From positions 9,277 to 73,276 of the IMG/VR virus record IMGVR_UViG_3300046736_000122: a DNA stretch of 64,000 nt; one strand, written 5' to 3'. A program made the translations under genes and the position numbers. This stretch comes from a virus. Within the stretch, counting starts at the first letter, position 1. The number at the start of each line of letters is the position of its first letter. Below, one piece after another: positions 1-64,000 of the stretch. The notes under the pieces were generated by a model, which worked only from the letters and a program-made list of their open reading frames with translations, made no database searches and had not been told where the DNA came from.

Positions 1-2
1 GA

Positions 3-212
3 CGATCGCGCGGAACGAGTAGGGCGAAGCCCGCGCGGCGAGTGCCGAAGCTCACAGTTGAGCAGGTTGCCTACATTCGCGAGTCGACGGAGCGTGGTGT
101 AGACCTGGCCACGCGCTTCGGGATAAGCCAGCAGTACGTCTGCAACATCCGTAAGGGTCGCGTGGCGGTGTCGCTTGAAGCGCAACAGGAGACAGGAGCC
201 GCGAATGACTGA
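3..212 (+). CDS. Partial ORF, C-terminal HTH typical of phage HNH endonucleases
   Basis: Manual translation ...PKLTVEQVAYIRESTERGVDLATRFGISQQYVCNIRKGR...; open from window start; stop TGA 210-212 overlaps next gene. Confidence 0.6.
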   Translation, partial: RSRGTSRAKPARRVPKLTVEQVAYIRESTERGVDLATRFGISQQYVCNIRKGRVAVSLEAQQETGAAND

Positions 213-513
213 TCGTGAATGGGTGGTGCTCGGCGCCATGAACATCGCGGCAACGCAGTGGCGTCGTCCTGGCCGTGACTTCGAGGCGACGGCCGAGCAG
301 GTCGCAGAAACGCTACGCACCGACGAGCAGTTTGCGTGCTACCGGCCCATCATCGAGAGCGACGGTGGATGGCCGCTGACTGCCCGCCAGGTCGGCGCCA
401 CCATTGGGGCGCTCGCGAACGCTGAGCGCGTCCATTTCGGTGCGCTGGTAAGCCGTGTCGACGCGCGGCGCTGGCGCCTGACAAGCATGGGCGCGCGGGT
501 ACTGGGCGCATGA
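205..513 (+). CDS. Hypothetical protein, possible winged HTH
   Basis: ATG 205 after GGAG; overlaps both neighbours; ends RRWRLTSMG like a wHTH wing. Confidence 0.65.
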   Translation: MTDREWVVLGAMNIAATQWRRPGRDFEATAEQVAETLRTDEQFACYRPIIESDGGWPLTARQVGATIGALANAERVHFGALVSRVDARRWRLTSMGARVLGA

Positions 514-1088
514 TCGACCTTCGTTTCAACGCTTTGGCTGCGTGGCCTCACGGCAACACATGGGATCGCCGGTCGGAGTGGACGTTCAAGGCGTCATGGC
601 AGAACACGCTCGACCTCTTGGACCGTGAGTTGCGGCTACTCGATGCCGCAAACGTCATCCTTGGCGTGAACCTGCGGCCCGGAGACATCCGGTTGGATGG
701 GTGGCCTCGAAGCAACGCGGCTCGGCCGCTTCATCCGGGCGTGGAGTTGAGCTTCGACAGCCGCGCGATCGCCAAGCTCGACCCGATGGTGCGGCGCGGT
801 TTGGCGCTCGTGCGCGAGGCCGGTGGGGACTGGGGCAAGGCGCGCAAGGCTGCTCACCCTGACAACGGTGGCGAGCACCTGGACTTCGTAGCGATCCAGG
901 CCGCGGCAGACCCGGCGAAACGTCTCGTTTATGCGACGGATGCGTGCGAGCACTGGCAGCATAACGTCCGGTCGATCGCACTCGGCCTCGAAGCCTTGCG
1001 GGCCGTCGACCGGTACGGCATCTCGCGGCGCGGGGAGCAGTATGCGGGCTTTCGTGCCGCGCTCACATCGGGCGGTGCGCGGCCATGA
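510..1088 (+). CDS. Actinophage DnaJ-like protein with internal HPD motif
   Basis: DIRLDGWPR, WQHNVRSIALGLEALRAVDRYG, EQYAGF family motifs; KAAHPDNGG J-like motif. Confidence 0.75.
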   Translation: MIDLRFNALAAWPHGNTWDRRSEWTFKASWQNTLDLLDRELRLLDAANVILGVNLRPGDIRLDGWPRSNAARPLHPGVELSFDSRAIAKLDPMVRRGLALVREAGGDWGKARKAAHPDNGGEHLDFVAIQAAADPAKRLVYATDACEHWQHNVRSIALGLEALRAVDRYGISRRGEQYAGFRAALTSGGARP

Positions 1089-1459
1089 CCGATCTTGGAC
1101 CCCTGCTGGCCGCGGTAACCGACGAGTGGGAGCGCGGCAAGACGATCGCGGCGCGTGCCGGCATGGACAGTCGAACGGCAGGGCCGCGGCTCGCCGCGCT
1201 TGAGCGCGGCGGGTTCGTCAAGTCGAAGGGCACGCCGTGGGATGGGCCCGATCGTGGCGTCAAGTTGTACCGCCGCGGCCCGAACGCGCCGCCGCTCATC
1301 GTGCCGCCAACCGCCGAGCAGATCCTTGACGATGGTCTGCGCGGCAAGCTTCTTGCCATTGAGCTACACGACGCAACGGGCGACCCGTTCGACGCCGGGT
1401 TCATGGAATGCTGGCGCGAGATCAGCGCGTGGCTTGACGCTGCGAGGCCGCGGCCATGA
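1085..1459 (+). CDS. Winged-HTH DNA-binding protein
   Basis: KTIAARAGMDSRTAGPRLAALERGGFV HTH pattern; ATGA-coupled at both ends. Confidence 0.65.
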   Translation: MTDLGPLLAAVTDEWERGKTIAARAGMDSRTAGPRLAALERGGFVKSKGTPWDGPDRGVKLYRRGPNAPPLIVPPTAEQILDDGLRGKLLAIELHDATGDPFDAGFMECWREISAWLDAARPRP

Positions 1460-1644
1460 CCCCCGGCCCGTCACCAGCACTGGCCGCGCTCAACGCGGAG
1501 AAGGCACGTGAGAAAGCCAAGAGCCGCGCACTACAGGCCGCGGCGAAGGAGCATGCGGCCCGCGAGCTCGTCGAGCTTCGCGGCGAACAGGCGCGATTGA
1601 GGCGCGAGGCTGCTGAGCGCCGCGCCGCGAGGGCTGCGCTGTGA
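1456..1644 (+). CDS. Hypothetical coiled-coil protein
   Basis: Coupled overlaps at both ends; A/E/R-rich helix. Confidence 0.6.
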   Translation: MTPGPSPALAALNAEKAREKAKSRALQAAAKEHAARELVELRGEQARLRREAAERRAARAAL

Positions 1645-1883
1645 CCGTCGTCCAGATCCCGGCCGCGGACTGCTTGCGTCACCTGCACGCCATCGCGGCG
1701 CGGCACGAACTCACCGTCATTATGGCGCACTTCGAACCCAGTAGCGCCTCACCGTACCGCTGGCGGCTGACGGTTTCGGGCCGCGGCGGCATCGTCTACA
1801 GCGTGGCGATGGAGCGCGCCGGTGAGATGCCGGAGGCGGTCTACGCCGCGTGGCAGGCGTTCGTCAGCGGGGGCGTCACGTGA
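1641..1883 (+). CDS. Hypothetical protein
   Basis: GTGA overlaps at both ends. Confidence 0.6.
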   Translation: MTVVQIPAADCLRHLHAIAARHELTVIMAHFEPSSASPYRWRLTVSGRGGIVYSVAMERAGEMPEAVYAAWQAFVSGGVT

Positions 1884-2359
1884 AGCGCTCCGGGCTAAAG
1901 GCCGACCCGGCGAAGACGGCCGCGTTCGTGAAGCGTGGCCGCGGCAAGCTCAAGCGCACATCCCTGCCGCGCACCGTCGCGCTGAACAACCCGCCGCCAC
2001 GGCGCTCTGAGCTACCGGGCGCGCGCGGCTGGACGCAGCGGGTGTTCACGCTCTACGGCCGCGTCTGCGTCGTCTGCGGCGATCGAGCGACCGAAGCTCA
2101 TCACGTGGTCCCTCGCCACGTCGTGCTGTCCGCGCGCCATCTCAGCCTCGCGGAGCGCGAGGCTCTCGCCTACGATGCACGCAATGGAGCGCCTGTCTGC
2201 GGGCTCGGCACGCGCCATTCTTGCCACGCCAACCACGAAGCCGCGTCGCACCGGATCCCGTTCGACCGGTTGCCCGCGGGCGCTGTGGAGTGGGCGATCG
2301 AGCATGGCTTTCGGTCGCGCGTGATGGATCGTCGCGTCTACCCTCGGCAGGCGTCGTGA
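1880..2359 (+). CDS. HNH endonuclease
   Basis: CVVCG..EAHHVVP..N..PVC..CHANHE; GTG 1880 overlaps previous stop. Confidence 0.8.
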   Translation: MKRSGLKADPAKTAAFVKRGRGKLKRTSLPRTVALNNPPPRRSELPGARGWTQRVFTLYGRVCVVCGDRATEAHHVVPRHVVLSARHLSLAEREALAYDARNGAPVCGLGTRHSCHANHEAASHRIPFDRLPAGAVEWAIEHGFRSRVMDRRVYPRQAS

Positions 2360-3027
2360 GCCGCGCCGACCTCGCGATCCTCGTGCGCGCGGGAAGCCAC
2401 GCGTACGGCACTGCCCGGCCCGACTCCGACGATGACTACCGCGGCGTGTACCTCGCGCCCACCGTCGACCTGTACCGGCTGCGACGGCCTGCGGAAAGCT
2501 TCGACCGTCGGGACCCCGACGTCACGCTGTACGAGCTCGGGAAGTTCGCGACGCTTGCCGCCGCGGCCAACCCGACGGTGCTGGAGATCTTGTGGGCCGA
2601 GCCGCTGCACATCTCGCCAGCCGGGGTGATCCTTCGACTTCACCGCGACGTGTTCCTGAGCCGCCGCGCGCTGAAGACGTACGGCGGCTACGCGCGCCAG
2701 CAGTTGAGCAAGGCGACCAAGGGCATCGGTGGCTCGCGTGGCTCGGGGCATTCCCGCCGTGAGAAGTTCTTGCTGCACACGATCCGGCTTGCGGAGGCCG
2801 GGCTGCATCTGTTGCGTACGGGCGAGGTTCAGGTGCGCGTCCCGGACCCGGTCGGGCTCTGGGAGCGTGCGAACCGCGGCTTGGATGCCGTTGTGGCCGA
2901 GTTCGCGGACCTTGACGATCGCCTCGCGGCGGCGTCGGCATCGAGCCCGCTGCCGGAGCACCCCGACCTTGAGGCGATCGACCGGCTGCTGATCCTGTTG
3001 CGCCGAGACATCGGCGCGCGGCCATGA
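2356..3027 (+). CDS. Pol-beta-family nucleotidyltransferase (RlaP/YcgL-like)
   Basis: GSHAYG..PDSDDDYRGVY, ANPTVLEIL, HTIRL motifs. Confidence 0.85.
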   Translation: MSRADLAILVRAGSHAYGTARPDSDDDYRGVYLAPTVDLYRLRRPAESFDRRDPDVTLYELGKFATLAAAANPTVLEILWAEPLHISPAGVILRLHRDVFLSRRALKTYGGYARQQLSKATKGIGGSRGSGHSRREKFLLHTIRLAEAGLHLLRTGEVQVRVPDPVGLWERANRGLDAVVAEFADLDDRLAAASASSPLPEHPDLEAIDRLLILLRRDIGARP

Positions 3028-3308
3028 AGCGCGTCGTGCTCCTCTGTACTCGCCCCGCGTGCGGCCACGGGCCCGGCCGTCACGAAGCGGGCGGCGCATG
3101 TCAGGACTGCGCGTGCACCGGCTTCACGCTCGAAGAGCAGGTGCGACTGACGCGTTGCTCGGAATGCAAGCGGCGGCCGTCACGCGGCTACGTGCCGCAT
3201 GACCTTCGGCCGGGAGGCTGGGGCAACCATCGGGAGGGCTGCTCTCGCCGCGGGATGGCACCCGACGCACTTGAGCGCGAGTTGACATCGGGGCCGCGGC
3301 GATGCTGA
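3024..3308 (+). CDS. Cys/His-rich hypothetical protein
   Basis: CGH..HEAGGACQDCACTGF metal-binding motif; coupled start. Confidence 0.6.
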   Translation: MKRVVLLCTRPACGHGPGRHEAGGACQDCACTGFTLEEQVRLTRCSECKRRPSRGYVPHDLRPGGWGNHREGCSRRGMAPDALERELTSGPRRC

Positions 3309-3637
3309 GCCGTCCGCAGCCGCGCTGCCCTTCGTGCCGCTGGTTCCTCTCATTCGAGGCTATCGATCACTCATGGGTAGCCCGCTGCCAGAACAGGCCG
3401 GAAGCCTGCCCGGTCGATGTAGTGCCGCCGACGATCAACACGGCGCTCATCGAGTTCGTGCGCTCGACTGGCGACACGACGAGCGTTGCCGCGGCCGAGC
3501 ACTTCGGCTGGAGCGTCCCGAACGCGGTCAACCACCTGACGAAGCTGACAGCGCTGCGGATTCTTGACCGCCGTCGCGTCAACCCGGTGCGCGGCGGCAA
3601 GCGGTTCGTGTGGACGATCGCGGGGCCACGGCGATGA
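3302..3637 (+). CDS. Zn-finger + winged-HTH protein
   Basis: CPSC..C..C then AAEHFGWSVPNAVNHLTKL. Confidence 0.65.
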   Translation: MLSRPQPRCPSCRWFLSFEAIDHSWVARCQNRPEACPVDVVPPTINTALIEFVRSTGDTTSVAAAEHFGWSVPNAVNHLTKLTALRILDRRRVNPVRGGKRFVWTIAGPRR

Positions 3638-3900
3638 GCGCCGCGCGCGACCCCGGCTCGATGCGAACCGCTGCGGCCGTGCTGCGCGTGCTCGGCGACC
3701 AGCGTGACCAGCGCACGAACAACTCGATCGCGAAGCAGACCGGCCTTCACGCCGACCTGACGGCTGGCGCGCTGCGATCCCTCCGCGGGCAAGGTCTCGT
3801 CGACAGTGCCGATCCGATGGAGCGCGGCGATTACTTGTTGTGGTGGGCGACGCCGCTCGGCGTGTACTGCCGCGAGCTACTTGAGGCGGCGCCGCCATGA
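3634..3900 (+). CDS. Winged-HTH protein
   Basis: NSIAKQTGLHADLTAGALRSLRGQGLV; ATGA-coupled. Confidence 0.65.
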   Translation: MSAARDPGSMRTAAAVLRVLGDQRDQRTNNSIAKQTGLHADLTAGALRSLRGQGLVDSADPMERGDYLLWWATPLGVYCRELLEAAPP

Positions 3901-4421
3901 GTCTCGCGCTCGACATCGGCGATCGTGGCGCGGACATCTCGCCGTGCGGCCGGTACCGCTACACCCTCTGGCGGCGATGGGACATCGACCGGCCGATGGT
4001 GCTGTGGATCATGCTCAACCCGTCAACCGCGGACGCGACGGACGACGATCGCACCGTGGGCCGCTGTATCGACTTCGCGCGGCGCTGGGACATGGGCGGC
4101 ATCCGCGTCTGCAACCTGTACCCGTGGCGGGCGACCTACCCGAAGGATCTACCGAGCGGCCAAGAGGTCGGCGGCGCGCACACCGGGATCCTGTCGAAGA
4201 ACGATCACGCGATCTTGAGCGCGGCGAGCGACGCTGGCCGGATAATCGCCGCGTGGGGATCGAACGTCGGGCCATGGCCTATGCAGACCGCGCATGTCCG
4301 CGACCTGTTGCGCCACCGGCACGTTGAGGCGCTGCGCCTGACGAAGCATGGTCGGCCGTGGCATCCGTTGTACGTGCGCGGCGACGTGCAGCCCATCCCG
4401 TACTGGGAGCCGCGGCCATGA
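3897..4421 (+). CDS. DUF1643 domain protein
   Basis: YRYTLWRRW, WIMLNPSTAD, IIAAWG, PWHPLY signature. Confidence 0.9.
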   Translation: MSLALDIGDRGADISPCGRYRYTLWRRWDIDRPMVLWIMLNPSTADATDDDRTVGRCIDFARRWDMGGIRVCNLYPWRATYPKDLPSGQEVGGAHTGILSKNDHAILSAASDAGRIIAAWGSNVGPWPMQTAHVRDLLRHRHVEALRLTKHGRPWHPLYVRGDVQPIPYWEPRP

Positions 4422-4687
4422 TCGACGCGACGATCGCGATGCTGCGCGCCCGCCACGACGAACACGTAGCGCTCGTCGGAGTCGTCGCCGCACTGTTCTG
4501 CGATGACCTGCCCGCTGCCGTCACGCGGCTCGAGAACTGCCGCGATGCCGCCCGTGAGCACGCGAGGACGCTCAACTATCGGCACGACCGCCACGCGATT
4601 GCGATTGCGCGCAGTGTCGCGTCCGCGGCCGAAGAGCTGCTTCCCGGTGTGCGTCAACTCGCCGCGCGTGTGGAGCCGCGCCGATGA
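4418..4687 (+). CDS. Hypothetical protein
   Basis: ATGA-coupled at both ends. Confidence 0.6.
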   Translation: MIDATIAMLRARHDEHVALVGVVAALFCDDLPAAVTRLENCRDAAREHARTLNYRHDRHAIAIARSVASAAEELLPGVRQLAARVEPRR

Positions 4688-4908
4688 TCGTGCTGCAGAT
4701 CGACGGTGGCGCCGATGCCGAGGTTGTGCTGACTCAAGTCAAGTTCGCGGCCAAACGGTTCCCCGGCCGCCACCGGCTGAAGCTCGTCGTGGCGATGGCG
4801 AACGGTGAGGAGCGCCGCGTCACCTTCGGATGGGACTGGCGGTATGACGCTTCGCCGGCTTGCCTTGCTGCGCTGGCCGAGTTTGGCCGCGCGGGAGTCG
4901 AGGACTGA
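4684..4908 (+). CDS. Small protein resembling the C-terminal domain of DnaE (Pol III alpha)
   Basis: VKFAAKRFPGRHRLKL..RRVTFGWDWRYDASPACLAALAEFG pattern, recognised from memory. Confidence 0.5.
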   Translation: MIVLQIDGGADAEVVLTQVKFAAKRFPGRHRLKLVVAMANGEERRVTFGWDWRYDASPACLAALAEFGRAGVED

Positions 4909-5252
4909 TGACCGCGCTCGACGACCTCGTCGCGGCCATCCGCGCACACCGCTTCGCCTACGTCGACGAGGACGAACTGCAGCAGGGCCTCGCCGCCGTC
5001 CTCGCACCGTTCGGTGTCGCGCGCGAGGTCCGGCTCGACTCCCGTTGCCGCATCGACCTGCTCGCCGGCCGCGTCGGTATCGAGGTGAAGGTCGGCGGCA
5101 GCGCGGCAGCCCTGCTCCGCCAGGTCGACCGCTACGCCGGGCTCGACACGCTCGACGCCATCGTGGTCGTCACGAGCCGCGTGCGTCACCTTCAGCCGGT
5201 CGACGAGGCCAACGGCAAGCCCGTGCGTTGGATCACCGTGGGGGCGCTGTGA
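4908..5252 (+). CDS. PD-(D/E)XK nuclease-like protein
   Basis: RIDLL..GIEVK..QVDRY motif; TGATG overlap. Confidence 0.75.
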   Translation: MTALDDLVAAIRAHRFAYVDEDELQQGLAAVLAPFGVAREVRLDSRCRIDLLAGRVGIEVKVGGSAAALLRQVDRYAGLDTLDAIVVVTSRVRHLQPVDEANGKPVRWITVGAL

Positions 5253-7045
5253 GGACGTACGGCGAGATCCGCTACCGCGCGGCATCTGGCGGCCCAGACG
5301 GTCAGCGCGCGGCGTGGCAGATTATCGCGAGCCCCGATGTCCTCATGCGTCTCAAGCGGCTGTTCCCGCGCGCCGAAAAACGCCGCTCGGGATGGATCAC
5401 GCTGGAGCACACGCTCGAGGTCGCTCGTGATCTCGAATGGGTGCTGCAGCGCTGGCCGATGAAGGTCGCCGACGAGGACCGTGCACGGCTCGTGACCTCG
5501 ACCGCGGAGTACGTCGAGCGCCAAGACCTCGTCGAGTCGCTGCTGCGCGGCGACCGGCCGCACCTGCCCGGTGTGCTGACGCCCGCGCGCGAGCCCCGCG
5601 AGTACCAACTCATCGCGGCCGACCTGACGCTCGCGACCGGCCGCCTACTGCTCTGCGACGAGCTCGGGCTTGGCAAGACGATGAGCGGCCTGCTCGCGTT
5701 GCGTGACCCTGACCTGTTGCCGGCGCTCGTCGTCTGCCCGACGCATCTGCCGCAGCACTGGATGCGCGAGCTTGCGAAGACACTGCCGACGTTGCGCGCG
5801 CACATCATCCGGACCGGCAAGCCGTACGACCCCGCGAAGCGCCGCGAGATGAAGGGCCACGATCCCGACGTGCTCATCATCAACTACCACAAGCTGCGCG
5901 GCTGGGTGGACCATCTCGCCGGCCTCGTGAAAACGGTGATCTTCGACGAGGCGCAGGAGCTGCGCCGCGCCGATAGCGACAAGTACAAGGCGGCGGCCCG
6001 TGTCGCCGATCTCGCGCACGTCCGGATGGGGTTGACAGCCACGCCGATCTACAACTACGCGTCCGAGATTCACAACGTGCTCGCCGTCATCGCTCCCGAC
6101 GCGCTCGGGTCACGCGAGGAGTTCGCGCGCGAATGGGGCGGCTCGACGTACTGGACGGACAAGCTCACCGTGAAGGATCCGAAGGCGCTCGGCGCGCACC
6201 TACGCTCCGAAGGCGTGTTCCTGCGCCGCACCCGCGTTGAGGTTGGCCGCGAGCTCCCGGAGATCGTTCGTGTGCCGCACAACGTGGACGCCGACGAGGA
6301 TGAACTCGACCGGTTGCTCGCCGCCGGTGGCGCTGCGGCGCTCGCGGAAACGATCCTCCACTCGCAGGACCGCAAGGCGGTGTTCACGGCGTCGGGCGAG
6401 ATCGACATGCAGATGCGCCGCGCGACCGGTGTAGCGAAAGCACCCTACGTCGCGGCGTTCGTAGACCTCCTGTTGGAGAGCGAGCAGAAGGTCGTGCTGT
6501 TCGGCTGGCATCGCGACGTCTACACGATCTGGGGGACACGGCTCGCCGCGCACAACCCGGTCATGTTCACGGGCTCGGAGTCGTCGGCGCAGAAGGAACT
6601 CAACCGGGCACGATTCATCGGCGGCGAGGATCTCGAGCGCGCAGCCGCGGCTCACCAGCGTGGCTTCAAGGGCCGCTGGCGCGAGTTCGAGGATGCGACC
6701 GCCGAGAGCCGCGTCCTGATGATGAGCTTGCGCGCGGGCAGCGGCCTCGACGGGTTGCAGCAAGTCTGCAACGTCGGCGTGTTCGGCGAGCTTGACTGGT
6801 CACCGGGCGTTCACGATCAGTGCGAGGGCCGCTACCACCGCGACGGCCAGAGCGAGCCGAGCGTGTCGTACTTCCTCGTCAGCGACGTCGGCAGCGATCC
6901 CGTCGTCGCGGACGTGCTGAACCTGAAAGAGCAGGGCAGCCATCCAATCGTGGATCCGAACCGTGCGATGTTCGTCGCGGCGGATGTGAGCGACCGGATG
7001 CGCAAGCTCGCGGAGTCCGTGCTGAAGCGGCGGCGCGCGGCATGA
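5249..7045 (+). CDS. SNF2-family helicase
   Basis: DELGLGKT, VIFDEAQ, LTATP, GLDGLQ, QCEGRYHRDGQ; start GTG 5249. Confidence 0.9.
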   Translation: MRTYGEIRYRAASGGPDGQRAAWQIIASPDVLMRLKRLFPRAEKRRSGWITLEHTLEVARDLEWVLQRWPMKVADEDRARLVTSTAEYVERQDLVESLLRGDRPHLPGVLTPAREPREYQLIAADLTLATGRLLLCDELGLGKTMSGLLALRDPDLLPALVVCPTHLPQHWMRELAKTLPTLRAHIIRTGKPYDPAKRREMKGHDPDVLIINYHKLRGWVDHLAGLVKTVIFDEAQELRRADSDKYKAAARVADLAHVRMGLTATPIYNYASEIHNVLAVIAPDALGSREEFAREWGGSTYWTDKLTVKDPKALGAHLRSEGVFLRRTRVEVGRELPEIVRVPHNVDADEDELDRLLAAGGAAALAETILHSQDRKAVFTASGEIDMQMRRATGVAKAPYVAAFVDLLLESEQKVVLFGWHRDVYTIWGTRLAAHNPVMFTGSESSAQKELNRARFIGGEDLERAAAAHQRGFKGRWREFEDATAESRVLMMSLRAGSGLDGLQQVCNVGVFGELDWSPGVHDQCEGRYHRDGQSEPSVSYFLVSDVGSDPVVADVLNLKEQGSHPIVDPNRAMFVAADVSDRMRKLAESVLKRRRAA

Positions 7046-7055
7046 GAAAGACGTT

Positions 7056-7094
7056 GCCCCCCGCTTGCCAGTGGCTTGCGGGGGGCTGTAGTCT
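7056..7094 (+). promoter_or_regulatory. Sigma-A-like promoter overlapping a GC-rich inverted repeat
   Basis: TTGCCA 7065-70, 18 nt, TG-TAGTCT 7089-94; arms GCCCCCCGC 7056-64 / GCGGGGGGC 7078-86. Confidence 0.55.
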
Positions 7095-7160
7095 CACGAT
7101 CGACACTCGCGCGCTGCTCACGGCGCCGAGGCCACGACAACCCGAAAGGACGGTTTCAGG

Positions 7161-7859
7161 ATGCCGCAGGATCGTACCGTAGAAGACGGCGGCCACACAT
7201 CGGCCGCGCTGTTGGCCGCGCGAAGCTATGGCGCGGCGCCGCAGGTCATCGGCACGTTCGACCTCGAATGGTCGGAGTACATGCACTACCTCTACCTGCC
7301 GGTTCAGATGCCGGGGCACGAGGGGGTGCGCCTGCCGCCGAACCTGGAGTTCTTGCGAGCGATCGTCGAGCAGATCGTTATCAACGAGGCTCACGACGAC
7401 TACGTCTACGTGAGCGCCCGCCGGGGCTACGCGACACCCGGCAACCCGCTGAATCGGCCGGGCTGGCACGCGGACGGGTTCGGCACTCGCGACGTGAACT
7501 ACATCTGGCATGATGGCGGCGCGACGCTGTTCGCGGAGCACGACTTCGGCAGGGTCTCGCCGAACCATCTTGTGTCGATGCGGCAGTTCGCGGAGCGCGC
7601 TCGTGTGACGAACACCTACCCCGATCGCACGCTCATGCGGCTCGACCCGTTCGTGGTCCACGCGGCACCGGACATCGCACCACCGGGAGGCGAGCGCGCG
7701 TTCGTCAAGATCAGCCTGTCGGACTCGCGCTACAACCTGCGCGGCAACAGCCACAACCACGCGTTCGACTACGCGTGGCGGATGTGGGCGCGTGAGGAGA
7801 TCCGCAACGATCCGAGCTACGCGGACGGCGACGCTGGCCCGCAGGTCGCGCGGCCATGA
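7161..7859 (+). CDS. Putative 2OG-Fe(II) dioxygenase-like protein
   Basis: NRPGWHADGF (HxD), distal VVH, RAFVKIS; GAAAGGA upstream. Confidence 0.65.
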   Translation: MPQDRTVEDGGHTSAALLAARSYGAAPQVIGTFDLEWSEYMHYLYLPVQMPGHEGVRLPPNLEFLRAIVEQIVINEAHDDYVYVSARRGYATPGNPLNRPGWHADGFGTRDVNYIWHDGGATLFAEHDFGRVSPNHLVSMRQFAERARVTNTYPDRTLMRLDPFVVHAAPDIAPPGGERAFVKISLSDSRYNLRGNSHNHAFDYAWRMWAREEIRNDPSYADGDAGPQVARP

Positions 7860-8059
7860 TCGGTTCCAAGGCACTCGCCCGCGTCACCCAACCCAACATC
7901 CTCGAAGTCGACCTAGAAGTGACCACCGAGACGGGCCGCAAAGCCCGGATCACCATGGATCTGGACACCGGCATGCGGCTCGCTGATGAGCTGCATCGGT
8001 GTTGCTGGCGGCGGCCTGAGTCGTGGGGGAAAGCACCGGCCGCGGAGACAGCGCCATGA
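7856..8059 (+). CDS. Hypothetical protein
   Basis: ATGA-coupled at both ends. Confidence 0.55.
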   Translation: MIGSKALARVTQPNILEVDLEVTTETGRKARITMDLDTGMRLADELHRCCWRRPESWGKAPAAETAP

Positions 8060-8667
8060 GCGACGACTACAAGGCGATGCTCACGAAGAGCCGCGAACGC
8101 TTCGAGCGCGACACAGCCAAGCATGAGATGACGGTCCTGCACGACGACGGCGTCTACCGGCACTTGCGGATCCAGAGGCCTGGCTCGTGGACCTACGGCC
8201 ACGACATCGTGACGTGGCCCGGCTACCTCGCGATCACCGGGGACGCAGGGGACTACCTGTTCGCGCGCACCGCCGACATGTTCGAGTTCTTCGAGGGCGA
8301 TGGCGGCAGGATCAACCCTGACTACTGGGGCGAGAAGCTGCAGGGTCCCGGACACGACAAGCACCTCACCTACAGCGAGGACGCCTTCCGTCGCCGCGTG
8401 CGCGGGTGGCTGGACGGCAGGGAGGATTGCACTGGCGAGCCGCCGAGCCCGGATCTTGTGGCCGCCGTTGACGAACTTCTCCGTCGTGAGGCGTATAACG
8501 ACCACGAGGCGCACCGCCTACTCGATGAGTTCGAGTGCGGCGGCGTTCGCATCGACGACGCCTGGGAATGGTCGCTGAAGGACTATGACGGTCGCTTCCT
8601 GTGGTGCTGTTGGGCGATCGTGCGCGGCATTGAGCAGTACCGCGCCGTGGCGACGGTGACGGCATGA
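8056..8667 (+). CDS. Conserved phage hypothetical protein
   Basis: HEMTVLHDDGVYRHLR..TWPGYLAITGD..INPDYWGEKL, widespread phage family recognised by motif. Confidence 0.8.
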   Translation: MSDDYKAMLTKSRERFERDTAKHEMTVLHDDGVYRHLRIQRPGSWTYGHDIVTWPGYLAITGDAGDYLFARTADMFEFFEGDGGRINPDYWGEKLQGPGHDKHLTYSEDAFRRRVRGWLDGREDCTGEPPSPDLVAAVDELLRREAYNDHEAHRLLDEFECGGVRIDDAWEWSLKDYDGRFLWCCWAIVRGIEQYRAVATVTA

Positions 8668-8942
8668 GCACCATCGACATGGGCCACTCGCGCGTCGAGT
8701 ACCGCGCGGCGGCCGCCGACCTCGCGAACGCTGAGTGCAGCGTCCCGGAGGATCACCCGCACCTAGAGGCGATCGACGCGCTACCACTCATCTCTCCACA
8801 CGGCATCACGGCGAAGCTCAACGCGATGAGTCTCGACGGACTCGTGACGCTTTGGGACGGCGGCAACTGCTGGCCGAACGAATGGTCGCTGACCGACAAG
8901 GGCCGCGCAGCTATCGCGGCGGCTGACGGCACGCGACCATGA
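8664..8942 (+). CDS. Hypothetical protein
   Basis: ATGA-coupled at both ends. Confidence 0.6.
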   Translation: MSTIDMGHSRVEYRAAAADLANAECSVPEDHPHLEAIDALPLISPHGITAKLNAMSLDGLVTLWDGGNCWPNEWSLTDKGRAAIAAADGTRP

Positions 8943-9067
8943 GGCAGCTTGGATGGTGGCTCATGGGCTTACCGACCGGCCTGCGTGAGCCGTCGCCGTT
9001 CCTGCTGCGATGGGGTCCGTACCGGTGGGGTGCGTACCTCGCGAACCTGAGATGGACCCGGCCGTGA
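8939..9067 (+). CDS. Small Trp-rich hypothetical protein (42 aa)
   Basis: Manual translation MRQLGWWLMGLPTG...NLRWTRP; coupled start. Confidence 0.45.
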   Translation: MRQLGWWLMGLPTGLREPSPFLLRWGPYRWGAYLANLRWTRP

Positions 9068-9092
9068 AACGAGGGACCCGGCCGTGAAACGA
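9054..9092 (+). repeat. Tandem direct repeat, 2 copies of GGACCCGGCCGTGAAACGA
   Basis: Copies at 9054-9072 and 9074-9092. Confidence 0.9.
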
Positions 9093-9093
9093 A

Positions 9094-9136
9094 ACGCGCC
9101 CCGCACGGCCCGAAGGCTCGACGGGGCGCGTATGCT
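9094..9136 (+). promoter_or_regulatory. Hairpin followed by -10-like TATGCT
   Basis: ACGCGCCCCG 9094-9103 / CGGGGCGCGT 9122-9131; TATGCT 9131-36. Confidence 0.45.
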
Positions 9137-9205
9137 GTGCGATTACGAGGCCGCGCGAGGGATGGTACCTCGTCGCGGAGACAGACGCGACGAAAGGACC
9201 CCAGC

Positions 9206-9583
9206 ATGCGCAAGACACCGATCTTGCTCCGCCCATCAGCATTCGACGATCGGGTACACGCGCTGTACCGCTACACCCGAAAGAAGGTCCGCGGCCACGA
9301 CACCATCGACTGCGGCATGGATGGCAAATGGGACGTGACCGACGACTTCGAGACGCTGCTGCTCAAGCGGCTCATGGACGACGGCGCGGAGAACATCGTC
9401 GGCATCCTTGATGGGGCCGCGCAGGGCCTTGAACTGACCGACGATGAGCGCGCCGAGGTTCGCGTCGTGCGTGAGCGGATCCGCGAGATGTGCGAGCGCC
9501 ACAACGCGCGGGTCGCATTCATGGGGCCGGACCCAACCCTTAGATCGCCAGCGGTCAGCGAATGGATTGCGACAGTCTCGTGA
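9206..9583 (+). CDS. Hypothetical protein
   Basis: GAAAGGA RBS before ATG 9206; GTGA-coupled to next gene. Confidence 0.7.
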   Translation: MRKTPILLRPSAFDDRVHALYRYTRKKVRGHDTIDCGMDGKWDVTDDFETLLLKRLMDDGAENIVGILDGAAQGLELTDDERAEVRVVRERIREMCERHNARVAFMGPDPTLRSPAVSEWIATVS

Positions 9584-10479
9584 GCATCCGCGACGACAGA
9601 TCCGCGCCGTTCGCATGGGTGTCCATGCACGGCCTGAAGACGATCCGCCGCGACCTCGAACCGAAGGCGCAGGCATCCGCTCGCAACGCCCTCTTCGCCC
9701 TCGCAGAGGCCGCCAGCGACAGGTATGACGGCAAGCACCGCGAGGGCGACACGCTCCGCGAGCTTGCGGCCCTCGCCGGCACGAGCACGCGTCGCCTCCG
9801 AGATCATCTGGCAACGCTCGCCGACCTCGGGCTTGTGACGATCGAGTCGCGCGTCGATTCATCGGGCCGCGACCTACCCACGGTGTACGTCCTCGCGAAC
9901 GATTCCGGGGGTGACAAAACGTCCGACCGGGTGGACGAGTCGAGCGCTGAAACGTCCGACCTTACGGGCGCGCGGCCCTCGCAGCCTTCGGCTGCTCAGG
10001 CTCGACAGCCTGAAGAAAGAACGAAGAACGGGCGTGCGCCCGTTGTCGACGACGAGCATCGAACCGTCACCGCTCTGTTCGAGCACTGGCAACTACGGTG
10101 CAACCATCCGACCTCAAAGCCGACCCGTGAGCGCCGCCAGAAGATCGCGGCCAGGCTGAGGGAGGGCTACACGCCGGATCAGATCCGCGCGGCGATCGAC
10201 GGCGCGGCACGCGATCCGTTCGTCAACGATGCCGGTAAGCGCTTCGATGACCTGGAGTTGATCTGCCGCACCGGCTCGAAGCTTGAGAGCTTCATCGACA
10301 GGGCCGCGCCACCGCTGGCGGGCAACGGGACGGTGCATCCGATCCGTCCGCCGCAGGGCCAGGCGCGGAACGCGAATGGGAAGCCGACGCATGCCGAGCT
10401 GATCGGGGAGTTGAGGGCCGCGAACCCGCGGCTGCATCCCGAGCTTGCCGTGAACCATCAACTACCGGCGAGGACATGA
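9580..10479 (+). CDS. Phage replication initiator (N-terminal HTH, conserved C-terminal domain)
   Basis: TLRELAALAGTSTRRLRDHLATL HTH; IAARLREGYT..FDDLELICR..KLESF; upstream of DnaB. Confidence 0.75.
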   Translation: MSIRDDRSAPFAWVSMHGLKTIRRDLEPKAQASARNALFALAEAASDRYDGKHREGDTLRELAALAGTSTRRLRDHLATLADLGLVTIESRVDSSGRDLPTVYVLANDSGGDKTSDRVDESSAETSDLTGARPSQPSAAQARQPEERTKNGRAPVVDDEHRTVTALFEHWQLRCNHPTSKPTRERRQKIAARLREGYTPDQIRAAIDGAARDPFVNDAGKRFDDLELICRTGSKLESFIDRAAPPLAGNGTVHPIRPPQGQARNANGKPTHAELIGELRAANPRLHPELAVNHQLPART

Positions 10480-11102
10480 TGGTCGACTACGGAGCACTCC
10501 ACGACGGCAAGCATCACATCGAGCTGGCATCGGGCCGCTACCTCGATCTTGAGAGTCCCGACCCTCAGGCGATCACGCTGAGCGATGTAGCGCACGGCCT
10601 CTCACAGACATGTCGGTTCGCCGGTCAGTCGCTCCGCTTCTACAGCGTGGCCGAGCACGCATGCCTGGTTGCCGCCAAGCTCGAAGGGGACGGCGTGCAC
10701 CCGCGGGTCGTGCTTGCCGCCGTCCATCACGACGACAGCGAAGCGTTCATCGGCGATGTCACCCGGCCGCTGAAGGCGCTTCTGCCGGGCTACGCGGCCT
10801 TGGAGACAGCAGTCAGCCTCGCGATCATCGAAGCGCTGCGGATCCCGCCGCTGGTCGACCCGGCAGAGCGTGCGCAGCTCACGGCGGCCGACAACTGGGC
10901 GCTGGCGTGCGAGGCATATCACCTGCTGCCGTCGCGTGGTCGGACGTGGTTCTGCGACGGGCTCTACGACCCGACGTGCGCGTATGACCTCGCGTTCTCC
11001 TACGACCAGCTCGGACGCGCTCCCGACCGAGCGCGAGAGTTGTGGAGCGGGTGGCACAACCGATACGCGGACATCTACGCGGCCTTGGCGGTCGTGCGAT
11101 GA
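10476..11102 (+). CDS. HD-domain phosphohydrolase (YfbR/5'-deoxynucleotidase-like)
   Basis: CRFAGQ..FYSVAEH..HHDDSEAFIGDVTRPLK. Confidence 0.9.
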   Translation: MMVDYGALHDGKHHIELASGRYLDLESPDPQAITLSDVAHGLSQTCRFAGQSLRFYSVAEHACLVAAKLEGDGVHPRVVLAAVHHDDSEAFIGDVTRPLKALLPGYAALETAVSLAIIEALRIPPLVDPAERAQLTAADNWALACEAYHLLPSRGRTWFCDGLYDPTCAYDLAFSYDQLGRAPDRARELWSGWHNRYADIYAALAVVR

Positions 11103-11434
11103 GCGCGGCGACATGGAACGATGTCGGCGAGGCCCTCGTCAACAACTGGCCGGCAGGCCCCGGTAACCGCGGCTGGGAACGCGAACAGGTCGCAGGCATC
11201 ATCGATGAGATGCGTGAGCGCGGCATGCAACCAGGGTGGGCGATCATCGGGATTCGCCAGTGCACATCGGATTTCGTGCCGGGTGCTCCGATGGTGCAGC
11301 GGTTGTATCGGGAGTCGTTGCCGCCCATGACTGCCGTGCAGATCGAGGAGGCCGCGGAACGTCAGGCGGAGCGGCGGCGGCTCGAAGCGGCGGCCGGTGA
11401 GCCGCGCGGCCTGCCGGCGGGAGGCGAGTTGTGA
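11099..11434 (+). CDS. Hypothetical protein (possible helicase-loader-associated)
   Basis: Coupled at both ends; lies in replication module. Confidence 0.6.
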   Translation: MSAATWNDVGEALVNNWPAGPGNRGWEREQVAGIIDEMRERGMQPGWAIIGIRQCTSDFVPGAPMVQRLYRESLPPMTAVQIEEAAERQAERRRLEAAAGEPRGLPAGGEL

Positions 11435-12060
11435 GCATCCCGCGTGTCTACGATCCTGCCGATTGCGATGAGCGGGGCGTCCCGCTGGACTGGGATCGCT
11501 GCCGCCCGTGCGACGGCTCCGGCAGGTGGCGCGACCCGCGGATATGGGGCACGATGCCAGGATCCGTCGCCTGCGAAACATGCGGAGGCCACGGATCCCT
11601 GAAGGCGGCGGCGCTCGCCTCGCGCCTAATGCGCTTCCGCGGCAGCGTCCCGATCCCGGAAGCCGAGATCGGGCATCGCTGCGAGTCCTGCTCTCACCCG
11701 ATGAGCGAAGGGACATGGGAGGACGGGCCACGGCGCGAATGGACGGCCGAGGACGCCGACCTTGCCGAGTTGGCAGGCGTACCTAGCGGCTCAGGGCCGC
11801 GCGTCCACTACTCCCCTTGTGACGAGGGATGCGATCACGGCGGGCCGGCTCGACTGCGCCTGGAGCAGCGGGGCGAGAAGGGCTGGATCCCCGTCACCGA
11901 TCAACGGCCCGGAGATGCGCTTCTACTCGATCGCGTCGATGCCGTCGAGGCCTCCTGGCGCTCGGTCGACATTCGCACCCTCGGCTGGCCGCATGACCTA
12001 CGACCCGAGAAGCTGGCCGTGTTGTGCTTGCGCTGCTTCGCCGAGCGCAGTTCGGCGTGA
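11431..12060 (+). CDS. Zn-binding protein: CxxCxGxG repeats plus degenerate HNH-like region
   Basis: CRPCDGSG, CETCGGHG, HRCESC, LAVLCLRCF. Confidence 0.6.
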   Translation: MSIPRVYDPADCDERGVPLDWDRCRPCDGSGRWRDPRIWGTMPGSVACETCGGHGSLKAAALASRLMRFRGSVPIPEAEIGHRCESCSHPMSEGTWEDGPRREWTAEDADLAELAGVPSGSGPRVHYSPCDEGCDHGGPARLRLEQRGEKGWIPVTDQRPGDALLLDRVDAVEASWRSVDIRTLGWPHDLRPEKLAVLCLRCFAERSSA

Positions 12061-13457
12061 GCTTCGACCGCGGCGAGGACTATCCCTCGCCGCCGCCCGC
12101 GCCGCGGCTCGCGACGGGGGTAGCGCCTCCGCACTCCGTGGAGGCCGAGGAAGCGGTCCTCGGCGGAATCCTGCTCTCCGATCGAGCGATCCCCGGCATG
12201 CTGCAGGAAGGCCTTGCGGCGGAGCACTTCTTCCGTGACCGCCACCGCGCGGTGTACGCGGCGATGCTCGCGTTGCACGAGCAAGGGACGGCCGTGGATG
12301 TGCTGACGGTCACCGTCGAGCTCGAGCAGCACGGCACGCTCGAAGCGATCGGGGGCCGCGCGGCTGTCGATGCGTTGACGGGCGGCGTGCCCGGGCTCGC
12401 CGCGATCCGCCGGTACGCAAGGATCGTGATTGAGCATTGGCAGGCGCGCCAGACGCTCGCGGCGACGTACACGATGCAGGCCGGCGTCTTGAACCATGAC
12501 GCGGCACTGGTTGAGGATGGCCGCCGGATGCTCGACGACACGGTGGTCGCGCCGGGCGTGACGGACGGCTATCTCGGGCCCGATGCGCTCGGGTCGCACA
12601 TGGTGGACTGGATGGGCCAGCCCATCGTGGAGGGGTTGCCGATGCCGGTGGAGCTGCCGTCGCTCGGCCGGATGGTTAGGCCGCAGTCGGGGGATCTCAT
12701 CATCGTGGCGGCACTGCCGTCGGCGGGGAAGTCGACGCTGGCGCTCGCGATGGCCGCGGCGATGGGCAGCCGCGGGCATCGGACGGTTATTTGGCCGAAC
12801 GATGACACCGTCGAAGACATCGCGGCTCGGCATGTACAGGCCGTGACGGGTATTTCGTCGGAACGGATCATTGAGCGGCGGTTGACCGCGGATGAGATGC
12901 GTCGCGTGGTCGCGGAGTTCGCGCGACTGCCGTTCGAGGCGCAGCCCGCGGATGGGTGGACGGCGCAGCAGGTCGCAGCTCACATCCGGCAGGTTCGGCC
13001 GGCGGTCGCGGTGCTTGACCACTTCCACAACCTTGCGGAGATTCCGGGGGTCGCGGAGATCGACGATGCGTTAAAGCGGTTGAAGGCGGTCGCTCAGCAG
13101 ACGCGATGCTTGCTGATCGTGGCGGCTCAGTGCAACCGCAACAACCGGTCAGACGGCGTGTTCCGGCGGCCCCCGGTCCTCGCGAACATTAGGGGGTCGG
13201 TGATGTTCGAGGCCGCGGCCACAACGATCCTGCTGGCGCACATCGATGAGGAGGAGATCGATGATCTCGAGCATGGCCGGACAGGGAAGGCGCGGCAACT
13301 GGACGTCGGGTCGATCGATGTCGCGAAGCAGAAGCGTGGCCGGCGCGGGGTGGTGCGTGTCGTGGTTGATCGGGAGCATGTGCGGTTTGTGGAGCCGGCG
13401 CGCGGCCGGGACTACACGGAGCCCGTGGCGGGGTCGGTTGAGGCGGAGGGGTTCTAG
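12057..13457 (+). CDS. dnaB: Replicative DnaB-like helicase (divergent)
   Basis: PPHSVEAEEAVLGGILL N-domain; Walker A ALPSAGKST; VLDHFH; QCNR; AKQKRG. Confidence 0.9.
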   Translation: MSFDRGEDYPSPPPAPRLATGVAPPHSVEAEEAVLGGILLSDRAIPGMLQEGLAAEHFFRDRHRAVYAAMLALHEQGTAVDVLTVTVELEQHGTLEAIGGRAAVDALTGGVPGLAAIRRYARIVIEHWQARQTLAATYTMQAGVLNHDAALVEDGRRMLDDTVVAPGVTDGYLGPDALGSHMVDWMGQPIVEGLPMPVELPSLGRMVRPQSGDLIIVAALPSAGKSTLALAMAAAMGSRGHRTVIWPNDDTVEDIAARHVQAVTGISSERIIERRLTADEMRRVVAEFARLPFEAQPADGWTAQQVAAHIRQVRPAVAVLDHFHNLAEIPGVAEIDDALKRLKAVAQQTRCLLIVAAQCNRNNRSDGVFRRPPVLANIRGSVMFEAAATTILLAHIDEEEIDDLEHGRTGKARQLDVGSIDVAKQKRGRRGVVRVVVDREHVRFVEPARGRDYTEPVAGSVEAEGF

Positions 13458-13471
13458 GTGTCGGCGCCCGC

Positions 13472-13481
13472 TGCTATGTTT
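13472..13481 (+). promoter_or_regulatory. Extended -10 motif TGCTATGTTT, leaderless start at 13488
   Basis: Variant of the TGCTAGGTTT motif at 17566, 19756, 23833; ATG 7 nt after -10. Confidence 0.55.
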
Positions 13482-13487
13482 CGCGGC

Positions 13488-15791
13488 ATGCCAAGCGTGA
13501 GCTACGCAGAGTTGATCGCTGCCCGCGAGGAAGCGCTACTAGCGAGGGGCTGCGGCATCGAGCCTGACGCTCTCGCCGCGCACCTGTTCGGCTTCCAGGA
13601 CTTCGCTACCCGCTGGGCGCTGAAGCGTGGCCGGGCCGCCATCTTCGCCGGAACCGGGCTCGGCAAGACCTTAATCGAGATGGAGTGGGCGCGGCAGGTC
13701 GGCGGCGAGATCCTACTGTTCGCGCCGCTCGCCGTCGGCCGGCAGATCATGCGTATGGCTGAGCAGTTCGACGCCGGCCCCGCGCGTGTCGTGTCGGACG
13801 GTTCGGAGGTCGAGCCGGGGCTGAACATCGCCAACTACGAGAGGTTGCACCGCTTCACGCCGGACGGGCTCAGCGGCCTTGTGCTGGATGAGTCGAGCAT
13901 CCTGAAGGCGTTCGACGGGAAGACCCGCCGCGAGTTGACGGAGTTCGGGTTGCAGGTCGATATGCGGATGGCTTGCACGGCGACGCCGGCACCGAACGAC
14001 TACGAGGAGCTAGGCCAGCACGCGGAGTTCCTGGGGGTGCTGACGGCCCGCGAGATGTTGGCGCTGTACTTCACGCAGGACGGCAACACGACGACGCGCT
14101 GGCGGTTGAAGGGCCATGCTCGTCAGCCTTTCTGGCGCTGGGTGTCATCGTGGGCGTTGGCGTTCACGAGTCCGGCCGATCTTGGCTATCACGATGAGGC
14201 CGAGCGCTTCGTCCTGCCTCCGCTGCGCACCGTGCCGGTCGTCGTGGCCGCGAAGGATCCGCATGTCACGGGCACGCTGTTCGCGGGGGAGGCGCAGACC
14301 TTGCAGGAGCGGCAAGCGGCGCGGCGCAACACGACGGCCGAGCGGGTGGCCGCCGCTGCGGCCCTTGTCGCGGCCGAGCCGGACGAGCAGTGGCTCTTGT
14401 GGTGCGATCTGAACGTCGAGTCCGATGCACTGGCCAATGCCATCCCCGGAGCGGTCGAGGTCAAAGGATCTGACTCCCAAGATCACAAGGTGGACAGCGT
14501 GCTCGGGTTCGCTGACGGGACCGTACGAGTGCTCGTCAGTAAGCCGAGCATCTGCGGGTTCGGGCTCAACTTCCAAGGCTGCGCCCGCATGGCGTTCGTC
14601 GGTCTCTCGGACAGCTTCGAGCGCTACCACCAGGCCGTGAAGCGCTGCCACCGATTCGGGCAGACACGCGAGGTCGTGGCCTACGTCGTGACCGCCGACG
14701 CGGAGGGCGCGGTCGTCCGCAACATCGAACGCAAGGAACGACAGATGACGGAGATGATGGCCGAGCTTGTCGCGAACGTCGGGCGTACGGGGGAGCACAT
14801 CGCGAAGCGCACGGCGCGTGATCACGACATGGCCGAAGGCGACGGGTGGCGGCTCATGCTCGGAGACTGCGTCGAGCGGATCGCCGGCAAGATCCTCACA
14901 GGGCCGGATCGCGGACAGTCGATCCCCGGCCGCGTCGAGGATGAGTCGATCGGGCTGTGCGTGTTCTCGCCGCCGTTCCCGTCGATGTACGTTTACACCG
15001 ACGACCCGCGGGACATGGGGAATGTGGCCGATGTCGAGGACATGATCGAGCAGTTCTCCTACCTCGTGCCCGAGCTCTACCGGGTCCTCATGCCGGGCCG
15101 ATCCGTCGCGATCCATCTGGCGCAGGCGCAGACGAAGAAGCGCGACGGGCTCGAGATCGGCTTGCGCGACTTCCGCGGAGCGACGATCGACGTGATGACG
15201 CGCGGCGGCTTCACGTTCTACGGCGAGGCGACGATCGACAAGGATCCCCAGGTGAAGGCGGTGCGGACGAAGGATCGCGGCCTGCTGTTCAAGTCGCTCG
15301 CGAACGATTCGAGCATGATGCGGATGGCGCAGGCGGACTACCTGCTTCAGTTCCGCAAGCCAGGCGATAACCCGCAGCCGATTCGGGCCGGCATCTCCGC
15401 GAAGTACGGCAACGATGACGGCTGGATCACGCCGGAGGAGTGGATCGAGTGGGCCGCGCCGGTCTGGTATCGCGCGGGGCCTGGCTACCCGGGCGGCATC
15501 CGGGAGACGGACACGCTCAATGTCGCCATCGCTCGTGACGGGCAGGACGAACGCCACTTGTGCCCGCTTCAGCGCGGCGTGATCGAGCGCGTAGTAAAGC
15601 TGTGGAGCGCGCCGGGTGATCGCGTGCTATCTCCGTTCGGAGGAGTCGGGTCCGAGGGTGATGGTGCTCTGCGGCTGGGCCGGGAGTTCGTCGCTGTGGA
15701 GTTGAAGCGATCGTATTGGGAGACGGCGTGTCGCAACCTCGACGCGGCCGTCCAGGAGCGCGAGCAAGGCGCGTTTGATCTGACGGCGTGA
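13488..15791 (+). CDS. SF2 helicase / N4-N6 DNA methyltransferase fusion
   Basis: GTGLGKT, LDESS, TATPAPND, RCHRFGQ then FSPPF and SPFGGVGSEG. Confidence 0.9.
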   Translation: MPSVSYAELIAAREEALLARGCGIEPDALAAHLFGFQDFATRWALKRGRAAIFAGTGLGKTLIEMEWARQVGGEILLFAPLAVGRQIMRMAEQFDAGPARVVSDGSEVEPGLNIANYERLHRFTPDGLSGLVLDESSILKAFDGKTRRELTEFGLQVDMRMACTATPAPNDYEELGQHAEFLGVLTAREMLALYFTQDGNTTTRWRLKGHARQPFWRWVSSWALAFTSPADLGYHDEAERFVLPPLRTVPVVVAAKDPHVTGTLFAGEAQTLQERQAARRNTTAERVAAAAALVAAEPDEQWLLWCDLNVESDALANAIPGAVEVKGSDSQDHKVDSVLGFADGTVRVLVSKPSICGFGLNFQGCARMAFVGLSDSFERYHQAVKRCHRFGQTREVVAYVVTADAEGAVVRNIERKERQMTEMMAELVANVGRTGEHIAKRTARDHDMAEGDGWRLMLGDCVERIAGKILTGPDRGQSIPGRVEDESIGLCVFSPPFPSMYVYTDDPRDMGNVADVEDMIEQFSYLVPELYRVLMPGRSVAIHLAQAQTKKRDGLEIGLRDFRGATIDVMTRGGFTFYGEATIDKDPQVKAVRTKDRGLLFKSLANDSSMMRMAQADYLLQFRKPGDNPQPIRAGISAKYGNDDGWITPEEWIEWAAPVWYRAGPGYPGGIRETDTLNVAIARDGQDERHLCPLQRGVIERVVKLWSAPGDRVLSPFGGVGSEGDGALRLGREFVAVELKRSYWETACRNLDAAVQEREQGAFDLTA

Positions 15792-16063
15792 CGATGTCCG
15801 CGGATCGTGTTGACCGGATCGCGGCATCCCTTGAAGCGAACCCGCCGGAAGGGTTTAGGGGCCGTTACAGCCGGGAGGTGTGGACGGTCATCGTGGCCGC
15901 AGTGAAGGCGGGGGAGAGCGGCTTGTGCGATGCGTACGTGGAGTGCGTCGACGGCGGCTGGGCTGGCTACCGGGCGGTGTGCCGGTGTGGGTGGGAGAGT
16001 GTGCTGACCTCCAAGCCGGCGGCTCGCCGCGCGGCCGTAGAGCACGAGCGCGGCGATGGCTGA
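15788..16063 (+). CDS. Hypothetical protein
   Basis: GTGA-coupled; CRCGW..H motif. Confidence 0.55.
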   Translation: MTMSADRVDRIAASLEANPPEGFRGRYSREVWTVIVAAVKAGESGLCDAYVECVDGGWAGYRAVCRCGWESVLTSKPAARRAAVEHERGDG

Positions 16064-16322
16064 CGGCAAGGGTGTGGTGCTCACGGCGGCCTGGGGGCCA
16101 TGGCTCGCCGCTTGTACGTGCATGGGCGGCCCGGAGATGTGCGTCCCGCCGTTCGGCGCTTCGGGCGGCTGTTCGCTCTCAGACGATGAGCCGCGGATCT
16201 GCGCGGGCTGCGGCGACATCGATCCGCGGCACTGGCGGGAGGGCGGCTGGTACTGCGAGAGTTGCGCGGCGTGCGAGGTTTGCCAGTCGCCGTACTGCGA
16301 CGAGCCGGAGCACCATGGCTGA
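16056..16322 (+). CDS. Cys-rich hypothetical protein
   Basis: Multiple CxxC; overlaps both neighbours. Confidence 0.5.
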   Translation: MADGKGVVLTAAWGPWLAACTCMGGPEMCVPPFGASGGCSLSDDEPRICAGCGDIDPRHWREGGWYCESCAACEVCQSPYCDEPEHHG

Positions 16323-16836
16323 GCCGGTCGAGCTCCTGATCGAGCGTGACCACGCGTTTCGCAAGAAGAAGCCCGACGCCGCGACGGGGAAGCGGCGCAT
16401 TGGCTGCGAGGTCTGTGGCCGCGGCCGGAACCATCGCGATCACATGGGCGCGCCGCCGTCGATGAACAGCGGCAATCACAGCATGCAGCCAATGGCGTAC
16501 CAGGCGTTGAAGCATGCGTGGCAGGACGCGTTTGCGGACCTGCTGGAGGCGTCGGGGTTGCCGCGCGGCCTGGAGTCGGTGTCCGTTGAGGGCCTCGTCG
16601 GGTTCCCGACGCGCGCGGTGCGTGACGGCGGCAACTTCCGCTGGATGATCGAGAAGGCATTGGGTGACGCGCTCGTCAGCGGCTCGGACAACGTCGCGGG
16701 TGGATGGATCGAGGATGACTGCTTTTTCCCGGTGTGCCGCTACGAGTTCGGCGGGTTGCAGGCGGTGCATGCGCCGGGCCGGTCGTGGCTGCGGCTGATG
16801 ATCTTGCCGCGTGCAGCGACATCCGCCGAGGCGTAA
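16315..16836 (+). CDS. RusA-like Holliday junction resolvase
   Basis: PPSMN..RDGGN..EKALGDAL..WIEDD; ATG 16315 after GGAG. Confidence 0.65.
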   Translation: MAEPVELLIERDHAFRKKKPDAATGKRRIGCEVCGRGRNHRDHMGAPPSMNSGNHSMQPMAYQALKHAWQDAFADLLEASGLPRGLESVSVEGLVGFPTRAVRDGGNFRWMIEKALGDALVSGSDNVAGGWIEDDCFFPVCRYEFGGLQAVHAPGRSWLRLMILPRAATSAEA

Positions 16837-16873
16837 CCTAGCATTGCGAGATCGTGAACCGACGGAGGCCGAC

Positions 16874-17167
16874 ATGACATCTGAGCCGTGGCTGACTGCC
16901 GCGCTGCCCGAGCTCGTGAATCAGAGCCGCGCGCTCGAGATCCTTCGTGACCGGCTCGGCCGGCCGGACATGGATCCGATGACGTTGCGCCGGTGGTGGA
17001 CTGAGGAGCAGGCCGCGGTGGAGGCGGGCGGTCCGCCGAAGCGGGGTTTCCCGTTGCCGCAGCGGTTGAGGACGGCTGGTGGGGTGGCGGGGCATCCGGT
17101 GTGGCGGCCGGAGGATCTTGAGCGGTGGTGCGTGGAGTTTTTGGGCCGCGCCACGGACGCGGCGTGA
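16874..17167 (+). CDS. HTH DNA-binding (excisionase-like) protein
   Basis: GGAGG RBS; TLRRWW..FPLP..PVWRPEDLERW. Confidence 0.65.
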   Translation: MTSEPWLTAALPELVNQSRALEILRDRLGRPDMDPMTLRRWWTEEQAAVEAGGPPKRGFPLPQRLRTAGGVAGHPVWRPEDLERWCVEFLGRATDAA

Positions 17168-17366
17168 TGAACGAACTGAGCCCGTGGCCACAGACGACGA
17201 CCAGCTTCACCTGCGGCTGGACCGACGCGGCGGGCGCCCGCTGGGATAGCAGCAGGGACCAGGACGAGCCGCCGATGGACGGTGGTGAGGGTGTCCGCGA
17301 GCCTCGCCGGCCGCCACCGTCCGCGCCACCGGGCGCGGCAGTCGTGGACATCCCGGTGCTTCCCGG

Positions 17367-17555
17367 ATGACCACCGGGCTCACTCAGCGCGTCGAGGTCG
17401 GCGCCTACTACACGGACGGCGCGGATCTATGGGAGGTCGTGGAGGTCAACGCGCTCGGTACGGTCACACTCCGCGGCGACCGCTCGAAGACGGCCCGCAT
17501 GCTCGGCATCGATGCGTTCCGTCGGCGGTTCTGGCTTGTGCGCGCGGCGGCGTGA
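17367..17555 (+). CDS. Small hypothetical (SH3-like beta) protein
   Basis: ATGA-coupled; VGAYYTDG..WEVVEV. Confidence 0.6.
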   Translation: MTTGLTQRVEVGAYYTDGADLWEVVEVNALGTVTLRGDRSKTARMLGIDAFRRRFWLVRAAA

Positions 17556-17565
17556 CGCCGCGGCT

Positions 17566-17600
17566 TGCTAGGTTTCGCGGCACGGTGTAGGGTTCGCGGC
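17566..17600 (+). promoter_or_regulatory. Phage promoter motif TGCTAGGTTT plus adjacent variant
   Basis: TGCTAGGTTTCGCGGC 17566-81 and TGTAGGGTTCGCGGC 17586-600. Confidence 0.55.
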
Positions 17601-17630
17601 CAACCCCCCAATCGAGAGGTGGAACCTCGA

Positions 17631-18365
17631 ATGGCCCGCAGCATCACGCCCGTAGCCGTTGCCGAAGACGGCACCGAATCGCATGAGTCGTGGATCACCC
17701 TCGTCCTGAGCAAGGTATCGGCGCAGCCCGGCCAGCGGCTCTTCGACAGCGAGATCACGCACACGCGCTACATCACGATGACCGTGTGCCGCTGCACCCG
17801 TACGCGGGACCTCAACCACGACTGGAAGCACGCCGAGCAGACGCTCATGGAAGTAGGGATGTCGCATGCGCAGTGGGGCGCGTTCGTGTCGGCCTTCGGG
17901 GATGGCGGCGGGGTGCCTGCCACGCTGTTTCGCGATCATTGCGGTGTCGTCGCGCAGGCGCCGCACGAGTCGCGCATGGCAGAGTCGGCGCGCGAGGTCC
18001 ACGATGCCGGGAACTCGGCGCTCGCGGAGATCCAAGAGGGCTACAGCGCATTGGAAGAGGCATTCGAGCGCGGGGCAGGCAAGCGCGAGATGCGCGACCT
18101 GATCCGCAGCCTCAAGGCCCGTATCGCCAACGCCCCGGCGAACATGGGGTTCGCCGCCGAATCCCTGACGAAGCACGTCGAGAACGTGGTGACAAAGGCA
18201 CGCTCGGACGTGGAGGCGATGGCGGTCGCGGCGGCTGAGCGCGGCCTGACGCTGGACGCTGGGTCGGTGAACCTGCTCGACGCTGGCGAGCACGAATCGG
18301 ACAGTCCGTACGAGACGGGGCCGAATGAGCGACCGTGGCTCGGCAGCCGCGGCCAGCGAACTTAG
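17631..18365 (+). CDS. Conserved phage hypothetical protein
   Basis: GAGAGG RBS; EVGMSHAQWGAFVS..GGGVPATL..NMGFAAESL family motif. Confidence 0.75.
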   Translation: MARSITPVAVAEDGTESHESWITLVLSKVSAQPGQRLFDSEITHTRYITMTVCRCTRTRDLNHDWKHAEQTLMEVGMSHAQWGAFVSAFGDGGGVPATLFRDHCGVVAQAPHESRMAESAREVHDAGNSALAEIQEGYSALEEAFERGAGKREMRDLIRSLKARIANAPANMGFAAESLTKHVENVVTKARSDVEAMAVAAAERGLTLDAGSVNLLDAGEHESDSPYETGPNERPWLGSRGQRT

Positions 18366-18400
18366 CGGAGCGCAGTTCCACCCTCCGTTCCGCTTGAGCG

Positions 18401-18428
18401 CACGGCCGTCCTTCGGGGCGGCCGTTGT
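18401..18428 (+). terminator. Stem-loop, probable terminator
   Basis: ACGGCCGTCC-TTCG-GGGCGGCCGT followed by TGT, after stop at 18365. Confidence 0.6.
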
Positions 18429-18462
18429 CGTTCCGGTCCGCGGCAACGGCTACGCTCAGACC

Positions 18463-18789
18463 GTGAACCCGTCGTGGGAAGACTCCGAGGTCGACCTGCA
18501 ACGACGCGTTGCCGTACACGAACGACGTATTGACGAGACAGAGCACGACATCGACAAGTTGGGCGAGGCGATGAGGGACGCTGCCAAGGAGATCGGGGGC
18601 CGCATTGACGGCTTCCGGAACGCCTGCCACGAAGAGGTAGAGGGCGTCCATACCGAGATCGAGAAGCTGCGCGCCGAGATCAAGAAGAAGGATGAGCGGC
18701 GTCAGTGGACACGGCCGGAAAAGCTGATGACGAGCGGCTTATTGCTCACGTTCATCATCGGGATCTTAGGCCTGGTGCTGAACCATTGA
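18463..18789 (+). CDS. Coiled-coil protein with C-terminal TM helix (lysis-type membrane protein)
   Basis: TACGCT -10 6 nt before GTG 18463; heptad region then GLLLTFIIGILGLVL. Confidence 0.65.
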   Translation: MNPSWEDSEVDLQRRVAVHERRIDETEHDIDKLGEAMRDAAKEIGGRIDGFRNACHEEVEGVHTEIEKLRAEIKKKDERRQWTRPEKLMTSGLLLTFIIGILGLVLNH

Positions 18790-19208
18790 GGCGCCTTGCC
18801 GCTCGCACTGGCCTGCGCCCGCCGACGATCGCCATCGTCGTGATTCTGCTCGTCGGGCTGACAAGCGTCGCCGTCGTCACGACCGTGTTGCGCTCCATCG
18901 ACCGCAACGCCGAGGCGATCGAGGTCGGCTGCCTTGTCGTTGTGCAGGTCGTGCGCGACTCGGGCGCCAACAGCGGCAAGCCGGTGCAGACCAAGGCCGG
19001 GCGTGCGCAGGCACGCATCACGGCGAGGTTCTATGCGACCCTGCTTGGGCAGATGTCGCCGAAGAGTCGTCGCGCTGTGCTGCGCGATCAAGCGATCGTG
19101 CGTCGGGCGGGGGGCGCGATCCCGGAGCCGCAGTGCAAGCGGATCGCGGACGACCCGGACAAGGTTCGGCGCGATACGTTGCAGACGCAATCAACCCGGA
19201 GGCCGTGA
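18786..19208 (+). CDS. Membrane protein, N-terminal TM and two Cys
   Basis: TTGA overlap; IAIVVILLVGLTSVAVV. Confidence 0.6.
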   Translation: MRRLAARTGLRPPTIAIVVILLVGLTSVAVVTTVLRSIDRNAEAIEVGCLVVVQVVRDSGANSGKPVQTKAGRAQARITARFYATLLGQMSPKSRRAVLRDQAIVRRAGGAIPEPQCKRIADDPDKVRRDTLQTQSTRRP

Positions 19209-19332
19209 TGCATGACGCATACCGTTTGGCGCTGGATGCTTGGGATGTCCGGCACCTGATCCTGCTCGTGCCGATCCTGGTTGGGTACAGGGCTTGGCAG
19301 CGCGGCCGTGACGACAAGCGCTACCAGCGCAA

Positions 19333-19716
19333 GTGAGCACCGAACCGACCGACTACGAGCGCGGCGAGATCGCCGGCCGCGTCGCGCAACGGCTCGAGGC
19401 GCTGGAGAATGGCCAGGAGCGGATCAACGGCTCTGTCGCGGAGACAGCTCGGGCGTTGGGGACGCTTGCCGGGGCGGTGGAGGCGATGCGGCAGGACATC
19501 CGGATGGAGAAGGCGGCCGTGGTGGTGAAGGCGGCGACGTTGGAGAGCGCGGAGGATGCGCGCCGCGTGGTGCTGGCCGATGCTGTCGTCGCGACCGATC
19601 GCGAACGCACGGCGCACGATCGCAAGTGGAGCGTCCGGGAGCGGGTGCTTGGCGCGGTGGCTACTCTCGTCGCGCTTGCTTTGGCAGCGCTTGGGCTTGT
19701 CTCCTACTTCGGTTAG
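19333..19716 (+). CDS. Coiled-coil protein with C-terminal TM helix
   Basis: LEALENGQERINGSV..VLGAVATLVALALAALGLVSYFG. Confidence 0.7.
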   Translation: MSTEPTDYERGEIAGRVAQRLEALENGQERINGSVAETARALGTLAGAVEAMRQDIRMEKAAVVVKAATLESAEDARRVVLADAVVATDRERTAHDRKWSVRERVLGAVATLVALALAALGLVSYFG

Positions 19717-19755
19717 GGGGATCTGAGCCAGGACGTAGCGGAGCGCCGCCGGGTC

Positions 19756-19765
19756 TGCTAGGTTT
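19756..19765 (+). promoter_or_regulatory. Phage promoter motif TGCTAGGTTT
   Basis: Shares TCTGCTAGGTTTGGC..CGTAGCCA with the 23831 copy. Confidence 0.6.
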
Positions 19766-19870
19766 GGCGGCACGTAGCCAATCCTGGAGGGCAGTCATGC
19801 CGATGTTGATGATGTTGAGCCGCGCCGTGCGCCGTGTCCCGTTGGACTGGCAGCACCCAGTGGCGCGGCC

Positions 19871-20341
19871 ATGAGCATCTACGCCACGTGGCTGTCCCTG
19901 AGCGCCGACGATCACGAGGACGGCTGCGCGGTCTACGTCGAGGATCCGCCCGGCTCGCACTGCTTCGAGTTCAGCGGCAAGCCGTGCGATTGTGGCACGC
20001 CGCGAGCACCACTCGTCTACGAGGGCTCACACGTGCTGCCGTCGAATGCCGATCGCCGTGGCGGGTGCATCGACGTGGCCGGGATACCGGACTTCATCGA
20101 GCGCGACGGTCGCGACGACGCCAAGGGCTCGGGGCTGAAGGATTGGCTACGGCTGTCTGTGATGAACGAGGAGTCAACGCTGCAGTACGAGGGCAAGTCA
20201 TACGTGCGTGGCGGCGACGCGGCCGTGGTGTTGGATCGCCGTGGCGTAGAGGAACTGCGCGACACGCTGACAGCGTGGCTTGACCGCGAGTCGATACCAG
20301 ACGAGAGGGAGTGCCCCGAGTGTGTCGAGGCGCGACAGTGA
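19871..20341 (+). CDS. Hypothetical protein
   Basis: Starts in CGGCCATGA; YEGSHVLP..IPDFI..WLRLSV. Confidence 0.7.
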   Translation: MSIYATWLSLSADDHEDGCAVYVEDPPGSHCFEFSGKPCDCGTPRAPLVYEGSHVLPSNADRRGGCIDVAGIPDFIERDGRDDAKGSGLKDWLRLSVMNEESTLQYEGKSYVRGGDAAVVLDRRGVEELRDTLTAWLDRESIPDERECPECVEARQ

Positions 20342-21507
20342 ACCGCTGCTACCGCTTCAGGATCTACCCGACCGCCGCGCAGGCCGCCTCCCTCGATGTC
20401 CAACTCGGTGCGTGCTGCGATCTCTACAACGCCGCGCTCGAGCAACGCATTCGCGCGTACCGCGAGCACGGCGTCTCGCTCACCCGCTATGACCAACATA
20501 AGGAACTGACGCAAGTTCGTGCGGCGGGCCTGTTGCCCGCCGATATGAGCGTGTTGGCGCAACGCAGCGCCCTTGATCGCCTCGACCTTGCAATGGCAGC
20601 GTTCTTTCGGCGTGTGGCAGCAGGGCAGACGCCGGGGTTCCCACGCTTTCGCTCGCGTTCTCGCTACGACTCAATCACATGGCCCGATGGCTTGGGCGCA
20701 GGCATAAGGAACGGCCGAGTAGGGCTGCGCGGTGTCGGTTCGGTGCGTGTTCGGTGGCATCGCGAGATCCCCGACGGAGCGGACATCCGGACTATCACGG
20801 TCAAGCGCTCGTGTGGCCGGTGGTATGTCATCGTTGCGGCTCGTGTGTGCGATCTAGTGCCGAAGCCGGCGACGGGCCGCAGTGTCGGCGTCGATCGTGG
20901 CGTCAGCATCCCCTACGCGCTCTCGACGGCAGCGCTGCTTGAAGGGCACGTGCGCAGCCCGACCACTGTTCGTCGCTGCCAGCGAAAGGTGACAAGGCGT
21001 CAGAAGGGCTCAGTTCGCCGCACCAAAGCGATACGTCTGCTCGCGCGGCAGCGTGAGCAGGAGGCCAACCGTCGCCGAGACTACGCGCACAAACTCAGTC
21101 GGAGCCTCGTCAACGACTTCGATCTGATCGCATTCGAGGATCTGAATGTCGGTGGAATGACGCGCTCGGCTCGCGGTACCGTAGCCGCGCCTGGCCGCAA
21201 CGTTCGCCAGAAGGCTGGGCTGAATCGCGAGATCCTTGACCAGGGATGGTCACTTCTGCTTCAACTGACGACCTACAAAGCGGAAGAAGCTGGTAGGCAC
21301 GTCGTTCTCGTCAACCCGGCGTACACGTCGCAGACGTGTCATGTATGCGGGCTGAACGACAGGGCGTCGCGTCGCGGCGTGCTCTTCCGCTGCACGGGCT
21401 GCGGCCACGAAGACCACGCTGACATCAACGCGGCTAAGAACATCGAGAGGGCCGGGCTGGCCCTTCAGGCGTCAACGGTAGGAGAAGAAGTCCATGCCGT
21501 CGCCTGA
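20338..21507 (+). CDS. tnpB: IS200/IS605-family TnpB RNA-guided endonuclease
   Basis: YRFRIYPT N-terminus, GFPRFRS, RuvC VGVDRG / IAFEDL / ADINAAKNI, YTSQTCHVCG Zn ribbon. Confidence 0.93.
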   Translation: MNRCYRFRIYPTAAQAASLDVQLGACCDLYNAALEQRIRAYREHGVSLTRYDQHKELTQVRAAGLLPADMSVLAQRSALDRLDLAMAAFFRRVAAGQTPGFPRFRSRSRYDSITWPDGLGAGIRNGRVGLRGVGSVRVRWHREIPDGADIRTITVKRSCGRWYVIVAARVCDLVPKPATGRSVGVDRGVSIPYALSTAALLEGHVRSPTTVRRCQRKVTRRQKGSVRRTKAIRLLARQREQEANRRRDYAHKLSRSLVNDFDLIAFEDLNVGGMTRSARGTVAAPGRNVRQKAGLNREILDQGWSLLLQLTTYKAEEAGRHVVLVNPAYTSQTCHVCGLNDRASRRGVLFRCTGCGHEDHADINAAKNIERAGLALQASTVGEEVHAVA

Positions 21508-21550
21508 GAAGGGGATGCACCACCCTCAAGCCACCGCAACGGATGGTGGC
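21440..21550 (+). ncRNA. Putative omegaRNA (reRNA) scaffold overlapping tnpB 3' end; boundaries approximate
   Basis: Stems AGGGCC/GGCCCT and TCAGGCG..ACGG / CCGT..CGCCTGA; TCAA at 21526-29. Confidence 0.45.
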
Positions 21551-21709
21551 GGCTGGCGCTGCCGCCATGGCATCCACCGCTGGACCGTGATCCCGCAGAC
21601 GGTCCGCCGCGCCATGGCGACGGCCGGGTTCGGGCGCCCTGACTGGTACATCGGCCGGCGCGTCGATCCCTACTGCGAGCGTTGCGGGATCAAGCGGCGG
21701 CGGCCATGA
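21494..21709 (+). CDS. Hypothetical protein
   Basis: CRHGIHRW..CERCG motif; ends RP in CGGCCATGA. Confidence 0.55.
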   Translation: MPSPEKGMHHPQATATDGGGWRCRHGIHRWTVIPQTVRRAMATAGFGRPDWYIGRRVDPYCERCGIKRRRP

Positions 21710-21912
21710 TCGTCGTCGCGGCTCTCATCGTCCTGGCGTACGCGGCGGTCATGCTGCTCGTGTTCGCGTTGTGCCGGGTGGCCGCGGAGAGTGACCGGCA
21801 AACGGTGTGCGTGCCGTTGGCCGTGGTGAGGTCGGGCGAGGGAGGCTGCGACGAGGACCGCAACTCGGTTGCGGCTGATCTCGCTCGACCTGACCACGGA
21901 GCACGGCCGTGA
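21706..21912 (+). CDS. Small membrane protein
   Basis: MIVVAALIVLAYAAVMLLVFALC TM; coupled at both ends. Confidence 0.6.
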   Translation: MIVVAALIVLAYAAVMLLVFALCRVAAESDRQTVCVPLAVVRSGEGGCDEDRNSVAADLARPDHGARP

Positions 21913-22208
21913 CGCGCGAAGAAGCGCGGATTGTGCTGCTCGAAGCCGTGCTCGATCAGGCGGTGCACCTGATCGAGTTTCTGCATGGCTGCCTGACGAG
22001 CGACGACATCTACGAATACGCGTATCCCGAGCAGACGTTGGCGAAGGTGGCGAGCGCTCGTGAGCTCGTGCCGGAGCGGCCGGTGTGTGTGCATGGGCGA
22101 CGGGATCCGGGGTGCGCGTCGTGCGTGTTTCACGTGGCGGAGCGTGGGCGGCAGGCTGAGGCGCGAGCAGTGCTGGGTGACGACTTCGACGGTGCGGTGC
22201 GGCCATGA
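21909..22208 (+). CDS. Hypothetical protein
   Basis: Coupled at both ends. Confidence 0.6.
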   Translation: MTREEARIVLLEAVLDQAVHLIEFLHGCLTSDDIYEYAYPEQTLAKVASARELVPERPVCVHGRRDPGCASCVFHVAERGRQAEARAVLGDDFDGAVRP

Positions 22209-22490
22209 ACTTCGACCGGACGCCAGCGGAGCGCCGCGCCGACGAACTGAGCGCCGAGGTTCGACGGCTACAAGCCATGGCGTGCCCAACGGATCAATGC
22301 CGCGCGCGCTTGGCCGCGGCGATCGTGGCGCGTGACCGTGCGTGGCGGGTTGTCCATGAGATGCGGCAGGGCAGGCGATGATGGAGCGACGGTCGGCCGC
22401 GCACACGCAGGGGTCCGGGGGCTGCGGCCGACCGCCTGCCGTCAAGTCAGGGCGTAGCCGAAGCCAAGACGGTCCTGCGAAGGGTACGCG

Positions 22491-22841
22491 GTGAGCGACA
22501 TTGCCGCGGCGGCCAAAGCCCTGAAGGATCGTCACGCGGCTCTCCTGCGCCCCGAGCGGCCCGCGGCGACCGCTCGGCAGGCGGAGGGCAGGCGGAGGGC
22601 GGCGGAGAGGCTTGACGTGGCTCGTGAGCGGTTGCAGGGCGGCCCGCGGCCAGACGCACCGCAACTCACGCTAGACCTTGGCCGCGGCGCGATCCCGGAA
22701 CTGCGCGCCGATCTGAGGGCGCACCACTCCAAGCGCTGCGACTGCCACAAGCCGGCGGGTTCTGTGCCGTGCGCATCGTGTCCGTTTACGACAGCGCAAC
22801 CCGGTACGCGGCGGCCAAGCAACACGGATCTCGGGCTATGA
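22491..22841 (+). CDS. Hypothetical protein
   Basis: ATGA-coupled to the methyltransferase. Confidence 0.5.
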   Translation: MSDIAAAAKALKDRHAALLRPERPAATARQAEGRRRAAERLDVARERLQGGPRPDAPQLTLDLGRGAIPELRADLRAHHSKRCDCHKPAGSVPCASCPFTTAQPGTRRPSNTDLGL

Positions 22842-23533
22842 GGCCGCTGCTGCTCGATCTGTTCTGCGGCGCCGGCGGGTGCGCTCGCGGCTACCAGCGC
22901 GCGGGCTTCCGCGTCGTCGGCGTGGACAATCGGCCGCAGCCACGGTACGCGGGCGACGAGTTCCACCAGGCGGACGCGCTCGACGTGCTGCGCCACCTGC
23001 TCGCGGGTGAGGTCTGGCAGGGCTACCGGCTGAGCGACTTCGCGGCGATCCACGCGTCGCCACCGTGCCAGGCGTTCACCATCGCGCAGAACGCGAGCAA
23101 GAACGCCGACGCGCACCCCGACCTTGTGACGCCAATCCGCCCGATGCTGGTCGCGTCCGGCCTGCCCTACGTCATCGAGAACGTGCCCGGCGCTCCGCTC
23201 TTCAACGCGATCACGTTGTGCGGAACGTCGTTTGGCTTGGCGCACGACGGGTTCGAGCTTCGCCGCCATCGGCTGTTCGAGAGCAACGCACCGATCATGG
23301 CGCTCGGCTGCCAGCATCGCCTACCGGCCGCGCCCGTGTTCGGACACAACGCGGGCAGCGACTTCGTGAGGCGCTACGGACGCGGATTCCACGCCGCCGC
23401 CAAAGCCGCAGTTATGGACATCGACTGGATGAACCGCGACGAGGTTTCCGAGTCCGTGCCGCCGGCGATGGCGGAGCACGTCGGCGGCTACCTCATGGCC
23501 GAGGTCGTCGCACGGCGAGCGGTGCTCCCATGA
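22838..23533 (+). CDS. C5 cytosine DNA methyltransferase (short)
   Basis: LDLFCGAGG, ASPPCQ, IENV, RRHRLFE. Confidence 0.9.
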   Translation: MRPLLLDLFCGAGGCARGYQRAGFRVVGVDNRPQPRYAGDEFHQADALDVLRHLLAGEVWQGYRLSDFAAIHASPPCQAFTIAQNASKNADAHPDLVTPIRPMLVASGLPYVIENVPGAPLFNAITLCGTSFGLAHDGFELRRHRLFESNAPIMALGCQHRLPAAPVFGHNAGSDFVRRYGRGFHAAAKAAVMDIDWMNRDEVSESVPPAMAEHVGGYLMAEVVARRAVLP

Positions 23534-23808
23534 CGTTCTTCTGCGCGGCATGCGTAACGTGCTGGGATCCGTACATGTGCGCGAACGGCGCGTGCCCGGA
23601 ATGCAAGACCGGGACGCGACGGACGCATGAGCCGGCGAGCCCGGACGCGGATGTGCGTTACCGGGCGGTCGTGGCGGTGCGTGTCGCGGATGCTGGCCGT
23701 GCGCGTGCGGCGGCGGGGTTTGAGGCGTTCTGCGCGGAGCGGGATGCGGCAGCGCTTGATGCGTTGGAGTTGTTGGCGGGGTTGCCGACGTTCGATCCGG
23801 AGGCTTGA
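23530..23808 (+). CDS. Zn-ribbon hypothetical protein
   Basis: ATGA-coupled; CAAC..CPEC. Confidence 0.55.
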   Translation: MTFFCAACVTCWDPYMCANGACPECKTGTRRTHEPASPDADVRYRAVVAVRVADAGRARAAAGFEAFCAERDAAALDALELLAGLPTFDPEA

Positions 23809-23842
23809 CGGGTTGTGCCGCGGCCCGGTGTCTGCTAGGTTT
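23805..23842 (+). promoter_or_regulatory. Phage promoter motif TGCTAGGTTT
   Basis: TGCTAGGTTT 23833-42; TTGACG at 23805; GAGAGGA RBS downstream. Confidence 0.6.
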
Positions 23843-23877
23843 GGCCGCGTAGCCACATCGACTGAGAGGACCCCGCA

Positions 23878-24582
23878 ATGCCCGCCACCGATAGCCCCGC
23901 AGGACGCATGGTCGCCGAGCGGTTCGAGCCGAACTCAGAGCACGGCCGCCCGAAGATCGCGTCGTTCACATCGCCCGAGGGCGCGATAGCGGTCCACTGC
24001 GACCGCGACGACGGCGCGCTGTGGCTGTTCGCCCACGGGCCATCCGGCGGCGATCGTGGCCGGCTCGTCTTTCCGCTGAGTCGCGCTGCCGATCTGCTCG
24101 CGTGGACGGAGGCGTCGGACGGGCTGATTTCGGGCGGCGCCCGGGGACGGATGGCTCTGCGTGACGGGAGGCTCATTGTCGGCGTTACGGGGTGGTCGCG
24201 AACGTTGAATCTGCCCTTCGGTGACGCGGCCGAGTTCCTGTTGTGCTTGCGCGAGTGGGCATTGGCTGACGAGTGGGCATTAGCGGCAGGCCCGGTTGAC
24301 GCGGCCGTGACCTCTTCTGAGCAGGACGAGATCATCGCCCGCGAAGCGCTGTGGACAGCGCGTATCGCCGACCTCCTTGATCGCGCCATCGACGAGTTGC
24401 GCAGCGGCGAGGACTTCATCGCGACCGTTTCCGCTGCGAACGCGGCATGCGACATCATGGCCGGCGCACTGCCCGAGGACGAGCTTGAGGCTTCGTGGTG
24501 GGGCGAATGCCCGGAATGCACCTGTCCTCCTGATCTCGTGGCCCGCGGCGGCTTCACAAGCGGGTGTCTGGCATGCCGATGA
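23878..24582 (+). CDS. Hypothetical protein
   Basis: RBS GAGAGGA; C-terminal CPECTC. Confidence 0.7.
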   Translation: MPATDSPAGRMVAERFEPNSEHGRPKIASFTSPEGAIAVHCDRDDGALWLFAHGPSGGDRGRLVFPLSRAADLLAWTEASDGLISGGARGRMALRDGRLIVGVTGWSRTLNLPFGDAAEFLLCLREWALADEWALAAGPVDAAVTSSEQDEIIAREALWTARIADLLDRAIDELRSGEDFIATVSAANAACDIMAGALPEDELEASWWGECPECTCPPDLVARGGFTSGCLACR

Positions 24583-24881
24583 CCACGTCAGAGCAGGACA
24601 AGATCATGGAGGCCCTCGCCGCTGAGCATGGTGCGGTGAAGGTGTTGCCGTTGCGCGGCACGACCGCTGTACTCGCATGCGGCTGGGCAGTTGACTCCGA
24701 CTCCCTGTGCGCGGAGTTGGCTCGCGGCCCGTGGTGGTACGTCCCGGCTGACCCTGCGACCGCGCCAGCGTTCGCTCACGAGGACGAGGTGCCGTTGCGC
24801 TACGCCACCGAGCAGGAGATCGCGGACGCGCTCGAGCAGGACGCGGTCCGTGAGCTTCTGTCGGCCGCGGGACTACGCTGA
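24579..24881 (+). CDS. Hypothetical protein
   Basis: ATGA overlap at 24579; ends SAAGLR. Confidence 0.6.
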   Translation: MTTSEQDKIMEALAAEHGAVKVLPLRGTTAVLACGWAVDSDSLCAELARGPWWYVPADPATAPAFAHEDEVPLRYATEQEIADALEQDAVRELLSAAGLR

Positions 24882-25092
24882 TGCCGACCGGTGGACGCAG
24901 CAGGCGTGACACAGCGAACCAGACCGCGGCGAAAATACGCAGCGCTGAGCGACGCAAGTGCCCGAAGTGCGACCGCAAAGCGGCGATGGTTCGCGTCGAG
25001 CCGCCGGTGCTGAAGGCGGAGTGGCCGGGCTCGGTGTCCGCGTACTGCCGCTGGTGCGGGCATGAGCGGTTCCGGTCGGCCGCGGGACTACG
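24860..25092 (+). repeat. 18-bp direct repeats GTCGGCCGCGGGACTACG bracketing one gene
   Basis: Copies at 24860-24877 and 25075-25092. Confidence 0.85.
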
Positions 25093-25099
25093 GCCATGA
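24881..25099 (+). CDS. Zn-ribbon protein
   Basis: CPKC..CRWCG; ends SAAGLRP. Confidence 0.65.
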   Translation: MPTGGRSRRDTANQTAAKIRSAERRKCPKCDRKAAMVRVEPPVLKAEWPGSVSAYCRWCGHERFRSAAGLRP

Positions 25100-25308
25100 G
25101 CACCGATGGACCTCGCAGTCGCGTTTTCCGTCAGGTCGTGTCGATGGAGGTCGTCTGGACCGTCGATCCCGGCGAGGAGTTGCCGCACACAGACTGGGAA
25201 GCTGATGTCCGAGATGCGGTGCTCGGCCACTCGATCGGGCCCGGCACGGCGGTACTGCCCTGCTACGGCTCGGTGTCCGAGGTCGAAGAGCTTGAGCCGC
25301 GGCCATGA
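25096..25308 (+). CDS. Hypothetical protein
   Basis: CGGCCATGA at both ends. Confidence 0.6.
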   Translation: MSTDGPRSRVFRQVVSMEVVWTVDPGEELPHTDWEADVRDAVLGHSIGPGTAVLPCYGSVSEVEELEPRP

Positions 25309-25535
25309 CCATCGTTCACTGCTCAGGCGACGAGGCACGCGACGCACGCGACAACACGATGGGTGCCGAGGACGACCGGCCGTCGTGGCGTGAGGCCGCG
25401 GCGGATGATCCGCATGTTGTGAGGGATGCGGAGCGCGCCTGCCATTCGGGTGTGTTCGTTGGCGGCTGGGAGTTGACGCATGCAGCGGCCCGCCGATGGG
25501 CTGACCGGAACGCGACGGGAGGCGACGATGCCTGA
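25305..25535 (+). CDS. Hypothetical protein
   Basis: Coupled start. Confidence 0.5.
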   Translation: MTIVHCSGDEARDARDNTMGAEDDRPSWREAAADDPHVVRDAERACHSGVFVGGWELTHAAARRWADRNATGGDDA

Positions 25536-25715
25536 TGTCTACATCGTCGTGCGTGGCCGACGCGTCGGCCACGCGTGGGTCGAGTCAACGATCTTCAACG
25601 ACGCGTGGATTTCGCATGGTGACGCGGACGGGGTAGGCACGGTCACCGAGATCCGTGTGCAACGACTGGTGCTCCGTCCCGACTTGGGGCTGGCGCCGCA
25701 TGAGGACCCGCGGCC

Positions 25716-25976
25716 ATGATCCCGAACCGCGACTACGGTCAGCCGCCGCCCGGCGGCATGGTGTACACGCCCGAGCAGACCGCGGACTTTGCTGCGGCAG
25801 CGAAGGCGCGCGAGATGGCCGCGGTGCTAGGCCGGTATGCGTCCAACCGCGAGTTCGCGGGCCGGGGGGAAGTGGAGGCGCCTCGTTCTGCTGCGGTCGC
25901 CCGTGCTGACGCTCGCGCGGCCCTCCATCTGCATCCCGAGCTACTCGCGATCCTCGAAGGCGGCGGGGTGGAGTAG
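25716..25976 (+). CDS. Hypothetical protein
   Basis: Starts in CGGCCATGA. Confidence 0.55.
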   Translation: MIPNRDYGQPPPGGMVYTPEQTADFAAAAKAREMAAVLGRYASNREFAGRGEVEAPRSAAVARADARAALHLHPELLAILEGGGVE

Positions 25977-26189
25977 ATGGCTACGTGCGCTGGATGCCCG
26001 GCCGAACTGCCGCCAGACAAGATCAACCCGCTGACCGGTGTCGTTGCCAACCCACGTAAGTGGCATTCCGAGGCATGCCGGCGCCGCACGTTGTACGCCG
26101 GGCGATGCATCGCCTGCGGTAAGCCGACGGACGGCAGCAATGGGCGCGGCTTACGACGCGGGGCTTGTCATCGCGGCCCTCTTCCCTGA
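25977..26189 (+). CDS. Zn-finger hypothetical protein
   Basis: CAGC..HSEACRR..CIACG. Confidence 0.55.
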   Translation: MATCAGCPAELPPDKINPLTGVVANPRKWHSEACRRRTLYAGRCIACGKPTDGSNGRGLRRGACHRGPLP

Positions 26190-26203
26190 AGGCGAGGCGA
26201 CCG

Positions 26204-26962
26204 ATGGCGAGTGACCCGGAGGACCGCTGGACCTGCGTCGATCACGGCATCGCCGACTGCGAGGACTGTGGCCAGTGGCACGACGCGGCCAAGGCGGCCT
26301 CAAGCGACTACGAATGCCATATCTCGGCCCTTACGGCCGAGCGAGACGCGGCCTCGGCGCGCGAGGACAGCTATCGCGGGGAAACGGATGTGTTGCGCGT
26401 GCGTCTCGACAAGGCCCGTGACGAGGCGCGTGTCGCCGAGGCCGATCGAGACGCGCTACGAGCCGACCTGGACGCGGCGCGCGAGGCGATCGCCGCCATC
26501 GATCCCGTGAGCGCCGCGGTGTTCCTGGCGCTGCGGGCGCAACGCGACACGGCGCAAGGGCAGGTCACCACCCTGCTTGAGGCCATCGCGGCCACCCAAA
26601 ACGGCCATGCAGATACCGCAGCGTACGCGCGAGCGCTGGGCAACCTGCGAGCTGTCGCGGCAGAGATCCGAGAGGTCATCGATCTGTGCGGTATGGCGGC
26701 GGAGGTTGAGTGCTGCTGCTCTAGCGATCGTTGCGACGATCTGCCGCGCGAGGCTGTAAGGTTCGCCGCGTGCAAGCACGCGCGGCAGTCAACAGGTCCA
26801 TCCGCGGCTGATGGCAGCCCCGATGAAACGGCCCACGCCGCCCGCGCGCATGGTCGCGCTGCTGGCGAAGGAGAAGGCGGAGATCCTCACATCGGGCTGC
26901 AAGCCGACGGTCACGGACTTCTACGAGGCGTGGGAGCGCTGTTGGGAGATCATCGTCCTTGA
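26204..26962 (+). CDS. Coiled-coil hypothetical protein (3' end uncertain)
   Basis: Heptad-rich core; last ~50 codons overlap the next ORF. Confidence 0.5.
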   Translation: MASDPEDRWTCVDHGIADCEDCGQWHDAAKAASSDYECHISALTAERDAASAREDSYRGETDVLRVRLDKARDEARVAEADRDALRADLDAAREAIAAIDPVSAAVFLALRAQRDTAQGQVTTLLEAIAATQNGHADTAAYARALGNLRAVAAEIREVIDLCGMAAEVECCCSSDRCDDLPREAVRFAACKHARQSTGPSAADGSPDETAHAARAHGRAAGEGEGGDPHIGLQADGHGLLRGVGALLGDHRP

Positions 26963-27260
26963 GCACGGCTGGGCTCATGCCACGCGGCTGAGGCGGTCGA
27001 TGCGTCAGGCACAGGACGAAACCAAGGAGGAGTGCTGCGCGGCGTTCCTCGGCGCACCGACGCCGTTCTCGTTCGCCGCGGGCCGGCTGGCGGGCGCGGC
27101 CAGCGGCATGTGCCTGGAGCTCGAACCCGAGCAACTCGGCAAAGCCCTACTCGCGGCCTTCGCGTACGTCGAGCTCGACCCCGACGACGAGGCGCTGTCG
27201 ATCCGGTCGTCCGACGCGGCTTACGACTTCGTGACCAACCGATCGGAGATCGCAGCATGA
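26811..27260 (+). CDS. Hypothetical protein
   Basis: Good GC3 bias; ATGA-coupled to next gene. Confidence 0.6.
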   Translation: MAAPMKRPTPPARMVALLAKEKAEILTSGCKPTVTDFYEAWERCWEIIVLEHGWAHATRLRRSMRQAQDETKEECCAAFLGAPTPFSFAAGRLAGAASGMCLELEPEQLGKALLAAFAYVELDPDDEALSIRSSDAAYDFVTNRSEIAA

Positions 27261-27964
27261 GCAAGCCGAAGCTCGCGGCCGTACCGCGAGAGCAGGAGTG
27301 GCTGAACCCGGCAGAACGCGACGAACTCCGGGCGCTCGAGTCCGCTATCGAACGCGGGCTCAAGACATTCATGGAGACAGGCGAGGCGCTCGCACGAGTC
27401 CGCGATCGTCGCCTCTACCGCGAGGGTCATGAAACCTTCGAGCAGTATTGCCAGGCGCGCTGGGGCTTCCGCCGGGAAGCGGCCGACCGGTATGTGCGGG
27501 CCGCGGCGGTCGTGCCGGTCCTCAATCCAACTGGATTGGCCCCACCGTCGACTGAGAGCGTGGCGCGTGAGCTCGCGCCGCTGCTGCCCGAGCCCGACAA
27601 GATGCGCGCTGTCTGGGTGGCCGTCGGACCGGACGCAACGGCAGCGCAGGTTCGTGCCGAGGTCAAGCGGCTAACCGCGCCGACGGTCGCGGACGAGCTG
27701 CCGGCCGAACCGCCGCGGCACCCGGGCGACGACATCCGGTTCTCTCGCATCGAGAACGCGGCTGACAGCCTCGTCACGCTGCCGGCACTCGACAAGCTCA
27801 TCTGGCCGGTCGAGCCGGGGGACGTCCGGCGGATGGATCTGGCGTTCGCGTTCTTGACGGAGTGGCTGCCGGCGGCGAAGGCGGCCTGGAAGGCGCACAA
27901 GGCGCTGTTGGCGAAGGCGGCGCGTCAGGAGCGCGACGCCAAGCGCGGGCTGAGGGCCGCGTGA
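27257..27964 (+). CDS. Putative DNA-binding protein (DUF3102-like N-terminus)
   Basis: IERGLKTFMETGEALARVRDRRLYR..TFEQYCQARWG. Confidence 0.7.
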   Translation: MSKPKLAAVPREQEWLNPAERDELRALESAIERGLKTFMETGEALARVRDRRLYREGHETFEQYCQARWGFRREAADRYVRAAAVVPVLNPTGLAPPSTESVARELAPLLPEPDKMRAVWVAVGPDATAAQVRAEVKRLTAPTVADELPAEPPRHPGDDIRFSRIENAADSLVTLPALDKLIWPVEPGDVRRMDLAFAFLTEWLPAAKAAWKAHKALLAKAARQERDAKRGLRAA

Positions 27965-28034
27965 TGGGGAAGGCGGGGAACACCGTCACGTTCGGGAAGC
28001 CGCGCGCAGTCGAGGCGATATGGGGGCCGCGGCC

Positions 28035-28298
28035 ATGATGGTCAACCCTCCAATTCAGCTGGAGCCCGGCTACTTCGAGTTTCGCGTGAACTGGGACGCC
28101 GCGGACCTGATGCAGATGACCGGCGCGCAGTTGGACAGGCTGCATGAGGCGGTCGGGGCGTTCGTCGTCATCGCGGCTGAGGTAGGCGACGGCTACGACA
28201 AGGCGGCGATGCTGAAAGCGGCAGAAGAGGGGCCTAACCTTGTGCCGCGTCGCCACGCGGTCATGGAAAACGTGGTCGTGGTCGGCGACACGGGCTAG
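28035..28298 (+). CDS. Hypothetical protein
   Basis: Starts in CGGCCATGA. Confidence 0.55.
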   Translation: MMVNPPIQLEPGYFEFRVNWDAADLMQMTGAQLDRLHEAVGAFVVIAAEVGDGYDKAAMLKAAEEGPNLVPRRHAVMENVVVVGDTG

Positions 28299-28305
28299 TC
28301 AGGCC

Positions 28306-28950
28306 ATGGGCGAGCCATCGGACGCGGCAAGCCATGCGCCGGTCCCCGGCAAGTGCAACGCGCGCAAGAAAGCCAGCCGCGGCGGCGGCCTCTGCGGAGC
28401 GCCTGCCGGGCGCGGCACGGACCACCCAGGGATTGGGGCATGTTCGGCTCACCTGGGCAACGTGGCGAACCACAGGACTGCCGCGGATCGCGAGCAGGCC
28501 CGGCAAGCCTGTGCGCTCTTCGGCCTCGCGACGAGCGCGGCGATCGATCCGGCGGAAGCGCTGCTTGGCGAGGTCACTCGCACGCACATGGCGATCTTGT
28601 ACTACGAGGCCGAGATCGCGCTGTTGCCCGAGGATGAGCAGGGCCGCTTCCGTTTGTACCGCCAGACGCGGCATGCGTCGGGCGAGAAGACGGGGGAGGC
28701 GAAGCCGCATGTTCTCGTGGTGTTGTGGATGGCGGAGCGCAAGCATCTCGCGGAGGTGACGTCGAAGGCGTTGAGTGCGGGGGTGGCGCAGCGGACATTG
28801 GAGTTGCAGGAGGGGATCGCGCGGCAGGTGTCGTCGATTTTGGCGCGGCAGGCTCGGTTGCTTGGGCATGACCCGGATTCTGCTGCGGTGCGGTTGGCGT
28901 CGCGGCAGGCGTTGGAGCTTGAGGCGGGGGACGGAAGAGCCGCGGCGTAG
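28306..28950 (+). CDS. Probable terminase small subunit
   Basis: KCNA..CGAPAGRGTDHPGIGACSAHLG motif of actinophage TerS-type proteins; upstream of TerL. Confidence 0.7.
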   Translation: MGEPSDAASHAPVPGKCNARKKASRGGGLCGAPAGRGTDHPGIGACSAHLGNVANHRTAADREQARQACALFGLATSAAIDPAEALLGEVTRTHMAILYYEAEIALLPEDEQGRFRLYRQTRHASGEKTGEAKPHVLVVLWMAERKHLAEVTSKALSAGVAQRTLELQEGIARQVSSILARQARLLGHDPDSAAVRLASRQALELEAGDGRAAA

Positions 28951-28977
28951 AACCTTCGCTCTAGGGCGCGCGAAGGA

Positions 28978-29334
28978 TCAGCCTGGCGTTACCGCGTAGC
29001 GCTTGCGGACACCCTCGCTTGTCCGCCCAAGCGCCACCGCGATCATGTGCCACGACCGCCCGGCCTCACGCGCCTGTGCCACCAGCACCGGCTCGCGCGC
29101 GTCCTGCCGATCACGGTCTGCGGCGAGCGCGGCGAGCTCGTCAAGGGGATCGGTGGCGGCCTGCATCGTGTCGCGGATGTGCCGGCACGTCCCGGTCGCC
29201 TCGCACGTGCAAGTCGCGTTCTCGCCGGCGATGGTCACGAGGTGCATGTGCCCGGGCCGCGAGCGGGATTGTGCGACGTAGACTTGTGCGCCGTGCAGGC
29301 GTTGGATTGGTGCGTTGATGTCGAGCAGCGTCAT
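28978..29334 (-). CDS. SWIM Zn finger + HTH protein
   Basis: ATCTCEATGTCRHI; AREAGRSWHMIAVALGRTSEGVRKRY. Confidence 0.75.
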   Translation of the reverse strand: MTLLDINAPIQRLHGAQVYVAQSRSRPGHMHLVTIAGENATCTCEATGTCRHIRDTMQAATDPLDELAALAADRDRQDAREPVLVAQAREAGRSWHMIAVALGRTSEGVRKRYAVTPG

Positions 29335-29528
29335 CGCTCGCTCTCTCTGCGCGCCTGGCTGTCGGCGACGAAATCTTCCCAGCCGGCTGGCGGCGCGATC
29401 TCGCCCTTCAGCACTCGGACACCGTCGCTGGTGCTGCCGCATGCCTTGATGAACGTGCCGTAGCGCTCGATCACATCGTCCAGAGCCAGCTGGATGTAGT
29501 AGGTGATGCCCTTCCCAGTAGATTCCAT
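29331..29528 (-). CDS. Hypothetical protein, leaderless
   Basis: ATG 6 nt after TAGAAT; ATGA-coupled to the HTH gene. Confidence 0.7.
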   Translation of the reverse strand: MESTGKGITYYIQLALDDVIERYGTFIKACGSTSDGVRVLKGEIAPPAGWEDFVADSQARRESER

Positions 29529-29534
29529 GCACCT

Positions 29535-29563
29535 ATTCTAGTTGGCAACTGCGTGCGGGTCAA
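29535..29563 (-). promoter_or_regulatory. Sigma-A promoter TTGACC-N17-TAGAAT with palindrome AGTTGcCAACT
   Basis: Near-consensus boxes; palindrome 29540-29550 in spacer. Confidence 0.8.
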
Positions 29564-29595
29564 GGCTGTAACTGGCCTCGGCTGCCGGTCGACCG

Positions 29596-29604
29596 TGGTA
29601 TAAC
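29596..29604 (+). promoter_or_regulatory. Extended -10 TGGTATAAC, divergent leaderless promoter
   Basis: ATG 29612 lies 7 nt downstream. Confidence 0.55.
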
Positions 29605-29611
29605 ACGATGT

Positions 29612-29839
29612 ATGCCAATCGAACTCACGAGCGAGCAAGCCGCGGCGATCGGCAATGTGCTCGAAACGGCGGACAACTACTGCTGTGTCTGCGCGGCGAA
29701 CCTCGCGGCGGAGATGGCCGCGATCTGTCCGGGCCACGACTGGCTTGTCCTCGTCGGCGGGGAGCATGACGACGACGGGCCGCTTGTCGATCTGGCCTCG
29801 GGTGGCCGCGTGGTCTACGGGGCGCCGGATGGCGCGTAA
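29612..29839 (+). CDS. Hypothetical protein
   Basis: Leaderless start; ADNYCCVCA. Confidence 0.6.
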   Translation: MPIELTSEQAAAIGNVLETADNYCCVCAANLAAEMAAICPGHDWLVLVGGEHDDDGPLVDLASGGRVVYGAPDGA

Positions 29840-30074
29840 GCAACTCGGGATGGTCGACGACGACCTGCTCGCCCGGGTCGATGCGTGCGCGCTCACGCTC
29901 GGGCAGACGCGGCGCGTGTTCACGGAGCGGGCGTTGGAGGCGTGGCTGAAGGATTCGGAGGGCGATCCTGCCGCGGTCATGGAGCGCCGGATCCTCGCGG
30001 CCCGTGCCGCCCGCGAGACTGCGGCGATGGCCCGTCAGCGCAAACTCAACGAGGCGAAGCGAGGGAAGACATGA
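29829..30074 (+). CDS. Ribbon-helix-helix (CopG-like) protein
   Basis: VDDDLLARVDACA..GQTRRVFTERALEAWL. Confidence 0.7.
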   Translation: MARKQLGMVDDDLLARVDACALTLGQTRRVFTERALEAWLKDSEGDPAAVMERRILAARAARETAAMARQRKLNEAKRGKT

Positions 30075-30113
30075 GTGCCTTGCCGGCCACGAAGCCGATC
30101 CCGAAGGGGAAGC

Positions 30114-30486
30114 GATGAGCCGCGCCGCGCAGGTCTGGACGCGCTTCAACCCGCCGCGCGAGCCGATGCAGATGGCGGCTGTTGCGCCGCAAGACTTCGC
30201 GTGGTTCGCGTTCGCAGCTGACGAGCAGGTCCAGGCGGTCGAGGTCCGCGACGAAGGTGAGCGGCACGTCACGGTCACGCACGCGGCAGGCGACTGCATC
30301 GGCGCGGCTGGAATGCTGCGCCATCGCCTCCTCCAGTGGCACAACACCGACTACGGCCTGACGGACGAGCAGCTGGTTGCCTGCGCGGCCGAAGCGCGCG
30401 CCTACGTCGGCGGCAGACGGCTGAGTTGGACGACGATCGCGGCTGACCGTATTCGCGCCGCAGCCGAACCTCCGGCGCGGCCATGA
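30114..30486 (+). CDS. Hypothetical protein (start approximate)
   Basis: MSRAAQVW..; ends ARP in CGGCCATGA overlapping TerL start. Confidence 0.55.
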
Positions 30487-32135
30487 CCCTCCCCGCCTGG
30501 GCCGCATTGGCGGCCGACTACCGCGACCCACCCGACGACGACGGCAGCGATCGTGAGCTCGCCCTCCGCTGCTCACGCGATCTGCGGGTGTTCATCCGGG
30601 AGGCCTGGCCGATCCTCGAGCCCGCCAGGCCGTTCGTTGGGAACTGGCACATCGACTGCGTTGCCGAGCACCTGATGGCGGTCAGCGCGGGGGAGATGCC
30701 GCGACTGCTGATCAACCAGCCGCCGAACACGACGAAGAGCGTCACGACGGCCGTGTGCTGGTCGGCGTGGGAGTGGATCGACTCGCCGCACCTGCGCTGG
30801 ATGTTCGCCTCCTACGCCGAGAAGTTCGCGTTGCGGGACTCACGCAAGCAGCGCGACCTCATCGCCAGCCGCGGCGGCAAGCCCGACGGCCGGCTGTTTC
30901 AGCGCCGCGGCTACCAGGGCCTTCTCGCTCTCCTCGGCAAGTCGTGGCAGTTGTCGTCCGACCAGAACGCGAAGGGCCGCTACGACACGACGGCGGGCGG
31001 CATGCGGCTCGCTACCGCGATCCGTGGCCAGGCGACGGGCGATCACGCCGACCGCATCGTTGTCGACGACCCGCTGAATCCCGAGCAGGCGTACTCGCAG
31101 GTCGACCGCGAGCGCGTGAACCGCTGGTGGGACGGCACGATGAAGAGCCGCTTCATCGACGACAAGGCCACGGCCGTCATCGTCGCCCAGCGCCTTCACG
31201 AGAACGACCTGCCCGGCTACCTGCTCGCGCAGGACGCGGGGTGGCATCACCTGTGTCTGCCGGCGGAGTACATCCCAAGCCACCAGTTCACCTACCCAGC
31301 GAAGGTGCGGCTGGCGTCTGGCCGGGAGATCGACGGCGACCCGCGCACCGAGCCGGGCGAGCTGCTTGACCCGGTGCGGCTGAGCGAGGCCGCGCTCGCC
31401 GAACATCGCGGCAACTCGTTCGTCTTCGCCGGCCAGTTCCAGCAGCAGCCGGCGCCGGAGGGCGGCGGCATGTTCAAGCGCGACTGGTTCGAGCCGCGCT
31501 GGCAACCCGGCTTCGACCGCTACCTCGAGCTTGGCTTCGACCGGGTCATCCAGTCGTGGGATATGGCGTTCAAGGACACGAAGGGCTCAGACTTCGTTGT
31601 CGGCCAGGTGTGGGGATTCCACGGCGCCGACTGCTACCTGCTCGCGCAGGTCCGTGGTCGCTTCGAGTTCTCCGTCACGCTGCACGTCTTCCGTGCGTTG
31701 ACAGCGTTCGAGCCGCGCGCGATCGCCAAGCTCGTCGAGGACAAGGCGAACGGGCCGGCGGTCATCAGCGCGCTGCGACACGAGATCCGCGGCATCATCC
31801 CGTACACCCCGAAGGACAGCAAGCCGGCGCGCGCTCGCGCCGTGACGCCGCTGTTCGAGGCGCGCAACGTCGTGCTGCCCGCGGCTGACACGATCCCGTG
31901 CCCGGAGTTCTACATGGACGAGCGCGGCCGTCGGCACGAGATCCCGCCGACGACGGTCAGCGACTACATCCACGAGTTGGCGGTCTTCGATTCCGGCGCG
32001 AATGACGATCAGGTCGACGCGACGTCGCAGGCGCTTGAGTGGGCGAACCCGATGCCGCGTGCACCCGAGCCCGATGAGCCACGGCAGGGTGTGGCTGAGA
32101 CTCCGATGTCGGGAATCTTGGGCGTGAAGTGGTGA
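30483..32135 (+). CDS. terL: Terminase large subunit
   Basis: INQPPNTTKS Walker A variant, IVVDDP, QRLHENDL, QSWDMAFK, EDKANG, DDQVDA. Confidence 0.93.
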   Translation: MTLPAWAALAADYRDPPDDDGSDRELALRCSRDLRVFIREAWPILEPARPFVGNWHIDCVAEHLMAVSAGEMPRLLINQPPNTTKSVTTAVCWSAWEWIDSPHLRWMFASYAEKFALRDSRKQRDLIASRGGKPDGRLFQRRGYQGLLALLGKSWQLSSDQNAKGRYDTTAGGMRLATAIRGQATGDHADRIVVDDPLNPEQAYSQVDRERVNRWWDGTMKSRFIDDKATAVIVAQRLHENDLPGYLLAQDAGWHHLCLPAEYIPSHQFTYPAKVRLASGREIDGDPRTEPGELLDPVRLSEAALAEHRGNSFVFAGQFQQQPAPEGGGMFKRDWFEPRWQPGFDRYLELGFDRVIQSWDMAFKDTKGSDFVVGQVWGFHGADCYLLAQVRGRFEFSVTLHVFRALTAFEPRAIAKLVEDKANGPAVISALRHEIRGIIPYTPKDSKPARARAVTPLFEARNVVLPAADTIPCPEFYMDERGRRHEIPPTTVSDYIHELAVFDSGANDDQVDATSQALEWANPMPRAPEPDEPRQGVAETPMSGILGVKW

Positions 32136-32374
32136 TCGCCGTCTACGTGAGTGTGGAGCGTCAGGACGCCGACCTGTTCGCCGCGCAGGCGTACGCGCAC
32201 TGCGCCCTGCCGTTCGTGCCCGCGCCGGGCGACACGTTCTACATCGACAGCGACAGCGGCGGCATGACGGTCCTTCGCCGCGAATGCACGGCCGGCGACG
32301 AGCAGGCGACGATCGTGGTGGACGGCGCGGGATGGTCGCTCGACGAGTTGCGTGACGCCGGGTTCGTGGTCTGA
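32132..32374 (+). CDS. Hypothetical protein
   Basis: GTGA-coupled; LPFVPAPGD. Confidence 0.6.
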   Translation: MIAVYVSVERQDADLFAAQAYAHCALPFVPAPGDTFYIDSDSGGMTVLRRECTAGDEQATIVVDGAGWSLDELRDAGFVV

Positions 32375-32392
32375 ACCGCCGGGCCGCGGCGA

Positions 32393-32423
32393 TGGACTCG
32401 CGCGGCTGTCCCGCGCCTAGCGT
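32393..32423 (+). promoter_or_regulatory. Promoter-like TGGACT-N19-TAGCGT, leaderless
   Basis: Same boxes and spacing at 37201-37231; ATG 32430 6 nt downstream. Confidence 0.6.
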
Positions 32424-32429
32424 TCGGCT

Positions 32430-32681
32430 ATGGCCACTGGCTACGAGAGGCATGCGGAGAAGCACGGCCGGTGGCGAGGAAACGACGTGCTGTTCGACCC
32501 GCACGCGTCGACCTACGGGCGCTGGCGGCCCAAGCCCGGCATCTCACCGAGCTACGCCGCGCACAAAGCCACGCAGGAGCGCGGCCGTCGATGCCGCGCC
32601 GCGCGGGCGGCTGCTGACCTCGCCGCTACCTCTGCGTTGGCCTGGCTCGAACGTCGTGGTGACACCGTGGCGCTGCCGTGA
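32430..32681 (+). CDS. Hypothetical protein
   Basis: Leaderless start; GTGA-coupled. Confidence 0.55.
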   Translation: MATGYERHAEKHGRWRGNDVLFDPHASTYGRWRPKPGISPSYAAHKATQERGRRCRAARAAADLAATSALAWLERRGDTVALP

Positions 32682-32872
32682 CGCGGCTGCGGGAGGTCGG
32701 CAAGGGGCTGTTCTACGGCCTCGCTCCGTGGTGGCTGTACGAGCGCGAGTGCCACTACGCCGGCTGGTCGTATCGCGAACATCTCGCTGAGAATCTGCGC
32801 CTCGCGTGGCGATGGGCGACGTGGCGCGAGACGAAGGGCGACCGCGAGTTCGCCGCCGAGGCATCCTCGTGA
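32678..32872 (+). CDS. Hypothetical Trp-rich protein
   Basis: Coupled at both ends. Confidence 0.55.
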   Translation: MTRLREVGKGLFYGLAPWWLYERECHYAGWSYREHLAENLRLAWRWATWRETKGDREFAAEASS

Positions 32873-35800
32873 CCACCCGCCGGCTCGACCTCGCCGCCGC
32901 GGCAGCCAACGTCAAGGCCGCGGCCAGCGGCCCCCTCGACCAGAAGTCAAGCGTCTTCCCCGAACTCACCGGCTTCAGCGGACTGCCAGGGTGGTCGTAC
33001 TTCATCCCGCAGGAACGCGAACTCTCCGAGGCATGGCGTGGCCGCAAGCGTCTCGAAACGGTCGACGAGATGCTCAACCACTATCAGGTGGCAGCGTGCT
33101 GGCAGGCCGTGCGGTTGCCGGTCCACCGGTACGTCATTGAGCTTGCGCCGCGCCGCGCGAACATCGTCGACGCTGACCTCATCGCCTCGGACCTCGATGT
33201 CCCGCTGCAAGGCCACGAGGACACATCAGACCGCGATCGTGACGAGGAGGACTTCAGCCAGCGCCGCCACCTCGACCGCGCACTGGACGCCGTCACGATC
33301 GGCCACGCGGTGTTCGAGCAGGTCGGCTACATCGACCAGGCCGGCACGTGGCGGCTACGCGATCTCGCGCCGGTGCCGCAGTGGACGCTCGACGACGCGT
33401 CGTGGAAGGTAGACAAGCACGGCAAGTTGCTGGAGGTCGTGCAGTATGGCGCGACACCGGAGGTGCGCATCCCGGCCGATCATCTCGCCGTGTTCACGTG
33501 GCAGGGGGCACCGGGCGACTTCCGCGGACGGTCGATCCTCAGGCCGTTGACGGCGCCGTGGATGCTGTCGGACCGCGGGATGCGCGTGACGGGGATGGCG
33601 ATGGAACGCACCGGCATGGGGATCCCGGTCGGCAAGGTCGGGATGGGCGCCGGGGTGCAGGCCAAGCAGGACATGGAACGGCTGCTGCGCAACCTCGCGG
33701 CCGGCGAGAACACGAACCTCGTGCTCGAAACGGACGAGGACATTCAGAAATCGATGATGCTGATGGGTGTCACGGGCTCAACCCCGGATCTCGTCGGGAT
33801 CCTGCGCCACTGGGATGAAGCGATCGCCCGCGCGATGCTCGCGTCGTTGCTGCAACTCGGGTCGACGGAGACGGGTAGCCGCGCGCTCGGCGAGACGTTC
33901 GACGACCTGCTGTCGATGTTTCACGACACGGTCGTCACGTGGTACTGCGACGCGATGAACCGGCTCGTGCGGCTGTGGATGATTCGCAACCGTGGGCCGG
34001 ATGCGCCGCGACCGATGCTTGTGTGGAAGCGCCGCGACGACGAGGGCGTGCCAGCACCCGCTCCCGCCGACACGCCACCCGTTCCCGCCGGCCCCACGCC
34101 CGTGGCAGCCAAGCGCCGCCCGATGACCGCCGCGGCCCGCCACGAACGCAAGGCGAAGGCGACACGCACCGCGTTCGCTCAGGCCGCCGGCCGGGACCTT
34201 CGCCGCGACCCGACCCCGGCCGAGCTCGCGGCGGGCACCGACTTCTCACGGCTCGAGCGCGAGCACGTCGCGGCGAGAGAAGACCTCGCGGCGGTGTTGC
34301 TGCGCGAGCGCGATGACCTCGCCGCGCGCGCGGTCGAGATCATCGCCGCGATGCCGACCGTCGACCCGCTCACGTTGGGTGCTGTTCTCGGCCCGCAGCT
34401 CGCCGGTCACGCGGCCGGGATGGACACTGGTCCGCTCGTCACGCTGCTCGAAGCATCGGCCGCGCAAGGCCAGGCGCAGGTGGTCGCGGAGGCGGCCACG
34501 CAGGGCGTCACGATCACGCCCGACGTCGACTACGCGGCGCGCGCGGCCGTCGAGGCGAACGAGCTTCAGCGCCGCATGGCGGTGCAGGTGACGGAGGCGT
34601 GTGCGGCGGCGGCGAAGACGATCGTTCCTGCCGCGCCGGCGGTGCGGGCTCGCCGCGGCTTCATGTCGAAGCTTCGCCCGCCCGCGCGGCTGGCAACGAT
34701 CGAGGCGGGCACGATCGAGGACTTTCTGTCGTCGCTGTCCCCCGCCGCGGCCGAACAGGCTGCGGCGGGAGCGACATCGAGGGCGAACGGTGGCGGACGG
34801 TTCGGCGCGATCGCGTCCGCGCCGACGCAAGCTGTCTACGCAAGCGAACTGCTTGACGAGAACACGTGCGTCGCTCCCGACGCACTCGTGATGACGGCTG
34901 AAGGCGAGAAGCCGGCTGCCGAGATCACGCTACGGGATCGCCTCCTCACGCACGCAGGGCGGTACATCGCACCATCGGCCATCGTGCCGTCAGATGCGAA
35001 GGGTGAGCTGGTCCGGGTGCTGGTAGGGGGTCGCACGCTTCGGGCGACGCCCGACCACCGCGTGCTTGTCGTCCGGGGGAATAGCCTCGCCTGGCGCGAG
35101 GCGGGCGAACTGCTCGTGGGCGATCTCATGGTCAGCGAGGCGACTGCGCAGACGGGCAGCGAACCCATCAGCCATGATGTCCGACTCGGGGATGCGCCAC
35201 ACGGTGAGCCCCCGCGACTCAAGGTCGGCGGTTTTGCGCCGGTCAGCATCGGGCCGCAGCGAGTGCCAGTAGGTGCCGTCCGCTTCGATGACGACCGCGC
35301 CGAGGAGGAAGTCCACGACCCACGGCCCGACCTGGGCCTGGGCGGTGTGGCGCAGGCGCGCCACTTCAAGGATCTCGCGGACGACGCGCTCGATACTCGT
35401 CTCGGCATCGCTGGCGACGTAGCATCGTCGCGAGCAGTACCGCTTGCGCGACTCGGCGGACGGCACTATGCGGATGGTCTTCCCGCAGTGCTGACAGTCG
35501 ATAAGGACCGGCGGCCTACGGCAGGCTTCGCAGCAGTGACGGCGCGGCGTCTTCCGCCCGTGGCGGAAGGGGGCCCCGCATCGCTCGCAGGTTGCGTCGC
35601 GTCCACGGTGGGCGTTCGAGCAGGCGCGGGTGCAGTAGTTGTAGCGAGGCGCGTTGGACGCGGGGATGTCGAAGTTCGTTCCGCATCCGACGCATGTCTT
35701 CGTCACGCGGTGGCGTGGGCGGCCCGGGTAACTCGCGTGGTCCTTAGAGCGACAGGCGTGCGAGCAGTACTTGGCCCTACGTCGTTGTCTGCCAGTGATC

Positions 35801-36204
35801 TCGGCGCCGCATCGCTTACAGATCGGCGTGGGCCGATGAGCGTTCCGGCTTGTCCACCGTGCGACCGCGGCACAAGATCTACAGCGCTGACCGGTGACGA
35901 CGGGCTTGCCGCAGTCCATACACGTCTTGTCCATAAGAAGATGGTACTAATGCGCGTGGACGCGACGACGGTCACGCGATACGTGGGTCGCGTCTTCGAC
36001 TTCACGATCCCCGGCGATCACACGTTCTTCGCGGAAGGTGTCCTTGTGCACAACTGCGGCCCGTGCGCGGATGTCGACGGCCGCGAGTACGAGTCGATCG
36101 AGGACGCGATGCTGGACTATCCGAGCCTCGGCGGGTTCTTCGACTGCGAGGGCGGCGAGCGTTGTCGCGGGACGGCGGTTGCCGTGTTCGAGGGCGAGGT
36201 CTAG
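32869..36204 (+). CDS. Portal protein (Mu gp29/DUF935-like) fused to MuF-like head morphogenesis domain, intein-containing
   Basis: GRSILRP, ERTGMGIPVG, TGSRALG; MuF motif SELLDENT|CGPC..DG..CEGGERCRG restored on splicing; follows TerL. Confidence 0.85.
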   Translation: MTTRRLDLAAAAANVKAAASGPLDQKSSVFPELTGFSGLPGWSYFIPQERELSEAWRGRKRLETVDEMLNHYQVAACWQAVRLPVHRYVIELAPRRANIVDADLIASDLDVPLQGHEDTSDRDRDEEDFSQRRHLDRALDAVTIGHAVFEQVGYIDQAGTWRLRDLAPVPQWTLDDASWKVDKHGKLLEVVQYGATPEVRIPADHLAVFTWQGAPGDFRGRSILRPLTAPWMLSDRGMRVTGMAMERTGMGIPVGKVGMGAGVQAKQDMERLLRNLAAGENTNLVLETDEDIQKSMMLMGVTGSTPDLVGILRHWDEAIARAMLASLLQLGSTETGSRALGETFDDLLSMFHDTVVTWYCDAMNRLVRLWMIRNRGPDAPRPMLVWKRRDDEGVPAPAPADTPPVPAGPTPVAAKRRPMTAAARHERKAKATRTAFAQAAGRDLRRDPTPAELAAGTDFSRLEREHVAAREDLAAVLLRERDDLAARAVEIIAAMPTVDPLTLGAVLGPQLAGHAAGMDTGPLVTLLEASAAQGQAQVVAEAATQGVTITPDVDYAARAAVEANELQRRMAVQVTEACAAAAKTIVPAAPAVRARRGFMSKLRPPARLATIEAGTIEDFLSSLSPAAAEQAAAGATSRANGGGRFGAIASAPTQAVYASELLDENTCVAPDALVMTAEGEKPAAEITLRDRLLTHAGRYIAPSAIVPSDAKGELVRVLVGGRTLRATPDHRVLVVRGNSLAWREAGELLVGDLMVSEATAQTGSEPISHDVRLGDAPHGEPPRLKVGGFAPVSIGPQRVPVGAVRFDDDRAEEEVHDPRPDLGLGGVAQARHFKDLADDALDTRLGIAGDVASSRAVPLARLGGRHYADGLPAVLTVDKDRRPTAGFAAVTARRLPPVAEGGPASLAGCVASTVGVRAGAGAVVVARRVGRGDVEVRSASDACLRHAVAWAARVTRVVLRATGVRAVLGPTSLSASDLGAASLTDRRGPMSVPACPPCDRGTRSTALTGDDGLAAVHTRLVHKKMVLMRVDATTVTRYVGRVFDFTIPGDHTFFAEGVLVHNCGPCADVDGREYESIEDAMLDYPSLGGFFDCEGGERCRGTAVAVFEGEV
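34867..36054 (+). mobile_element. Intein (396 aa)
   Basis: Block A CVAPDALV, block B TPDHRV, block F VFDFTIPGDHTFFA, block G LVHN followed by Cys+1. Confidence 0.92.
34990..35934 (-). CDS. Zn-finger repeat + DUF559/Vsr-like endonuclease nested antisense inside the intein
   Basis: Five CxxC..(Y/H)CxxxC-type units then ETSIE..VDFLL..VIEADGTYWH..DRRKT..RGLTVWRIPE; TACCAT -10 six nt before ATG. Confidence 0.88.
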   Translation of the reverse strand: MDKTCMDCGKPVVTGQRCRSCAAVARWTSRNAHRPTPICKRCGAEITGRQRRRAKYCSHACRSKDHASYPGRPRHRVTKTCVGCGTNFDIPASNAPRYNYCTRACSNAHRGRDATCERCGAPFRHGRKTPRRHCCEACRRPPVLIDCQHCGKTIRIVPSAESRKRYCSRRCYVASDAETSIERVVREILEVARLRHTAQAQVGPWVVDFLLGAVVIEADGTYWHSLRPDADRRKTADLESRGLTVWRIPESDIMADGFAARLRSRLADHEIAHEQFARLAPGEAIPPDDKHAVVGRRPKRATPYQHPDQLTLRI

Positions 36205-36211
36205 TCCAGGT

Positions 36212-36565
36212 CTAGACCGGGCCGCCGCCGTACCGTTCGTGCGCGGCTTGCTTGCTGATTCGAAGGGCCGCGCCGACCTGCGCCCATGACGCGCCTTGCG
36301 CACGGGCTTCGGCGACGAGTCGCGCCGCGCGAGCTTCTACGGCCTCGCGCTCGCCGGGGATCGCCATGAGTTCGGCGAGCGGGGAGGGCGCCGGGTCTGA
36401 GGCCGCCGTCACGATCGTCGGCCGCTCTCTCAACTTCTCGAATGTCTGTGAGGCAACGACCATCGGCGTGGGCACCGTTTCGGCGTTGTCCACCAGGCAA
36501 ACCGATGGCGAGTCGAAGACCCGGCCGCAACCCGGACAGACGTGCAAGATCACCGGCTCAGGCAT
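36212..36565 (-). CDS. Zn-ribbon + HTH protein
   Basis: CPGCG; EARAQGASWAQVGAALRISKQAAHERY; AAAGGGG RBS. Confidence 0.8.
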   Translation of the reverse strand: MPEPVILHVCPGCGRVFDSPSVCLVDNAETVPTPMVVASQTFEKLRERPTIVTAASDPAPSPLAELMAIPGEREAVEARAARLVAEARAQGASWAQVGAALRISKQAAHERYGGGPV

Positions 36566-36581
36566 GACGAGCGACCCCCCT

Positions 36582-36791
36582 TTACCACAGGCCGGGCGCC
36601 CGGTAGGTCGCCCGTACGCATGCTTGACACTGGCGCAGTCGATCGGAAGGCCGTGGCTGATCGTGCGGCGGTAGCTCGACGTTGCCCGGCGTTAGTTCGG
36701 AGGTGTCGGTCTGTGGTGCTTGCCAGCCCTGCCATGGCTCGCCGCATGCCGTGTTGTTGCCGTCAGCTATGTGTGCGACGTAATCGCTCAC
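36582..36791 (-). CDS. Hypothetical protein
   Basis: GTGA-coupled; HIAD..TACG..CQAC. Confidence 0.6.
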   Translation of the reverse strand: MSDYVAHIADGNNTACGEPWQGWQAPQTDTSELTPGNVELPPHDQPRPSDRLRQCQACVRATYRAPGLW

Positions 36792-37132
36792 GCTGCGTGC
36801 GCTACGCCGTGGTTCGCGCCGCCGCACGAGCAGTCGCAGGCGGGGCCGGTGGCGGTCGTGCAGCGCGCGTCGCACTTGTGGTCCGGGACGAGGCGACCCT
36901 TGACGGACGCCAGACGGTAGACGCCGTGCTCCGGGCAGCGTGCGGAGACTGCAACCCCGTTGAGGATGAACGGGAGGGCGGCGTCGTACGTGGCGCCGGC
37001 CGCGGTCAGGAGAGCGTTGTCGCCGTCGCGGCGGTAGGAGGAGTCAAGATCCTGCACGTCGGCGCCGAGGACGTAGGTCGCGTGCTTGCAGCCCTTCGTC
37101 TTGCACTTGCCGAGGTAAGCGGTGGAGTTCAT
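36788..37132 (-). CDS. Cys-rich Zn-binding protein, leaderless
   Basis: KCDARCTTATGPACDCSCGGANHG; ATG 6 nt after TAGTCT. Confidence 0.75.
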   Translation of the reverse strand: MNSTAYLGKCKTKGCKHATYVLGADVQDLDSSYRRDGDNALLTAAGATYDAALPFILNGVAVSARCPEHGVYRLASVKGRLVPDHKCDARCTTATGPACDCSCGGANHGVAHAA

Positions 37133-37180
37133 GCGTCAAGACTACCTGACGCCGCGCGGTGTGTCAAGACATCCTGACGC
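37133..37180 (-). promoter_or_regulatory. Sigma-A promoter TTGACA-N17-TAGTCT covered by two operator-like dyads
   Basis: GCGTCAAGACTACCTGACGC 37133-52 and GTGTCAAGACATCCTGACGC 37161-80. Confidence 0.85.
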
Positions 37181-37200
37181 GCCGTCGCTCCGCTCGACGA

Positions 37201-37231
37201 TGGACTCGCGGCCCTGACCCACACCTAGCGT
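37201..37231 (+). promoter_or_regulatory. Promoter-like TGGACT-N19-TAGCGT, leaderless
   Basis: Matches 32393-32423; GTG 37239 7 nt downstream. Confidence 0.6.
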
Positions 37232-37238
37232 TGGCCGG

Positions 37239-37406
37239 GTGAAGCAGCCCAGCATCCTCGACGCTTTCAAGCCCGGCCCGACGTGCATCGGTCACTGCGT
37301 CGACGGCCACGTCTGCGAAGAGCACCCGGACATGCCGTGGCCGCACACGGCGTGCGACGCGGCGGGGATGCCTTGCCCAGACTCGGATTGCCGCGGCGAT
37401 GCCTGA
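37239..37406 (+). CDS. Small Cys/His-rich protein (55 aa)
   Basis: Manual translation ..VCEEHPDMPWPHTACDAAGMPCP.. Confidence 0.6.
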   Translation: MKQPSILDAFKPGPTCIGHCVDGHVCEEHPDMPWPHTACDAAGMPCPDSDCRGDA

Positions 37407-38973
37407 GCCCGCCTTTTTGAGCGGCGATCAGGTGCCCGACTACCTGCGCGGCGTCGAGCTCATGACGGCCGGGATGGAGTGGCCTGCGATGAGCGGCCCG
37501 ACCACTGTCACGATGGCGCACCTTGCCGATGCGGTCGAGGCGGCCAACAACGACCCGCACGTCCAGCTGCCGCGGATCAAGCTCGGCCACACGTCGCCGC
37601 TCAACGGCGACCATCCGGACTTCGACCCGTTTGCGGCCATCGGTGACGCGGAGCCGAGCTTCGGCCAGTTCACGAACCTGCGCCTTGAGAATGACGGCGC
37701 GGTGCTCGTCGGCGACGCGACGAACGTCCCGGCATGGCTCGCCGCGATGGCGCCGTCCGCCTACCCGAACCGTTCGGCGGAGGCACCGTGGCAGGTCGAG
37801 TCGCCGCTCACCGATGTGCAAACGCCCGGAGGCAAGCGGTACTCAATGTGCATCAGCGCGGTGAGCTTTCTCGGCGTCGTGCTTCCCGCCATCTCAGACC
37901 TTGAGGACCTCGAAACTCTCGTGACTTCCGGCCCCGCCGCACTCGCCTCGAAGACCGCGGCACCCGCCGCCGCGGGCGATGCGCCGCCCTCGGCCATGAG
38001 CATCAGCGAGGACGAGATCCGGCAGCGCTTCAACTGGGACTGGGCGATGGACCCCGAGAACGAGGTTGACGCCTATTGGTGGTGGTGCCGCGAGGTCCGC
38101 GTCACCGAGGGCGAGGTCATCGCCGACGACGACGAGGGCCACCTGTTCGAGGTGCCGTTCACCGAGGCCGATGGTGTCGTGACGTTCGGCGAGCCCGCGC
38201 AGGTCCGCAAGACGTACATCCCGGTCGCCGCGTCCACGACGCAGGTCGCGTGTTTCGCGCGGCCATCCAAGCCTCAGCGGCCACCGGCCGCCGCAACCTC
38301 ACCACTCGCCGCGATCGTGCGGCCCGACCCCGAAGGGGGAACCATGGACGAGAACGTCCGCCAGTTCCTTGAGGGCCAGGGGCACGACCCCGCCACGGCC
38401 ACCGAGGCGCAGATCAAGGCCGCGGAGGAGTTCATCGCCGCGTTCCCCGCCGCACCCGCCGAGCCGCCGGCCGACGAGCCGGAGGAGATCCCGACGGGCG
38501 AGGCAGCGGACGACGAGCCGGCCGGCGAGGCCGAAGCGGAGCCCGGGGCCGAGCGTGTCCCGGTCGCTGCGGCCCGCCAGGTCCCGGACGGCATGAGCCT
38601 CATCGACAGCGCGACGCTTGCCGATTTGAAGGCCGGCGCCGCCGCGGGCACCCAGCTCGCTCGCGAGAAGGCGACCGACACGCGCGACCGGATCCTTTCC
38701 GCCGCCCGCGACGAGGGACGCTTCCCGCCGGCACGGCTGGCGCACTACCGCACGATGTACGACGCGGACCCGGAGGGCACCACGGTGCTGCTCACCGCCG
38801 ACGAGGACAAGGGCGGCCTCGCGAAGGGAACCGTGCCGCTCGCCGCGCGCGCAGAGGTCACCGCGCAGGACGCCACCGGCGTCAAGTACGGCGAGGACGG
38901 CCTGCTCGCTCCGAACCTGTCCCTGCTCACCCCGTCCAAGCGCGCCGAGCTTCTCGCTCGCCGCGCCATCTAG
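37399..38973 (+). CDS. Prohead protease/scaffold protein
   Basis: IKLGH, YPNRSAE, FLGVVLPAI protease-like N-part; acidic scaffold-like C-part; position before capsid genes. Confidence 0.75.
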   Translation: MPEPAFLSGDQVPDYLRGVELMTAGMEWPAMSGPTTVTMAHLADAVEAANNDPHVQLPRIKLGHTSPLNGDHPDFDPFAAIGDAEPSFGQFTNLRLENDGAVLVGDATNVPAWLAAMAPSAYPNRSAEAPWQVESPLTDVQTPGGKRYSMCISAVSFLGVVLPAISDLEDLETLVTSGPAALASKTAAPAAAGDAPPSAMSISEDEIRQRFNWDWAMDPENEVDAYWWWCREVRVTEGEVIADDDEGHLFEVPFTEADGVVTFGEPAQVRKTYIPVAASTTQVACFARPSKPQRPPAAATSPLAAIVRPDPEGGTMDENVRQFLEGQGHDPATATEAQIKAAEEFIAAFPAAPAEPPADEPEEIPTGEAADDEPAGEAEAEPGAERVPVAAARQVPDGMSLIDSATLADLKAGAAAGTQLAREKATDTRDRILSAARDEGRFPPARLAHYRTMYDADPEGTTVLLTADEDKGGLAKGTVPLAARAEVTAQDATGVKYGEDGLLAPNLSLLTPSKRAELLARRAI

Positions 38974-38982
38974 GAGATCGCC

Positions 38983-39366
38983 ATGCCAGCTCGTGATCCG
39001 ATCTACGATCCCGGCCACGCGATCTCCGGCCGCGCGACCGGCGCGGCCGTCACCGCGTTTCGCTTCGTCATGGTCGCCGCGACGAAGCCCGACGGTGAGC
39101 CGACGCCGATCAAGCACGCGCTCGCGGCCAAGTGGCCGATCGGCGTCGTCGCGGACGCCGGAGTGCAGGACGGACCGCCGATCCCGGTGTACGGTACCGG
39201 CTTCGTCTGCACCGTCCTCGCGGGCGGCACCGGCGTCACCGCCGGCGAGGCGGTCGAGGTGCTCGACACGGGCACCATTCAGGACTTGGCGTCCGGCCAC
39301 AAGGTCGGCGTCGCCATCTCAACCGCGGCAGCGGCGGCCTACGCCCTTGTCCGCGTCTCGATCTAG
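38983..39366 (+). CDS. Capsid decoration/cement protein
   Basis: IGVV..VTAGEAV..VGVAIS pattern; AGGAG RBS; between scaffold and capsid. Confidence 0.7.
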   Translation: MPARDPIYDPGHAISGRATGAAVTAFRFVMVAATKPDGEPTPIKHALAAKWPIGVVADAGVQDGPPIPVYGTGFVCTVLAGGTGVTAGEAVEVLDTGTIQDLASGHKVGVAISTAAAAAYALVRVSI

Positions 39367-39379
39367 GAGGGGCTGAGTC

Positions 39380-40348
39380 ATGCCAACCACAGTCGGCAGC
39401 GTCCCCGTCGGGACGCAGACCACCGCCACGGGCGACACCATCTCGGTGTCGTACCTGCGCGAAAACCCGCTCGTGCTCGCCGGCCGGCTCGGCGAGGTCA
39501 TGGAGCTTGAGTACTTCGTCGACCTGATCCTGCCGAACGTCGGCACGCCGAAGAGCGGCGTGATCGTCTACCGCGAGGCCGACCCGACGCGGATGACGCT
39601 CAACCGCTCGGCGGAGGAACTCGCGCCGGACGCCGAGGTCCCGCTCGCTGGGATCGTCGAGGGTGACCTGAAGTACGCCATCGCGAAGACCGACGGCCTC
39701 GGTATGGTCATCACCGACGACGAGGCCGACGAGAACCAGCTGTTCGTCGTGGAGGACAAGGAACTCGCGCTCGCGAACAGCATGTCGGACCGCTTCAACT
39801 CGCGCGGCGTCACGGTCATCAAGGCCGCGATCACGGCGAACTCGCGGACGTTCGATGTCGGCGCGGGCGACTGGTCGGCGCTCGTCACGGACGGTGCGAA
39901 CCCGGATCCGCTGTCGCTGTGGCCGCACGCGCAGATCGCGCAGATTCGCGCGCAGCAGACGGTCGACCGGATCCCGTGGCGTTTCAACGGGATGCTCGCG
40001 CACCCGATGGAGATCTGGCGGCTGTCGACGATCTACCTCAAGAACGCGGGTGTCGGCGGCGAGGCCCCGGTCCCCTCCGCGGCGGTCCTCAACGCGCTCG
40101 CCGGGAAGCTCGGCCTGGACCTCATCGTCGAGGACAACACGGGCGGCATCGAGCGCGGCAAGCCGATCCTGTTCAGTCGCGGCCACGTCGGCGGGACGGG
40201 CTGGCAGAAGCCGATCAACGTCGAGAAGATCCCGGAGCGCGGACGGCGCCGCACCCGCTTCGATGCGGTTGGCAAGGCCGTGTACTTCGTGAACAACCCG
40301 TACGGCCTCCTGCAGCTCGAAGGCACTGCCGATCAGGATCTCGCGTGA
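39380..40348 (+). CDS. Major capsid protein
   Basis: 322 aa, AGGAGG RBS, AEELAPDAEVP, synteny. Confidence 0.8.
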   Translation: MPTTVGSVPVGTQTTATGDTISVSYLRENPLVLAGRLGEVMELEYFVDLILPNVGTPKSGVIVYREADPTRMTLNRSAEELAPDAEVPLAGIVEGDLKYAIAKTDGLGMVITDDEADENQLFVVEDKELALANSMSDRFNSRGVTVIKAAITANSRTFDVGAGDWSALVTDGANPDPLSLWPHAQIAQIRAQQTVDRIPWRFNGMLAHPMEIWRLSTIYLKNAGVGGEAPVPSAAVLNALAGKLGLDLIVEDNTGGIERGKPILFSRGHVGGTGWQKPINVEKIPERGRRRTRFDAVGKAVYFVNNPYGLLQLEGTADQDLA

Positions 40349-40352
40349 TCGC

Positions 40353-40682
40353 GTGAGCCCGCTCATCGAGATCACGGCGGTCGGGGCGCTCATCACGCCG
40401 GAGGGATCCGACCGGCCGCGCAACAGGTCGCGCGGCGATCAGGTGGCGGTGTCCGAGAAGGATGCCGCCCGCCTGGTCGGTCGTGGTACGGCGATCATCG
40501 TCGACGCGCCGGCACGGGCGCCGGGCGAGTTCGACCCGGAGGCGCCGCTGCCCGACCTGCGGAAGTTCGCGGCCGACCACGACCCGCCGATCGAGCTGCG
40601 CGACGCTCGCAGCAAGGCCATGGTCATCGAGGACATCGAGGCCGCGTTGACCGACCCCGAGAGCGAGGCACCCGATGGCTGA
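40353..40682 (+). CDS. Post-capsid small protein (HeH/Rho-N-like tail)
   Basis: AARLVGRG; PDLRKFAA..IEL..SKAMVI. Confidence 0.6.
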   Translation: MSPLIEITAVGALITPEGSDRPRNRSRGDQVAVSEKDAARLVGRGTAIIVDAPARAPGEFDPEAPLPDLRKFAADHDPPIELRDARSKAMVIEDIEAALTDPESEAPDG

Positions 40683-41289
40683 CCTGATCTGGCGCAACCT
40701 GCTGCGCAACGTCGCGGGCGCCATTCGCATGAACGCCGACCCCGCTGGCGTGGCGTCCACGGTGCACGCGAGCGCGTCGGATCCGTTCACGCGCGGCCTG
40801 AAGCGCGACTCGACGGGCCGCCTGCTCGTCGCCCTGGAGGGATGGTCGCCGGGCGGTGCTGTCGTGGCGGTCGAGAAGTCGTTCACGGAGACGACGGGCG
40901 CCGGGACGACCTACACGGCCACCGTGCCCCTGCCAGCGGGTGCGACGCTGTTGGATGTCATCGTCAACGGCGTGGCACTCTGGACGGCCGGCACGTCGGC
41001 CACCATGATCGTCGGCGACGGCACGGACCCCGACGGCTACTACACCGCGGTGGACCTGAAAGCCACGGATCTGCTGGCCGGGGAGTCGCTGTCGTTCGCG
41101 CTCGCGGGCGGCAAGGCCGGCGCGTACATCGCGAGCTCGCAGGTGTCGCCACGGTACTCGGCTGCGGCACGCGACATCATCGGCGTCGTCACGCGCGCCG
41201 GGACCGTCGGCACCGCTGGCCGTACGCGGATGACGGTCGTCTACTCGGCGCCGGTGGTTGCCGAGGTCGGCGCGGCCGCGAAGGCCTAA
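40675..41289 (+). CDS. Virion structural protein
   Basis: LPAGATLLDV..VGDGTDPDGY..AGRTRMTVVY beta-sandwich pattern. Confidence 0.65.
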   Translation: MADLIWRNLLRNVAGAIRMNADPAGVASTVHASASDPFTRGLKRDSTGRLLVALEGWSPGGAVVAVEKSFTETTGAGTTYTATVPLPAGATLLDVIVNGVALWTAGTSATMIVGDGTDPDGYYTAVDLKATDLLAGESLSFALAGGKAGAYIASSQVSPRYSAAARDIIGVVTRAGTVGTAGRTRMTVVYSAPVVAEVGAAAKA

Positions 41290-41298
41290 GGGCCGGAC

Positions 41299-41550
41299 GT
41301 GGCCAACACGTTTGGGTATGCCGCCGGGACTGCCGTGGGCACGGTCGATGTACCAGCGAACGCGCGGCTCCGGACGGTGTCGGTAGTCGCGGCCGGCTCC
41401 GCGGCCACGCTCACGATCGCCGGGGGCGCGCCGATCACGGTGCCGGCGGGCCAGTCGTTCACGGATCAGATCGTTGGTGATGTGCCGTCGGGCGCGGATG
41501 TCGTGATCGGCGGCACCCCGGCTTCCTACTTCGTGTCGTGGATGACCTGA
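41299..41550 (+). CDS. Small virion protein
   Basis: Beta-rich, in head module. Confidence 0.55.
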   Translation: MANTFGYAAGTAVGTVDVPANARLRTVSVVAAGSAATLTIAGGAPITVPAGQSFTDQIVGDVPSGADVVIGGTPASYFVSWMT

Positions 41551-42122
41551 TGGGGTTCGGACCCGCAGCGGGAGCAACCGGTGCAACCGGCGCCACTGGT
41601 GCTGCGGGAGCCACTGGAGCCGCAGGCGCTACTGGCGCCACCGGGGCAACGGGTCCAGCGGGTGGCGCCGCGCTGTTCACGCACTTCGCGAGCGCAGGGA
41701 ACACGGGCACCGCGGAAACGGATCTCTACTCGGACACTGTGGCCGGCGGGACGCTTGCCGCGAACGGCGACGTCATCACCGCGCGGGTCGCGGGCGTTCT
41801 CGTGTCGTCCGGGACAGCGACACGCCAGCTGCGCGCGTACTACGCCGGGCAGGTCATCTTCGATTCGGGTGCGTTGTCGGTGTCGACGGCAAGCGACTGG
41901 CTCATGGATGTGCAGATCATCCGTGTGTCCGCGTCGGTCGTCAGGTTCGCCGTCGCGCTGACGTTGACGGGCGCGTCCCTGGGCGCGTACGCGAACGTGG
42001 ACGAGTTGTCGGGGTTGACGCTGAGCGCGTCGGCGGTGCTGAAGACGACGGGTCAGGCGGCGGGTGTGGGCGCGGCATCGGATGATGTTGTCGCGATGTT
42101 CGCGACGGTCAGGAAGGCTTGA
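41550..42122 (+). CDS. Collagen-like repeat virion protein
   Basis: About ten G-A-T/A triplets at N-terminus; TGATG overlap. Confidence 0.7.
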   Translation: MGFGPAAGATGATGATGAAGATGAAGATGATGATGPAGGAALFTHFASAGNTGTAETDLYSDTVAGGTLAANGDVITARVAGVLVSSGTATRQLRAYYAGQVIFDSGALSVSTASDWLMDVQIIRVSASVVRFAVALTLTGASLGAYANVDELSGLTLSASAVLKTTGQAAGVGAASDDVVAMFATVRKA

Positions 42123-42159
42123 GCATGGCGTTGGAGGCTCGGCTTAGGCGGGCCGCGGC

Positions 42160-45117
42160 GTGACCGCGGTATCGCAGCGCCCGGCCAGCCTGATCACGTT
42201 CGAGCCGGGCGGATCGATCGCGGCCACGAACGTCCGCGACGCCATCCTCGAGGCCGCGTCCGAGGCAGCAGGCAACGCGCAGGAAGTGCAGGACGCACTA
42301 GACGCACTGACCGCGCTTGTCGCGACGGACAGCGAACTTGCTGCCGCGGTCGCGACACTGACGGCGAGCATCGCGGCGAAGCAGGACGCGGCTACAGCAG
42401 CGACCGATGCGGAGCTTGCGAGTGCCGTGTCGACGCTGAACGCAGCGATGGCAACGGACTCCGAGCTCGCGTCGGCCGTGGCGTCGTTGACCACGAGCAT
42501 TGGCCTCAAGCAGGACGCGCTCACAGCCGCGACGGATGCCGAGCTAGCCGCGGCGGTGGCGGCGATCAACGCCGTTGGGGCGACAGACGCTGAAGTGGCG
42601 GCTGCGGTTGCCGCGCACACGGGCGCATCGAGCGGCGCGCATGCGGCGTCGGCGGTGTCGGTCGCGGGGTTGACCAGTCTGACCGGAGGAACCGTGCAGG
42701 CGGTCCTAGCCAACGTGGACACGCGGCTCCCAGCGGCGGAAAGCAATAGCGCGACGGCGGCTCAGAAAGCTGCCAATCTGAACGACCTCGCGAGCGCTGC
42801 GACGGCTCGCACGAACCTCGGGCTCGGCACGGCGGCGCAGCAGGCGCTCGACACCGATGCGACGATGGCGGCGGACTCCGACACCCGCGTCCCGAGTCAG
42901 AAGGCGGCACGCGCATACGTGCTTGCCAACGCGGGCGCGACTCCAGCGGCCACCACGGCGGTGCTGGGCAAGGTCAAGCTCGGTTCGCCTCCGCGCGATC
43001 CCGCCAACCCGGTCATCGCGATCCCGCGCACCACGGCCGACCGTTGGGTTCCGCGCCGCCGCATCCGATCGAACTTCACGGGCGACGCCACGAAGGCGAT
43101 CACGGGCGTAGCAGCTACCGGCGTGTTCTCAGCCGCAGCGCACGGCTACGTGGACGGTGACCTGCTCGTGTTCGCTCTGACGACGGGCGGCTCAGGTCTG
43201 ACCGCCGGGCTGCCGTACTACGTCGCTGGCAGCACGGAGCGCACGACAGCGATCGCTGGTACCAACAACGATTTGATCTTCACGTCACGCATCCAAGGCG
43301 GCTCAGACATCACGATTCGCTACGTCGTCGCGGGCACGTTGACGCCCTTGACGATCACCGTGGCGGGCAAGGCAATCACGGTCAATGTCGCAACGGACGC
43401 CGGAGGCGCCGCTACCTCGACGGCCGCGCAGGTCACGACGGCGGTCAACGCCGACGCTGTCGCGTCGCTGCTCGTGTCCGCGGCGAACGCCGCCGCGAAC
43501 GACGGGACGGGCGTGGTCGCAGCGATGACCGCGATTGCGCTGTCGACGGCGGGCGGCACGTTCACGGTCGCCGCACGGCCGGGAGGACCGGCGGTCGTCT
43601 TCACGTCGGATCTCACGGCAGGGACCGCGGCTCGCAAGCGCGATGGCTATCTCTTCAACTTCGAGAACATGATCTACACGACGTCGGCCTCTCGCCCCGC
43701 GCTGAGAGCAGCCGACGGCGGAACCGCCACCCCGGCGTCGCTGTTCACGAAGCAGGCTGACTTTCGCGACTGGGAGATCCGGCTGCGCTACCGCCCGGCG
43801 AACGGCACGACGACCGGCACGACGGACTACGGCCCCGGCCTGTACGGCGGCTACGAGGACCTCAACAACTGCTGGCAGGCGACGCAATATCACGCCTCTG
43901 GGAACCCAGTAATAACGATGGGCGCGACTGTCGCGGGGACGCTCTCAAGCACCAACCCGCCCACGGATGTCTCGCCTCGCGCGACCACCGTAGATCGCAT
44001 CGTGCGGCTCAGGAAGGTCGGCGACTGGATCGCGGTGAAGGACTGGCGCGTCGACCAGGCCGAGCCCGACTGGCAGCGCGAGCTGCGTATCCGCCCGCCG
44101 ATCGGAGGCGTGAGTCCGAACACGACGACCGACAACCCCGAGCGCGGCGCGTGTGGGATCAGGGATGTCTTCTGTGGGGCGTACTTCTTGGAGTTCGCCG
44201 CCACCGAGCTTGTGCGCGAGAACGTGAACATGCTGCACAACGGCGATCTCGCGAGGATCGACTGCGGCCACACGGCCGACGTTCCCAAGGTCGTGACCGG
44301 CGTTGGCGCAACCGGCATCTTCACGGTCGCCAGCCACGGCTACTCAGCGGACGATCTCGTGGTCTTCGCAGGCATGGCAAGCCGCGTCAACGACTACGGC
44401 ATCGTCCCGTACCGCAGCTACTTCGTCGTCGCGGCCAACCTCGCCACGAACACCTTCAGTGTCTCTACCACGCGCGGCGGTGCTGTCCTGACGTTCACGC
44501 CAGACCTCGCGGTCGGCTACGTCATCCGCAACCCGGTCCCTGCCCTCTGGACTCGTCCGACGGCGGCGCTGCTCAGCGGCAACCGACTGGAGATCGAGCA
44601 CGTCGCCGGGCCGGACGGGTCTGTGCGCCCTGCGTTGTCGATGGTCTGCGTGACGCCGAACGATCCGAACCTGTCCTGGTTTCAGTGCGTATGGAACCCG
44701 CTCGCGTCCGGTGCGGGCGGCACGAACCAGCGGATGGACCCGCACCCGCAATCGCTTCCGGCGCGGCGCTTGGAGTTCTCCTGCTGGACGAAGGGTGCGA
44801 ACACGGCTATCCAGACGAACGGGCTCGGCGCGACGTTCGACATCTACATGTACGACGCCTACGTGCTGTCGAACAAGATGGAGCGCCAGACCTACCACCC
44901 CGGCCTGCAACCGTCGACCGCCGTGGACGCCGCCGACCCGGCGTCTTACGACGGCGCGCAGACGGTCGGCTCATGGGGCTGGACGTGGATCAGGTCGGAG
45001 ATCGAGATCCCGCAGTTCGAGGCGCTGCACCAGATGCGCGCGCAGATTCTCTACCACGAGGCCACGGACACGGGCAACGTCTACGTCATGGATCCGTGCC
45101 TGCGGCCCATCGGGTGA
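42160..45117 (+). CDS. Large mosaic fibre/appendage protein
   Basis: ATDxELAxAV repeats, ARTNLGLG fibre motif, repeated HGY..D..VF modules, C-terminal beta domains. Confidence 0.75.
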   Translation: MTAVSQRPASLITFEPGGSIAATNVRDAILEAASEAAGNAQEVQDALDALTALVATDSELAAAVATLTASIAAKQDAATAATDAELASAVSTLNAAMATDSELASAVASLTTSIGLKQDALTAATDAELAAAVAAINAVGATDAEVAAAVAAHTGASSGAHAASAVSVAGLTSLTGGTVQAVLANVDTRLPAAESNSATAAQKAANLNDLASAATARTNLGLGTAAQQALDTDATMAADSDTRVPSQKAARAYVLANAGATPAATTAVLGKVKLGSPPRDPANPVIAIPRTTADRWVPRRRIRSNFTGDATKAITGVAATGVFSAAAHGYVDGDLLVFALTTGGSGLTAGLPYYVAGSTERTTAIAGTNNDLIFTSRIQGGSDITIRYVVAGTLTPLTITVAGKAITVNVATDAGGAATSTAAQVTTAVNADAVASLLVSAANAAANDGTGVVAAMTAIALSTAGGTFTVAARPGGPAVVFTSDLTAGTAARKRDGYLFNFENMIYTTSASRPALRAADGGTATPASLFTKQADFRDWEIRLRYRPANGTTTGTTDYGPGLYGGYEDLNNCWQATQYHASGNPVITMGATVAGTLSSTNPPTDVSPRATTVDRIVRLRKVGDWIAVKDWRVDQAEPDWQRELRIRPPIGGVSPNTTTDNPERGACGIRDVFCGAYFLEFAATELVRENVNMLHNGDLARIDCGHTADVPKVVTGVGATGIFTVASHGYSADDLVVFAGMASRVNDYGIVPYRSYFVVAANLATNTFSVSTTRGGAVLTFTPDLAVGYVIRNPVPALWTRPTAALLSGNRLEIEHVAGPDGSVRPALSMVCVTPNDPNLSWFQCVWNPLASGAGGTNQRMDPHPQSLPARRLEFSCWTKGANTAIQTNGLGATFDIYMYDAYVLSNKMERQTYHPGLQPSTAVDAADPASYDGAQTVGSWGWTWIRSEIEIPQFEALHQMRAQILYHEATDTGNVYVMDPCLRPIG

Positions 45118-45249
45118 CCGCGATCGAGACTGTCGCTTTGCGTCGAGGGAAGGAATCCGTGCCGGGCTGAGCGAGTAGGCTCCCGCGCCCATAGAACGCC
45201 CCCGCGCGATTGGCGTCGCCGGGGGCCGGCACAAGGAGCCCTACTCCTC

Positions 45250-45380
45250 ATGCTCGACCAACGTACCGCGTTCGCGGTGCCGGACCGCGCTGTCCTCGAT
45301 GTCTGCGGCCGCCGCCGCTCCCCCGCGACGTTCCCCGAGTTTCACCGGGGCCGCAAGCCGAAGAACGCCGGGCAGAAGGT
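45250..45380 (+). pseudogene. N-terminal fragment of a tyrosine recombinase (end approximate)
   Basis: LDVCGRRRSPATFPEFHRGRKPKNAG resembles N-termini of a short actinobacterial tyrosine recombinase family (from memory); AAGGAG RBS. Confidence 0.55.
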
Positions 45381-45424
45381 GGCTCGCGTGTCCTGCGTCC
45401 GGTGGCCCTGGAACAATGTGATGC

Positions 45425-46126
45425 ATGACCGAACCTCTCGACGCGTTAGGCCGTAAGCGGCGCCGCACAACTCCATGGCAGGAGCGCTTCTGGCGCTTCG
45501 TCACACCGGGCGCTCCCGACGCATGCTGGGAGTGGAACGGCAGCCGAAACGAGCACGGCTACGGCAAGCTGAACGGCGGCAGCGGGCGCATCCTCAAGGC
45601 GTCGCGCGCCTCATACGAGCTGCACTACGGGGTCGACCCCGGCGACCAGGACGTGTTGCACACTTGCGACAACCCGCCGTGCGTGAACCCCGCGCACCTG
45701 TTCCTAGGCGACGCGGCGGCGAACGCTCAGGACATGGCGCGCAAGGGACGCGCACCGGCCCAGAATGGCCAAAGCCTGCTCATCGAACGCATCACCGACG
45801 CGCAGGTCCGCGAGTTGCGCGAGCGGGCGGCGACGGGCGAGGCGTACGCGGCGCTAGCGGCCGCCTACGGGATCAAGCCTGAATACGCCGGGATGCTCGC
45901 CAACGGGTATGCGCGTCCAGGAGCCGGTGGACCAGCCACACGCCGCGTTGGCGGTGGCCCACCGAAGTTCTCCGACGCGACCATTCGCGAGATCCGCGAA
46001 CGCGTTGCGGCCGGCGAGCCGCAGAAGAACGTTGCACAACGCTTCGGCATGGGCAGCGGCTTCGTCTCGCTCGTCGTCACGGGCAAGCGACGCGCGGCAG
46101 CCGGCGGCCCGATTCGCTCCACGTAG
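45425..46126 (+). CDS. HNH homing endonuclease with two C-terminal HTH repeats
   Basis: CWEWNG..GYG..VLHTCDNPPCVNPAHLFLGD..N. Confidence 0.92.
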   Translation: MTEPLDALGRKRRRTTPWQERFWRFVTPGAPDACWEWNGSRNEHGYGKLNGGSGRILKASRASYELHYGVDPGDQDVLHTCDNPPCVNPAHLFLGDAAANAQDMARKGRAPAQNGQSLLIERITDAQVRELRERAATGEAYAALAAAYGIKPEYAGMLANGYARPGAGGPATRRVGGGPPKFSDATIREIRERVAAGEPQKNVAQRFGMGSGFVSLVVTGKRRAAAGGPIRST

Positions 46127-46129
46127 AGG

Positions 46130-46234
46130 CACGTGAATCTCGCGACGACCGCGATCTACCTCGCATCGCTGAGCAACGCTGAGGTCATCGACGCGATCGG
46201 CGGACGGCCAGCGCCGATGGTGCCGGCGCTCTGA
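46130..46234 (+). pseudogene. C-terminal fragment of a tyrosine recombinase
   Basis: Manual translation HVNLATTAIYLASLSNAEVIDAIGGRPAPMVPAL* = box II H..TT..Y. Confidence 0.65.
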
Positions 46235-46284
46235 AAGCTCTCCGATGCACCTTTCTGCCAGAGCCGCGGCGATGATCGAACACG

Positions 46285-47058
46285 ATGAGCGTTCTCCCCG
46301 GCGCCGAGTTCACGGCCGACATCAGCCACTACGAAACGGGTGCCGTCGGCGAGCTTGAGTTCCGCCTCGTTGACTCAGAAGGCGGCGAGGCGCTCGCATG
46401 GTCCGCCGCGGCGATCGTGCAGGTCACCGCGGAGGACGACGGCCCCGACTGGATCTACCGCGCCACACGCGCCGCGCCCGCGGCCACCGGCATCTACGTA
46501 CCGCAGTGGCGGCTAGCCGCCACCCCGGAGGAGGTGTGGGCGGATGATGATCCGATCGTGGTGTCGCTGTTTGCGTTCGAGCCGCCCGTGTGGGCGCCGA
46601 CGCCGGCGCATGTCGCGGCGATCCTGCGGGCCCGGACGCGGGGCGGCGAGTCGATGGATGCCGCGACCGCGCGCGAGCAGGGCGTGTTCACGACGTCGAC
46701 GCGGCCAACGTTCGATCAGGTCGTCGAGCTCTGCGGCCTCGCCGCGGCCGAGATGTCCTCCGCGATCGGTGGCCGCACGCCTTGCACCGCCGCATTGGCG
46801 CTGTCGGCCACGTCCGCTGCCGCGTACCGGGCCGCGATGCTCGTGGAGATCTCATATTTCCCTGAGCAGACGACGGGCGATCAGACGGCGTTCGCGGCAC
46901 TCGAGAAGATGTGGGCGGCCACATGGAAGTCGGCGGTCGCGGCGATCCTTGAGCAGTGCCCACTGACCGACGACGAGGGCTCGTCGGACGTGGAGGGTGG
47001 CCCGATCGGGTGCGTGCCGGTCGGGCGGACGGCAACAACGTGGTGCGGAAGGTGGTGA
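46285..47058 (+). CDS. Head-to-tail adaptor (with N-terminal extension)
   Basis: WAPTPAHVAAILRART..FTTSTRPT..AMLVEISYFPEQ actinophage adaptor motif. Confidence 0.75.
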   Translation: MSVLPGAEFTADISHYETGAVGELEFRLVDSEGGEALAWSAAAIVQVTAEDDGPDWIYRATRAAPAATGIYVPQWRLAATPEEVWADDDPIVVSLFAFEPPVWAPTPAHVAAILRARTRGGESMDAATAREQGVFTTSTRPTFDQVVELCGLAAAEMSSAIGGRTPCTAALALSATSAAAYRAAMLVEISYFPEQTTGDQTAFAALEKMWAATWKSAVAAILEQCPLTDDEGSSDVEGGPIGCVPVGRTATTWCGRW

Positions 47059-47062
47059 CCGC

Positions 47063-47533
47063 GTGAGGGTGGCTATCGATGCGGTCGGCGTTCCCGTCGT
47101 CCGCCGGCAACTTCTGCGCATGGCCGACAACGCGGCCGACTGCTCGCCGGTCATGGACGCCATCGGCGACGAGATGCTTGAAGCCAACGCGCGCCGCTTC
47201 GACAATGAGGGCGACGGCGAGTGGACGAAGCCAAGCGACGACTGGACGGACTACAAGGCCGCGCACAGCCTGGATGTGCGCGCCGAGCATGCCTCCCTGG
47301 ATCTCCGCAAGTCGCTGACGGAGCGCGGCGGCGAGAACGTGCTGTATGTCCGGCCTGACGGGCTCGTGCTGGACTCCACGGCGAAGGCAGCGCCGTACGC
47401 GAAGAAGCGCCAGGGTGACGCGCTCCTGGCGTACACCGAGGGCGAGAAGCGCCAGTGGGTCCGCCAGGTCCAGGCTTTCGTCATGGCCGAGCGCCGTGAT
47501 CCTGGCCGCGGCCTACTCGCGAGGTCCGCGTGA
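47063..47533 (+). CDS. Neck/tail completion protein (Mu G-like)
   Basis: PVMDAIGDEM..RRFDNEG..W..LRKSL; synteny. Confidence 0.7.
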   Translation: MRVAIDAVGVPVVRRQLLRMADNAADCSPVMDAIGDEMLEANARRFDNEGDGEWTKPSDDWTDYKAAHSLDVRAEHASLDLRKSLTERGGENVLYVRPDGLVLDSTAKAAPYAKKRQGDALLAYTEGEKRQWVRQVQAFVMAERRDPGRGLLARSA

Positions 47534-48195
47534 TGCTGGATCGCGTGCTCGGGCCGCTCGTCGACGACCACTCGATCGAGCAGGCGATCAAGGGTGTCCT
47601 GTTGCCCCGCCGCAACCTGATCGGCGTGTGGTCGGATGAGGTCAGCCGCCAGCAGCCCGAGTTCAGCACGGTGCGGATCGAGCGGCCGAAGACGGTCAAG
47701 GTCCGATGGTCGATCTCGCGGTTCGCCGAGGACCAACTGCCAGCCCTGCTCGTGCTCAACGGTGGCACTGTCGGCGAGCCGTACCGCGACGGTGAGGGCC
47801 GCTACCAGGCGACGTGGAGCATGGTCGTGGCGGGCGTTGCGCAGGGCACCAACGAGGACGTGACGCGCGGCATCGCCTCGCGGATGAGCCGTGCGGCCAT
47901 GGGCGTCCTCGCGAGCATGCTGCCGAAGGTCGACGACAGGATCGGAACGGTCCGGTGGCAAGGCGCGGAGGACCCGATCGACTACCGCTCGAAGGACGAC
48001 GTGCGGTCGCGTTGCGCGTTCGGGCAGCGTTTCACGGTCACGGTCGGAGACATCATGTGTGACCTCGTGGGCCTGCCGGTGGACTGGGACGAGACGGATC
48101 CGCCGATGGGTGAGCCGCCGCTTGATACCGGGGATCTGGGGACGGTGGCGTCGGCGCGGGTTGAGTCGGCGGTGCCGGTCGACGAGCCGGTCTAG
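47530..48195 (+). CDS. Probable tail terminator
   Basis: EDQLPALLV motif; synteny before sheath. Confidence 0.6.
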   Translation: MMLDRVLGPLVDDHSIEQAIKGVLLPRRNLIGVWSDEVSRQQPEFSTVRIERPKTVKVRWSISRFAEDQLPALLVLNGGTVGEPYRDGEGRYQATWSMVVAGVAQGTNEDVTRGIASRMSRAAMGVLASMLPKVDDRIGTVRWQGAEDPIDYRSKDDVRSRCAFGQRFTVTVGDIMCDLVGLPVDWDETDPPMGEPPLDTGDLGTVASARVESAVPVDEPV

Positions 48196-48371
48196 ACCGC
48201 GTCGGTAGGGTCGCGAAGGTCGGCGACATCGAAGACGACGCGGCCATTGCCGCTGAGGTAGCGCTCCCACGCCGCGTACTGAGCATCGAGGAGCCGGTCC
48301 ATCGCTGGGCTCGTGTACATCGGCTGCTGTGCGAGCAGGGAATCGACGGTGATCTTCGGCGTGTCGCTCAT
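48192..48371 (-). CDS. Hypothetical protein (antisense cassette)
   Basis: ATGA-coupled to upstream minus ORF. Confidence 0.55.
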   Translation of the reverse strand: MSDTPKITVDSLLAQQPMYTSPAMDRLLDAQYAAWERYLSGNGRVVFDVADLRDPTDAV

Positions 48372-48649
48372 TCGGCCGCGCCAGTTTCGATCGTCAGGCA
48401 GATGTCTTCGGGCGGCACCGGAATGCGGCACGCGATCGTCATGCGCAGGCCGTCAAAGGCGGTCACCACGCCATCCTCCCACGGGCCATCGATCTTGTCG
48501 CCGACCACTGGAAGCGGCCGGTCGAGCATGCGAGCGAGGGCCGCGCGGCAGTCGGCTTCGATCTTGGCCGCGATCTGTACGGGGCAGCCGACGAGGTGTT
48601 CGGCGCCTGGAGCGATCCACTCGGCGCAGGTACAGTCGCCGGCGCTCAT
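48368..48649 (-). CDS. Hypothetical protein (antisense cassette)
   Basis: CTC..H..GCP; coupled at both ends. Confidence 0.6.
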   Translation of the reverse strand: MSAGDCTCAEWIAPGAEHLVGCPVQIAAKIEADCRAALARMLDRPLPVVGDKIDGPWEDGVVTAFDGLRMTIACRIPVPPEDICLTIETGAAE

Positions 48650-48840
48650 GGCTCGCGCCGCGCGGCCTCGGCCGTCATGCGTTCGGCGGCGCGCGAGGCA
48701 GTCTCAAGGTCGATGGTGGCCTCGCCGGTTCGTGCGTCCACGGCGACGACCGATCCAATGGTCACGCCGTCGATGTCGCTCGGCAGGCTGAAGCCCGTGA
48801 GGGTGATGGTGCTGCCGACGTGCGGGGTCCGGTAGTTCAT
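48646..48840 (-). CDS. Hypothetical protein, leaderless (antisense cassette)
   Basis: TACGAT -10 (48847-52) 6 nt before ATG. Confidence 0.6.
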   Translation of the reverse strand: MNYRTPHVGSTITLTGFSLPSDIDGVTIGSVVAVDARTGEATIDLETASRAAERMTAEAARREP

Positions 48841-48932
48841 CGCCGGATCGTATCGCGGCCCGATGGACCTTGCGCCCTGTTCGGGGTGAACGCTTCGGGA
48901 GTGAGTCCGACCCCCGTCGAGGAGAGCCGCGC

Positions 48933-49151
48933 GTGACGACCAAGGTGGAGAGCTTCGCGGTCAAGAACATTAGCCGCGGCCCGCAGTGCATCGACGGCCA
49001 CGGCATGCTCGAAGCGGGCAACGTCGGCGACGCCGCGGACACGGAGCACACCGCGGCCCTGATCGACGCGGGCCTGCTGCTGCGGATGCCCGACGAGAAG
49101 CCCGCCGCGGCCAAGACATCGAGCCGCGCGGCCGAGAAGGACGGCGAGTAG
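48933..49151 (+). CDS. Small pre-sheath protein
   Basis: GGAG RBS; VKNIS..ALIDAGLL. Confidence 0.6.
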   Translation: MTTKVESFAVKNISRGPQCIDGHGMLEAGNVGDAADTEHTAALIDAGLLLRMPDEKPAAAKTSSRAAEKDGE

Positions 49152-49154
49152 CCG

Positions 49155-50585
49155 ATGGCCGCCCCCTCCCTGAACGTCACGATCGGTGACCGCGGCGAAT
49201 CGCAGCCCGACCCGGGCGATGTCGGCGCATGGCTCGTCGCAGGCCTCTTCGACCGCGGCCCGACCGATCGCTACGTCGAGTGCCGTTCGCTCTCCACGCT
49301 GAAGGCCGCGTTCGGCGACGTTGTGTCTTACAGCTACATGGTCCGCGCGGCCGAGGCGTACTTCCGCGAGGCCAACGGCGCGGGCCGCATGCTCGTCAAG
49401 CGCACCGTCGGGCCGGCCGCGACGAAGGGGACGCTGGCCCTGTCGAGCGCCGTCCCGGCCGTCGTCGGCACGTTCACGGCCATCTCCGAGGGGGCATGGC
49501 CGACGGAGATCACCTTCACCGTCGCGACCGGCAGCGGCTCGACGCGCACGGTCACGATGAAGCAGAACGGCACGGCGCTCTTCAGCGAAGCCTTCACCGC
49601 CGCGCTGGACCTTCAGGCGGCGATCGAGGCGACGGGGCTCGGGACGTTCCCGCTCGGCGCCGGATCATGGCCGCTCGCGGTACTCGCCGAGACGGCGGTG
49701 TCCGCGGGGTCCGATGACCGAGCGTCGATCCCGACGACGCAGGCCGGGTGGGTCACCGAACTCGCGATCTTCGACGAGGACGCCGGCACCGGCACCGTCA
49801 GCCTGCCGGGTGTCACGACGCCTGCCGCGCACGCGGCGCTGCTTGAGCACGCCGAGACGTTCCGCCGCTTCGCTGAGCTCGACGCGATCGACACCGCGAC
49901 CGTCGCGTCCCTCACCGCCCCGGCTGCCACGCTGCGCGCGCTGGACGAGCGCGCCGGGTACGGGCAGCTGCTCGCGCCATGGGTGCAGGTGCCGGGTCCC
50001 GGCTCGGGCACAGTCACGATCCCGCCTTCGGGTGCCGTGGCGGGCCGCATGGCCGCGGCCGACCGTGAGAACCCCGAGGGTCCCGGCCAGCCCGCCGCGT
50101 GCGGCTTCGGCGTCTTCCGATGGGTGCAGGATGTCACGCAGGAGTGGACGCGCGCCGAGCGCGACACCCTCTCCGACGCGGGCGTCACGGTCATCCGCAA
50201 CGTCAAGGGCAAGGTGCAGCCGTTCGATAGCCGCACGCTTGCGGACCCGAACGTGTGGCCGCAGTACGACAGCGCGGCTGGGATGCGCGTCGTGTTGGCC
50301 ATCGCTTCGCAGGCGCAGGCGGTGCTGAACGCCTACCTCGAGAAGGTCATCACTCCCGGTCTGTACTCGACGATCAAGAAAGACATCGTCGCGATCGGGA
50401 TGGAGTGGTGGTCGCCGCCGCGCAACGCGATCTTCGGCGCCACGCCGGAGGAGGCGTTCGAGGCCACTGTCGGCGCTGGCACCGCGCCGCGTTCGGTCGC
50501 GGCGAACCTCTCGATCCGCCCCTCGGAGTCCGTCAACCGCATCGACTTCGTGTTGACCACCGTCGCCACCGAAGACACGATTTAG
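49155..50585 (+). CDS. Tail sheath protein
   Basis: GLFDRGP, YFRE..G, IPPSGAVAG, ERDTL..GVTVIR, SRTL. Confidence 0.9.
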   Translation: MAAPSLNVTIGDRGESQPDPGDVGAWLVAGLFDRGPTDRYVECRSLSTLKAAFGDVVSYSYMVRAAEAYFREANGAGRMLVKRTVGPAATKGTLALSSAVPAVVGTFTAISEGAWPTEITFTVATGSGSTRTVTMKQNGTALFSEAFTAALDLQAAIEATGLGTFPLGAGSWPLAVLAETAVSAGSDDRASIPTTQAGWVTELAIFDEDAGTGTVSLPGVTTPAAHAALLEHAETFRRFAELDAIDTATVASLTAPAATLRALDERAGYGQLLAPWVQVPGPGSGTVTIPPSGAVAGRMAAADRENPEGPGQPAACGFGVFRWVQDVTQEWTRAERDTLSDAGVTVIRNVKGKVQPFDSRTLADPNVWPQYDSAAGMRVVLAIASQAQAVLNAYLEKVITPGLYSTIKKDIVAIGMEWWSPPRNAIFGATPEEAFEATVGAGTAPRSVAANLSIRPSESVNRIDFVLTTVATEDTI

Positions 50586-50598
50586 GAGGCCGCGAGCG

Positions 50599-51033
50599 AT
50601 GCCCGGCACCGACTACCTGCTACAGGAATCCGACGCGTTGATCACGGTCACGATCGACGGCTCGCCGCTTCCCGGCCTGTTCGACAAGAAGGACGGCGGC
50701 GACATCACCGCCGACGGCGCGGACACCTACCTCGCGGGCGGCTCAATCACGCCCGAGGCGTACGGCGGCGTCACGAAGGCCGGCGAACTCAAGATCGCGC
50801 GAGCGATGCGCACGGGCCGCGACGTGCCGCTGCTGCGCTGGCTCACGGCTCGCGTCAACCACCCGGGTGTCGTCGGCATCCAGTACACAAACCCCGACAA
50901 GTCGCCGGTGACCGACGGGCTGCGGACCTACCGCGTGAAGCTTTCCGGGCTCGCGGAGCCGACGATCGATTCCAACGGGACGGCGCTGACGTTCATGGAG
51001 ATGACGTTCAACGTCGACGGGCTGCCGTCGTGA
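50599..51033 (+). CDS. Tail tube protein
   Basis: 144 aa after sheath; FDKKDGG..PTIDSN; AGGAGG RBS. Confidence 0.75.
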   Translation: MPGTDYLLQESDALITVTIDGSPLPGLFDKKDGGDITADGADTYLAGGSITPEAYGGVTKAGELKIARAMRTGRDVPLLRWLTARVNHPGVVGIQYTNPDKSPVTDGLRTYRVKLSGLAEPTIDSNGTALTFMEMTFNVDGLPS

Positions 51034-51539
51034 GCGCGGCACCGGGAAGCGCCCTCGCGCGTGCACGCGCGGCGTTCGAGGCCAAGCAGGTCGCGGCCGA
51101 ACCGAAGTACGTCGACCTGTGGCGCGACGGATCGCTCGTCGCGCAGGTCAAGCGGCCCGACGACACCGCGGGCGCGAGCGCGGTCATCCGTACGATCGCG
51201 GCGCTCACATCCTCGTCGACCTCGATCTCTGCCGACTTGGAGGCGCAGGCGGCAGTCATCGCCGCCGCCACGATCAACCTCGGCTGCTTCGACGACGCAG
51301 GGAGCTTCGAGCCGTTCGGCGCTGCGCCGATGACCTTCGACGCTGCGTTCGCCGCGTCGATGGGCTGGCCGCCGGGCCTCGACCCGGCCGACATGGTCTG
51401 CTTCGCGTTCACCGACGGCTCTCCGCCCGAGCTCGACACGATCGCGCTCGGCATCGCCGCGGCGAACGTGGCCTCGACCCTGGCGGTCGCCGGACAGCGC
51501 GAGCAGGAGGACGCCAGGGCTGCCGTGGGGGAAGCCTAG
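51030..51539 (+). CDS. Tail assembly chaperone (G)
   Basis: Between tube and tape measure; slippery GGGGGAA at 3' end. Confidence 0.7.
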   Translation: MSAAPGSALARARAAFEAKQVAAEPKYVDLWRDGSLVAQVKRPDDTAGASAVIRTIAALTSSSTSISADLEAQAAVIAAATINLGCFDDAGSFEPFGAAPMTFDAAFAASMGWPPGLDPADMVCFAFTDGSPPELDTIALGIAAANVASTLAVAGQREQEDARAAVGEA

Positions 51540-51700
51540 GCCCCGCAGAGGATCAGGCGGCCGTGGCCAACGCGATCCTCTTCGGGGCAGGCGACGTAGC
51601 GGTCCGACTCATCGAGGGCGACGAAGTGGAGCGCGCCCTGTACGGCCATCATGTCCGCGTCGCCGTGAAGCTCCACAACGACGACCAGGCGAAGGGTTGA
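51527..51700 (+). other. Programmed -1 frameshift site and GT extension
   Basis: G GGG GAA 51527-33; -1 frame open to 51700 (GSLGPAEDQAAVANA..), ending 7 nt before the tape measure gene. Confidence 0.75.
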
Positions 51701-51707
51701 GCGCGGC

Positions 51708-53603
51708 ATGGAAGCTCTCATCAAGCTCAGCCTGCAAGGTCAGCGCGCCGTCGAGTCCGGGCTGAAGCGGACCGCGAAGGCCGAGGAGGGCATCGGCACG
51801 AGCGCGAAGAAGGCCGCGCGCAACACGCTTCTGTGGGCGACGGCCGGGACCGCGGTCGTCAAGGCGTTGTACGACATCGGCGCGACGTTCGACGATGCGT
51901 TCGACACGATCCGCACGCAGACCGGCGCGACAGGCGCACGGCTGCAAGGGCTCGAGGGCGACTTCCGCGCGGTCGTGAAAACGGTGCCATCCGACTTCGG
52001 CTCGGCGAGCACGGCTATCGGGCTGCTCAACTCGCGGCTCGATCTGACTGGCCGCGCGCTGCAGAACCGCTCGGCGCAGTTCCTGAACCTCTCGCGCATC
52101 ACGAAGACTGACCTTGGCGGCAACATCGAGAGCGTCACGCGGCTGTTCGGCGGTTGGGATGTCGCGTCGTCGCGGCAGGCATCGACGCTCGACATCCTGT
52201 TCCGCGCAAGCCAGCGGTCGGGGGCCGGCGTGGCGGAGCTTGCGAAGAACGTGCAGCTCGCGGGCCCGACGTTGCGTCAGCTCGGACTCGGCCTGGATGA
52301 ATCCATCGCGTTGTTCTCGAGCTTCGAGAAGTCGGGCGTGTCGACCGCGCAGATCATGCCGGGCCTCAAGTTCGCGCTCAAGTCGTTTCTGACGGCCGGT
52401 AAGGATCCCGGCAAGGAGTTGCAGCGCACGCTACGCGGCGTGCAGGACGGGACGATCTCCTCGGCAGCGGCGCTCAAGATCTTCGGGGCGAGGGCCGGGC
52501 CGCAGCTCGTCGAGGCGATCAAGTCCGGCCGCTTCGAGGTCGACAAGATGACCGCGGCTTTGGGCAAGGGCGACACGATCAACAAGGCGGCAAAGGACAC
52601 GGCGGATCTGTCGGAGGCTTGGCAGGTGTTCAAGAACCGCGCGCTGCTGAAGATCGAGCCGATCGCGACCAAGATCTTCCTGATTCTCGGTGCGGGCATG
52701 AACAAACTGCCGGGGCAGATCGAGCCGGCGACGAACGCGATCTCCGGCCTTGTGGGCTGGCTGGGCCGAAACAAGGACATCGTGCTTGCGGTGTCCGGCG
52801 GACTGGCGACGTACTTCGTGCTGATGAAGGCCTACGCCGCGTACACCGCAATCGCGGCGTTCGTCACAGGCGGCTGGACGACGGCCTTTTGGGCGCTGGA
52901 TGCAGCCATGGCAGCCAACCCGGTGGGGCTGGTCGTCGTAGCCATCGCCGCGCTCGCGGCTGGCTTCATCTACGCCTACAAGCACAGCGAGACGTTCCGC
53001 AATGCCGTCAACGGCGCATGGGGCGTCCTGAAAGACGGCTTCGGGTGGGTGAAGGGCCATTGGCCGCTGCTGCTCAGCATCCTCACCGGCCCGTTCGGGG
53101 CCGCAGCGATCTACATCGCGCGGCACTTCGACTCGATCGTCGGCACGATCCGCTCGGCGGTCAACGCGGTCATCGACGTCATCAACCTCGCGATCAAGGC
53201 GTACAACGCGATCCCACTGGCACCGGACATCGGGCTCGTCGACAAGCTCGCGACGCCAATCCCAAGCGCGGGCGACAGTGGCCGCAAGAACACACCGGCA
53301 GGCTTGAAGGGCAGCGGCAGCCGGCGTGCCAGCGGCGGCCCGGTCGCGGCCGGTCACGCGTACGTCGTCAACGAACGCGGCACCGAAATCTTGCAGATGG
53401 GCAGCCGGGGCGGCTACGTCCACGACGCGAAGAGCAGCGCGGCCATGATGGCTGGTGGCGGTGGCCTTGACGAGGCATCGATCGCGCGGATCGTCGCGGC
53501 GGTCATGCGCGGCCTGCCGGACTTCGTGGTGCAGATCGGCCGCGAACCCATCGCTCGCGCGTCCGTCGATCAGTTCCGCCAAGACAAGGCGTACGCGACC
53601 TGA
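51708..53603 (+). CDS. Tape measure protein
   Basis: FDDAFDTIR..TG, AMAANPVGLVV..YKHSETFRNAV, RASGGPV..VNERGTE. Confidence 0.92.
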   Translation: MEALIKLSLQGQRAVESGLKRTAKAEEGIGTSAKKAARNTLLWATAGTAVVKALYDIGATFDDAFDTIRTQTGATGARLQGLEGDFRAVVKTVPSDFGSASTAIGLLNSRLDLTGRALQNRSAQFLNLSRITKTDLGGNIESVTRLFGGWDVASSRQASTLDILFRASQRSGAGVAELAKNVQLAGPTLRQLGLGLDESIALFSSFEKSGVSTAQIMPGLKFALKSFLTAGKDPGKELQRTLRGVQDGTISSAAALKIFGARAGPQLVEAIKSGRFEVDKMTAALGKGDTINKAAKDTADLSEAWQVFKNRALLKIEPIATKIFLILGAGMNKLPGQIEPATNAISGLVGWLGRNKDIVLAVSGGLATYFVLMKAYAAYTAIAAFVTGGWTTAFWALDAAMAANPVGLVVVAIAALAAGFIYAYKHSETFRNAVNGAWGVLKDGFGWVKGHWPLLLSILTGPFGAAAIYIARHFDSIVGTIRSAVNAVIDVINLAIKAYNAIPLAPDIGLVDKLATPIPSAGDSGRKNTPAGLKGSGSRRASGGPVAAGHAYVVNERGTEILQMGSRGGYVHDAKSSAAMMAGGGGLDEASIARIVAAVMRGLPDFVVQIGREPIARASVDQFRQDKAYAT

Positions 53604-54361
53604 TGACTGTCACGTGGCGCCCCATCGCCAAGTCGCTTGCAGGTGGCCGCAACAATCCGCTCGCCGGTGCCGTAGCGGACGTACTCGCCGGCGCGGCGCC
53701 AAGCAACCCCGGTGCGGGCCGCGTCACGTTCTGGGTGCCAGGTCAGCCGCTGCGCGTGACATGCAAGCTTGGCGCGGAGAGCGCCACACCGGGCGGCGGC
53801 GTTGGCGGCTGGGATGGACTCACGTTGCCGGGCCGCGACGACGCGATCGAGTGGGGCTCAACACCGGGACGGACGCTCAGCATCCCGATCCTCATGGATG
53901 GCCTCGAGCCGCGCCGCGGCATCGAGAGCGACATCGCGACGCTCTACACGATGGGTCGCCCGGCTGACGGCTCTCCGCGTGGCAGCACGCCGCCGGCGGT
54001 GAAGGTGCGCGGGATGGTGCCCGGCACCGACCGTGAGTGGGTGATCAACGCGATCGACGAGGGCGCGGCGTTGTGGGACGGCCTGCATCGCGTCCGGCTG
54101 TTCGCGACGGTCAACCTGATGGAGTTCGTGCCGCCCGAGCTCGTGGTGATCCGGCGGCGCTCGTCGAAGTCGGCAAAAGCGAAGTCGGCCGGCACGTACA
54201 CCGTCAAGCGCGGCGATTCGCTTGGCTCGATCGCGCGTGACCGGATGGGCCGGAAGACCGCTGCTTCGATCGCGGCCGGGGTGCGCGAGCTCAAGAAGCT
54301 GAACGGTATTCGGGATGCGAAGTCGATTCGGCCCGGCCAGAAGCTCAAGATCCCGGCATGA
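53603..54361 (+). CDS. LysM-domain tail tube initiator/baseplate protein
   Basis: YTVKRGDSLGSIA..LNGIRD..IRPGQKLKIP. Confidence 0.85.
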   Translation: MTVTWRPIAKSLAGGRNNPLAGAVADVLAGAAPSNPGAGRVTFWVPGQPLRVTCKLGAESATPGGGVGGWDGLTLPGRDDAIEWGSTPGRTLSIPILMDGLEPRRGIESDIATLYTMGRPADGSPRGSTPPAVKVRGMVPGTDREWVINAIDEGAALWDGLHRVRLFATVNLMEFVPPELVVIRRRSSKSAKAKSAGTYTVKRGDSLGSIARDRMGRKTAASIAAGVRELKKLNGIRDAKSIRPGQKLKIPA

Positions 54362-54579
54362 GAGCGGTGTATCCGGCACGGACCCTGGCTCGACGCCCCC
54401 GGATTGACGGTCCGGGTTGTGCTGGGCGGATCGGGGATCGGTTGCGCGCACCGTTGCATCCCGATCTACCTATGGGCCGAGCGAGGGGCGGGGCAAGTGC
54501 CGGTGCATGAACCCCGCTTTGTCCGCGGCCCCTCGGGTGTCACCCCTACTCACCACGGCGTGCTCGAGAGATACCACTG
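54362..54579. ncRNA. Candidate structured non-coding element
   Basis: About 220-bp gap in a tightly packed operon with several stems and a possible pseudoknot. Confidence 0.35.
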
Positions 54580-56382
54580 ATGGGCCTGCTCGACCCGCCG
54601 TTTGATCTCCTGCTCGACGGCCGCGATGTCGACATCGTGCTGGGCGCGGCGTCCACGGCCGTCGACCTTGACTTGTCGATGGAGAAGTCGCTGCACCTGT
54701 CGATCACGGTGGCCGACCAGCAGCGCAAGCTTTTCGCGGCCGGGATCCTCGACACAGACCACAACGGCCGGCTTGACAAACGGCTGGACATCCGGGTTGG
54801 GGAGGCGTGGTATCGCCTCGCGTCCGCCGACAAGCAGGGTGACGCGTTCACGCTCGCTTGCGAGGACCGCTCCGCGGCGATCCTACGGGCCGCGCGCGGT
54901 CCGCTCAAGCCGCGTGACGGCGAGGACCATGTCCGGTTCGTCAAGCATCTCTGCGCGCTGTCGGGCGTGCCGTTCGCCACGCCGACAGGGGTCGCTGTCG
55001 CCGAGGCGCTGACGGCCCGCAAGCACAAGGAGGCGCGCGCTGCCGCGGACCAGCGCCGCGAGAAGGGGATCGCCGAAGGCGCCGACCTGAAGATCAAGGG
55101 CGAGACGGCGAAGGCCGAGCAGATCCGCAACATCGAGATCACGTGCGGGGTCGCGGCCAAGGAGAAGGCCGGCATGCTCGCTCAGGTCGCGATGCATTGC
55201 GCGGCGATCGGCGAGTCGAACTACACGAACGCGCCGCCGAACAGGGGCGGCTACCGCGACGTGTTCCAAGGCACGTTCTCGGGCGTTGCGTTGCAGGCGC
55301 ACTACTTCCTGCGCGGTGGCCGCGGCTTCAACCAGGGCGGCGCGATCGCACTGGCCAAGGCGCACCCTGGCATGTCGCCCGGGGAGATCGCAACGCGCGT
55401 CGAAACGAGCGGCGAGCCGGCCGAGTTCTACGGCAAGTACGAGGCCGAGGCGCGCGCGATCATCGCGCACTACGCAGGCGCGGATCGCAGCGGCCAAGCC
55501 TCGCGCACCACGGCCGCGGTGCTGGTGCAGCGAGGGACGCCACAGAGCCCGCAGGAATCGTCGCTGACGGCCATTACGCGCATCGGGGCAGCGAAGGGCT
55601 ACCGGGCGTTCTTTGACCGCAACACGCTCATTTACGCCGACGAGCACGACCTGATCGACAGCCGCGTCTTGGCGATCCTCTCGGAGGACTCACAGGGCGT
55701 GGATTGGATCGACGGCCAGAACGATCCGGGGCAGAAAACGAACACCGCGTCGCTTCAGGTTCTGGCGAAGTTGTGGTCGGTGCCGCAGGGCTCGGCGATC
55801 ATCGTCCGCGAGACAGGCTTTCTGAATGGCCGGTGGCTCGTGTCGTCGGTGAAGCAGGCGCGGTTCTCTGTGGTGGCGTCGATCGAGCTTCGCCGCGGCA
55901 GCGAGTTGTTGCAGCCGGAGGCGACGGCCGAGGTGGCGTCGAGCACGGGCCCGATCGTTATCGGCGGCACGCAGAGCGGCGGCATCGACAGCACCGACCT
56001 CTACGCGATCTGCGAGCACATCTCATCGCAGCACCGCGGCTACCTCTACGGCGGCGGCCACGCGGGGACGCTGGCGGGCATCGCTCCGAACGCGCCGCTT
56101 GACTGCTCGTCCTCGACGTCGCTCGCCCTCAAGCGCGCGGGGATGTTCACGCCGACGACGGCTTGGGTGTCCGGGCAGTTCGCGAGCTCGTGGGGGCAGG
56201 CAGGTCGAGGCGAGGAGTTCACGGTGTGGGCGAACGACGGTCACGTCTGGATCCAGTTCCACGGCGCGCACGCCGGCTGGAACTTCAACACGGCGGGCCA
56301 CGATGGCGACCGCGGCCCGCGGCTCGTGCGCAACAACTACAGTTCGTCGGGCTTCACGGCTCGCCATTGGTCGAATCGATGA
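54580..56382 (+). CDS. Baseplate hub with lysozyme-like insert and C-terminal NlpC/P60-like peptidase
   Basis: LACEDR hub motif; IGESN..VFQ..RVETSG; YLYGGGH..DCSSSTS..GHVWI. Confidence 0.8.
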   Translation: MGLLDPPFDLLLDGRDVDIVLGAASTAVDLDLSMEKSLHLSITVADQQRKLFAAGILDTDHNGRLDKRLDIRVGEAWYRLASADKQGDAFTLACEDRSAAILRAARGPLKPRDGEDHVRFVKHLCALSGVPFATPTGVAVAEALTARKHKEARAAADQRREKGIAEGADLKIKGETAKAEQIRNIEITCGVAAKEKAGMLAQVAMHCAAIGESNYTNAPPNRGGYRDVFQGTFSGVALQAHYFLRGGRGFNQGGAIALAKAHPGMSPGEIATRVETSGEPAEFYGKYEAEARAIIAHYAGADRSGQASRTTAAVLVQRGTPQSPQESSLTAITRIGAAKGYRAFFDRNTLIYADEHDLIDSRVLAILSEDSQGVDWIDGQNDPGQKTNTASLQVLAKLWSVPQGSAIIVRETGFLNGRWLVSSVKQARFSVVASIELRRGSELLQPEATAEVASSTGPIVIGGTQSGGIDSTDLYAICEHISSQHRGYLYGGGHAGTLAGIAPNAPLDCSSSTSLALKRAGMFTPTTAWVSGQFASSWGQAGRGEEFTVWANDGHVWIQFHGAHAGWNFNTAGHDGDRGPRLVRNNYSSSGFTARHWSNR

Positions 56383-56855
56383 GCGCCGGCTCCCTGCTCC
56401 CCGATCCGCCCGCGGGCCTCGGCCCCGGCATCCACGCGGCCGAAGTCTCGCGGCTGGACCCGTTCGCGGTCACCCTCGACAACTACGGCACGACGTACGA
56501 GAGCGCGGCGACATGGGTGGCCGCGGGGCAGGTGCCGGCGCGCGGCGATCGGGTACTCGCGGTCATCGACGACAAGGTCAAGGTGTGGGCTTTCCCGGCC
56601 GCGGCCATGCCCGTGATCGACATCGACGCGCTCGCCGCGGCCGTCATCGAACGGATGTGGCAGACGGGGGACCTGCGCCACACGCTGCGCTCAACGGCCG
56701 CGGACGGATGGCTCATGTTCGACGGCCAGGCCGTCACGACCAGTTATGCGGCGCTGCGCGAGTTGTTGATCGCGGAGGGATCGCCGTGGGGCGTGAGCGG
56801 CAGCGACCCGCTGCTACCGGCTGCCGAGAACGTATCGATCGAGGTCAAAACGTGA
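56379..56855 (+). CDS. Baseplate spike-like protein with tail-collar-like domain
   Basis: PARGDRVL; TGDLR..GWLMFDGQAV..YAAL. Confidence 0.65.
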   Translation: MSAGSLLPDPPAGLGPGIHAAEVSRLDPFAVTLDNYGTTYESAATWVAAGQVPARGDRVLAVIDDKVKVWAFPAAAMPVIDIDALAAAVIERMWQTGDLRHTLRSTAADGWLMFDGQAVTTSYAALRELLIAEGSPWGVSGSDPLLPAAENVSIEVKT

Positions 56856-56895
56856 TGGACCCCGGGCAGCGCGCCACGGCGAAGATGAGACAGGC

Positions 56896-59610
56896 ATGAG
56901 TCCCTTCGTCCCGAAGAACTGGCTTGATCGGCCACCGGCCGTAGACCCGTTCGGCGGCGAGTCTGTGCGCGATTGGCTGATCCGTTGCGGGGCATATGCG
57001 GCGGCTAACCCGACGCTTGTGACACCGTTGTCTGCCGCGGCGTTGGAGGACTTGGAGACGCGACTGGCGAGCTACACCGATGCTGAGGTGGCCGCGGCGA
57101 AGGGTGCGGTGGAAAGCAGCCAACCTCGCCGAATCAGCGTCGCCGCGCGCGGGATCATTGGCGACGGGAGCGACTGCCAACCGGGGCTGCAGGCTATCGC
57201 CGATGAGATCAAGGCCGGACCACCGGGCATCTACGAGGTGTTCTTCGCGGACCCGGAACCGGGCGCGTTCTACCGATGCGACGACGAGGTCGATTGGGGC
57301 CTGCCGAACACAAGCGGAAAACGCCTGCGACTGCTCGGGCAGGGTGACACCCGAGTGCTGGCGAACTTCGCTGGTGCTGACAAGGCGCTGTTCCGTGGCG
57401 TGAACGTCGGGGCGCGCCACTGTCCTGGCAGCATCGATGGGTTCGTTCTAGGACATGTTTCTCAGGACGTGGTGCATCCACTCTTGCTGTGGGTGGACGG
57501 GGCGGGCGAGTGGACGGTAGGAAGGTTGCGCACGCTCGGGGCGAACAACACAGCCGTCCGGCTTACCGGCTGCCAGAACTTACGGGCCAACAACGAGTCC
57601 GGCATCTACAACTACTTCGGAGGCCACCCGTGGATCTACAAGGACACGACGGGCATTACCTTCACGTGTGCCCCCGGCAGCTTCACGGTGACGGCATCGG
57701 CTTCCGTCTTCTCGGCTAGCGACGTCGGGCGCTGGTTCACGCTGCATTCGGCCACGGGCAACTTCACTCGGTATCACTTCGTGATCGCGGCCGTGACCGA
57801 CGCCACGCACGCCACTCTCTCAATCCCACAGGGTCTTGCGTCCTCCAACATGCCGACGCTGACAGCTCAGAAGGGATACTTCGAGCAGGCGCGGTGCTCT
57901 ATGGACGACGACGGCACCACGCTGGTCGCCGACGCCGACGTCTTCGTCCCGGAGCACGTCGGGATGCGCCTCTTTGTGCGCAACGGGGCGCTCATCGGCT
58001 CGCCGGCCACCACGCCCCGCCTGCTCAAGGCGACGATCATCGCCTACGTCGGTCCCAGCACGGTCGAGGTCGATACACCCGCCCAGCTTGACGTCAGTAG
58101 CGAACCGTTCTGCACACCAGGCATCGAGATTAGCGGAGCCGACTACGACACCGGCTCGAACAGCGGCGTCGATCTATGTCTGCCGAACATCCAGGTTGAG
58201 AACGGCATCGGCGTACCGCTGCTGGTCCAGGATGCGTCGCAATTTCTTGCCGACCACTGCAAGGTCGAGCCGATCACGAACCCTACGGCGACGCTGCAGT
58301 GCCAGTCGCACCTATGGCTGGACAACGTCTCCGGGTCGTTTACTGGGCTAATGCTCTCAGGGAGCTCCCACGGGTGGTTCCCGATCTCGGTCACGGGGCA
58401 GCAGCAGATCATCCGGTTTTCCGGGACCGAGTCGCGGCTGGGGATGTGGTTTCCGCTGTTCACACTCGGCGAGATCCACGACAGCAACGGTGGCGTCTTA
58501 CTGGATGGGCTCTTGCGCCTGAACGGCAACACGTTGCCGTTCTACATCGCCGAGGACCCAAACGCGCCGGACGACCCGCGGTTCTTCCTCACCGGGATGG
58601 TCGATGGCGACCGCACCGTTGAGGACCCGCGCGTCTTCCTTGGCACGGATCTGTTCGCCGAAGTTGATGGCACGCTCATCCCCGAGGATCTTCAGGCGAG
58701 CATCGGGGGTGCGGCCCAGCGCTTTCAGCACGCGTTTCTCGGGCACTTCCCGGATGTGCCTGTCCGCACGGTCGTTGCAAACACGACGATCGATAGCACG
58801 GGTAAAGACGCCATCTTGCTGCTCGACACGACGAGCGGTCCGCTCACGGCGACGCTGCCATCGGCGGCATCCGCGGGCGAAGGACGCCGGTACACGCTGA
58901 TCCGCTCGAACACGGGCGCGAATGTCGCGACGCTGATGCCCAACGGGGCACAGACGATCGGAGGGGCCAGCAGCTACCGATTCACGTTCCGAAGCCAGTT
59001 CCTACAGATCGCCAGTGACGGCACCAATTGGCGAATCACCGGCCAATCCAGTCAGCGCGACCGCCGTATCGCGGCCTTGCGCGCATCGAATTTCGCGGGC
59101 AAGCGGGTCATCCGAGAGTCCATCCCGCTGGATCAGTTCGCGCCGTCGAGCACGGCTCTTGTCAGCGGCCGACTCGAGAAGCACGCGATCTGGCTGGAGG
59201 GCGGTGACGTTCTCACCGGCCTGGGGGCGTTCGTTGGATCCACGGGAGGTTCCGTCAACACACATTTCGCGCTGAGCCTGTGGGATCTGGATGACCCGAC
59301 AGTACTCGTGAGGGCGACCGTGGATAACGGTGCGGCCGTCATCTCAGCGACGAACCCACTCCCCTTGGATTGGCTGGCAGGCGACACATGGACCGTGCCC
59401 GTCTCGGGCCTGTGGTATATCGGTGTGCAGTGGGTCGGGACAGGTACGATTCCGACGCTCTATTCGCTCGCGACGGCTACGAACCCGACCAACTCGGTGG
59501 TGCCTCCATTGTCGGGCACGGCTGACACGGGCCTCACGACCGGGACGCCACCGAACCCGTCCGCAGCGCTAATCGCAAAGAGCGGCTACGCCTATGTCGT
59601 TGCGTACTGA
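56896..59610 (+). CDS. Large tailspike/receptor-binding-like protein (beta-helix-like)
   Basis: TPLSAAALEDLE, GIIGDGSD..LQA, TATLPSAA..GAQTIGG..SDGTNW. Confidence 0.7.
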   Translation: MSPFVPKNWLDRPPAVDPFGGESVRDWLIRCGAYAAANPTLVTPLSAAALEDLETRLASYTDAEVAAAKGAVESSQPRRISVAARGIIGDGSDCQPGLQAIADEIKAGPPGIYEVFFADPEPGAFYRCDDEVDWGLPNTSGKRLRLLGQGDTRVLANFAGADKALFRGVNVGARHCPGSIDGFVLGHVSQDVVHPLLLWVDGAGEWTVGRLRTLGANNTAVRLTGCQNLRANNESGIYNYFGGHPWIYKDTTGITFTCAPGSFTVTASASVFSASDVGRWFTLHSATGNFTRYHFVIAAVTDATHATLSIPQGLASSNMPTLTAQKGYFEQARCSMDDDGTTLVADADVFVPEHVGMRLFVRNGALIGSPATTPRLLKATIIAYVGPSTVEVDTPAQLDVSSEPFCTPGIEISGADYDTGSNSGVDLCLPNIQVENGIGVPLLVQDASQFLADHCKVEPITNPTATLQCQSHLWLDNVSGSFTGLMLSGSSHGWFPISVTGQQQIIRFSGTESRLGMWFPLFTLGEIHDSNGGVLLDGLLRLNGNTLPFYIAEDPNAPDDPRFFLTGMVDGDRTVEDPRVFLGTDLFAEVDGTLIPEDLQASIGGAAQRFQHAFLGHFPDVPVRTVVANTTIDSTGKDAILLLDTTSGPLTATLPSAASAGEGRRYTLIRSNTGANVATLMPNGAQTIGGASSYRFTFRSQFLQIASDGTNWRITGQSSQRDRRIAALRASNFAGKRVIRESIPLDQFAPSSTALVSGRLEKHAIWLEGGDVLTGLGAFVGSTGGSVNTHFALSLWDLDDPTVLVRATVDNGAAVISATNPLPLDWLAGDTWTVPVSGLWYIGVQWVGTGTIPTLYSLATATNPTNSVVPPLSGTADTGLTTGTPPNPSAALIAKSGYAYVVAY

Positions 59611-59815
59611 CCCGCACCTCGTCGTGAGTCTGCACGACATCGAGATCCATGCCACCTGGGATGACGCGATAGCGCGAGCCGACGAGCTTCCTGGTGCATC
59701 GTCGGTTTTACCGATGATCGCGGCGACTCAGGTCGATCGCGGGATGACTGCTTTGCGATGTGCCCTACGCGGAGCGCTTCGCCGCACCGTCCCACTTCAT
59801 CGGAGGACGATATGA
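59594..59815 (+). CDS. Hypothetical protein
   Basis: Fills the gap; ATGA-coupled to next gene. Confidence 0.4.
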   Translation: MSLRTDPHLVVSLHDIEIHATWDDAIARADELPGASSVLPMIAATQVDRGMTALRCALRGALRRTVPLHRRTI

Positions 59816-60252
59816 CCGTCCCCGGCCTCGACTTATCGGTGTCCGCTGACCTGCTCCCGGCAACGCCCCGGGCGCCGCGGGCAGCGGCTATAGCCGCTGC
59901 GGCAGTAGCGGTGAAGCACGACACGCCGCACCTCGCTTTTCCGTTTCGCTACGAAAACGGCGCGTTCGTCGAAGTAGACCAAGACTCCATTGAGCACATG
60001 CGCGACCGCATCCACGTCCTCGTCCGCACCCGGTTGGGCTCGCGGCTGGACGATCCATCGTTCGGGATCCCCGACGATCTCGAGCGCGCTGGCGGCGTGA
60101 ACATCGACGCGTTGGCCGCGGCAATCGGCTCATCGGAGCCGGACATCCCGGTGCTCATCACGGTGCCCGGTGACGAGGGCCACGACGATCCCGGCCACGT
60201 CGTCCTGCCGAGTAGCACGGCTGCGATCCACCTCCGCGTCGGGGCTGGCTGA
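59812..60252 (+). CDS. Baseplate wedge gp25/W-like protein
   Basis: HLAFPFR..VDQDS..TRLGSR..PSFGIPD. Confidence 0.8.
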   Translation: MTVPGLDLSVSADLLPATPRAPRAAAIAAAAVAVKHDTPHLAFPFRYENGAFVEVDQDSIEHMRDRIHVLVRTRLGSRLDDPSFGIPDDLERAGGVNIDALAAAIGSSEPDIPVLITVPGDEGHDDPGHVVLPSSTAAIHLRVGAG

Positions 60253-60253
60253 T

Positions 60254-61657
60254 ATGCCTGAGCCGATCGGCGTAGCGCTTCCGACGGACCCCGAAGAGCT
60301 CGCGGCGCTCGCGTTCGACTCGCTCGAGGCCGCGTTCCCCGGCTGGGACCGGTCGCGCGGCGACGCGATGTCGCAGATGGTGCGTGCTCATGCGCGGCTG
60401 TGCGCGGTGGAGAACGAGACGGCCTCGGAGATGTCCTACGAGGCGCTCCGGTGGCTCGCGTTGTGGGTCGACGGGCTGCCGGTCGGGTTGGCGACACCGG
60501 CGCAGACCACGGCGACCGTCGTCGCCGTCGACAGCGCGGGCTACACGGTAAGGGACGGCATGCGCTTCGAGGTCCGCACGAGCGGCGATACCGGGGTCGT
60601 GTTCGTGGCTGTCGGCGACATCGTCATTCCGCCGCTGTCGACATCCACGGCCGAGGGCGAAGTCGTCCTCATCGCGGAGACAGCAGGCGCGGCCGGCTCG
60701 GGGCTGCCCGACATGTCCGAGGTCGTTCCGGTCGACGCGCTCGCATGGATCGAGAGCGTGACGCTTGAGGAGGTCACGACAGGCGGCACGGACAGCCAGA
60801 CGGACGACGAGCACTTGGCGCAATGGGTGGCCTTGCGAGCACTGGCCAACGACACGCCGATCCTGGCGGCCGACGGCGCGGCGCTCATCCGGGCGCTACT
60901 CCCCGGCGTTGGCCGCACGCTCGGGCTGGACAACTACGATGAGGCCGACGGCCTCTTCAACCACGAAAAAACGTACCGGGTGGCCGCCACCGATCTCACT
61001 GGAAATCCGCTCGGATCGGGGCTGAAAGCCGACGCGCTCGCACTGCTGCAAGCTCGCCGCGAGGTCGGGTTCGATCTCGGGATTCTCGACGCGACCTACT
61101 CGACCATCGACGTGGCGGTGGAGTTCACCGTTCACGCGGGGTTCGATGTCGACGCGGCCGAAGAGGTTGTCATCGCGGCGCTCACGACCTATCTCGACCC
61201 GCTCGTCTGGAGCACCTCGGCCAACAGCGACGGGGACGAATGGCGCGCGCTCGCGGCGGTCTACTTCTTCGAGGTCATTGCGCTGGTGAACGGTGTCGAG
61301 CCGGTAGACCGTGTCACGGCGCTGACCTTGGGCCGCGTGCAGTCGGCAACGGGCGTGGCCTCGACGGACCTGTTCACGATCACGGGCCACGGCTTGTCTG
61401 CGGGTGCCCCGCTCGTGTTCGAGGATCTCGTCGGCGGTGCCGGCATCACGGCCGGTCAGACGTACTTCGTGATCGCTTCCGGGCTGGCCACTGACGCGCT
61501 GCGCGTCAGCGCGTCAGTGGGCGGGTCGACGATCAACTTCACCACGGACCTCACCAGCGGCACGGCGCGCAGCATGCAGGCAGCCGACGTCACCCTGCCG
61601 CAGCCGGCCGCCTTGACGCGGCCGGGCTCCATCGAGGCGGAAGGCACCGCGCCGTGA
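60254..61657 (+). CDS. Baseplate J-like protein
   Basis: AETAGAAG, GGTDSQTDDE, FEVIALV..VDRV; synteny. Confidence 0.85.
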   Translation: MPEPIGVALPTDPEELAALAFDSLEAAFPGWDRSRGDAMSQMVRAHARLCAVENETASEMSYEALRWLALWVDGLPVGLATPAQTTATVVAVDSAGYTVRDGMRFEVRTSGDTGVVFVAVGDIVIPPLSTSTAEGEVVLIAETAGAAGSGLPDMSEVVPVDALAWIESVTLEEVTTGGTDSQTDDEHLAQWVALRALANDTPILAADGAALIRALLPGVGRTLGLDNYDEADGLFNHEKTYRVAATDLTGNPLGSGLKADALALLQARREVGFDLGILDATYSTIDVAVEFTVHAGFDVDAAEEVVIAALTTYLDPLVWSTSANSDGDEWRALAAVYFFEVIALVNGVEPVDRVTALTLGRVQSATGVASTDLFTITGHGLSAGAPLVFEDLVGGAGITAGQTYFVIASGLATDALRVSASVGGSTINFTTDLTSGTARSMQAADVTLPQPAALTRPGSIEAEGTAP

Positions 61658-62271
61658 GCCCGATCCCGACGCTTACCTCGGCAGGTGCCGAGCTGTACGC
61701 CGAGCTCGACAACTTGGCGGCCGAGCTCGACGAGGACCGGGACTACGTGCTCGCGAAGGTCTGCGCGGCGCTCGGGAAGATGCGCCAGCAGTCGATGGAC
61801 CTCTTCGAGGACCGCGAGGTCAACGGGCAGTTGCGCGCCGGCTATTCGCAGATGCTCGATGTCGAGCGCGCGCCGGCGGCCGTGCTGCCCTACGTCGCGC
61901 AGTTCGTGGGCGCGGCTGTCACTGTGGGCGCGCCGGAAGAGCAGCAGCGTGGCGAGGTCAGGCGCAAGGCGGGGCAGGCGCGAGGGCGGCCGGCGTCGAT
62001 GATCTCTGCCGTGCAGGCGACGCTCACCGGCGACCGCACTGTGCGGCTCATCGAGCGGGCTGGCGGTAACGCATGGCAGGTGGTCGTCATCACTCGCACG
62101 GCGGAAACCCCGGACGCGGCGGCGACGCTGAAGGCCGCGTTGTCGCAGAAGCCAATCGGCATCGTTTTGACGCATATCGTGTCGGATGCCCCGATCATCG
62201 ACGAGATGACCCTGACGATCGACGGCCTGACAGAAGCAATCGATGACCTGACGGTTGGAGGCGTGACGTGA
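61654..62271 (+). CDS. Baseplate wedge/tail protein I-like
   Basis: LPYVAQFVG..RGRPASM..QKPIGI. Confidence 0.8.
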   Translation: MSPIPTLTSAGAELYAELDNLAAELDEDRDYVLAKVCAALGKMRQQSMDLFEDREVNGQLRAGYSQMLDVERAPAAVLPYVAQFVGAAVTVGAPEEQQRGEVRRKAGQARGRPASMISAVQATLTGDRTVRLIERAGGNAWQVVVITRTAETPDAAATLKAALSQKPIGIVLTHIVSDAPIIDEMTLTIDGLTEAIDDLTVGGVT

Positions 62272-63095
62272 GCGGCACATCCCCGAAGTGGAGCATCCCG
62301 TACTCGGGCGGCAGCGACATCGCCAACACGATCGATGATGTCGACGAGGCGAAGGTGCTGCTGCTCGACGATCTCGTGACGCCGTTCGATGCCGGCGCGC
62401 GCATCTCGAGGCCGCGCTCGAACACGGGTGGCCAGCCCGGTATCGCGGGCCGCACGTATCGGTCGCCGGACGGCGGCGTGGACTTGGATCTCGGCACGTC
62501 ATGGGCGACCTTCAAGCCGGGGTTGTTCACGGGGCTGCCGAGCGTCAGCGGCCATGCGTCGGACGGGCTCGACGAGGGCATGGAGATCCTCTACCAGACC
62601 GTGGGCATGGCGACTGCTGGCGTGGCGCCAATCGGGATGCGATACAGCAGCTCAGCGTGGCAGGAAATCGCCGGAGGGGCGCGCCGCGGGCTTGTTGGCG
62701 CCTACAAGGCAAGCGCCTCGACGGTCGCAGTGGGGACCACGATCGTGCTGGACACCACGGAGTTCAACATCGGCGGGTGGTTCAACACGACTAATGGCCT
62801 GTACGTGCCACAGGTCGCGGGCCACTATCGCATCAGTTGGATGGTGAACGCTATCAACGGGATAGCGGACTCCTACTTCCAATCAGCACTTGTCAAGAAC
62901 GGGGCGGCCACGAAAGCCTCGGCTTTCGTGTGGTCGAAGTCTGTGGGGGTTGGCGCGGGCGGAGCGGCAGTTGTGGCTGCGAACGGAACGACCGACGCAT
63001 TCGGAATTTGTGTCCAGCAGGCTCCCACGAGCCCGACCGTCAGTGGCGGGGTGACGCAGACCTACATGCATTGCGAGTTGGTCGCCGCATCTTAG
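62268..63095 (+). CDS. Tail fibre-like protein with C1q-like C-terminal domain
   Basis: LDTTEFNIGGWFNTTNGLYVPQVAGHYRI. Confidence 0.7.
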   Translation: MSGTSPKWSIPYSGGSDIANTIDDVDEAKVLLLDDLVTPFDAGARISRPRSNTGGQPGIAGRTYRSPDGGVDLDLGTSWATFKPGLFTGLPSVSGHASDGLDEGMEILYQTVGMATAGVAPIGMRYSSSAWQEIAGGARRGLVGAYKASASTVAVGTTIVLDTTEFNIGGWFNTTNGLYVPQVAGHYRISWMVNAINGIADSYFQSALVKNGAATKASAFVWSKSVGVGAGGAAVVAANGTTDAFGICVQQAPTSPTVSGGVTQTYMHCELVAAS

Positions 63096-63628
63096 ATCGC
63101 TGGGATCGGATCCAGCAGTCGGGCGCAGCGCCATGCGTAGCTGCCCAGCTGCGGCCAGCACCGACCGCCCCTACTGCGCTGACGGCGCACCTCGTAAGGC
63201 GGGAAGGCTGTCATGCAGTCGCGTGGCGCTACGAGGATGCTGGGGAACATGATGCTGCGCGGGTTGGTTGAGTGGGCCGGGTCGGTCGGGTTGCCTGAGT
63301 ACGTCACGCCGTGGAGATGCCCTCGCTCGTGGACGATCGTGGCACATAGCCCGGTGCGCGAGTCCTCTGGCACAAGAGCGATGTCGATCGTGCATGTAGC
63401 GATCAGCGCTTGGGCGTCGGCATCATCGATGCCGCGAATGGCGATGAGCGCGGCGCTTGTCATCGGGACGATGCGGGTCCGACCGTCGCACGCGTCTGGT
63501 GACCACCGCGCTTCGGCGATGCGTTGTGCGACGGGCAGGGCGGCGCGTAGGGCAGCCAGCGAGGTCGCTCCCGCGCTCGCCGGCATGACCAATGCGACCA
63601 ACAGGACGGCGAGCAGCAGGCGGCGCAT
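63092..63628 (-). CDS. Secreted metzincin (matrixin-like) metallopeptidase
   Basis: Signal peptide MRRLLLAVLLVALVMPASAGA; HERGHLHG..HSTNPRSIMFP. Confidence 0.75.
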   Translation of the reverse strand: MRRLLLAVLLVALVMPASAGATSLAALRAALPVAQRIAEARWSPDACDGRTRIVPMTSAALIAIRGIDDADAQALIATCTIDIALVPEDSRTGLCATIVHERGHLHGVTYSGNPTDPAHSTNPRSIMFPSILVAPRDCMTAFPPYEVRRQRSRGGRCWPQLGSYAWRCARLLDPIPAI

Positions 63629-63629
63629 C

Positions 63630-63812
63630 TCAGTACCTCAGCACAGCGATAGCGCCATCAAGCTCACGCTCAACTCGCGACAGTGCCTCATACAGGTCGG
63701 AGCCGGCGATGATGACACCACCGTCGTCGGGGCCGCCGTCGCGCGCGTCGAGGACCATGTCGCGGGCATCTTCGAGGCGTGAGCGGGCCGCGATGCGTTG
63801 AGCCGCGGTCAT
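63630..63812 (-). CDS. Hypothetical protein
   Basis: ATGA-coupled to upstream minus ORF; stop adjacent to peptidase start. Confidence 0.6.
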   Translation of the reverse strand: MTAAQRIAARSRLEDARDMVLDARDGGPDDGGVIIAGSDLYEALSRVERELDGAIAVLRY

Positions 63813-64000
63813 GACGAGCGCTCGGGAAACATTGCCCGGCCGGCGTCCGGGTCTTCGAGGTGCGCGTGCGCGACGTTCAACGCGTTGAAGATCGCGTCTT
63901 CCGCGATCTCGCATAGCACCGCGACGCGCGTCAGGTCGGCGGTGTCGTGGCTGTGCGTGTCGCGTGCTGCTTTGGCGAGTTCGTCTGCGGTTTCGCTGAG
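63809..64000 (-). CDS. Partial hypothetical protein
   Basis: Frame open from window end: LSETADELAKAA..MFPERSS*. Confidence 0.5.
   Translation of the reverse strand, partial: LSETADELAKAARDTHSHDTADLTRVAVLCEIAEDAIFNALNVAHAHLEDPDAGRAMFPERSS

Follow-up and report, generated by a model that had tools for sequence, protein, structure and literature searches.

An identical stop/start sequence at accessory-gene joints of a soil phage and its closest relative: a possible start-associated element

Analysis of a 64,000-nucleotide stretch of DNA from a soil phage (the window) revealed a short motif, CGGCCATGA, that is non-random, specific for strand and reading frame, and tied to an ATG start codon and the overlapping stop codon. 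The motif is lineage-specific: coding-strand copies number 15 in the window genome, 14 in its closest relative (G001), two in the complete relative G007 (67% TerL identity) and one in the fragment G002, and none was found in the fragments G003, G008 and G009. We tentatively read the motif, with slightly less than even confidence, as a start-associated joint, specific to this lineage, through which the translation of accessory genes would be coupled, and we infer both an effect on translation and a reader of the motif.

In such a joint eight bases (consensus S-C-G-C-G-G-C-C) would precede the ATG, which is also part of the element, together with the next base, the A of the upstream TGA. For the downstream gene the element would act as the region where translation begins. 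By termination-reinitiation, the ribosome would finish the upstream ORF at UGA and start again at the AUG that overlaps it, with no need of a Shine-Dalgarno (SD) sequence belonging to the downstream gene, and the Arg-Pro tail of the upstream protein would arise from CGG-CCA read in the other frame. Since the motif is limited to one small phage lineage, its conserved bases are probably read by a lineage-particular factor or represent a frozen standard of the lineage gene pool; it is probably no general host signal.

Copy number, frame and chance expectation

The exact motif occurs 19 times in the window, 15 times on the + strand and four times on the - strand. Dinucleotide-preserving shuffles averaged 1.02 copies and gave at most 4, with none of them (0/100) attaining 19. 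The over-representation relative to base composition proposed by an earlier, sequence-only reading of this DNA was thus confirmed, as were the 13 stop/start overlaps that it had listed: all 13 early-region + strand copies are such overlaps (Table 1), and at every one the CGG-CCA-TGA frame belongs to an ORF that terminates at this TGA, and an ORF of 58-550 aa starts at the ATG. A credible upstream gene is present at 11 of the 13 exact joints; the upstream ORFs of the other two, 19866 and 28030, have only about 25 codons and a weak coding score. The extended form CGCGGCCATGA, described earlier as the usual one, was found at 10 of the 13 joints (11 of the 15 + strand copies in the whole genome), and in 15 of the 19 + strand copies of CGGCCATG the next base is A. 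The + strand copies at 37991 and 53440 and the four - strand copies were missing from the earlier list.

Under a codon-aware null (P(CCA | NNA codon) = 0.090; P(CGG) = 0.020) 0.0018 occurrences are expected per joint. CGGCCA ends 9 of the 29 + strand genes with their stop in ATGA (binomial P = 2e-18). These genes come from a home-made codon-score caller, not a standard gene finder, and four of the 13 upstream ORFs escaped it. With a strict junction detector, CGGCCA was recovered at 6 of 18 ATGA joints in the window genome and at 4 of 20 in G001; these 10/38 joints compare with 1/32 in five relatives of similar GC content (Fisher P = 0.009) and with 0/7 in a 216-kb sample of a bacterial MAG (72% GC; not known as the host). 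The sequence-only reading had proposed counting the motif at ATGA junctions against controls and had named a lack of enrichment over host ATGA junctions of the same GC content as part of the evidence that would refute it; enrichment was found over the codon-based expectation and over the relatives.

Some background of chance copies does occur. The window genome and G001 each carry four copies on the non-coding strand, two in-frame copies within structural genes resemble such background, and high-GC bacterial MAGs hold 39-145 copies per genome against 19-46 of the reversed control pattern (both strands summed). For the 13 joints, chance, or mere codon bias at ATGA overlaps given a GC content of 68%, is nevertheless ruled out by the shuffles, the codon-aware binomial, the relatives and the bacterial sample, and we assign this explanation practically no weight.

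Among the variants listed earlier, those at 21904, 8934, 19200, 3892 and 3629 are true joints, whereas 9059 and 9079 belong to an intergenic tandem repeat. The reported absence of the motif from head/tail joints is true but carries little weight, as the late region has one true ATGA joint (56379). Most late-region joints are either GTGA overlaps or have a TAG stop that forms part of an SD sequence; TAGGAG, with the stop within the SD, was found at the late stops ending at 38973, 39366 and 50585.

Table 1. Positions of the motif, its variants and associated repeats in the window
Feature	Positions	Strand	Context
Exact joint	1080..1088	+	Gene 510-1088 ends Arg-Pro-stop / 1085-1459 begins
Exact joint	1451..1459	+	1085-1459 / 1456-1644; G001 keeps gene order without the motif
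Exact joint	3019..3027	+	RlaP-family gene 2356-3027 / Cys-rich gene 3024-3308; G001 homology starts within motif
Exact joint, 15-nt form GAGCCGCGGCCATGA	4413..4421	+	DUF1643 gene 3897-4421 / 4418-4687
Exact joint	7851..7859	+	7161-7859 / 7856-8059
Exact motif	19866..19874	+	Start of gene 19871-20341, upstream of TnpB; coding score of the ~25-codon upstream ORF 0.3
Exact joint	21701..21709	+	Small ORF 21494-21709 with weak coding score, overlapping the 3' end of TnpB / membrane-like gene 21706-21912; G001 homology starts within motif
Exact joint	22200..22208	+	21909-22208 / 22205-22381; one-mismatch form in G001
Exact joint	25091..25099	+	Zn-ribbon-like 72-aa gene 24881-25099 / 25096-25308; within 27-nt island identical to G001, downstream genes unrelated
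Exact joint, 15-nt form	25300..25308	+	25096-25308 / 25305-25535; G001 keeps motif and downstream gene, upstream gene unrelated
Exact joint	25711..25719	+	25480-25719 / 25716-25976; kept at orthologous G001 start, preceded there by a non-coding gap that holds a 6-codon ORF
Exact joint	28030..28038	+	25-codon ORF 27961-28038 / 28035-28298
Exact joint	30478..30486	+	30115-30486 / large terminase 30483-32135
GTG variant CGGCCGTGA	21904..21912	+	Joint 21706-21912 / 21909-22208
One-mismatch variant CGACCATGA	8934..8942	+	3' end of gene 8664-8942
Variant AGGCCGTGA	19200..19208	+	Joint 18786-19208 / 19205-19336
One-mismatch variant CCGCCATGA	3892..3900	+	Joint 3634-3900 / 3897-4421
One-mismatch variant CGGCGATGA	3629..3637	+	Joint 3302-3637 / 3634-3900
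GCGCGGCATGA, motif minus one C	7035..7045	+	End of SNF2 gene; kept in G001; hairpin next (7056-7086)
2 x 20-nt tandem repeat	9051..9090	+	Intergenic, no gene joint; contains 9059 and 9079
Exact copy, no joint	37991..37999	+	In structural gene 37399-38973, ATG in frame; probably background
Exact copy, no joint	53440..53448	+	In large structural gene 51708-53603, ATG in frame
18-nt direct repeat, copy 1	24860..24877	+	End of gene 24573-24881
18-nt direct repeat, copy 2	25075..25092	+	Runs into motif at 25091

Nucleotide signal, encoded tail and features of the start

The motif has the consensus S-C-G-CGGCC-ATG-A. When 30 sites from three genomes are combined in a logo, conservation is limited to positions -8 to +3; GC3 periodicity follows the stop frame on the upstream side and the start frame on the downstream side. 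The motif goes with ATG and not with GTG starts. The signal sits in the nucleotides rather than in the protein. Termination is slow where Pro precedes the stop codon, and the 13 window proteins that terminate in Arg-Pro could be taken, as the sequence-only reading had suggested, for a product of selection on Pro-stop and tmRNA tagging, or else on a tag for degradation or recognition. Codon usage largely rules this out. CGG encodes Arg at 13/13 sites although it accounts for 24% of Arg codons and CGC, the commonest, for 53% (P = 1e-8), and the three Arg-Pro joints of the window genome and G001 that lack CGG have CGA or AGG and in no case CGC or CGT. By our own gene calls an Arg-Pro C-terminus is found at 10/29 ATGA stops but at 2/30 GTGA stops and at 0/35 non-overlapping stops, though CCG is the preferred Pro codon. 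Moreover, single-base variants encode Gln-Pro, Pro-Pro or Arg-Arg, and the motif is retained without an upstream protein at the G001 sites 3233, where it comes after a separate TGA, and 11253. We consider selection on the protein highly improbable, and the Arg-Pro tail is best read as a by-product.

Features of ordinary translation initiation were sought at the joints. The mean duplex energy to the anti-SD tail was -5.6 at the 13 motif starts, close to random positions (-5.0), as compared with -8.1 at non-overlapping late-gene starts; no SD pairing above random was detected at the 13 starts. Predicted local structure revealed no shared RNA fold at motif joints, where the start codon is predicted to be slightly more open (unpaired 0.62 vs 0.43 at control joints). 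Complementarity to 16S rRNA, a check put forward by the sequence-only reading, proved unremarkable with the 3' tails of two stand-in bacteria, as 14-52% of random genome 12-mers pair equally well. Promoter- and terminator-like sites match shuffles in number and none coincides with a joint, which fits long polycistronic early units. None of the RNA runs searched contains the phage, and no candidate reading factor was detected by Pfam among the ~80 proteins scanned. The motif is GC-rich and, to our knowledge, resembles no known initiation enhancer. Among the alternatives offered earlier, reinitiation without SD, with a putative effect on translation, is the best fit: the signal is nucleotide-level and ATG-specific, it moves with the downstream gene, and SD pairing is at random level. 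Counting against a start-joint reading, other NTGA joints in the early region do without the motif.

A 12-nt site of this kind could instead be an operator for a phage or host protein or a small RNA, setting or shutting off an early accessory regulon, either on mRNA at the start codon, as for T4 RegA, or on DNA, as for Cluster A stoperators. The motif is asymmetric, present in about a dozen copies of single orientation, confined to non-structural genes and lineage-specific; its conservation exceeds the needs of a start and a stop codon, and it is kept at four orthologous starts, three of which have unrelated upstream genes. Nevertheless, a start-codon operator needs no overlapping stop, yet only 1 of the 10 CGGCCATG sites of the window genome and G001 followed by C, G or T resembles a gene start. 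None of the 19 window copies is intergenic or at a promoter, the four - strand copies all lying within genes. Repressor, integrase and RNA-binding families were not found by Pfam among ~80 proteins, which is weak evidence because most of the proteins are ORFans. Regulon membership would also be poorly kept, since of 10 window joints with a G001 counterpart four are exact, two near and four without the motif. We therefore regard an operator as quite improbable. This turnover of the motif between the phages also indicates that no single gene requires it; at the TerL joint it is present in the window genome and G002 and not in G001, G003, G007 and G008.

The motif at mosaic breakpoints

Homology between the window and G001 starts at or inside the motif at 3019, 21701, 22200, 25300, 25711 and 28030, with unrelated sequence upstream; these are six of the 30 early-region HSP starts. 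Retention of the motif with the upstream gene was seen once (25091). Where the two phages differ, the motif thus usually remains with the downstream gene.

The sequence-only reading had also considered a crossover site for gene cassettes. In that case the 9-15 nt joint would provide microhomology for RecT-type annealing or replication slippage, moving expression-ready in-frame cassettes, and the abundance of the motif would reflect spread by exchange and not a translation role. Three cases have a suggestive anatomy. Between gene 24573-24881, which has an orthologue in G001, and the conserved gene at 25305 (G001 10951) a cassette was replaced, with motif copies at both boundaries: the window carries a 72-aa and a 70-aa gene, and G001 an unrelated 123-aa gene (blastp, no match). 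The 28030 joint looks chimeric, its left 18 nt matching the motif copy at G001 site 15409 and its right 22 nt the copy at G001 site 15753, and the 115-aa G001 gene between these sites has no window homologue. The 72-aa gene, which is missing from G001, lies between the copies of an 18-nt direct repeat that ends in the joint. The swap idea accords with the two cassette differences that have motif copies as their borders. In addition, the 15-nt form is shared by four non-homologous joints in three genomes, RecT and a PD-(D/E)XK nuclease are encoded immediately upstream of the window, and the motif occupies the highly mosaic early region and not the syntenic late region.

Aligning the relatives, as had been proposed, showed that some boundaries do fall on the motif but revealed no excess there: breakpoints were found at 5/6 informative motif joints and at 13/16 informative non-motif early NTGA joints, 5 of the 13 motif joints having been dropped by ORF thresholds. 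Boundaries at non-motif joints are equally sharp, 0-7 nt from the start codon, so that such precision requires no special site and can be accounted for by selection for joints with a 4-nt overlap. At 28030, the 9 additional identical nt exceed chance only marginally by our estimate, given ~210 site pairs and the S-C-G consensus, and 9-12 nt are short for RecT-type annealing. A symmetric linker would not predict that the motif stays six times with the downstream and once with the upstream gene. No motif-to-motif joints were found in contigs from four metagenome runs, a weak test with short, low-depth contigs, and the 24 loose ends listed include one at a variant joint (21905) and none at an exact joint. 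The anatomy is suggestive of a cassette joint, the predicted enrichment of breakpoints was not seen, and we consider a recombination linker unlikely.

Relation to known systems

In ATGA/GTGA translational coupling, common to tightly packed operons, a terminating ribosome reinitiates at a four-base stop/start overlap. The present joints share this overlap, with reinitiation as the expected mechanism; unlike them, ordinary overlaps have no fixed upstream sequence, and the relatives and the high-GC bacterium use varied last codons. Cluster A stoperators are asymmetric sites of one orientation in short intergenic spaces of both genome arms, and T4 RegA operators are AU-rich start regions. Both resemble the motif as many copies of one asymmetric site, oriented with the genes and placed at gene ends or starts, but both have a known binding protein and no phasing with stop and start, whereas the motif is phased and no such protein was found for it among the ~80 proteins scanned. 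For lambdoid phages, short shared 'linker' sequences at gene boundaries have been proposed to guide module exchange; these concern other phages, other sequences and intergenic positions. The prevailing view of actinobacteriophage mosaicism is illegitimate recombination followed by selection, and our breakpoint count cannot distinguish this view from the linker idea.

The PeSL elements of T4-type phages are described as early promoters with terminator stem-loops in intergenic DNA, recombination between copies explaining insertions, deletions and replacements among close relatives (Arbiol et al. 2010, PMC2839356). They resemble the motif as conserved short elements flanking small non-essential ORFan genes in hyperplastic regions, and their recombination offers a model for cassette exchange here; the present joints differ in having no promoter- or terminator-like site or shared hairpin, and their element, if active, would work at a translation joint. 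PeSL cassettes of T4-type phages were reportedly also treated by Comeau et al. in 2014.

The closest known system appears, by analogy, to be the start-associated sequences (SAS) of Cluster K mycobacteriophages. SAS are 13-bp sequences with an SD core that end 3-7 bp short of the start codon (Pope et al. 2011, PMC3203893), mostly before genes that follow gaps of >50 bp, half of them with an upstream 17-bp inverted repeat (PMC3203893, PMC12699233), and their function was still unproven in a 2025 survey (PMC12699233). By contrast, the motif described here lacks an SD, takes in the ATG and the overlapping TGA with no spacer before the start, lies at a 4-nt overlap instead of a gap, and is not seen alongside an inverted repeat. 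Both are short asymmetric repeats of about 11-19 copies per genome, nearly all in one orientation, restricted to the non-structural half, adjoining starts of genes of different families with a strong ATG bias, missing from other phages and varying in copy number among sub-lineages. One identical stop/start sequence joins many small accessory genes in this soil phage and in G001, and in this it resembles the unexplained SAS.

A strand- and frame-locked motif at early gene joints

The joint motif, the 9-mer CGGCCATGA, occurs 19 times in the window (15 copies on the + strand, 4 on the - strand) against 1.02 expected from dinucleotide shuffles, and none of 100 shuffles matched the observed number. 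All 13 sites listed in the sequence-only reading are present: at each the motif closes the frame CGG-CCA-TGA while the overlapping ATG starts an ORF 58-550 codons long. A convincing upstream gene precedes 11 of the 13; the exceptions, 19866 and 28030, follow ORFs of only ~25 codons. The joints span window positions 1080-30486, and the late region of head and tail genes holds just two copies, both in frame; the + copies at 37991 and 53440, which that reading had missed, lie within structural genes with the ATG in frame and resemble background. Five of its seven near-match sites are true joints, while the remaining two (9059 and 9079) form a tandem repeat in an intergenic gap. It was also right that the motif is absent from head and tail joints, but this is weak evidence, as the region has a single ATGA joint.

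A codon-aware null, obtained as the frequency of CCA among NNA codons multiplied by the frequency of CGG, predicts 0.0018 per ATGA joint, and the anticipated enrichment was borne out against it, CGGCCA ending 9 of the 29 called genes with an ATGA stop (P = 2e-18). Thirty copies from three genomes give the logo S-C-G-CGGCC-ATG-A, with CG preceding the motif at 10 of the 13 sites; outside its core the only conserved feature is GC periodicity at third codon positions, which follows the stop frame on the upstream side and the start frame on the downstream side. An A follows CGGCCATG in 15 of 19 coding-strand copies; among the sites in two phages where CGGCCATG is followed by C, G or T, one of 10 is a plausible gene start, and its upstream stop lies one codon later. 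The trailing A is part of the motif, which is real, non-random, strand- and frame-locked and start-associated; the probability that chance or codon bias explains it is practically negligible.

Joints of the late region are otherwise GTGA overlaps or have a TAG stop embedded in the Shine-Dalgarno (SD) sequence. The latter have a standard form, TAGGAG or TAGGAGG with the ATG 6-9 nt further on.

Since the motif ends upstream proteins in Arg-Pro, selection for a proline before the stop, with SsrA tagging, had been put forward as its cause. The Arg codon is CGG at 13/13 motif sites, against a genome usage of 24% CGG and 53% CGC, and at the small number of Arg-Pro joints that depart from CGG the codon is CGA or AGG, with CGC and CGT never used. 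Among called genes Arg-Pro ends 10/29 ATGA stops, 2/30 GTGA stops and 0/35 non-overlapping stops, a scarcity outside ATGA stops that persists despite CCG being the preferred Pro codon. Moreover, one-base variants of the motif encode Gln-Pro, Pro-Pro or Arg-Arg, and G001, the closest relative phage, keeps the motif at two starts without any upstream protein ending in it. For these reasons a Pro-stop stalling or tmRNA tagging signal is rejected, the Arg codons not following codon usage as amino-acid selection would require, and selection of this kind is very improbable as the cause. The signal is at the nucleotide level and the Arg-Pro dipeptide is a by-product.

Genome context and distribution among relatives

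The virus record (73,276 bp, 68% GC; the window being bases 9277-73276) carries almost all genes of the window on the + strand. Genes were called with a codon log-odds score trained on long ORFs, not with a standard gene-finding program. Replication and accessory genes, among them dozens of small ORFs without a Pfam family, occupy the first 30 kb; the large terminase gene (TerL) is followed by an intein-bearing portal gene, then the capsid gene and then tail genes. The corresponding G001 region is ~1.2 kb shorter, which suggests that the intein is absent from the G001 portal. The segment upstream of the window, L059 (genome 1-9300), also encodes an M23 peptidase and an SLT-like gene. GGCC lies within the joint motif, yet no link was found between the phage methylases and the motif. 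No tRNA genes were found in the window genome, G001 or the relative G007, and no Rfam families in the window.

Features of the window genome, its upstream segment L059 and the unrelated viral contig L144
Feature	Location	Remark
SNF2 helicase	window 5249-7045	Pfam
DnaB	window 12024-13457	Pfam
Helicase-methylase fusion	window 13476-15791	Pfam; helicase + N6/N4 methylase
TnpB-like gene	window 20338-21507	Pfam; OrfB_IS605, Cas12f1-like TNB
Weak match to C-5 cytosine methylase	window 22769-23533	
Large terminase	window 30483 (start)	
Portal gene	window 32869-36204	Portal_Mu family; intein splicing domain in C-terminal half
Late joints with TAG-in-SD form	window 38973, 39366, 50585 (stop ends)	
RecT-family recombinase and PD-(D/E)XK nuclease	L059 5069-6310 and 7510-8796	directly upstream of window
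Pentapeptide-repeat protein	L059 438-1316	minus strand
Starts with CCGGCCATGA behind SD-like sequence	L144 5203, 5556, 9850, 12369	

The host is only presumably a high-GC soil bacterium, because no deposited phage is close (no INPHARED match by megablast with 20 kb; best TerL match there by tblastn 40% identical) and the best cellular TerL relative, in a Thermoleophilaceae MAG, is 49% identical; the scan of cellular genome contigs that returned it gave no prophage relative. Among metagenome contigs the TerL scan reached 42% at best. Parts of the region are contained in seven soil/rhizosphere DNA runs, with no RNA run among those listed. Four soil/rhizosphere runs from four studies yielded short contigs identical to window 19500-31000 (0 differences among the pieces listed), so the phage or strains nearly identical to it recur in habitats of this kind; these short identical fragments contain no usable strain variants.

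TerL scans yielded two complete relatives, G001 (67 kb, TerL 78-79% identical) and G007 (L082-L085; 73 kb with terminal repeats, TerL 67% identical), and several fragments besides. G001 has 14 motif copies on the coding strand and four on the other. Eight of the 14 are overlaps with a real upstream ORF, and two further sites are start-associated without an overlapping gene, with a stop or mini-ORF immediately upstream. The fragment G002 has the motif at its TerL joint; coding-strand copies number two in G007 and zero in the relatives G003, G008 and G009. With a strict junction detector, whose counts are subsets since it misses joints with short or weak-scoring ORFs, CGGCCA ended 6/18 ATGA joints of the window genome, 4/20 of G001, 1/32 of five other relatives combined and 0/7 in 216 kb of a bacterial MAG of 72% GC (the two phages versus the five relatives, Fisher P = 0.009). 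Because the two phages exceed both the five relatives and the high-GC MAG, the motif is a property of one small lineage, rather than of overlaps at high GC or of a broad group of hosts. When the 87-aa protein of window 28035-28298 served as the query, G001 was the sole match returned. Viral contigs were scanned for pairs of motif copies separated by 340-370 nt, which gave at least 118 loci; besides G001, the 10 multi-copy matches inspected among them were tandem repeats, in-frame tape-measure-like repeats or copies on the non-coding strand.

The unrelated viral contig L144 (49% GC) carries SD-like GGAGAA or GGAA and then CCGGCCATGA at four gene starts; the CGGCC-ATG-A core is thus shared by a different phage, but is placed behind an SD there. 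In G007, ACCCGATGA has five coding-strand copies and one on the opposite strand, and a 16-nt joint, GGAGCACCCGATGACG, is present twice; G007 may have its own, weaker joint standard.

Turnover, gene exchange and translational coupling

The structural genes common to the window and G001 have 64-79% nucleotide identity in blastn alignments, and the early regions of the two genomes are intensely mosaic. At 3019, 21701, 22200, 25300, 25711 and 28030 (six of the 30 early-region HSP starts) homology to G001 begins at or inside the motif and the upstream sequence is unrelated; at 25091 the motif is kept with the upstream gene instead. Ten window joints have a G001 counterpart, where the motif is exact in four, near in two and replaced in four, and one of the four joints without the motif in G001 keeps its gene order. 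Since six homology starts lie at the motif and 4/10 counterparts differ, the motif behaves as belonging to the start region of the gene downstream, and it turns over.

Several other features mark the mosaic early region. In window 19871-21507 the TnpB-like gene is preceded by a 156-aa ORF without a family; G001 lacks this TnpB-like segment, which has a motif copy on either side (19866 and 21701); the small ORF 21494-21709 could alternatively represent the RNA region of the element. Two 20-nt tandem repeats followed by a hairpin with a 10-bp stem (window 9051-9131) lie in a 264-nt intergenic gap and could possibly be a regulatory or origin element; window 9078-9205 is 87% identical to G001. Short non-coding or boundary stretches at 19746-19803, 23831-23888 and 7035-7211 are 90-95% identical to G001 in unrelated surroundings, and are probably promoters or terminators common to the lineage. 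A hairpin with 15-nt arms (7056-7086) lies downstream of the SNF2 gene.

It had also been proposed that the motif is a recombination site at which genes are swapped as cassettes. Between orthologues ending at 24881 (G001 10586) and starting at 25305 (G001 10951), the window has genes of 72 and 70 aa and G001 an unrelated 123-aa gene; the left boundary of this cassette is a 27-nt identity island ending two bases beyond the motif, and a motif copy forms the right one. An 18-nt direct repeat (24860-24877, 25075-25092) lies on both sides of the 72-aa gene, so this gene looks like an insertion, or its absence from G001 like a deletion between repeats. At joint 28030 the left 18 nt equal G001 site 15409 and the right 22 nt equal G001 site 15753, and the 115-aa G001 gene between these sites has no homologue in the window; this extra identity, however, barely exceeds chance once the number of site pairs is taken into account. 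Longer identical joints form sub-families, such as a 15-nt form at four non-homologous joints in three genomes. Against these cases, breakpoints of the early region fall on 5/6 informative motif joints and 13/16 informative non-motif joints (five motif joints dropped through ORF thresholds), so the predicted concentration of breakpoints on the motif did not appear, in a test rendered non-discriminating by nearly every early joint being a breakpoint. Homology boundaries are equally sharp at non-motif joints, and the metagenome contigs of the four runs, too short for a fair test, contain no motif-to-motif joints. From this comparison of replacements and indels, which rests on one full-length close relative (G001), a recombination linker is rather unlikely to be the primary cause of the motif.

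The geometry of termination-reinitiation, with the stop overlapping or abutting the next start, is found at 13/13 window sites and 8/14 G001 sites. Predicted duplex energies between the 20 nt before the start and the anti-SD tail averaged -5.6 for the 13 motif starts, -5.0 for random positions, -6.7 for other early NTGA starts and -8.1 for non-overlapping late-gene starts; SD pairing at motif starts is thus at the random level. Folding of 90-nt windows around the joints gave no common structure and no shared hairpin, and promoter-like sites (scanned with the sigma-70 consensus) and terminator-like sites had counts at the shuffle level, with none on any joint. The suggested complementarity to the 16S 3' tail proved unremarkable in two MAGs carrying distant TerL relatives, which stood in for the host. 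The longest perfect motif complement in the stand-in 16S is 7 nt, at two internal conserved sites, and cannot account for lineage specificity.

Of the readings considered, we tentatively favour as the likeliest, at somewhat less than even odds, a start-associated coupling joint with a putative translational effect. Ribosomes terminating on the preceding ORF would translate the SD-less accessory genes via this joint, and the conserved motif bases would be read by a lineage-particular factor or fixed as the lineage's standard. A coupling joint and a recombination linker are compatible, not mutually exclusive.

Comparison with known systems

Stoperator-type sites occupy short intergenic gaps in both genome arms, and their cognate repressor is encoded by the phage. 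The joint-motif sites, in contrast, are not intergenic, and no integrase or repressor family was found in ~80 proteins scanned with Pfam, most of them without any family. An operator for a regulator is an unlikely cause of the motif.

PeSL cassettes of T4-type phages, as described in PMC2839356, combine a sigma-70-like early promoter with a terminator stem-loop, neither of which has a promoter-like, terminator-like or shared-hairpin counterpart at our joints. They offer a model for repeat-mediated gene shuffling, which two to three cases here fit, with no enrichment over other joints. Rather doubtfully, one 9-15-nt sequence could be a self-propagating "plug-and-play" adaptor that couples whatever gene lies downstream to ribosomes coming off whatever gene precedes it, and that serves as a RecT annealing site for the in-frame insertion, deletion or exchange of whole accessory genes. 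If so, the lineage would keep a standard interface for gene cassettes, a translational counterpart of PeSL cassettes, and start-associated sequences generally would gain a functional explanation. A cassette reading, if true, would also be relevant to a long-standing question, how the boundaries of phage mosaics come to match gene boundaries so precisely, and would represent a natural design for gene stacking without promoter or RBS.

The start-associated sequence (SAS) of Cluster K mycobacteriophages was described in 2011 (PMC3203893) and, according to a 2025 survey, is still functionally unexplained (PMC12699233). Its 13-bp consensus is GGGATAGGAGCCC, with at most two deviations allowed; it lies 3-7 bp upstream of the start, contains the core of the SD and is in most cases preceded by a gap of >50 bp (PMC3203893, PMC12699233). 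By that description, S-C-G-CGGCC-ATG-A bears no resemblance to GGGATAGGAGCCC, and the joint motif includes the ATG, has random SD pairing and sits in 4-nt overlaps; because sequence, position, SD content and gap context all differ, it is not an SAS member. A literature search for CGGCCATGA gave primer or vector contexts among the matches listed, and novelty cannot be claimed on that basis.

The joint architecture is simpler and more constraining than that of the SAS, in that the start and the stop of the preceding gene are both part of it, there is no SD, and a fixed dipeptide is imposed on unrelated proteins. It allows clean tests because synonymous changes, non-synonymous changes and stop displacement are directly comparable, and such tests could tell translational couplers from regulator sites or recombination interfaces. 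The joint motif resembles the SAS in being asymmetric, in one orientation, present in about 11-19 copies and confined to the non-structural part; both also favour ATG starts, are specific to a lineage and vary from one sub-lineage to another. By analogy, the joint motif is best regarded as a counterpart of the SAS, the closest described thing, and the phage pair as a second, unrelated example of lineage-specific repeats at non-structural phage gene starts.

What the first reader, a model, noticed from the sequence alone, without database searches (positions are those of the whole stretch)
34867..36054. Intein carrying its endonuclease as a separate antisense gene
Seen: a complete Hint intein (C1 at 34867, TPDH, HN|C at 36054) interrupts the MuF LDxxT|CxxC motif. 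Where a LAGLIDADG domain normally sits, the plus frame reads like ~265 aa of shadow sequence. The minus strand carries a full ORF (34990-35934) of Zn-finger repeats plus a DUF559/Vsr-like nuclease, with TACCAT six nt before its ATG (the leaderless geometry used elsewhere in this phage) embedded in intein codons KKMVL. The two frames are codon-aligned, so the intein stays open only if the nuclease avoids TTA/CTA/TCA, and the last ~50 nuclease codons overlap intein block B. Known: inteins usually encode their homing endonuclease in frame; Vsr-like homing endonucleases occur free-standing between split-intein halves. Inference: a two-strand selfish element whose nuclease expression is uncoupled from the late virion gene, so homing could occur early in infection.
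Basis: partly seen in the sequence, partly recalled or inferred. Interest (0 to 1): 0.92.

Follow-up and report, generated by a model that had tools for sequence, protein, structure and literature searches.

The report
Intein with antisense homing endonuclease gene
A self-splicing protein insert (intein) in a phage head gene carries its DNA-cutting homing enzyme as a separate gene on the opposite strand; the layout is real and under selection, but the same kind was described in a 2025 preprint.

Summary
Window 34867-36054 (+) is a complete class-1 intein in a portal/MuF-like fusion gene. Window 34990-35934 (-) is a real, conserved 314-aa gene: a Zn-ribbon array plus a Vsr-like (EDxHD, DUF559) nuclease. 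The two frames are codon-aligned.

Selection switches strand. The nuclease frame is constrained over its core. The intein frame is constrained only at the two splicing ends. The 257 intein residues between them are predicted disordered.

The same layout occurs in 15 other distinct loci (GC 0.48-0.73). None of 4120 nuclease codons there is TTA, CTA or TCA, against 2.3% in relatives with no intein around them. A TANNNT hexamer lies exactly 6 nt before the nuclease start in 7 of 8 close relatives.

The nearest relative of the host protein (84% identity) lacks the intein.

The architecture is not new. Gosselin, Arsenault and Gogarten (bioRxiv 2025) report antisense VSR-like endonucleases in full actinophage inteins, and antisense LAGLIDADG cases date from 1998. 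This is a new member of a known kind.

Early, uncoupled expression remains untested; no RNA run was listed. Added here: spread beyond deposited actinophages, codon avoidance, the embedded promoter-like signal, and free-standing relatives lying tail-to-tail with intein-less MuF genes.

The parts
32806..36204 (+). Host gene: a portal (Portal_Mu) fused to a MuF-like C-terminal domain, interrupted by the intein. The longest ORF starts at GTG 32806. The database's own protein P0055 has 1111 aa, and the intein-less relative P0056 starts opposite residue 22, so the likely start is 32869.
34855..34866 (+). N-extein side of the insertion site, GACGAGAACACG (D-E-N-T).
   Evidence: The intein-less relative P0056 reads ...LDEAT|CPPC....
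34867..36054 (+). Class-1 intein of 396 aa, with C1, block B T61-P-D-H64 and terminal H395-N396. The +1 residue is Cys.
34867..35154 (+). N-terminal splicing (HINT) part, intein residues 1-96. Beta-rich, pLDDT 86-96.
   Evidence: intein-frame pN/pS 0.48-0.61
35047..35058 (+). Intein block B, TPDH.
   Evidence: T61 and H64 are invariant in 15 of 15 inteins.
35155..35925 (+). Intein 'linker', residues 97-353: the mirror-frame reading of the nuclease gene. It has no Pfam domain and is predicted disordered. It is kept open only because the opposite strand has no TTA, CTA or TCA.
35926..36054 (+). C-terminal splicing part, residues 354-396, ending VLVHN.
   Evidence: intein-frame pN/pS 0.40
36055..36066 (+). 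C-extein side of the insertion site, TGCGGCCCGTGC (C-G-P-C).
34990..35934 (-). Homing endonuclease gene, 314 aa plus stop, codon-aligned with the intein frame.
35422..35922 (-). Zn-ribbon array, nuclease aa 5-171: one short CxxC..CxxC unit followed by four CxxC-x14-16-CxxxC repeats. Presumed DNA-binding module.
   Evidence: Invariant Cys columns; pLDDT 79-94; PHROG 'HNH endonuclease' families share the repeat.
35119..35406 (-). Vsr-like / EDxHD nuclease domain, aa 177-272, with invariant E182, D208, E217, H224 and D231.
   Evidence: DUF559; 3R3P at E 9e-16 and TM 0.82
34993..35118 (-). Nuclease C-terminal tail, aa 273-314, running antisense through the intein N-terminal splicing domain. Residues 291-314 are predicted disordered. 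Selection here follows the intein frame.
35941..35946 (-). -10-like hexamer TACCAT, 6 nt before the nuclease ATG. It is formed by intein codons ATG-GTA (Met-Val), where GTA is a rare Val codon.

Best explanation
This is a composite homing element written on two strands.

On the plus strand, the portal/MuF-like structural gene is translated through a 396-aa class-1 intein. The HINT fold is built from residues 1-96 and 354-396. The 257 residues between them are a disordered, unselected read-through. The intein then splices itself out and restores the ...LDENT|CGPC... motif (inferred from intact catalytic residues).

On the minus strand, inside the slot where an in-frame endonuclease normally sits, lies an independent gene. 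It encodes a Zn-ribbon array fused to an EDxHD (Vsr-like, DUF559) nuclease. It probably has its own leaderless or near-leaderless transcript, started from a TANNNT -10 element embedded in intein codons (inferred).

The nuclease is expected to cut intein-less MuF alleles of co-infecting phages or prophages near the insertion site. Repair would then copy intein and nuclease together (inferred).

The arrangement persists because the codon-aligned antisense frame needs only three codons (TTA, CTA, TCA) to be avoided in the nuclease gene for the intein frame to stay open.

The orientation probably descends from free-standing relatives that sit tail-to-tail with the 3' end of intein-less MuF genes.
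For: Shown:
(1) Intein and nuclease domains are both detected.
(2) GC by codon position flips in the overlap. In the plus frame, pos1 is 0.81 and pos3 is 0.64, against 0.73 and 0.86 in the portal part.
(3) In 8 sequences (28 pairs), the nuclease core (256 codons) has pN/pS 0.54 and 55% aa identity in the nuclease frame, against 1.16 and 38% in the intein frame. The intein-only ends give 0.40-0.48 in the intein frame against 1.12-1.28 in the other.
(4) AF2 models the nuclease at mean pLDDT 87. The intein is confident only at residues 1-96 and 354-396.
(5) The best fold match is I-Bth0305I (3R3P), TM 0.82. Its catalytic D196 and H213 (PMC3239194, passages) align with the invariant D208 and H224.
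(6) The same layout appears in 16 loci (15 distinct, since L081 equals L003) with intact C1, TxxH and HN|C. Intein N and C parts always lie in one open frame; no antisense case is broken.
(7) TTA/CTA/TCA counts are 0 of 4120 nuclease codons in 15 antisense loci and 0 of 314 in the window. Loci with no intein around the nuclease have 207 of 8955. Those with nuclease GC of at least 0.60 have 33 of 2173, and 1 of 9 has none.
(8) TANNNT lies exactly at -12 in 7 of 8 close relatives, and the eighth has GACAAT. The background is 19 per 22357 positions.
(9) PF14890 is listed for 1 of 41 host-protein homologues. The nearest (84% identity, 715 aa) is intein-less at the same motif.
(10) Free-standing relatives L082, L016 and L019 abut intein-less MuF genes in convergent orientation.
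Against: There are no expression data; no RNA run was listed.

The generic scan found 0 sigma-70 promoters and 0 terminators in 34500-36400.

In L001 the aligned start position is ATC and no ATG, GTG or TTG precedes the first CxxC. In L004 it is ATT. Translation starts are therefore not uniform.

For this window alone, an open intein frame is only mildly improbable, about 0.045.

Cleavage, target site and splicing are all untested.

Pfam PF04233 (Phage_Mu_F) does not hit this protein or its intein-less relatives.

The nuclease tree is a quick, weakly supported one: 20 of 47 inner branches are unresolved and the careful search did not finish.

Synonymous sites are near saturation (pS about 0.6), so the pN/pS values are rough.
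Confidence: 0.8

Rival explanations
1. The nuclease gene is a relic. It is no longer expressed or active, and the element is now a vertically inherited intein with a long junk linker.
For: No expression or activity data exist. The 2025 preprint notes that some VSR-like cases look vertically inherited (section 15). L001 lacks a canonical start codon at the aligned position.
Against: The nuclease core is under purifying selection. All catalytic and Zn-binding residues are invariant. A -10-like element is conserved. The nearest host-gene relative lacks the intein.
Confidence: 0.1
2. The nuclease and the intein are not one unit. The nuclease is an autonomous free-standing homing gene that targets the MuF 3' region and merely lodges in the intein as a harmless harbour. 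The intein need not move with it.
For: Free-standing relatives sit beside intein-less MuF genes (L082, L016, L019). Free and intein-embedded nucleases interleave on the quick tree. The same intein family holds this nuclease family in frame, out of frame and in split form. Gordonia MuF inteins carry an antisense LAGLIDADG gene instead.
Against: The nuclease lies wholly inside the intein, so any gene conversion that copies it into an empty MuF allele must also bring the splicing ends or destroy the gene. All 15 distinct antisense loci keep both parts intact.
Confidence: 0.08
3. The minus-strand ORF is a chance mirror ORF of a high-GC genome, and the plus-frame middle is a degenerate in-frame endonuclease.
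For: Long codon-aligned antisense ORFs are common in high-GC DNA. The window is 68% GC.
Against: DUF559 scores above its cut-off. The ORF has 54 homologues, the best at E 1e-126. The AF2 model is confident and Vsr-like. Composition and substitution patterns favour the minus frame. The plus-frame middle has no domain and pLDDT around 28.
Confidence: 0.01
4. It is a fractured gene with a split intein (Dassa et al. 2009 type): two polypeptides joined by trans-splicing.
For: The nuclease family is the one found between split-intein halves (PMC2677866, passages). Relatives L021 and L039/L040 are indeed split.
Against: The plus frame has no stop from 32806 to 36204, and none in any of the 15 distinct antisense loci.
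Confidence: 0.01

Closest known systems
Antisense VSR-like endonuclease inteins of actinobacteriophages (Gosselin, Arsenault, Gogarten, bioRxiv 10.1101/2025.01.02.630785; I read the abstract, sections 6 and 15, and passages)
   Same: A contiguous intein whose in-frame middle folds into nothing. A separate antisense ORF with a long N-terminal non-Vsr part followed by a Vsr-like core; they report a 1CW0 match over residues 144-267 and an HHpred hit to 3R3P. Phage structural and replication genes serve as hosts, and minor capsid proteins are among the hosts of non-canonical inteins.
   Different: No deposited phage holds a close relative of this nuclease. The best tblastn identity is 29%, in Mycobacterium phage hits such as Fishburne, where the nuclease ORF is free-standing. 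The minor-capsid cases the text names carry an antisense LAGLIDADG gene, which I verified in Nordenberg. Which hosts carry their VSR-like cases is given in a figure and supplements that I could not see. The main text has no occurrence of 'promoter', 'leaderless' or 'codon usage'.
I-Bth0305I and the EDxHD homing endonuclease family (Taylor et al. 2011, PMC3239194; passages)
   Same: The nuclease domain is homologous (hmmsearch E 9e-16, Foldseek TM 0.82). The catalytic Asp and His are conserved. Both have a bipartite layout with an N-terminal DNA-binding part and a C-terminal nuclease.
   Different: I-Bth0305I is encoded in a group I intron and binds DNA through NUMOD/HTH motifs. Here the N-terminal part is an array of Zn ribbons, and the gene lies antisense inside an intein.
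Fractured genes: split inteins with a free-standing Vsr-like endonuclease between the halves (Dassa et al. 2009, PMC2677866; abstract and passages)
   Same: The same nuclease family at the endonuclease slot of an intein, mainly in phage. That model foresees endonuclease genes invading inteins.
   Different: There the host gene is broken into two ORFs. Here the intein frame is uninterrupted because the nuclease sits in the codon-aligned antisense frame.
Antisense LAGLIDADG endonucleases in inteins (Synechocystis DnaX and Chloroflexus SpoVR-like; Gorbalenya 1998 and Gogarten 2002, as cited by the preprint, papers not seen). Also the Gordonia Vividuovirus MuF inteins.
   Same: An endonuclease on the strand opposite a contiguous intein. 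The Gordonia cases use the same MuF insertion motif.
   Different: A different nuclease family.

Membership tests
Class-1 intein (HINT) | Cys or Ser at position 1, and Cys, Ser or Thr at +1 | tested here: met
   C1 (34867-34869) and C+1 (36055-36057). C1 is invariant in 15 of 15 inteins.
Class-1 intein (HINT) | Block B TxxH and a C-terminal His-Asn | tested here: met
   T61-P-D-H64 and H395-N396. These columns are invariant in 15 of 15.
Class-1 intein (HINT) | Profile match above the curated threshold | tested here: met
   PF14890 at 44.8 bits against 35.8, and TIGR01443 at 24.5 against 15.6. TIGR01445 at 22.4 is below its 24.5 cut-off.
Class-1 intein (HINT) | Protein splicing activity | not testable with these tools
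   Inferred only, from conserved residues and from the gene being the phage's portal/MuF-like head gene.
EDxHD / Vsr-like homing endonucleases (DUF559) | Vsr-like nuclease fold | tested here: met
   Foldseek gives 3R3P at E 3e-5 and TMt 0.82; 1VSR and 1CW0 are also listed. PF04480 scores 28.2 bits against 20.6.
EDxHD / Vsr-like homing endonucleases (DUF559) | Conserved catalytic acidic and His residues (I-Bth0305I D196 and H213) | tested here: met
   E182, D208, E217, H224 and D231 are invariant in 29 sequences. D208 and H224 align with the two mutated positions of 3R3P.
EDxHD / Vsr-like homing endonucleases (DUF559) | NUMOD/HTH N-terminal DNA-binding region | tested here: not met
   The N-terminal 171 aa are Zn ribbons. 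No HTH or NUMOD family was reported.
EDxHD / Vsr-like homing endonucleases (DUF559) | Site-specific double-strand cleavage of the empty allele | not testable with these tools
Antisense-endonuclease inteins (non-canonical architecture) | An uninterrupted intein ORF with a complete endonuclease ORF on the opposite strand between the splicing blocks | tested here: met
Fractured gene / split intein | A stop codon separating the N- and C-intein halves into two ORFs | tested here: not met
   There is no stop in the plus frame from 32806 to 36204.
Phage Mu F / SPP1 gp7 head morphogenesis domain (PF04233) | Profile match of the extein | tested here: not met
   PF04233 is not reported for the window protein or for the intein-less P0056 and P0057, even at E up to 1. 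The support is indirect. tblastn matches the C-extein to Arthrobacter phage proteins annotated as MuF-like. phrog_595 hits at E 1e-6. PF04233 hits beside the homologous intein in L010 (E 2.2e-9, N-terminal side) and L012 (28.8 bits against a 29.6 cut-off, C-terminal side).

The most novel reading that the evidence does not exclude
Antisense-endonuclease inteins may be an old, widely spread and actively maintained architecture rather than a rare actinophage oddity. They would be held together by three-codon avoidance and by a promoter written into rare intein codons.

The MuF-site intein and Zn-ribbon EDxHD nuclease family would preserve every stage of the endonuclease-invades-intein pathway in living examples. 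These stages are: free-standing and tail-to-tail with MuF, antisense inside the intein, same-strand out of frame, in frame, and split.

The separate promoter would let the nuclease act at a different time from the late head gene.
Probability: 0.4. Interest if true: 0.65.

Novelty: new member of a known kind. Interest (0 to 1): 0.45.

Why it matters
The case shows in a clean way how two proteins can share DNA on opposite strands with almost no mutual cost. Only three codons must be avoided, and fewer than 30 codons encode folded parts of both proteins.

It offers a natural series for testing how homing endonucleases enter inteins and how genes become fractured.

It also has a practical side for annotation. 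Gene callers and curators will usually report only one of the two genes, or the wrong one. Mycobacterium phage Fishburne gp58 looks like a mirror ORF of an unannotated endonuclease.

If the internal promoter is real, it would be an example of a regulatory signal built from rare codons inside a protein-coding frame.

Tried and rejected
RNA evidence: the look-up of sequencing runs listed no RNA holder.

DNA search of deposited phages with the 1.5-kb region found no match.

The search for related loci with the portal part as a single protein found no relative in viral contigs. I replaced it with a protein search.

The generic promoter/terminator scan found nothing in 34500-36400.

Literature searches turned up nothing on antisense endonucleases in inteins. 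These used intein with 'opposite strand', DUF559, antisense/overlapping, and MuF. One search (intein, Vsr, homing endonuclease) found the preprint. A search for Gorbalenya's 1998 paper did not find it in the library, so it is cited only through the preprint.

The careful maximum-likelihood tree did not finish in 288 s. Only the quick tree is used.

The idea that the conserved antisense peptide RHNKIPPT(K/R)D in L026, L032 and L033 marks another intein was dropped. It is the mirror of the nuclease's SD-like GGTGG plus ATG (my reading).

Supplements of the preprint are closed. I could not check whether any of its VSR-like cases sits in a minor capsid gene.
Full report
**What is in the window**

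The window lies in a complete 73,276-nt virus record with direct terminal repeats, at 68% GC. The plus ORF 32806..36204 carries Portal_Mu at aa 84-422 and an intein splicing domain. It also matches the TIGR intein N- and C-terminal models.

The intein runs from Cys (34867) to His-Asn (36054) and is followed by Cys. Block B, TPDH, is at 35047-35058.

The minus ORF 34990..35934 encodes 314 aa. It matches DUF559 above the Pfam cut-off. It has 54 homologues at E up to 0.001, the best at 66% identity. An alignment of 29 of them shows invariant Cys quartets forming four to five Zn ribbons. It also shows invariant E182, D208, E217, H224 and D231. The two frames share codon boundaries.

**Which strand is coding where**

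In the overlap the GC pattern by codon position flips to that of a minus-strand gene.

I compared the window with seven close relatives (28 pairs).

| Region | Codons | Nuclease frame pN/pS (aa identity) | Intein frame pN/pS (aa identity) |
|---|---|---|---|
| Nuclease core | 256 | 0.54 (55%) | 1.16 (38%) |
| Nuclease tail | 58 | 1.02 | 0.61 |
| Intein-only ends | 40 and 41 | 1.12-1.28 | 0.40-0.48 |

Selection therefore switches strand twice along the intein. Synonymous sites are near saturation, so these ratios are rough.

**Structure**

AF2 models the nuclease with mean pLDDT 87. Residues 1-290 are confident and 291-314 are not. The intein is confident only at residues 1-96 and 354-396. Residues 97-353 average about 28.

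Foldseek's best match for the nuclease is the I-Bth0305I catalytic domain, 3R3P (TM 0.82). Vsr also appears in the list. A profile of the family hits 3R3P at E 9e-16.

The two positions mutated in that crystal, D196 and H213 (PMC3239194, passages), align with D208 and H224.

Block B lies opposite nuclease residues 293-296, in the nuclease's disordered tail. Folded parts of both proteins overlap only at nuclease aa 258-285 against intein aa 72-99.

The invariant Pro134 of the intein 'linker' lies opposite the nuclease's invariant Trp223, by my mapping of the two frames.

**Relatives**

Scans with the nuclease alignment gave 80 viral and 13 genomic loci.

HMMs of the intein ends, searched in six frames of all 93 loci, hit 29. 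In 16 loci the N and C ends lie on the strand opposite the nuclease, flanking it, in one open frame. These are 15 distinct loci, because L081 equals L003. No antisense case had the ends in separate frames.

In each, the mirror frame is the codon-aligned one: 15, and L070 by my arithmetic on the coordinates.

Fourteen of these loci plus the window have C1, TxxH and VHN|C, with intein lengths of 387-445 aa. Thirteen of the 14 sit at the same D-x-x-x|C-x-x-C extein motif; L034 differs. L070 shows the same layout.

Locus GC ranges from 0.48 to 0.73. Two loci come from an Anaerolineales MAG and a contig binned as Methanothrix.

Pfam finds Hint or intein domains in 8 of 9 host ORFs tested. It also finds Phage_Mu_F beside the intein in L010 and, just below its cut-off, in L012. 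It finds nothing in L034.

**Is the open intein frame selected?**

The intein frame stays open only if the nuclease gene lacks TTA, CTA and TCA. The counts follow.

| Set of loci | TTA+CTA+TCA codons | Loci with none |
|---|---|---|
| 15 antisense loci | 0 of 4120 | 15 of 15 |
| 36 loci with no intein around the nuclease | 207 of 8955 | 6 of 36 |
| 9 of those with nuclease GC of at least 0.60 | 33 of 2173 | 1 of 9 |
| 5 sense or split cases | 40 of 1041 | 0 of 5 |

The antisense set includes nuclease genes with GC 0.39-0.43. The window itself has 0 of 314.

For the window alone the chance figure is about 0.045. Across the lineages, chance is excluded.

**Expression signal**

TANNNT lies exactly 12 nt before the aligned start codon in 7 of 8 close relatives, and the eighth has GACAAT. 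The background on that strand is 19 per 22357 positions.

Reading those hexamers in the intein frame, the TA comes from a Val GTA codon in 6 of 8. GTA is rare in such GC-rich genes. The intein peptide there is otherwise variable.

In the Anaerolineales locus L084 I read a TATAAT and an AGGAG upstream of the ATG.

In the window the same TANNNT-N6/7-start geometry precedes a handful of other small ORFs.

Against this, the generic scan found no sigma-70 promoter or terminator. L001 and L004 have ATC and ATT at the aligned start. No RNA run was listed.

**Mobility**

Among 41 homologues of the host protein, only the window's own carries PF14890. The nearest, P0056 (84% identity, 715 aa), reads ...LDEAT|CPPC... 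uninterrupted. Of the other three I inspected, P0057 and P0082 are also empty at this site. P0061 has a different, LAGLIDADG-type intein in the portal domain.

**Origin**

On a quick, weakly resolved tree, 14 of 15 antisense nucleases fall in one half. Free-standing relatives interleave with them.

The free relative nearest the window's clade is L082, in a Micromonospora genome. It lies 10 nt from the stop of an intein-less portal-MuF gene, in convergent orientation. L016 and L019 overlap the 3' end of an intein-less MuF gene tail-to-tail by 92 nt.

The antisense orientation may therefore predate capture by the intein.

The same intein family also holds this nuclease family in other layouts:
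- In frame: L046, L064, L076, L089, L091.
- Same strand, out of frame: L028.
- Split form: L021, L039/L040.

**Prior knowledge**

Gosselin, Arsenault and Gogarten (bioRxiv 10.1101/2025.01.02.630785, version of 2025-10-20) report 63 non-canonical inteins in PhagesDB. I read the abstract, sections 6 and 15, and passages.

These include antisense VSR-like endonucleases in full inteins, with unstructured in-frame middles and a 3R3P match. Hosts of non-canonical inteins include minor capsid proteins. The paper cites antisense LAGLIDADG cases from 1998 and 2002.

I verified an antisense LAGLIDADG ORF in the MuF intein of Gordonia phage Nordenberg.

Deposited phages hold no close relative of the present nuclease. 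The best identity is 29%, in Mycobacterium phage hits; in the one I inspected (Fishburne) the nuclease ORF is free-standing.

The preprint's main text has no occurrence of 'promoter', 'leaderless' or 'codon usage'.

**Verdict**

The kind is already described, so this is a new member. The claim of early, uncoupled expression is open.

Noticed in passing
L082:3893-5239 (+) and L082:5249-7300 (-); L016:3929-4816 (+) and 4725-5612 (-); L019:3932-4810 (+) and 4719-5663 (-): Free-standing relatives of the nuclease lie convergent with the 3' end of intein-less MuF or portal-MuF genes. The gap is 10 nt in L082. In L016 and L019 the two genes overlap tail-to-tail by 92 nt. The MuF C-x-x-C motif lies close to the nuclease's stop.
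   Followed up: partly
L046:3272-6901, L076:2522-4873, L089:2363-8377, L091:794-3052, L064:3029-4843: Contiguous inteins of the same family carry a DUF559/Vsr-like nuclease in frame. Pfam confirmed this for L046: DUF559 at aa 403-469 lies inside the intein at aa 194-530. The 2025 preprint says VSR-like endonucleases were otherwise reported only with split inteins.
   Followed up: partly
L028:2599-5175 (intein ORF) and L028:3920-4750 (nuclease ORF): [quoted passage not shown]
   Followed up: partly
L021:2975-4738 and 4705-5790; L039 and L040: 1163-4549 and 4488-4787: Fractured MuF genes. The N-extein, N-intein and nuclease sit in one ORF. A short overlap follows, then a separate ORF with the C-intein and C-extein.
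   Followed up: partly
L097 (Mycobacterium phage Fishburne KC691256): 1959-2747 (-) against 2007-2804 (+): The annotated gp58 'hypothetical protein' is the mirror frame of an unannotated ORF with Zn ribbons and a Vsr-like motif (LQFDGDYWH). It is probably a strand mis-call. The same region recurs in about a dozen related phage genomes in the hit list.
   Followed up: partly
L017/L018, L026, L032, L033, L045 (nuclease matches as): A clade of nuclease relatives with no detectable intein nearby has only 0-2 TTA/CTA/TCA codons in 210-387 codons, at GC 0.36-0.52. In L017, L026, L032 and L033 a mirror frame of about the nuclease's own length is open (L045 was not examined for this). This is unexplained.
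   Followed up: no
P0061 (relative of the window's host protein): This 1090-aa relative has a different intein with LAGLIDADG-like motifs inserted in the portal domain. It has none at the MuF-like site.
   Followed up: no
window 36788-37132 (-), 36212-36565 (-), 29331-29528 (-), 32430-32681 (+): These are small ORFs with high GC3. Three are preceded by TANNNT plus 6 nt plus ATG. Two lie on the minus strand just downstream of the head gene. One has a weak HTH_23 hit (E 0.002); the others have no Pfam family.
   Followed up: partly
L095 (Gordonia phage Nordenberg MH976514): 2615-3325 (-): An antisense 236-aa ORF with a LAGLIDADG-like motif lies inside the intein of the MuF-like minor capsid gene. 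This matches the preprint's minor-capsid cases.
   Followed up: yes
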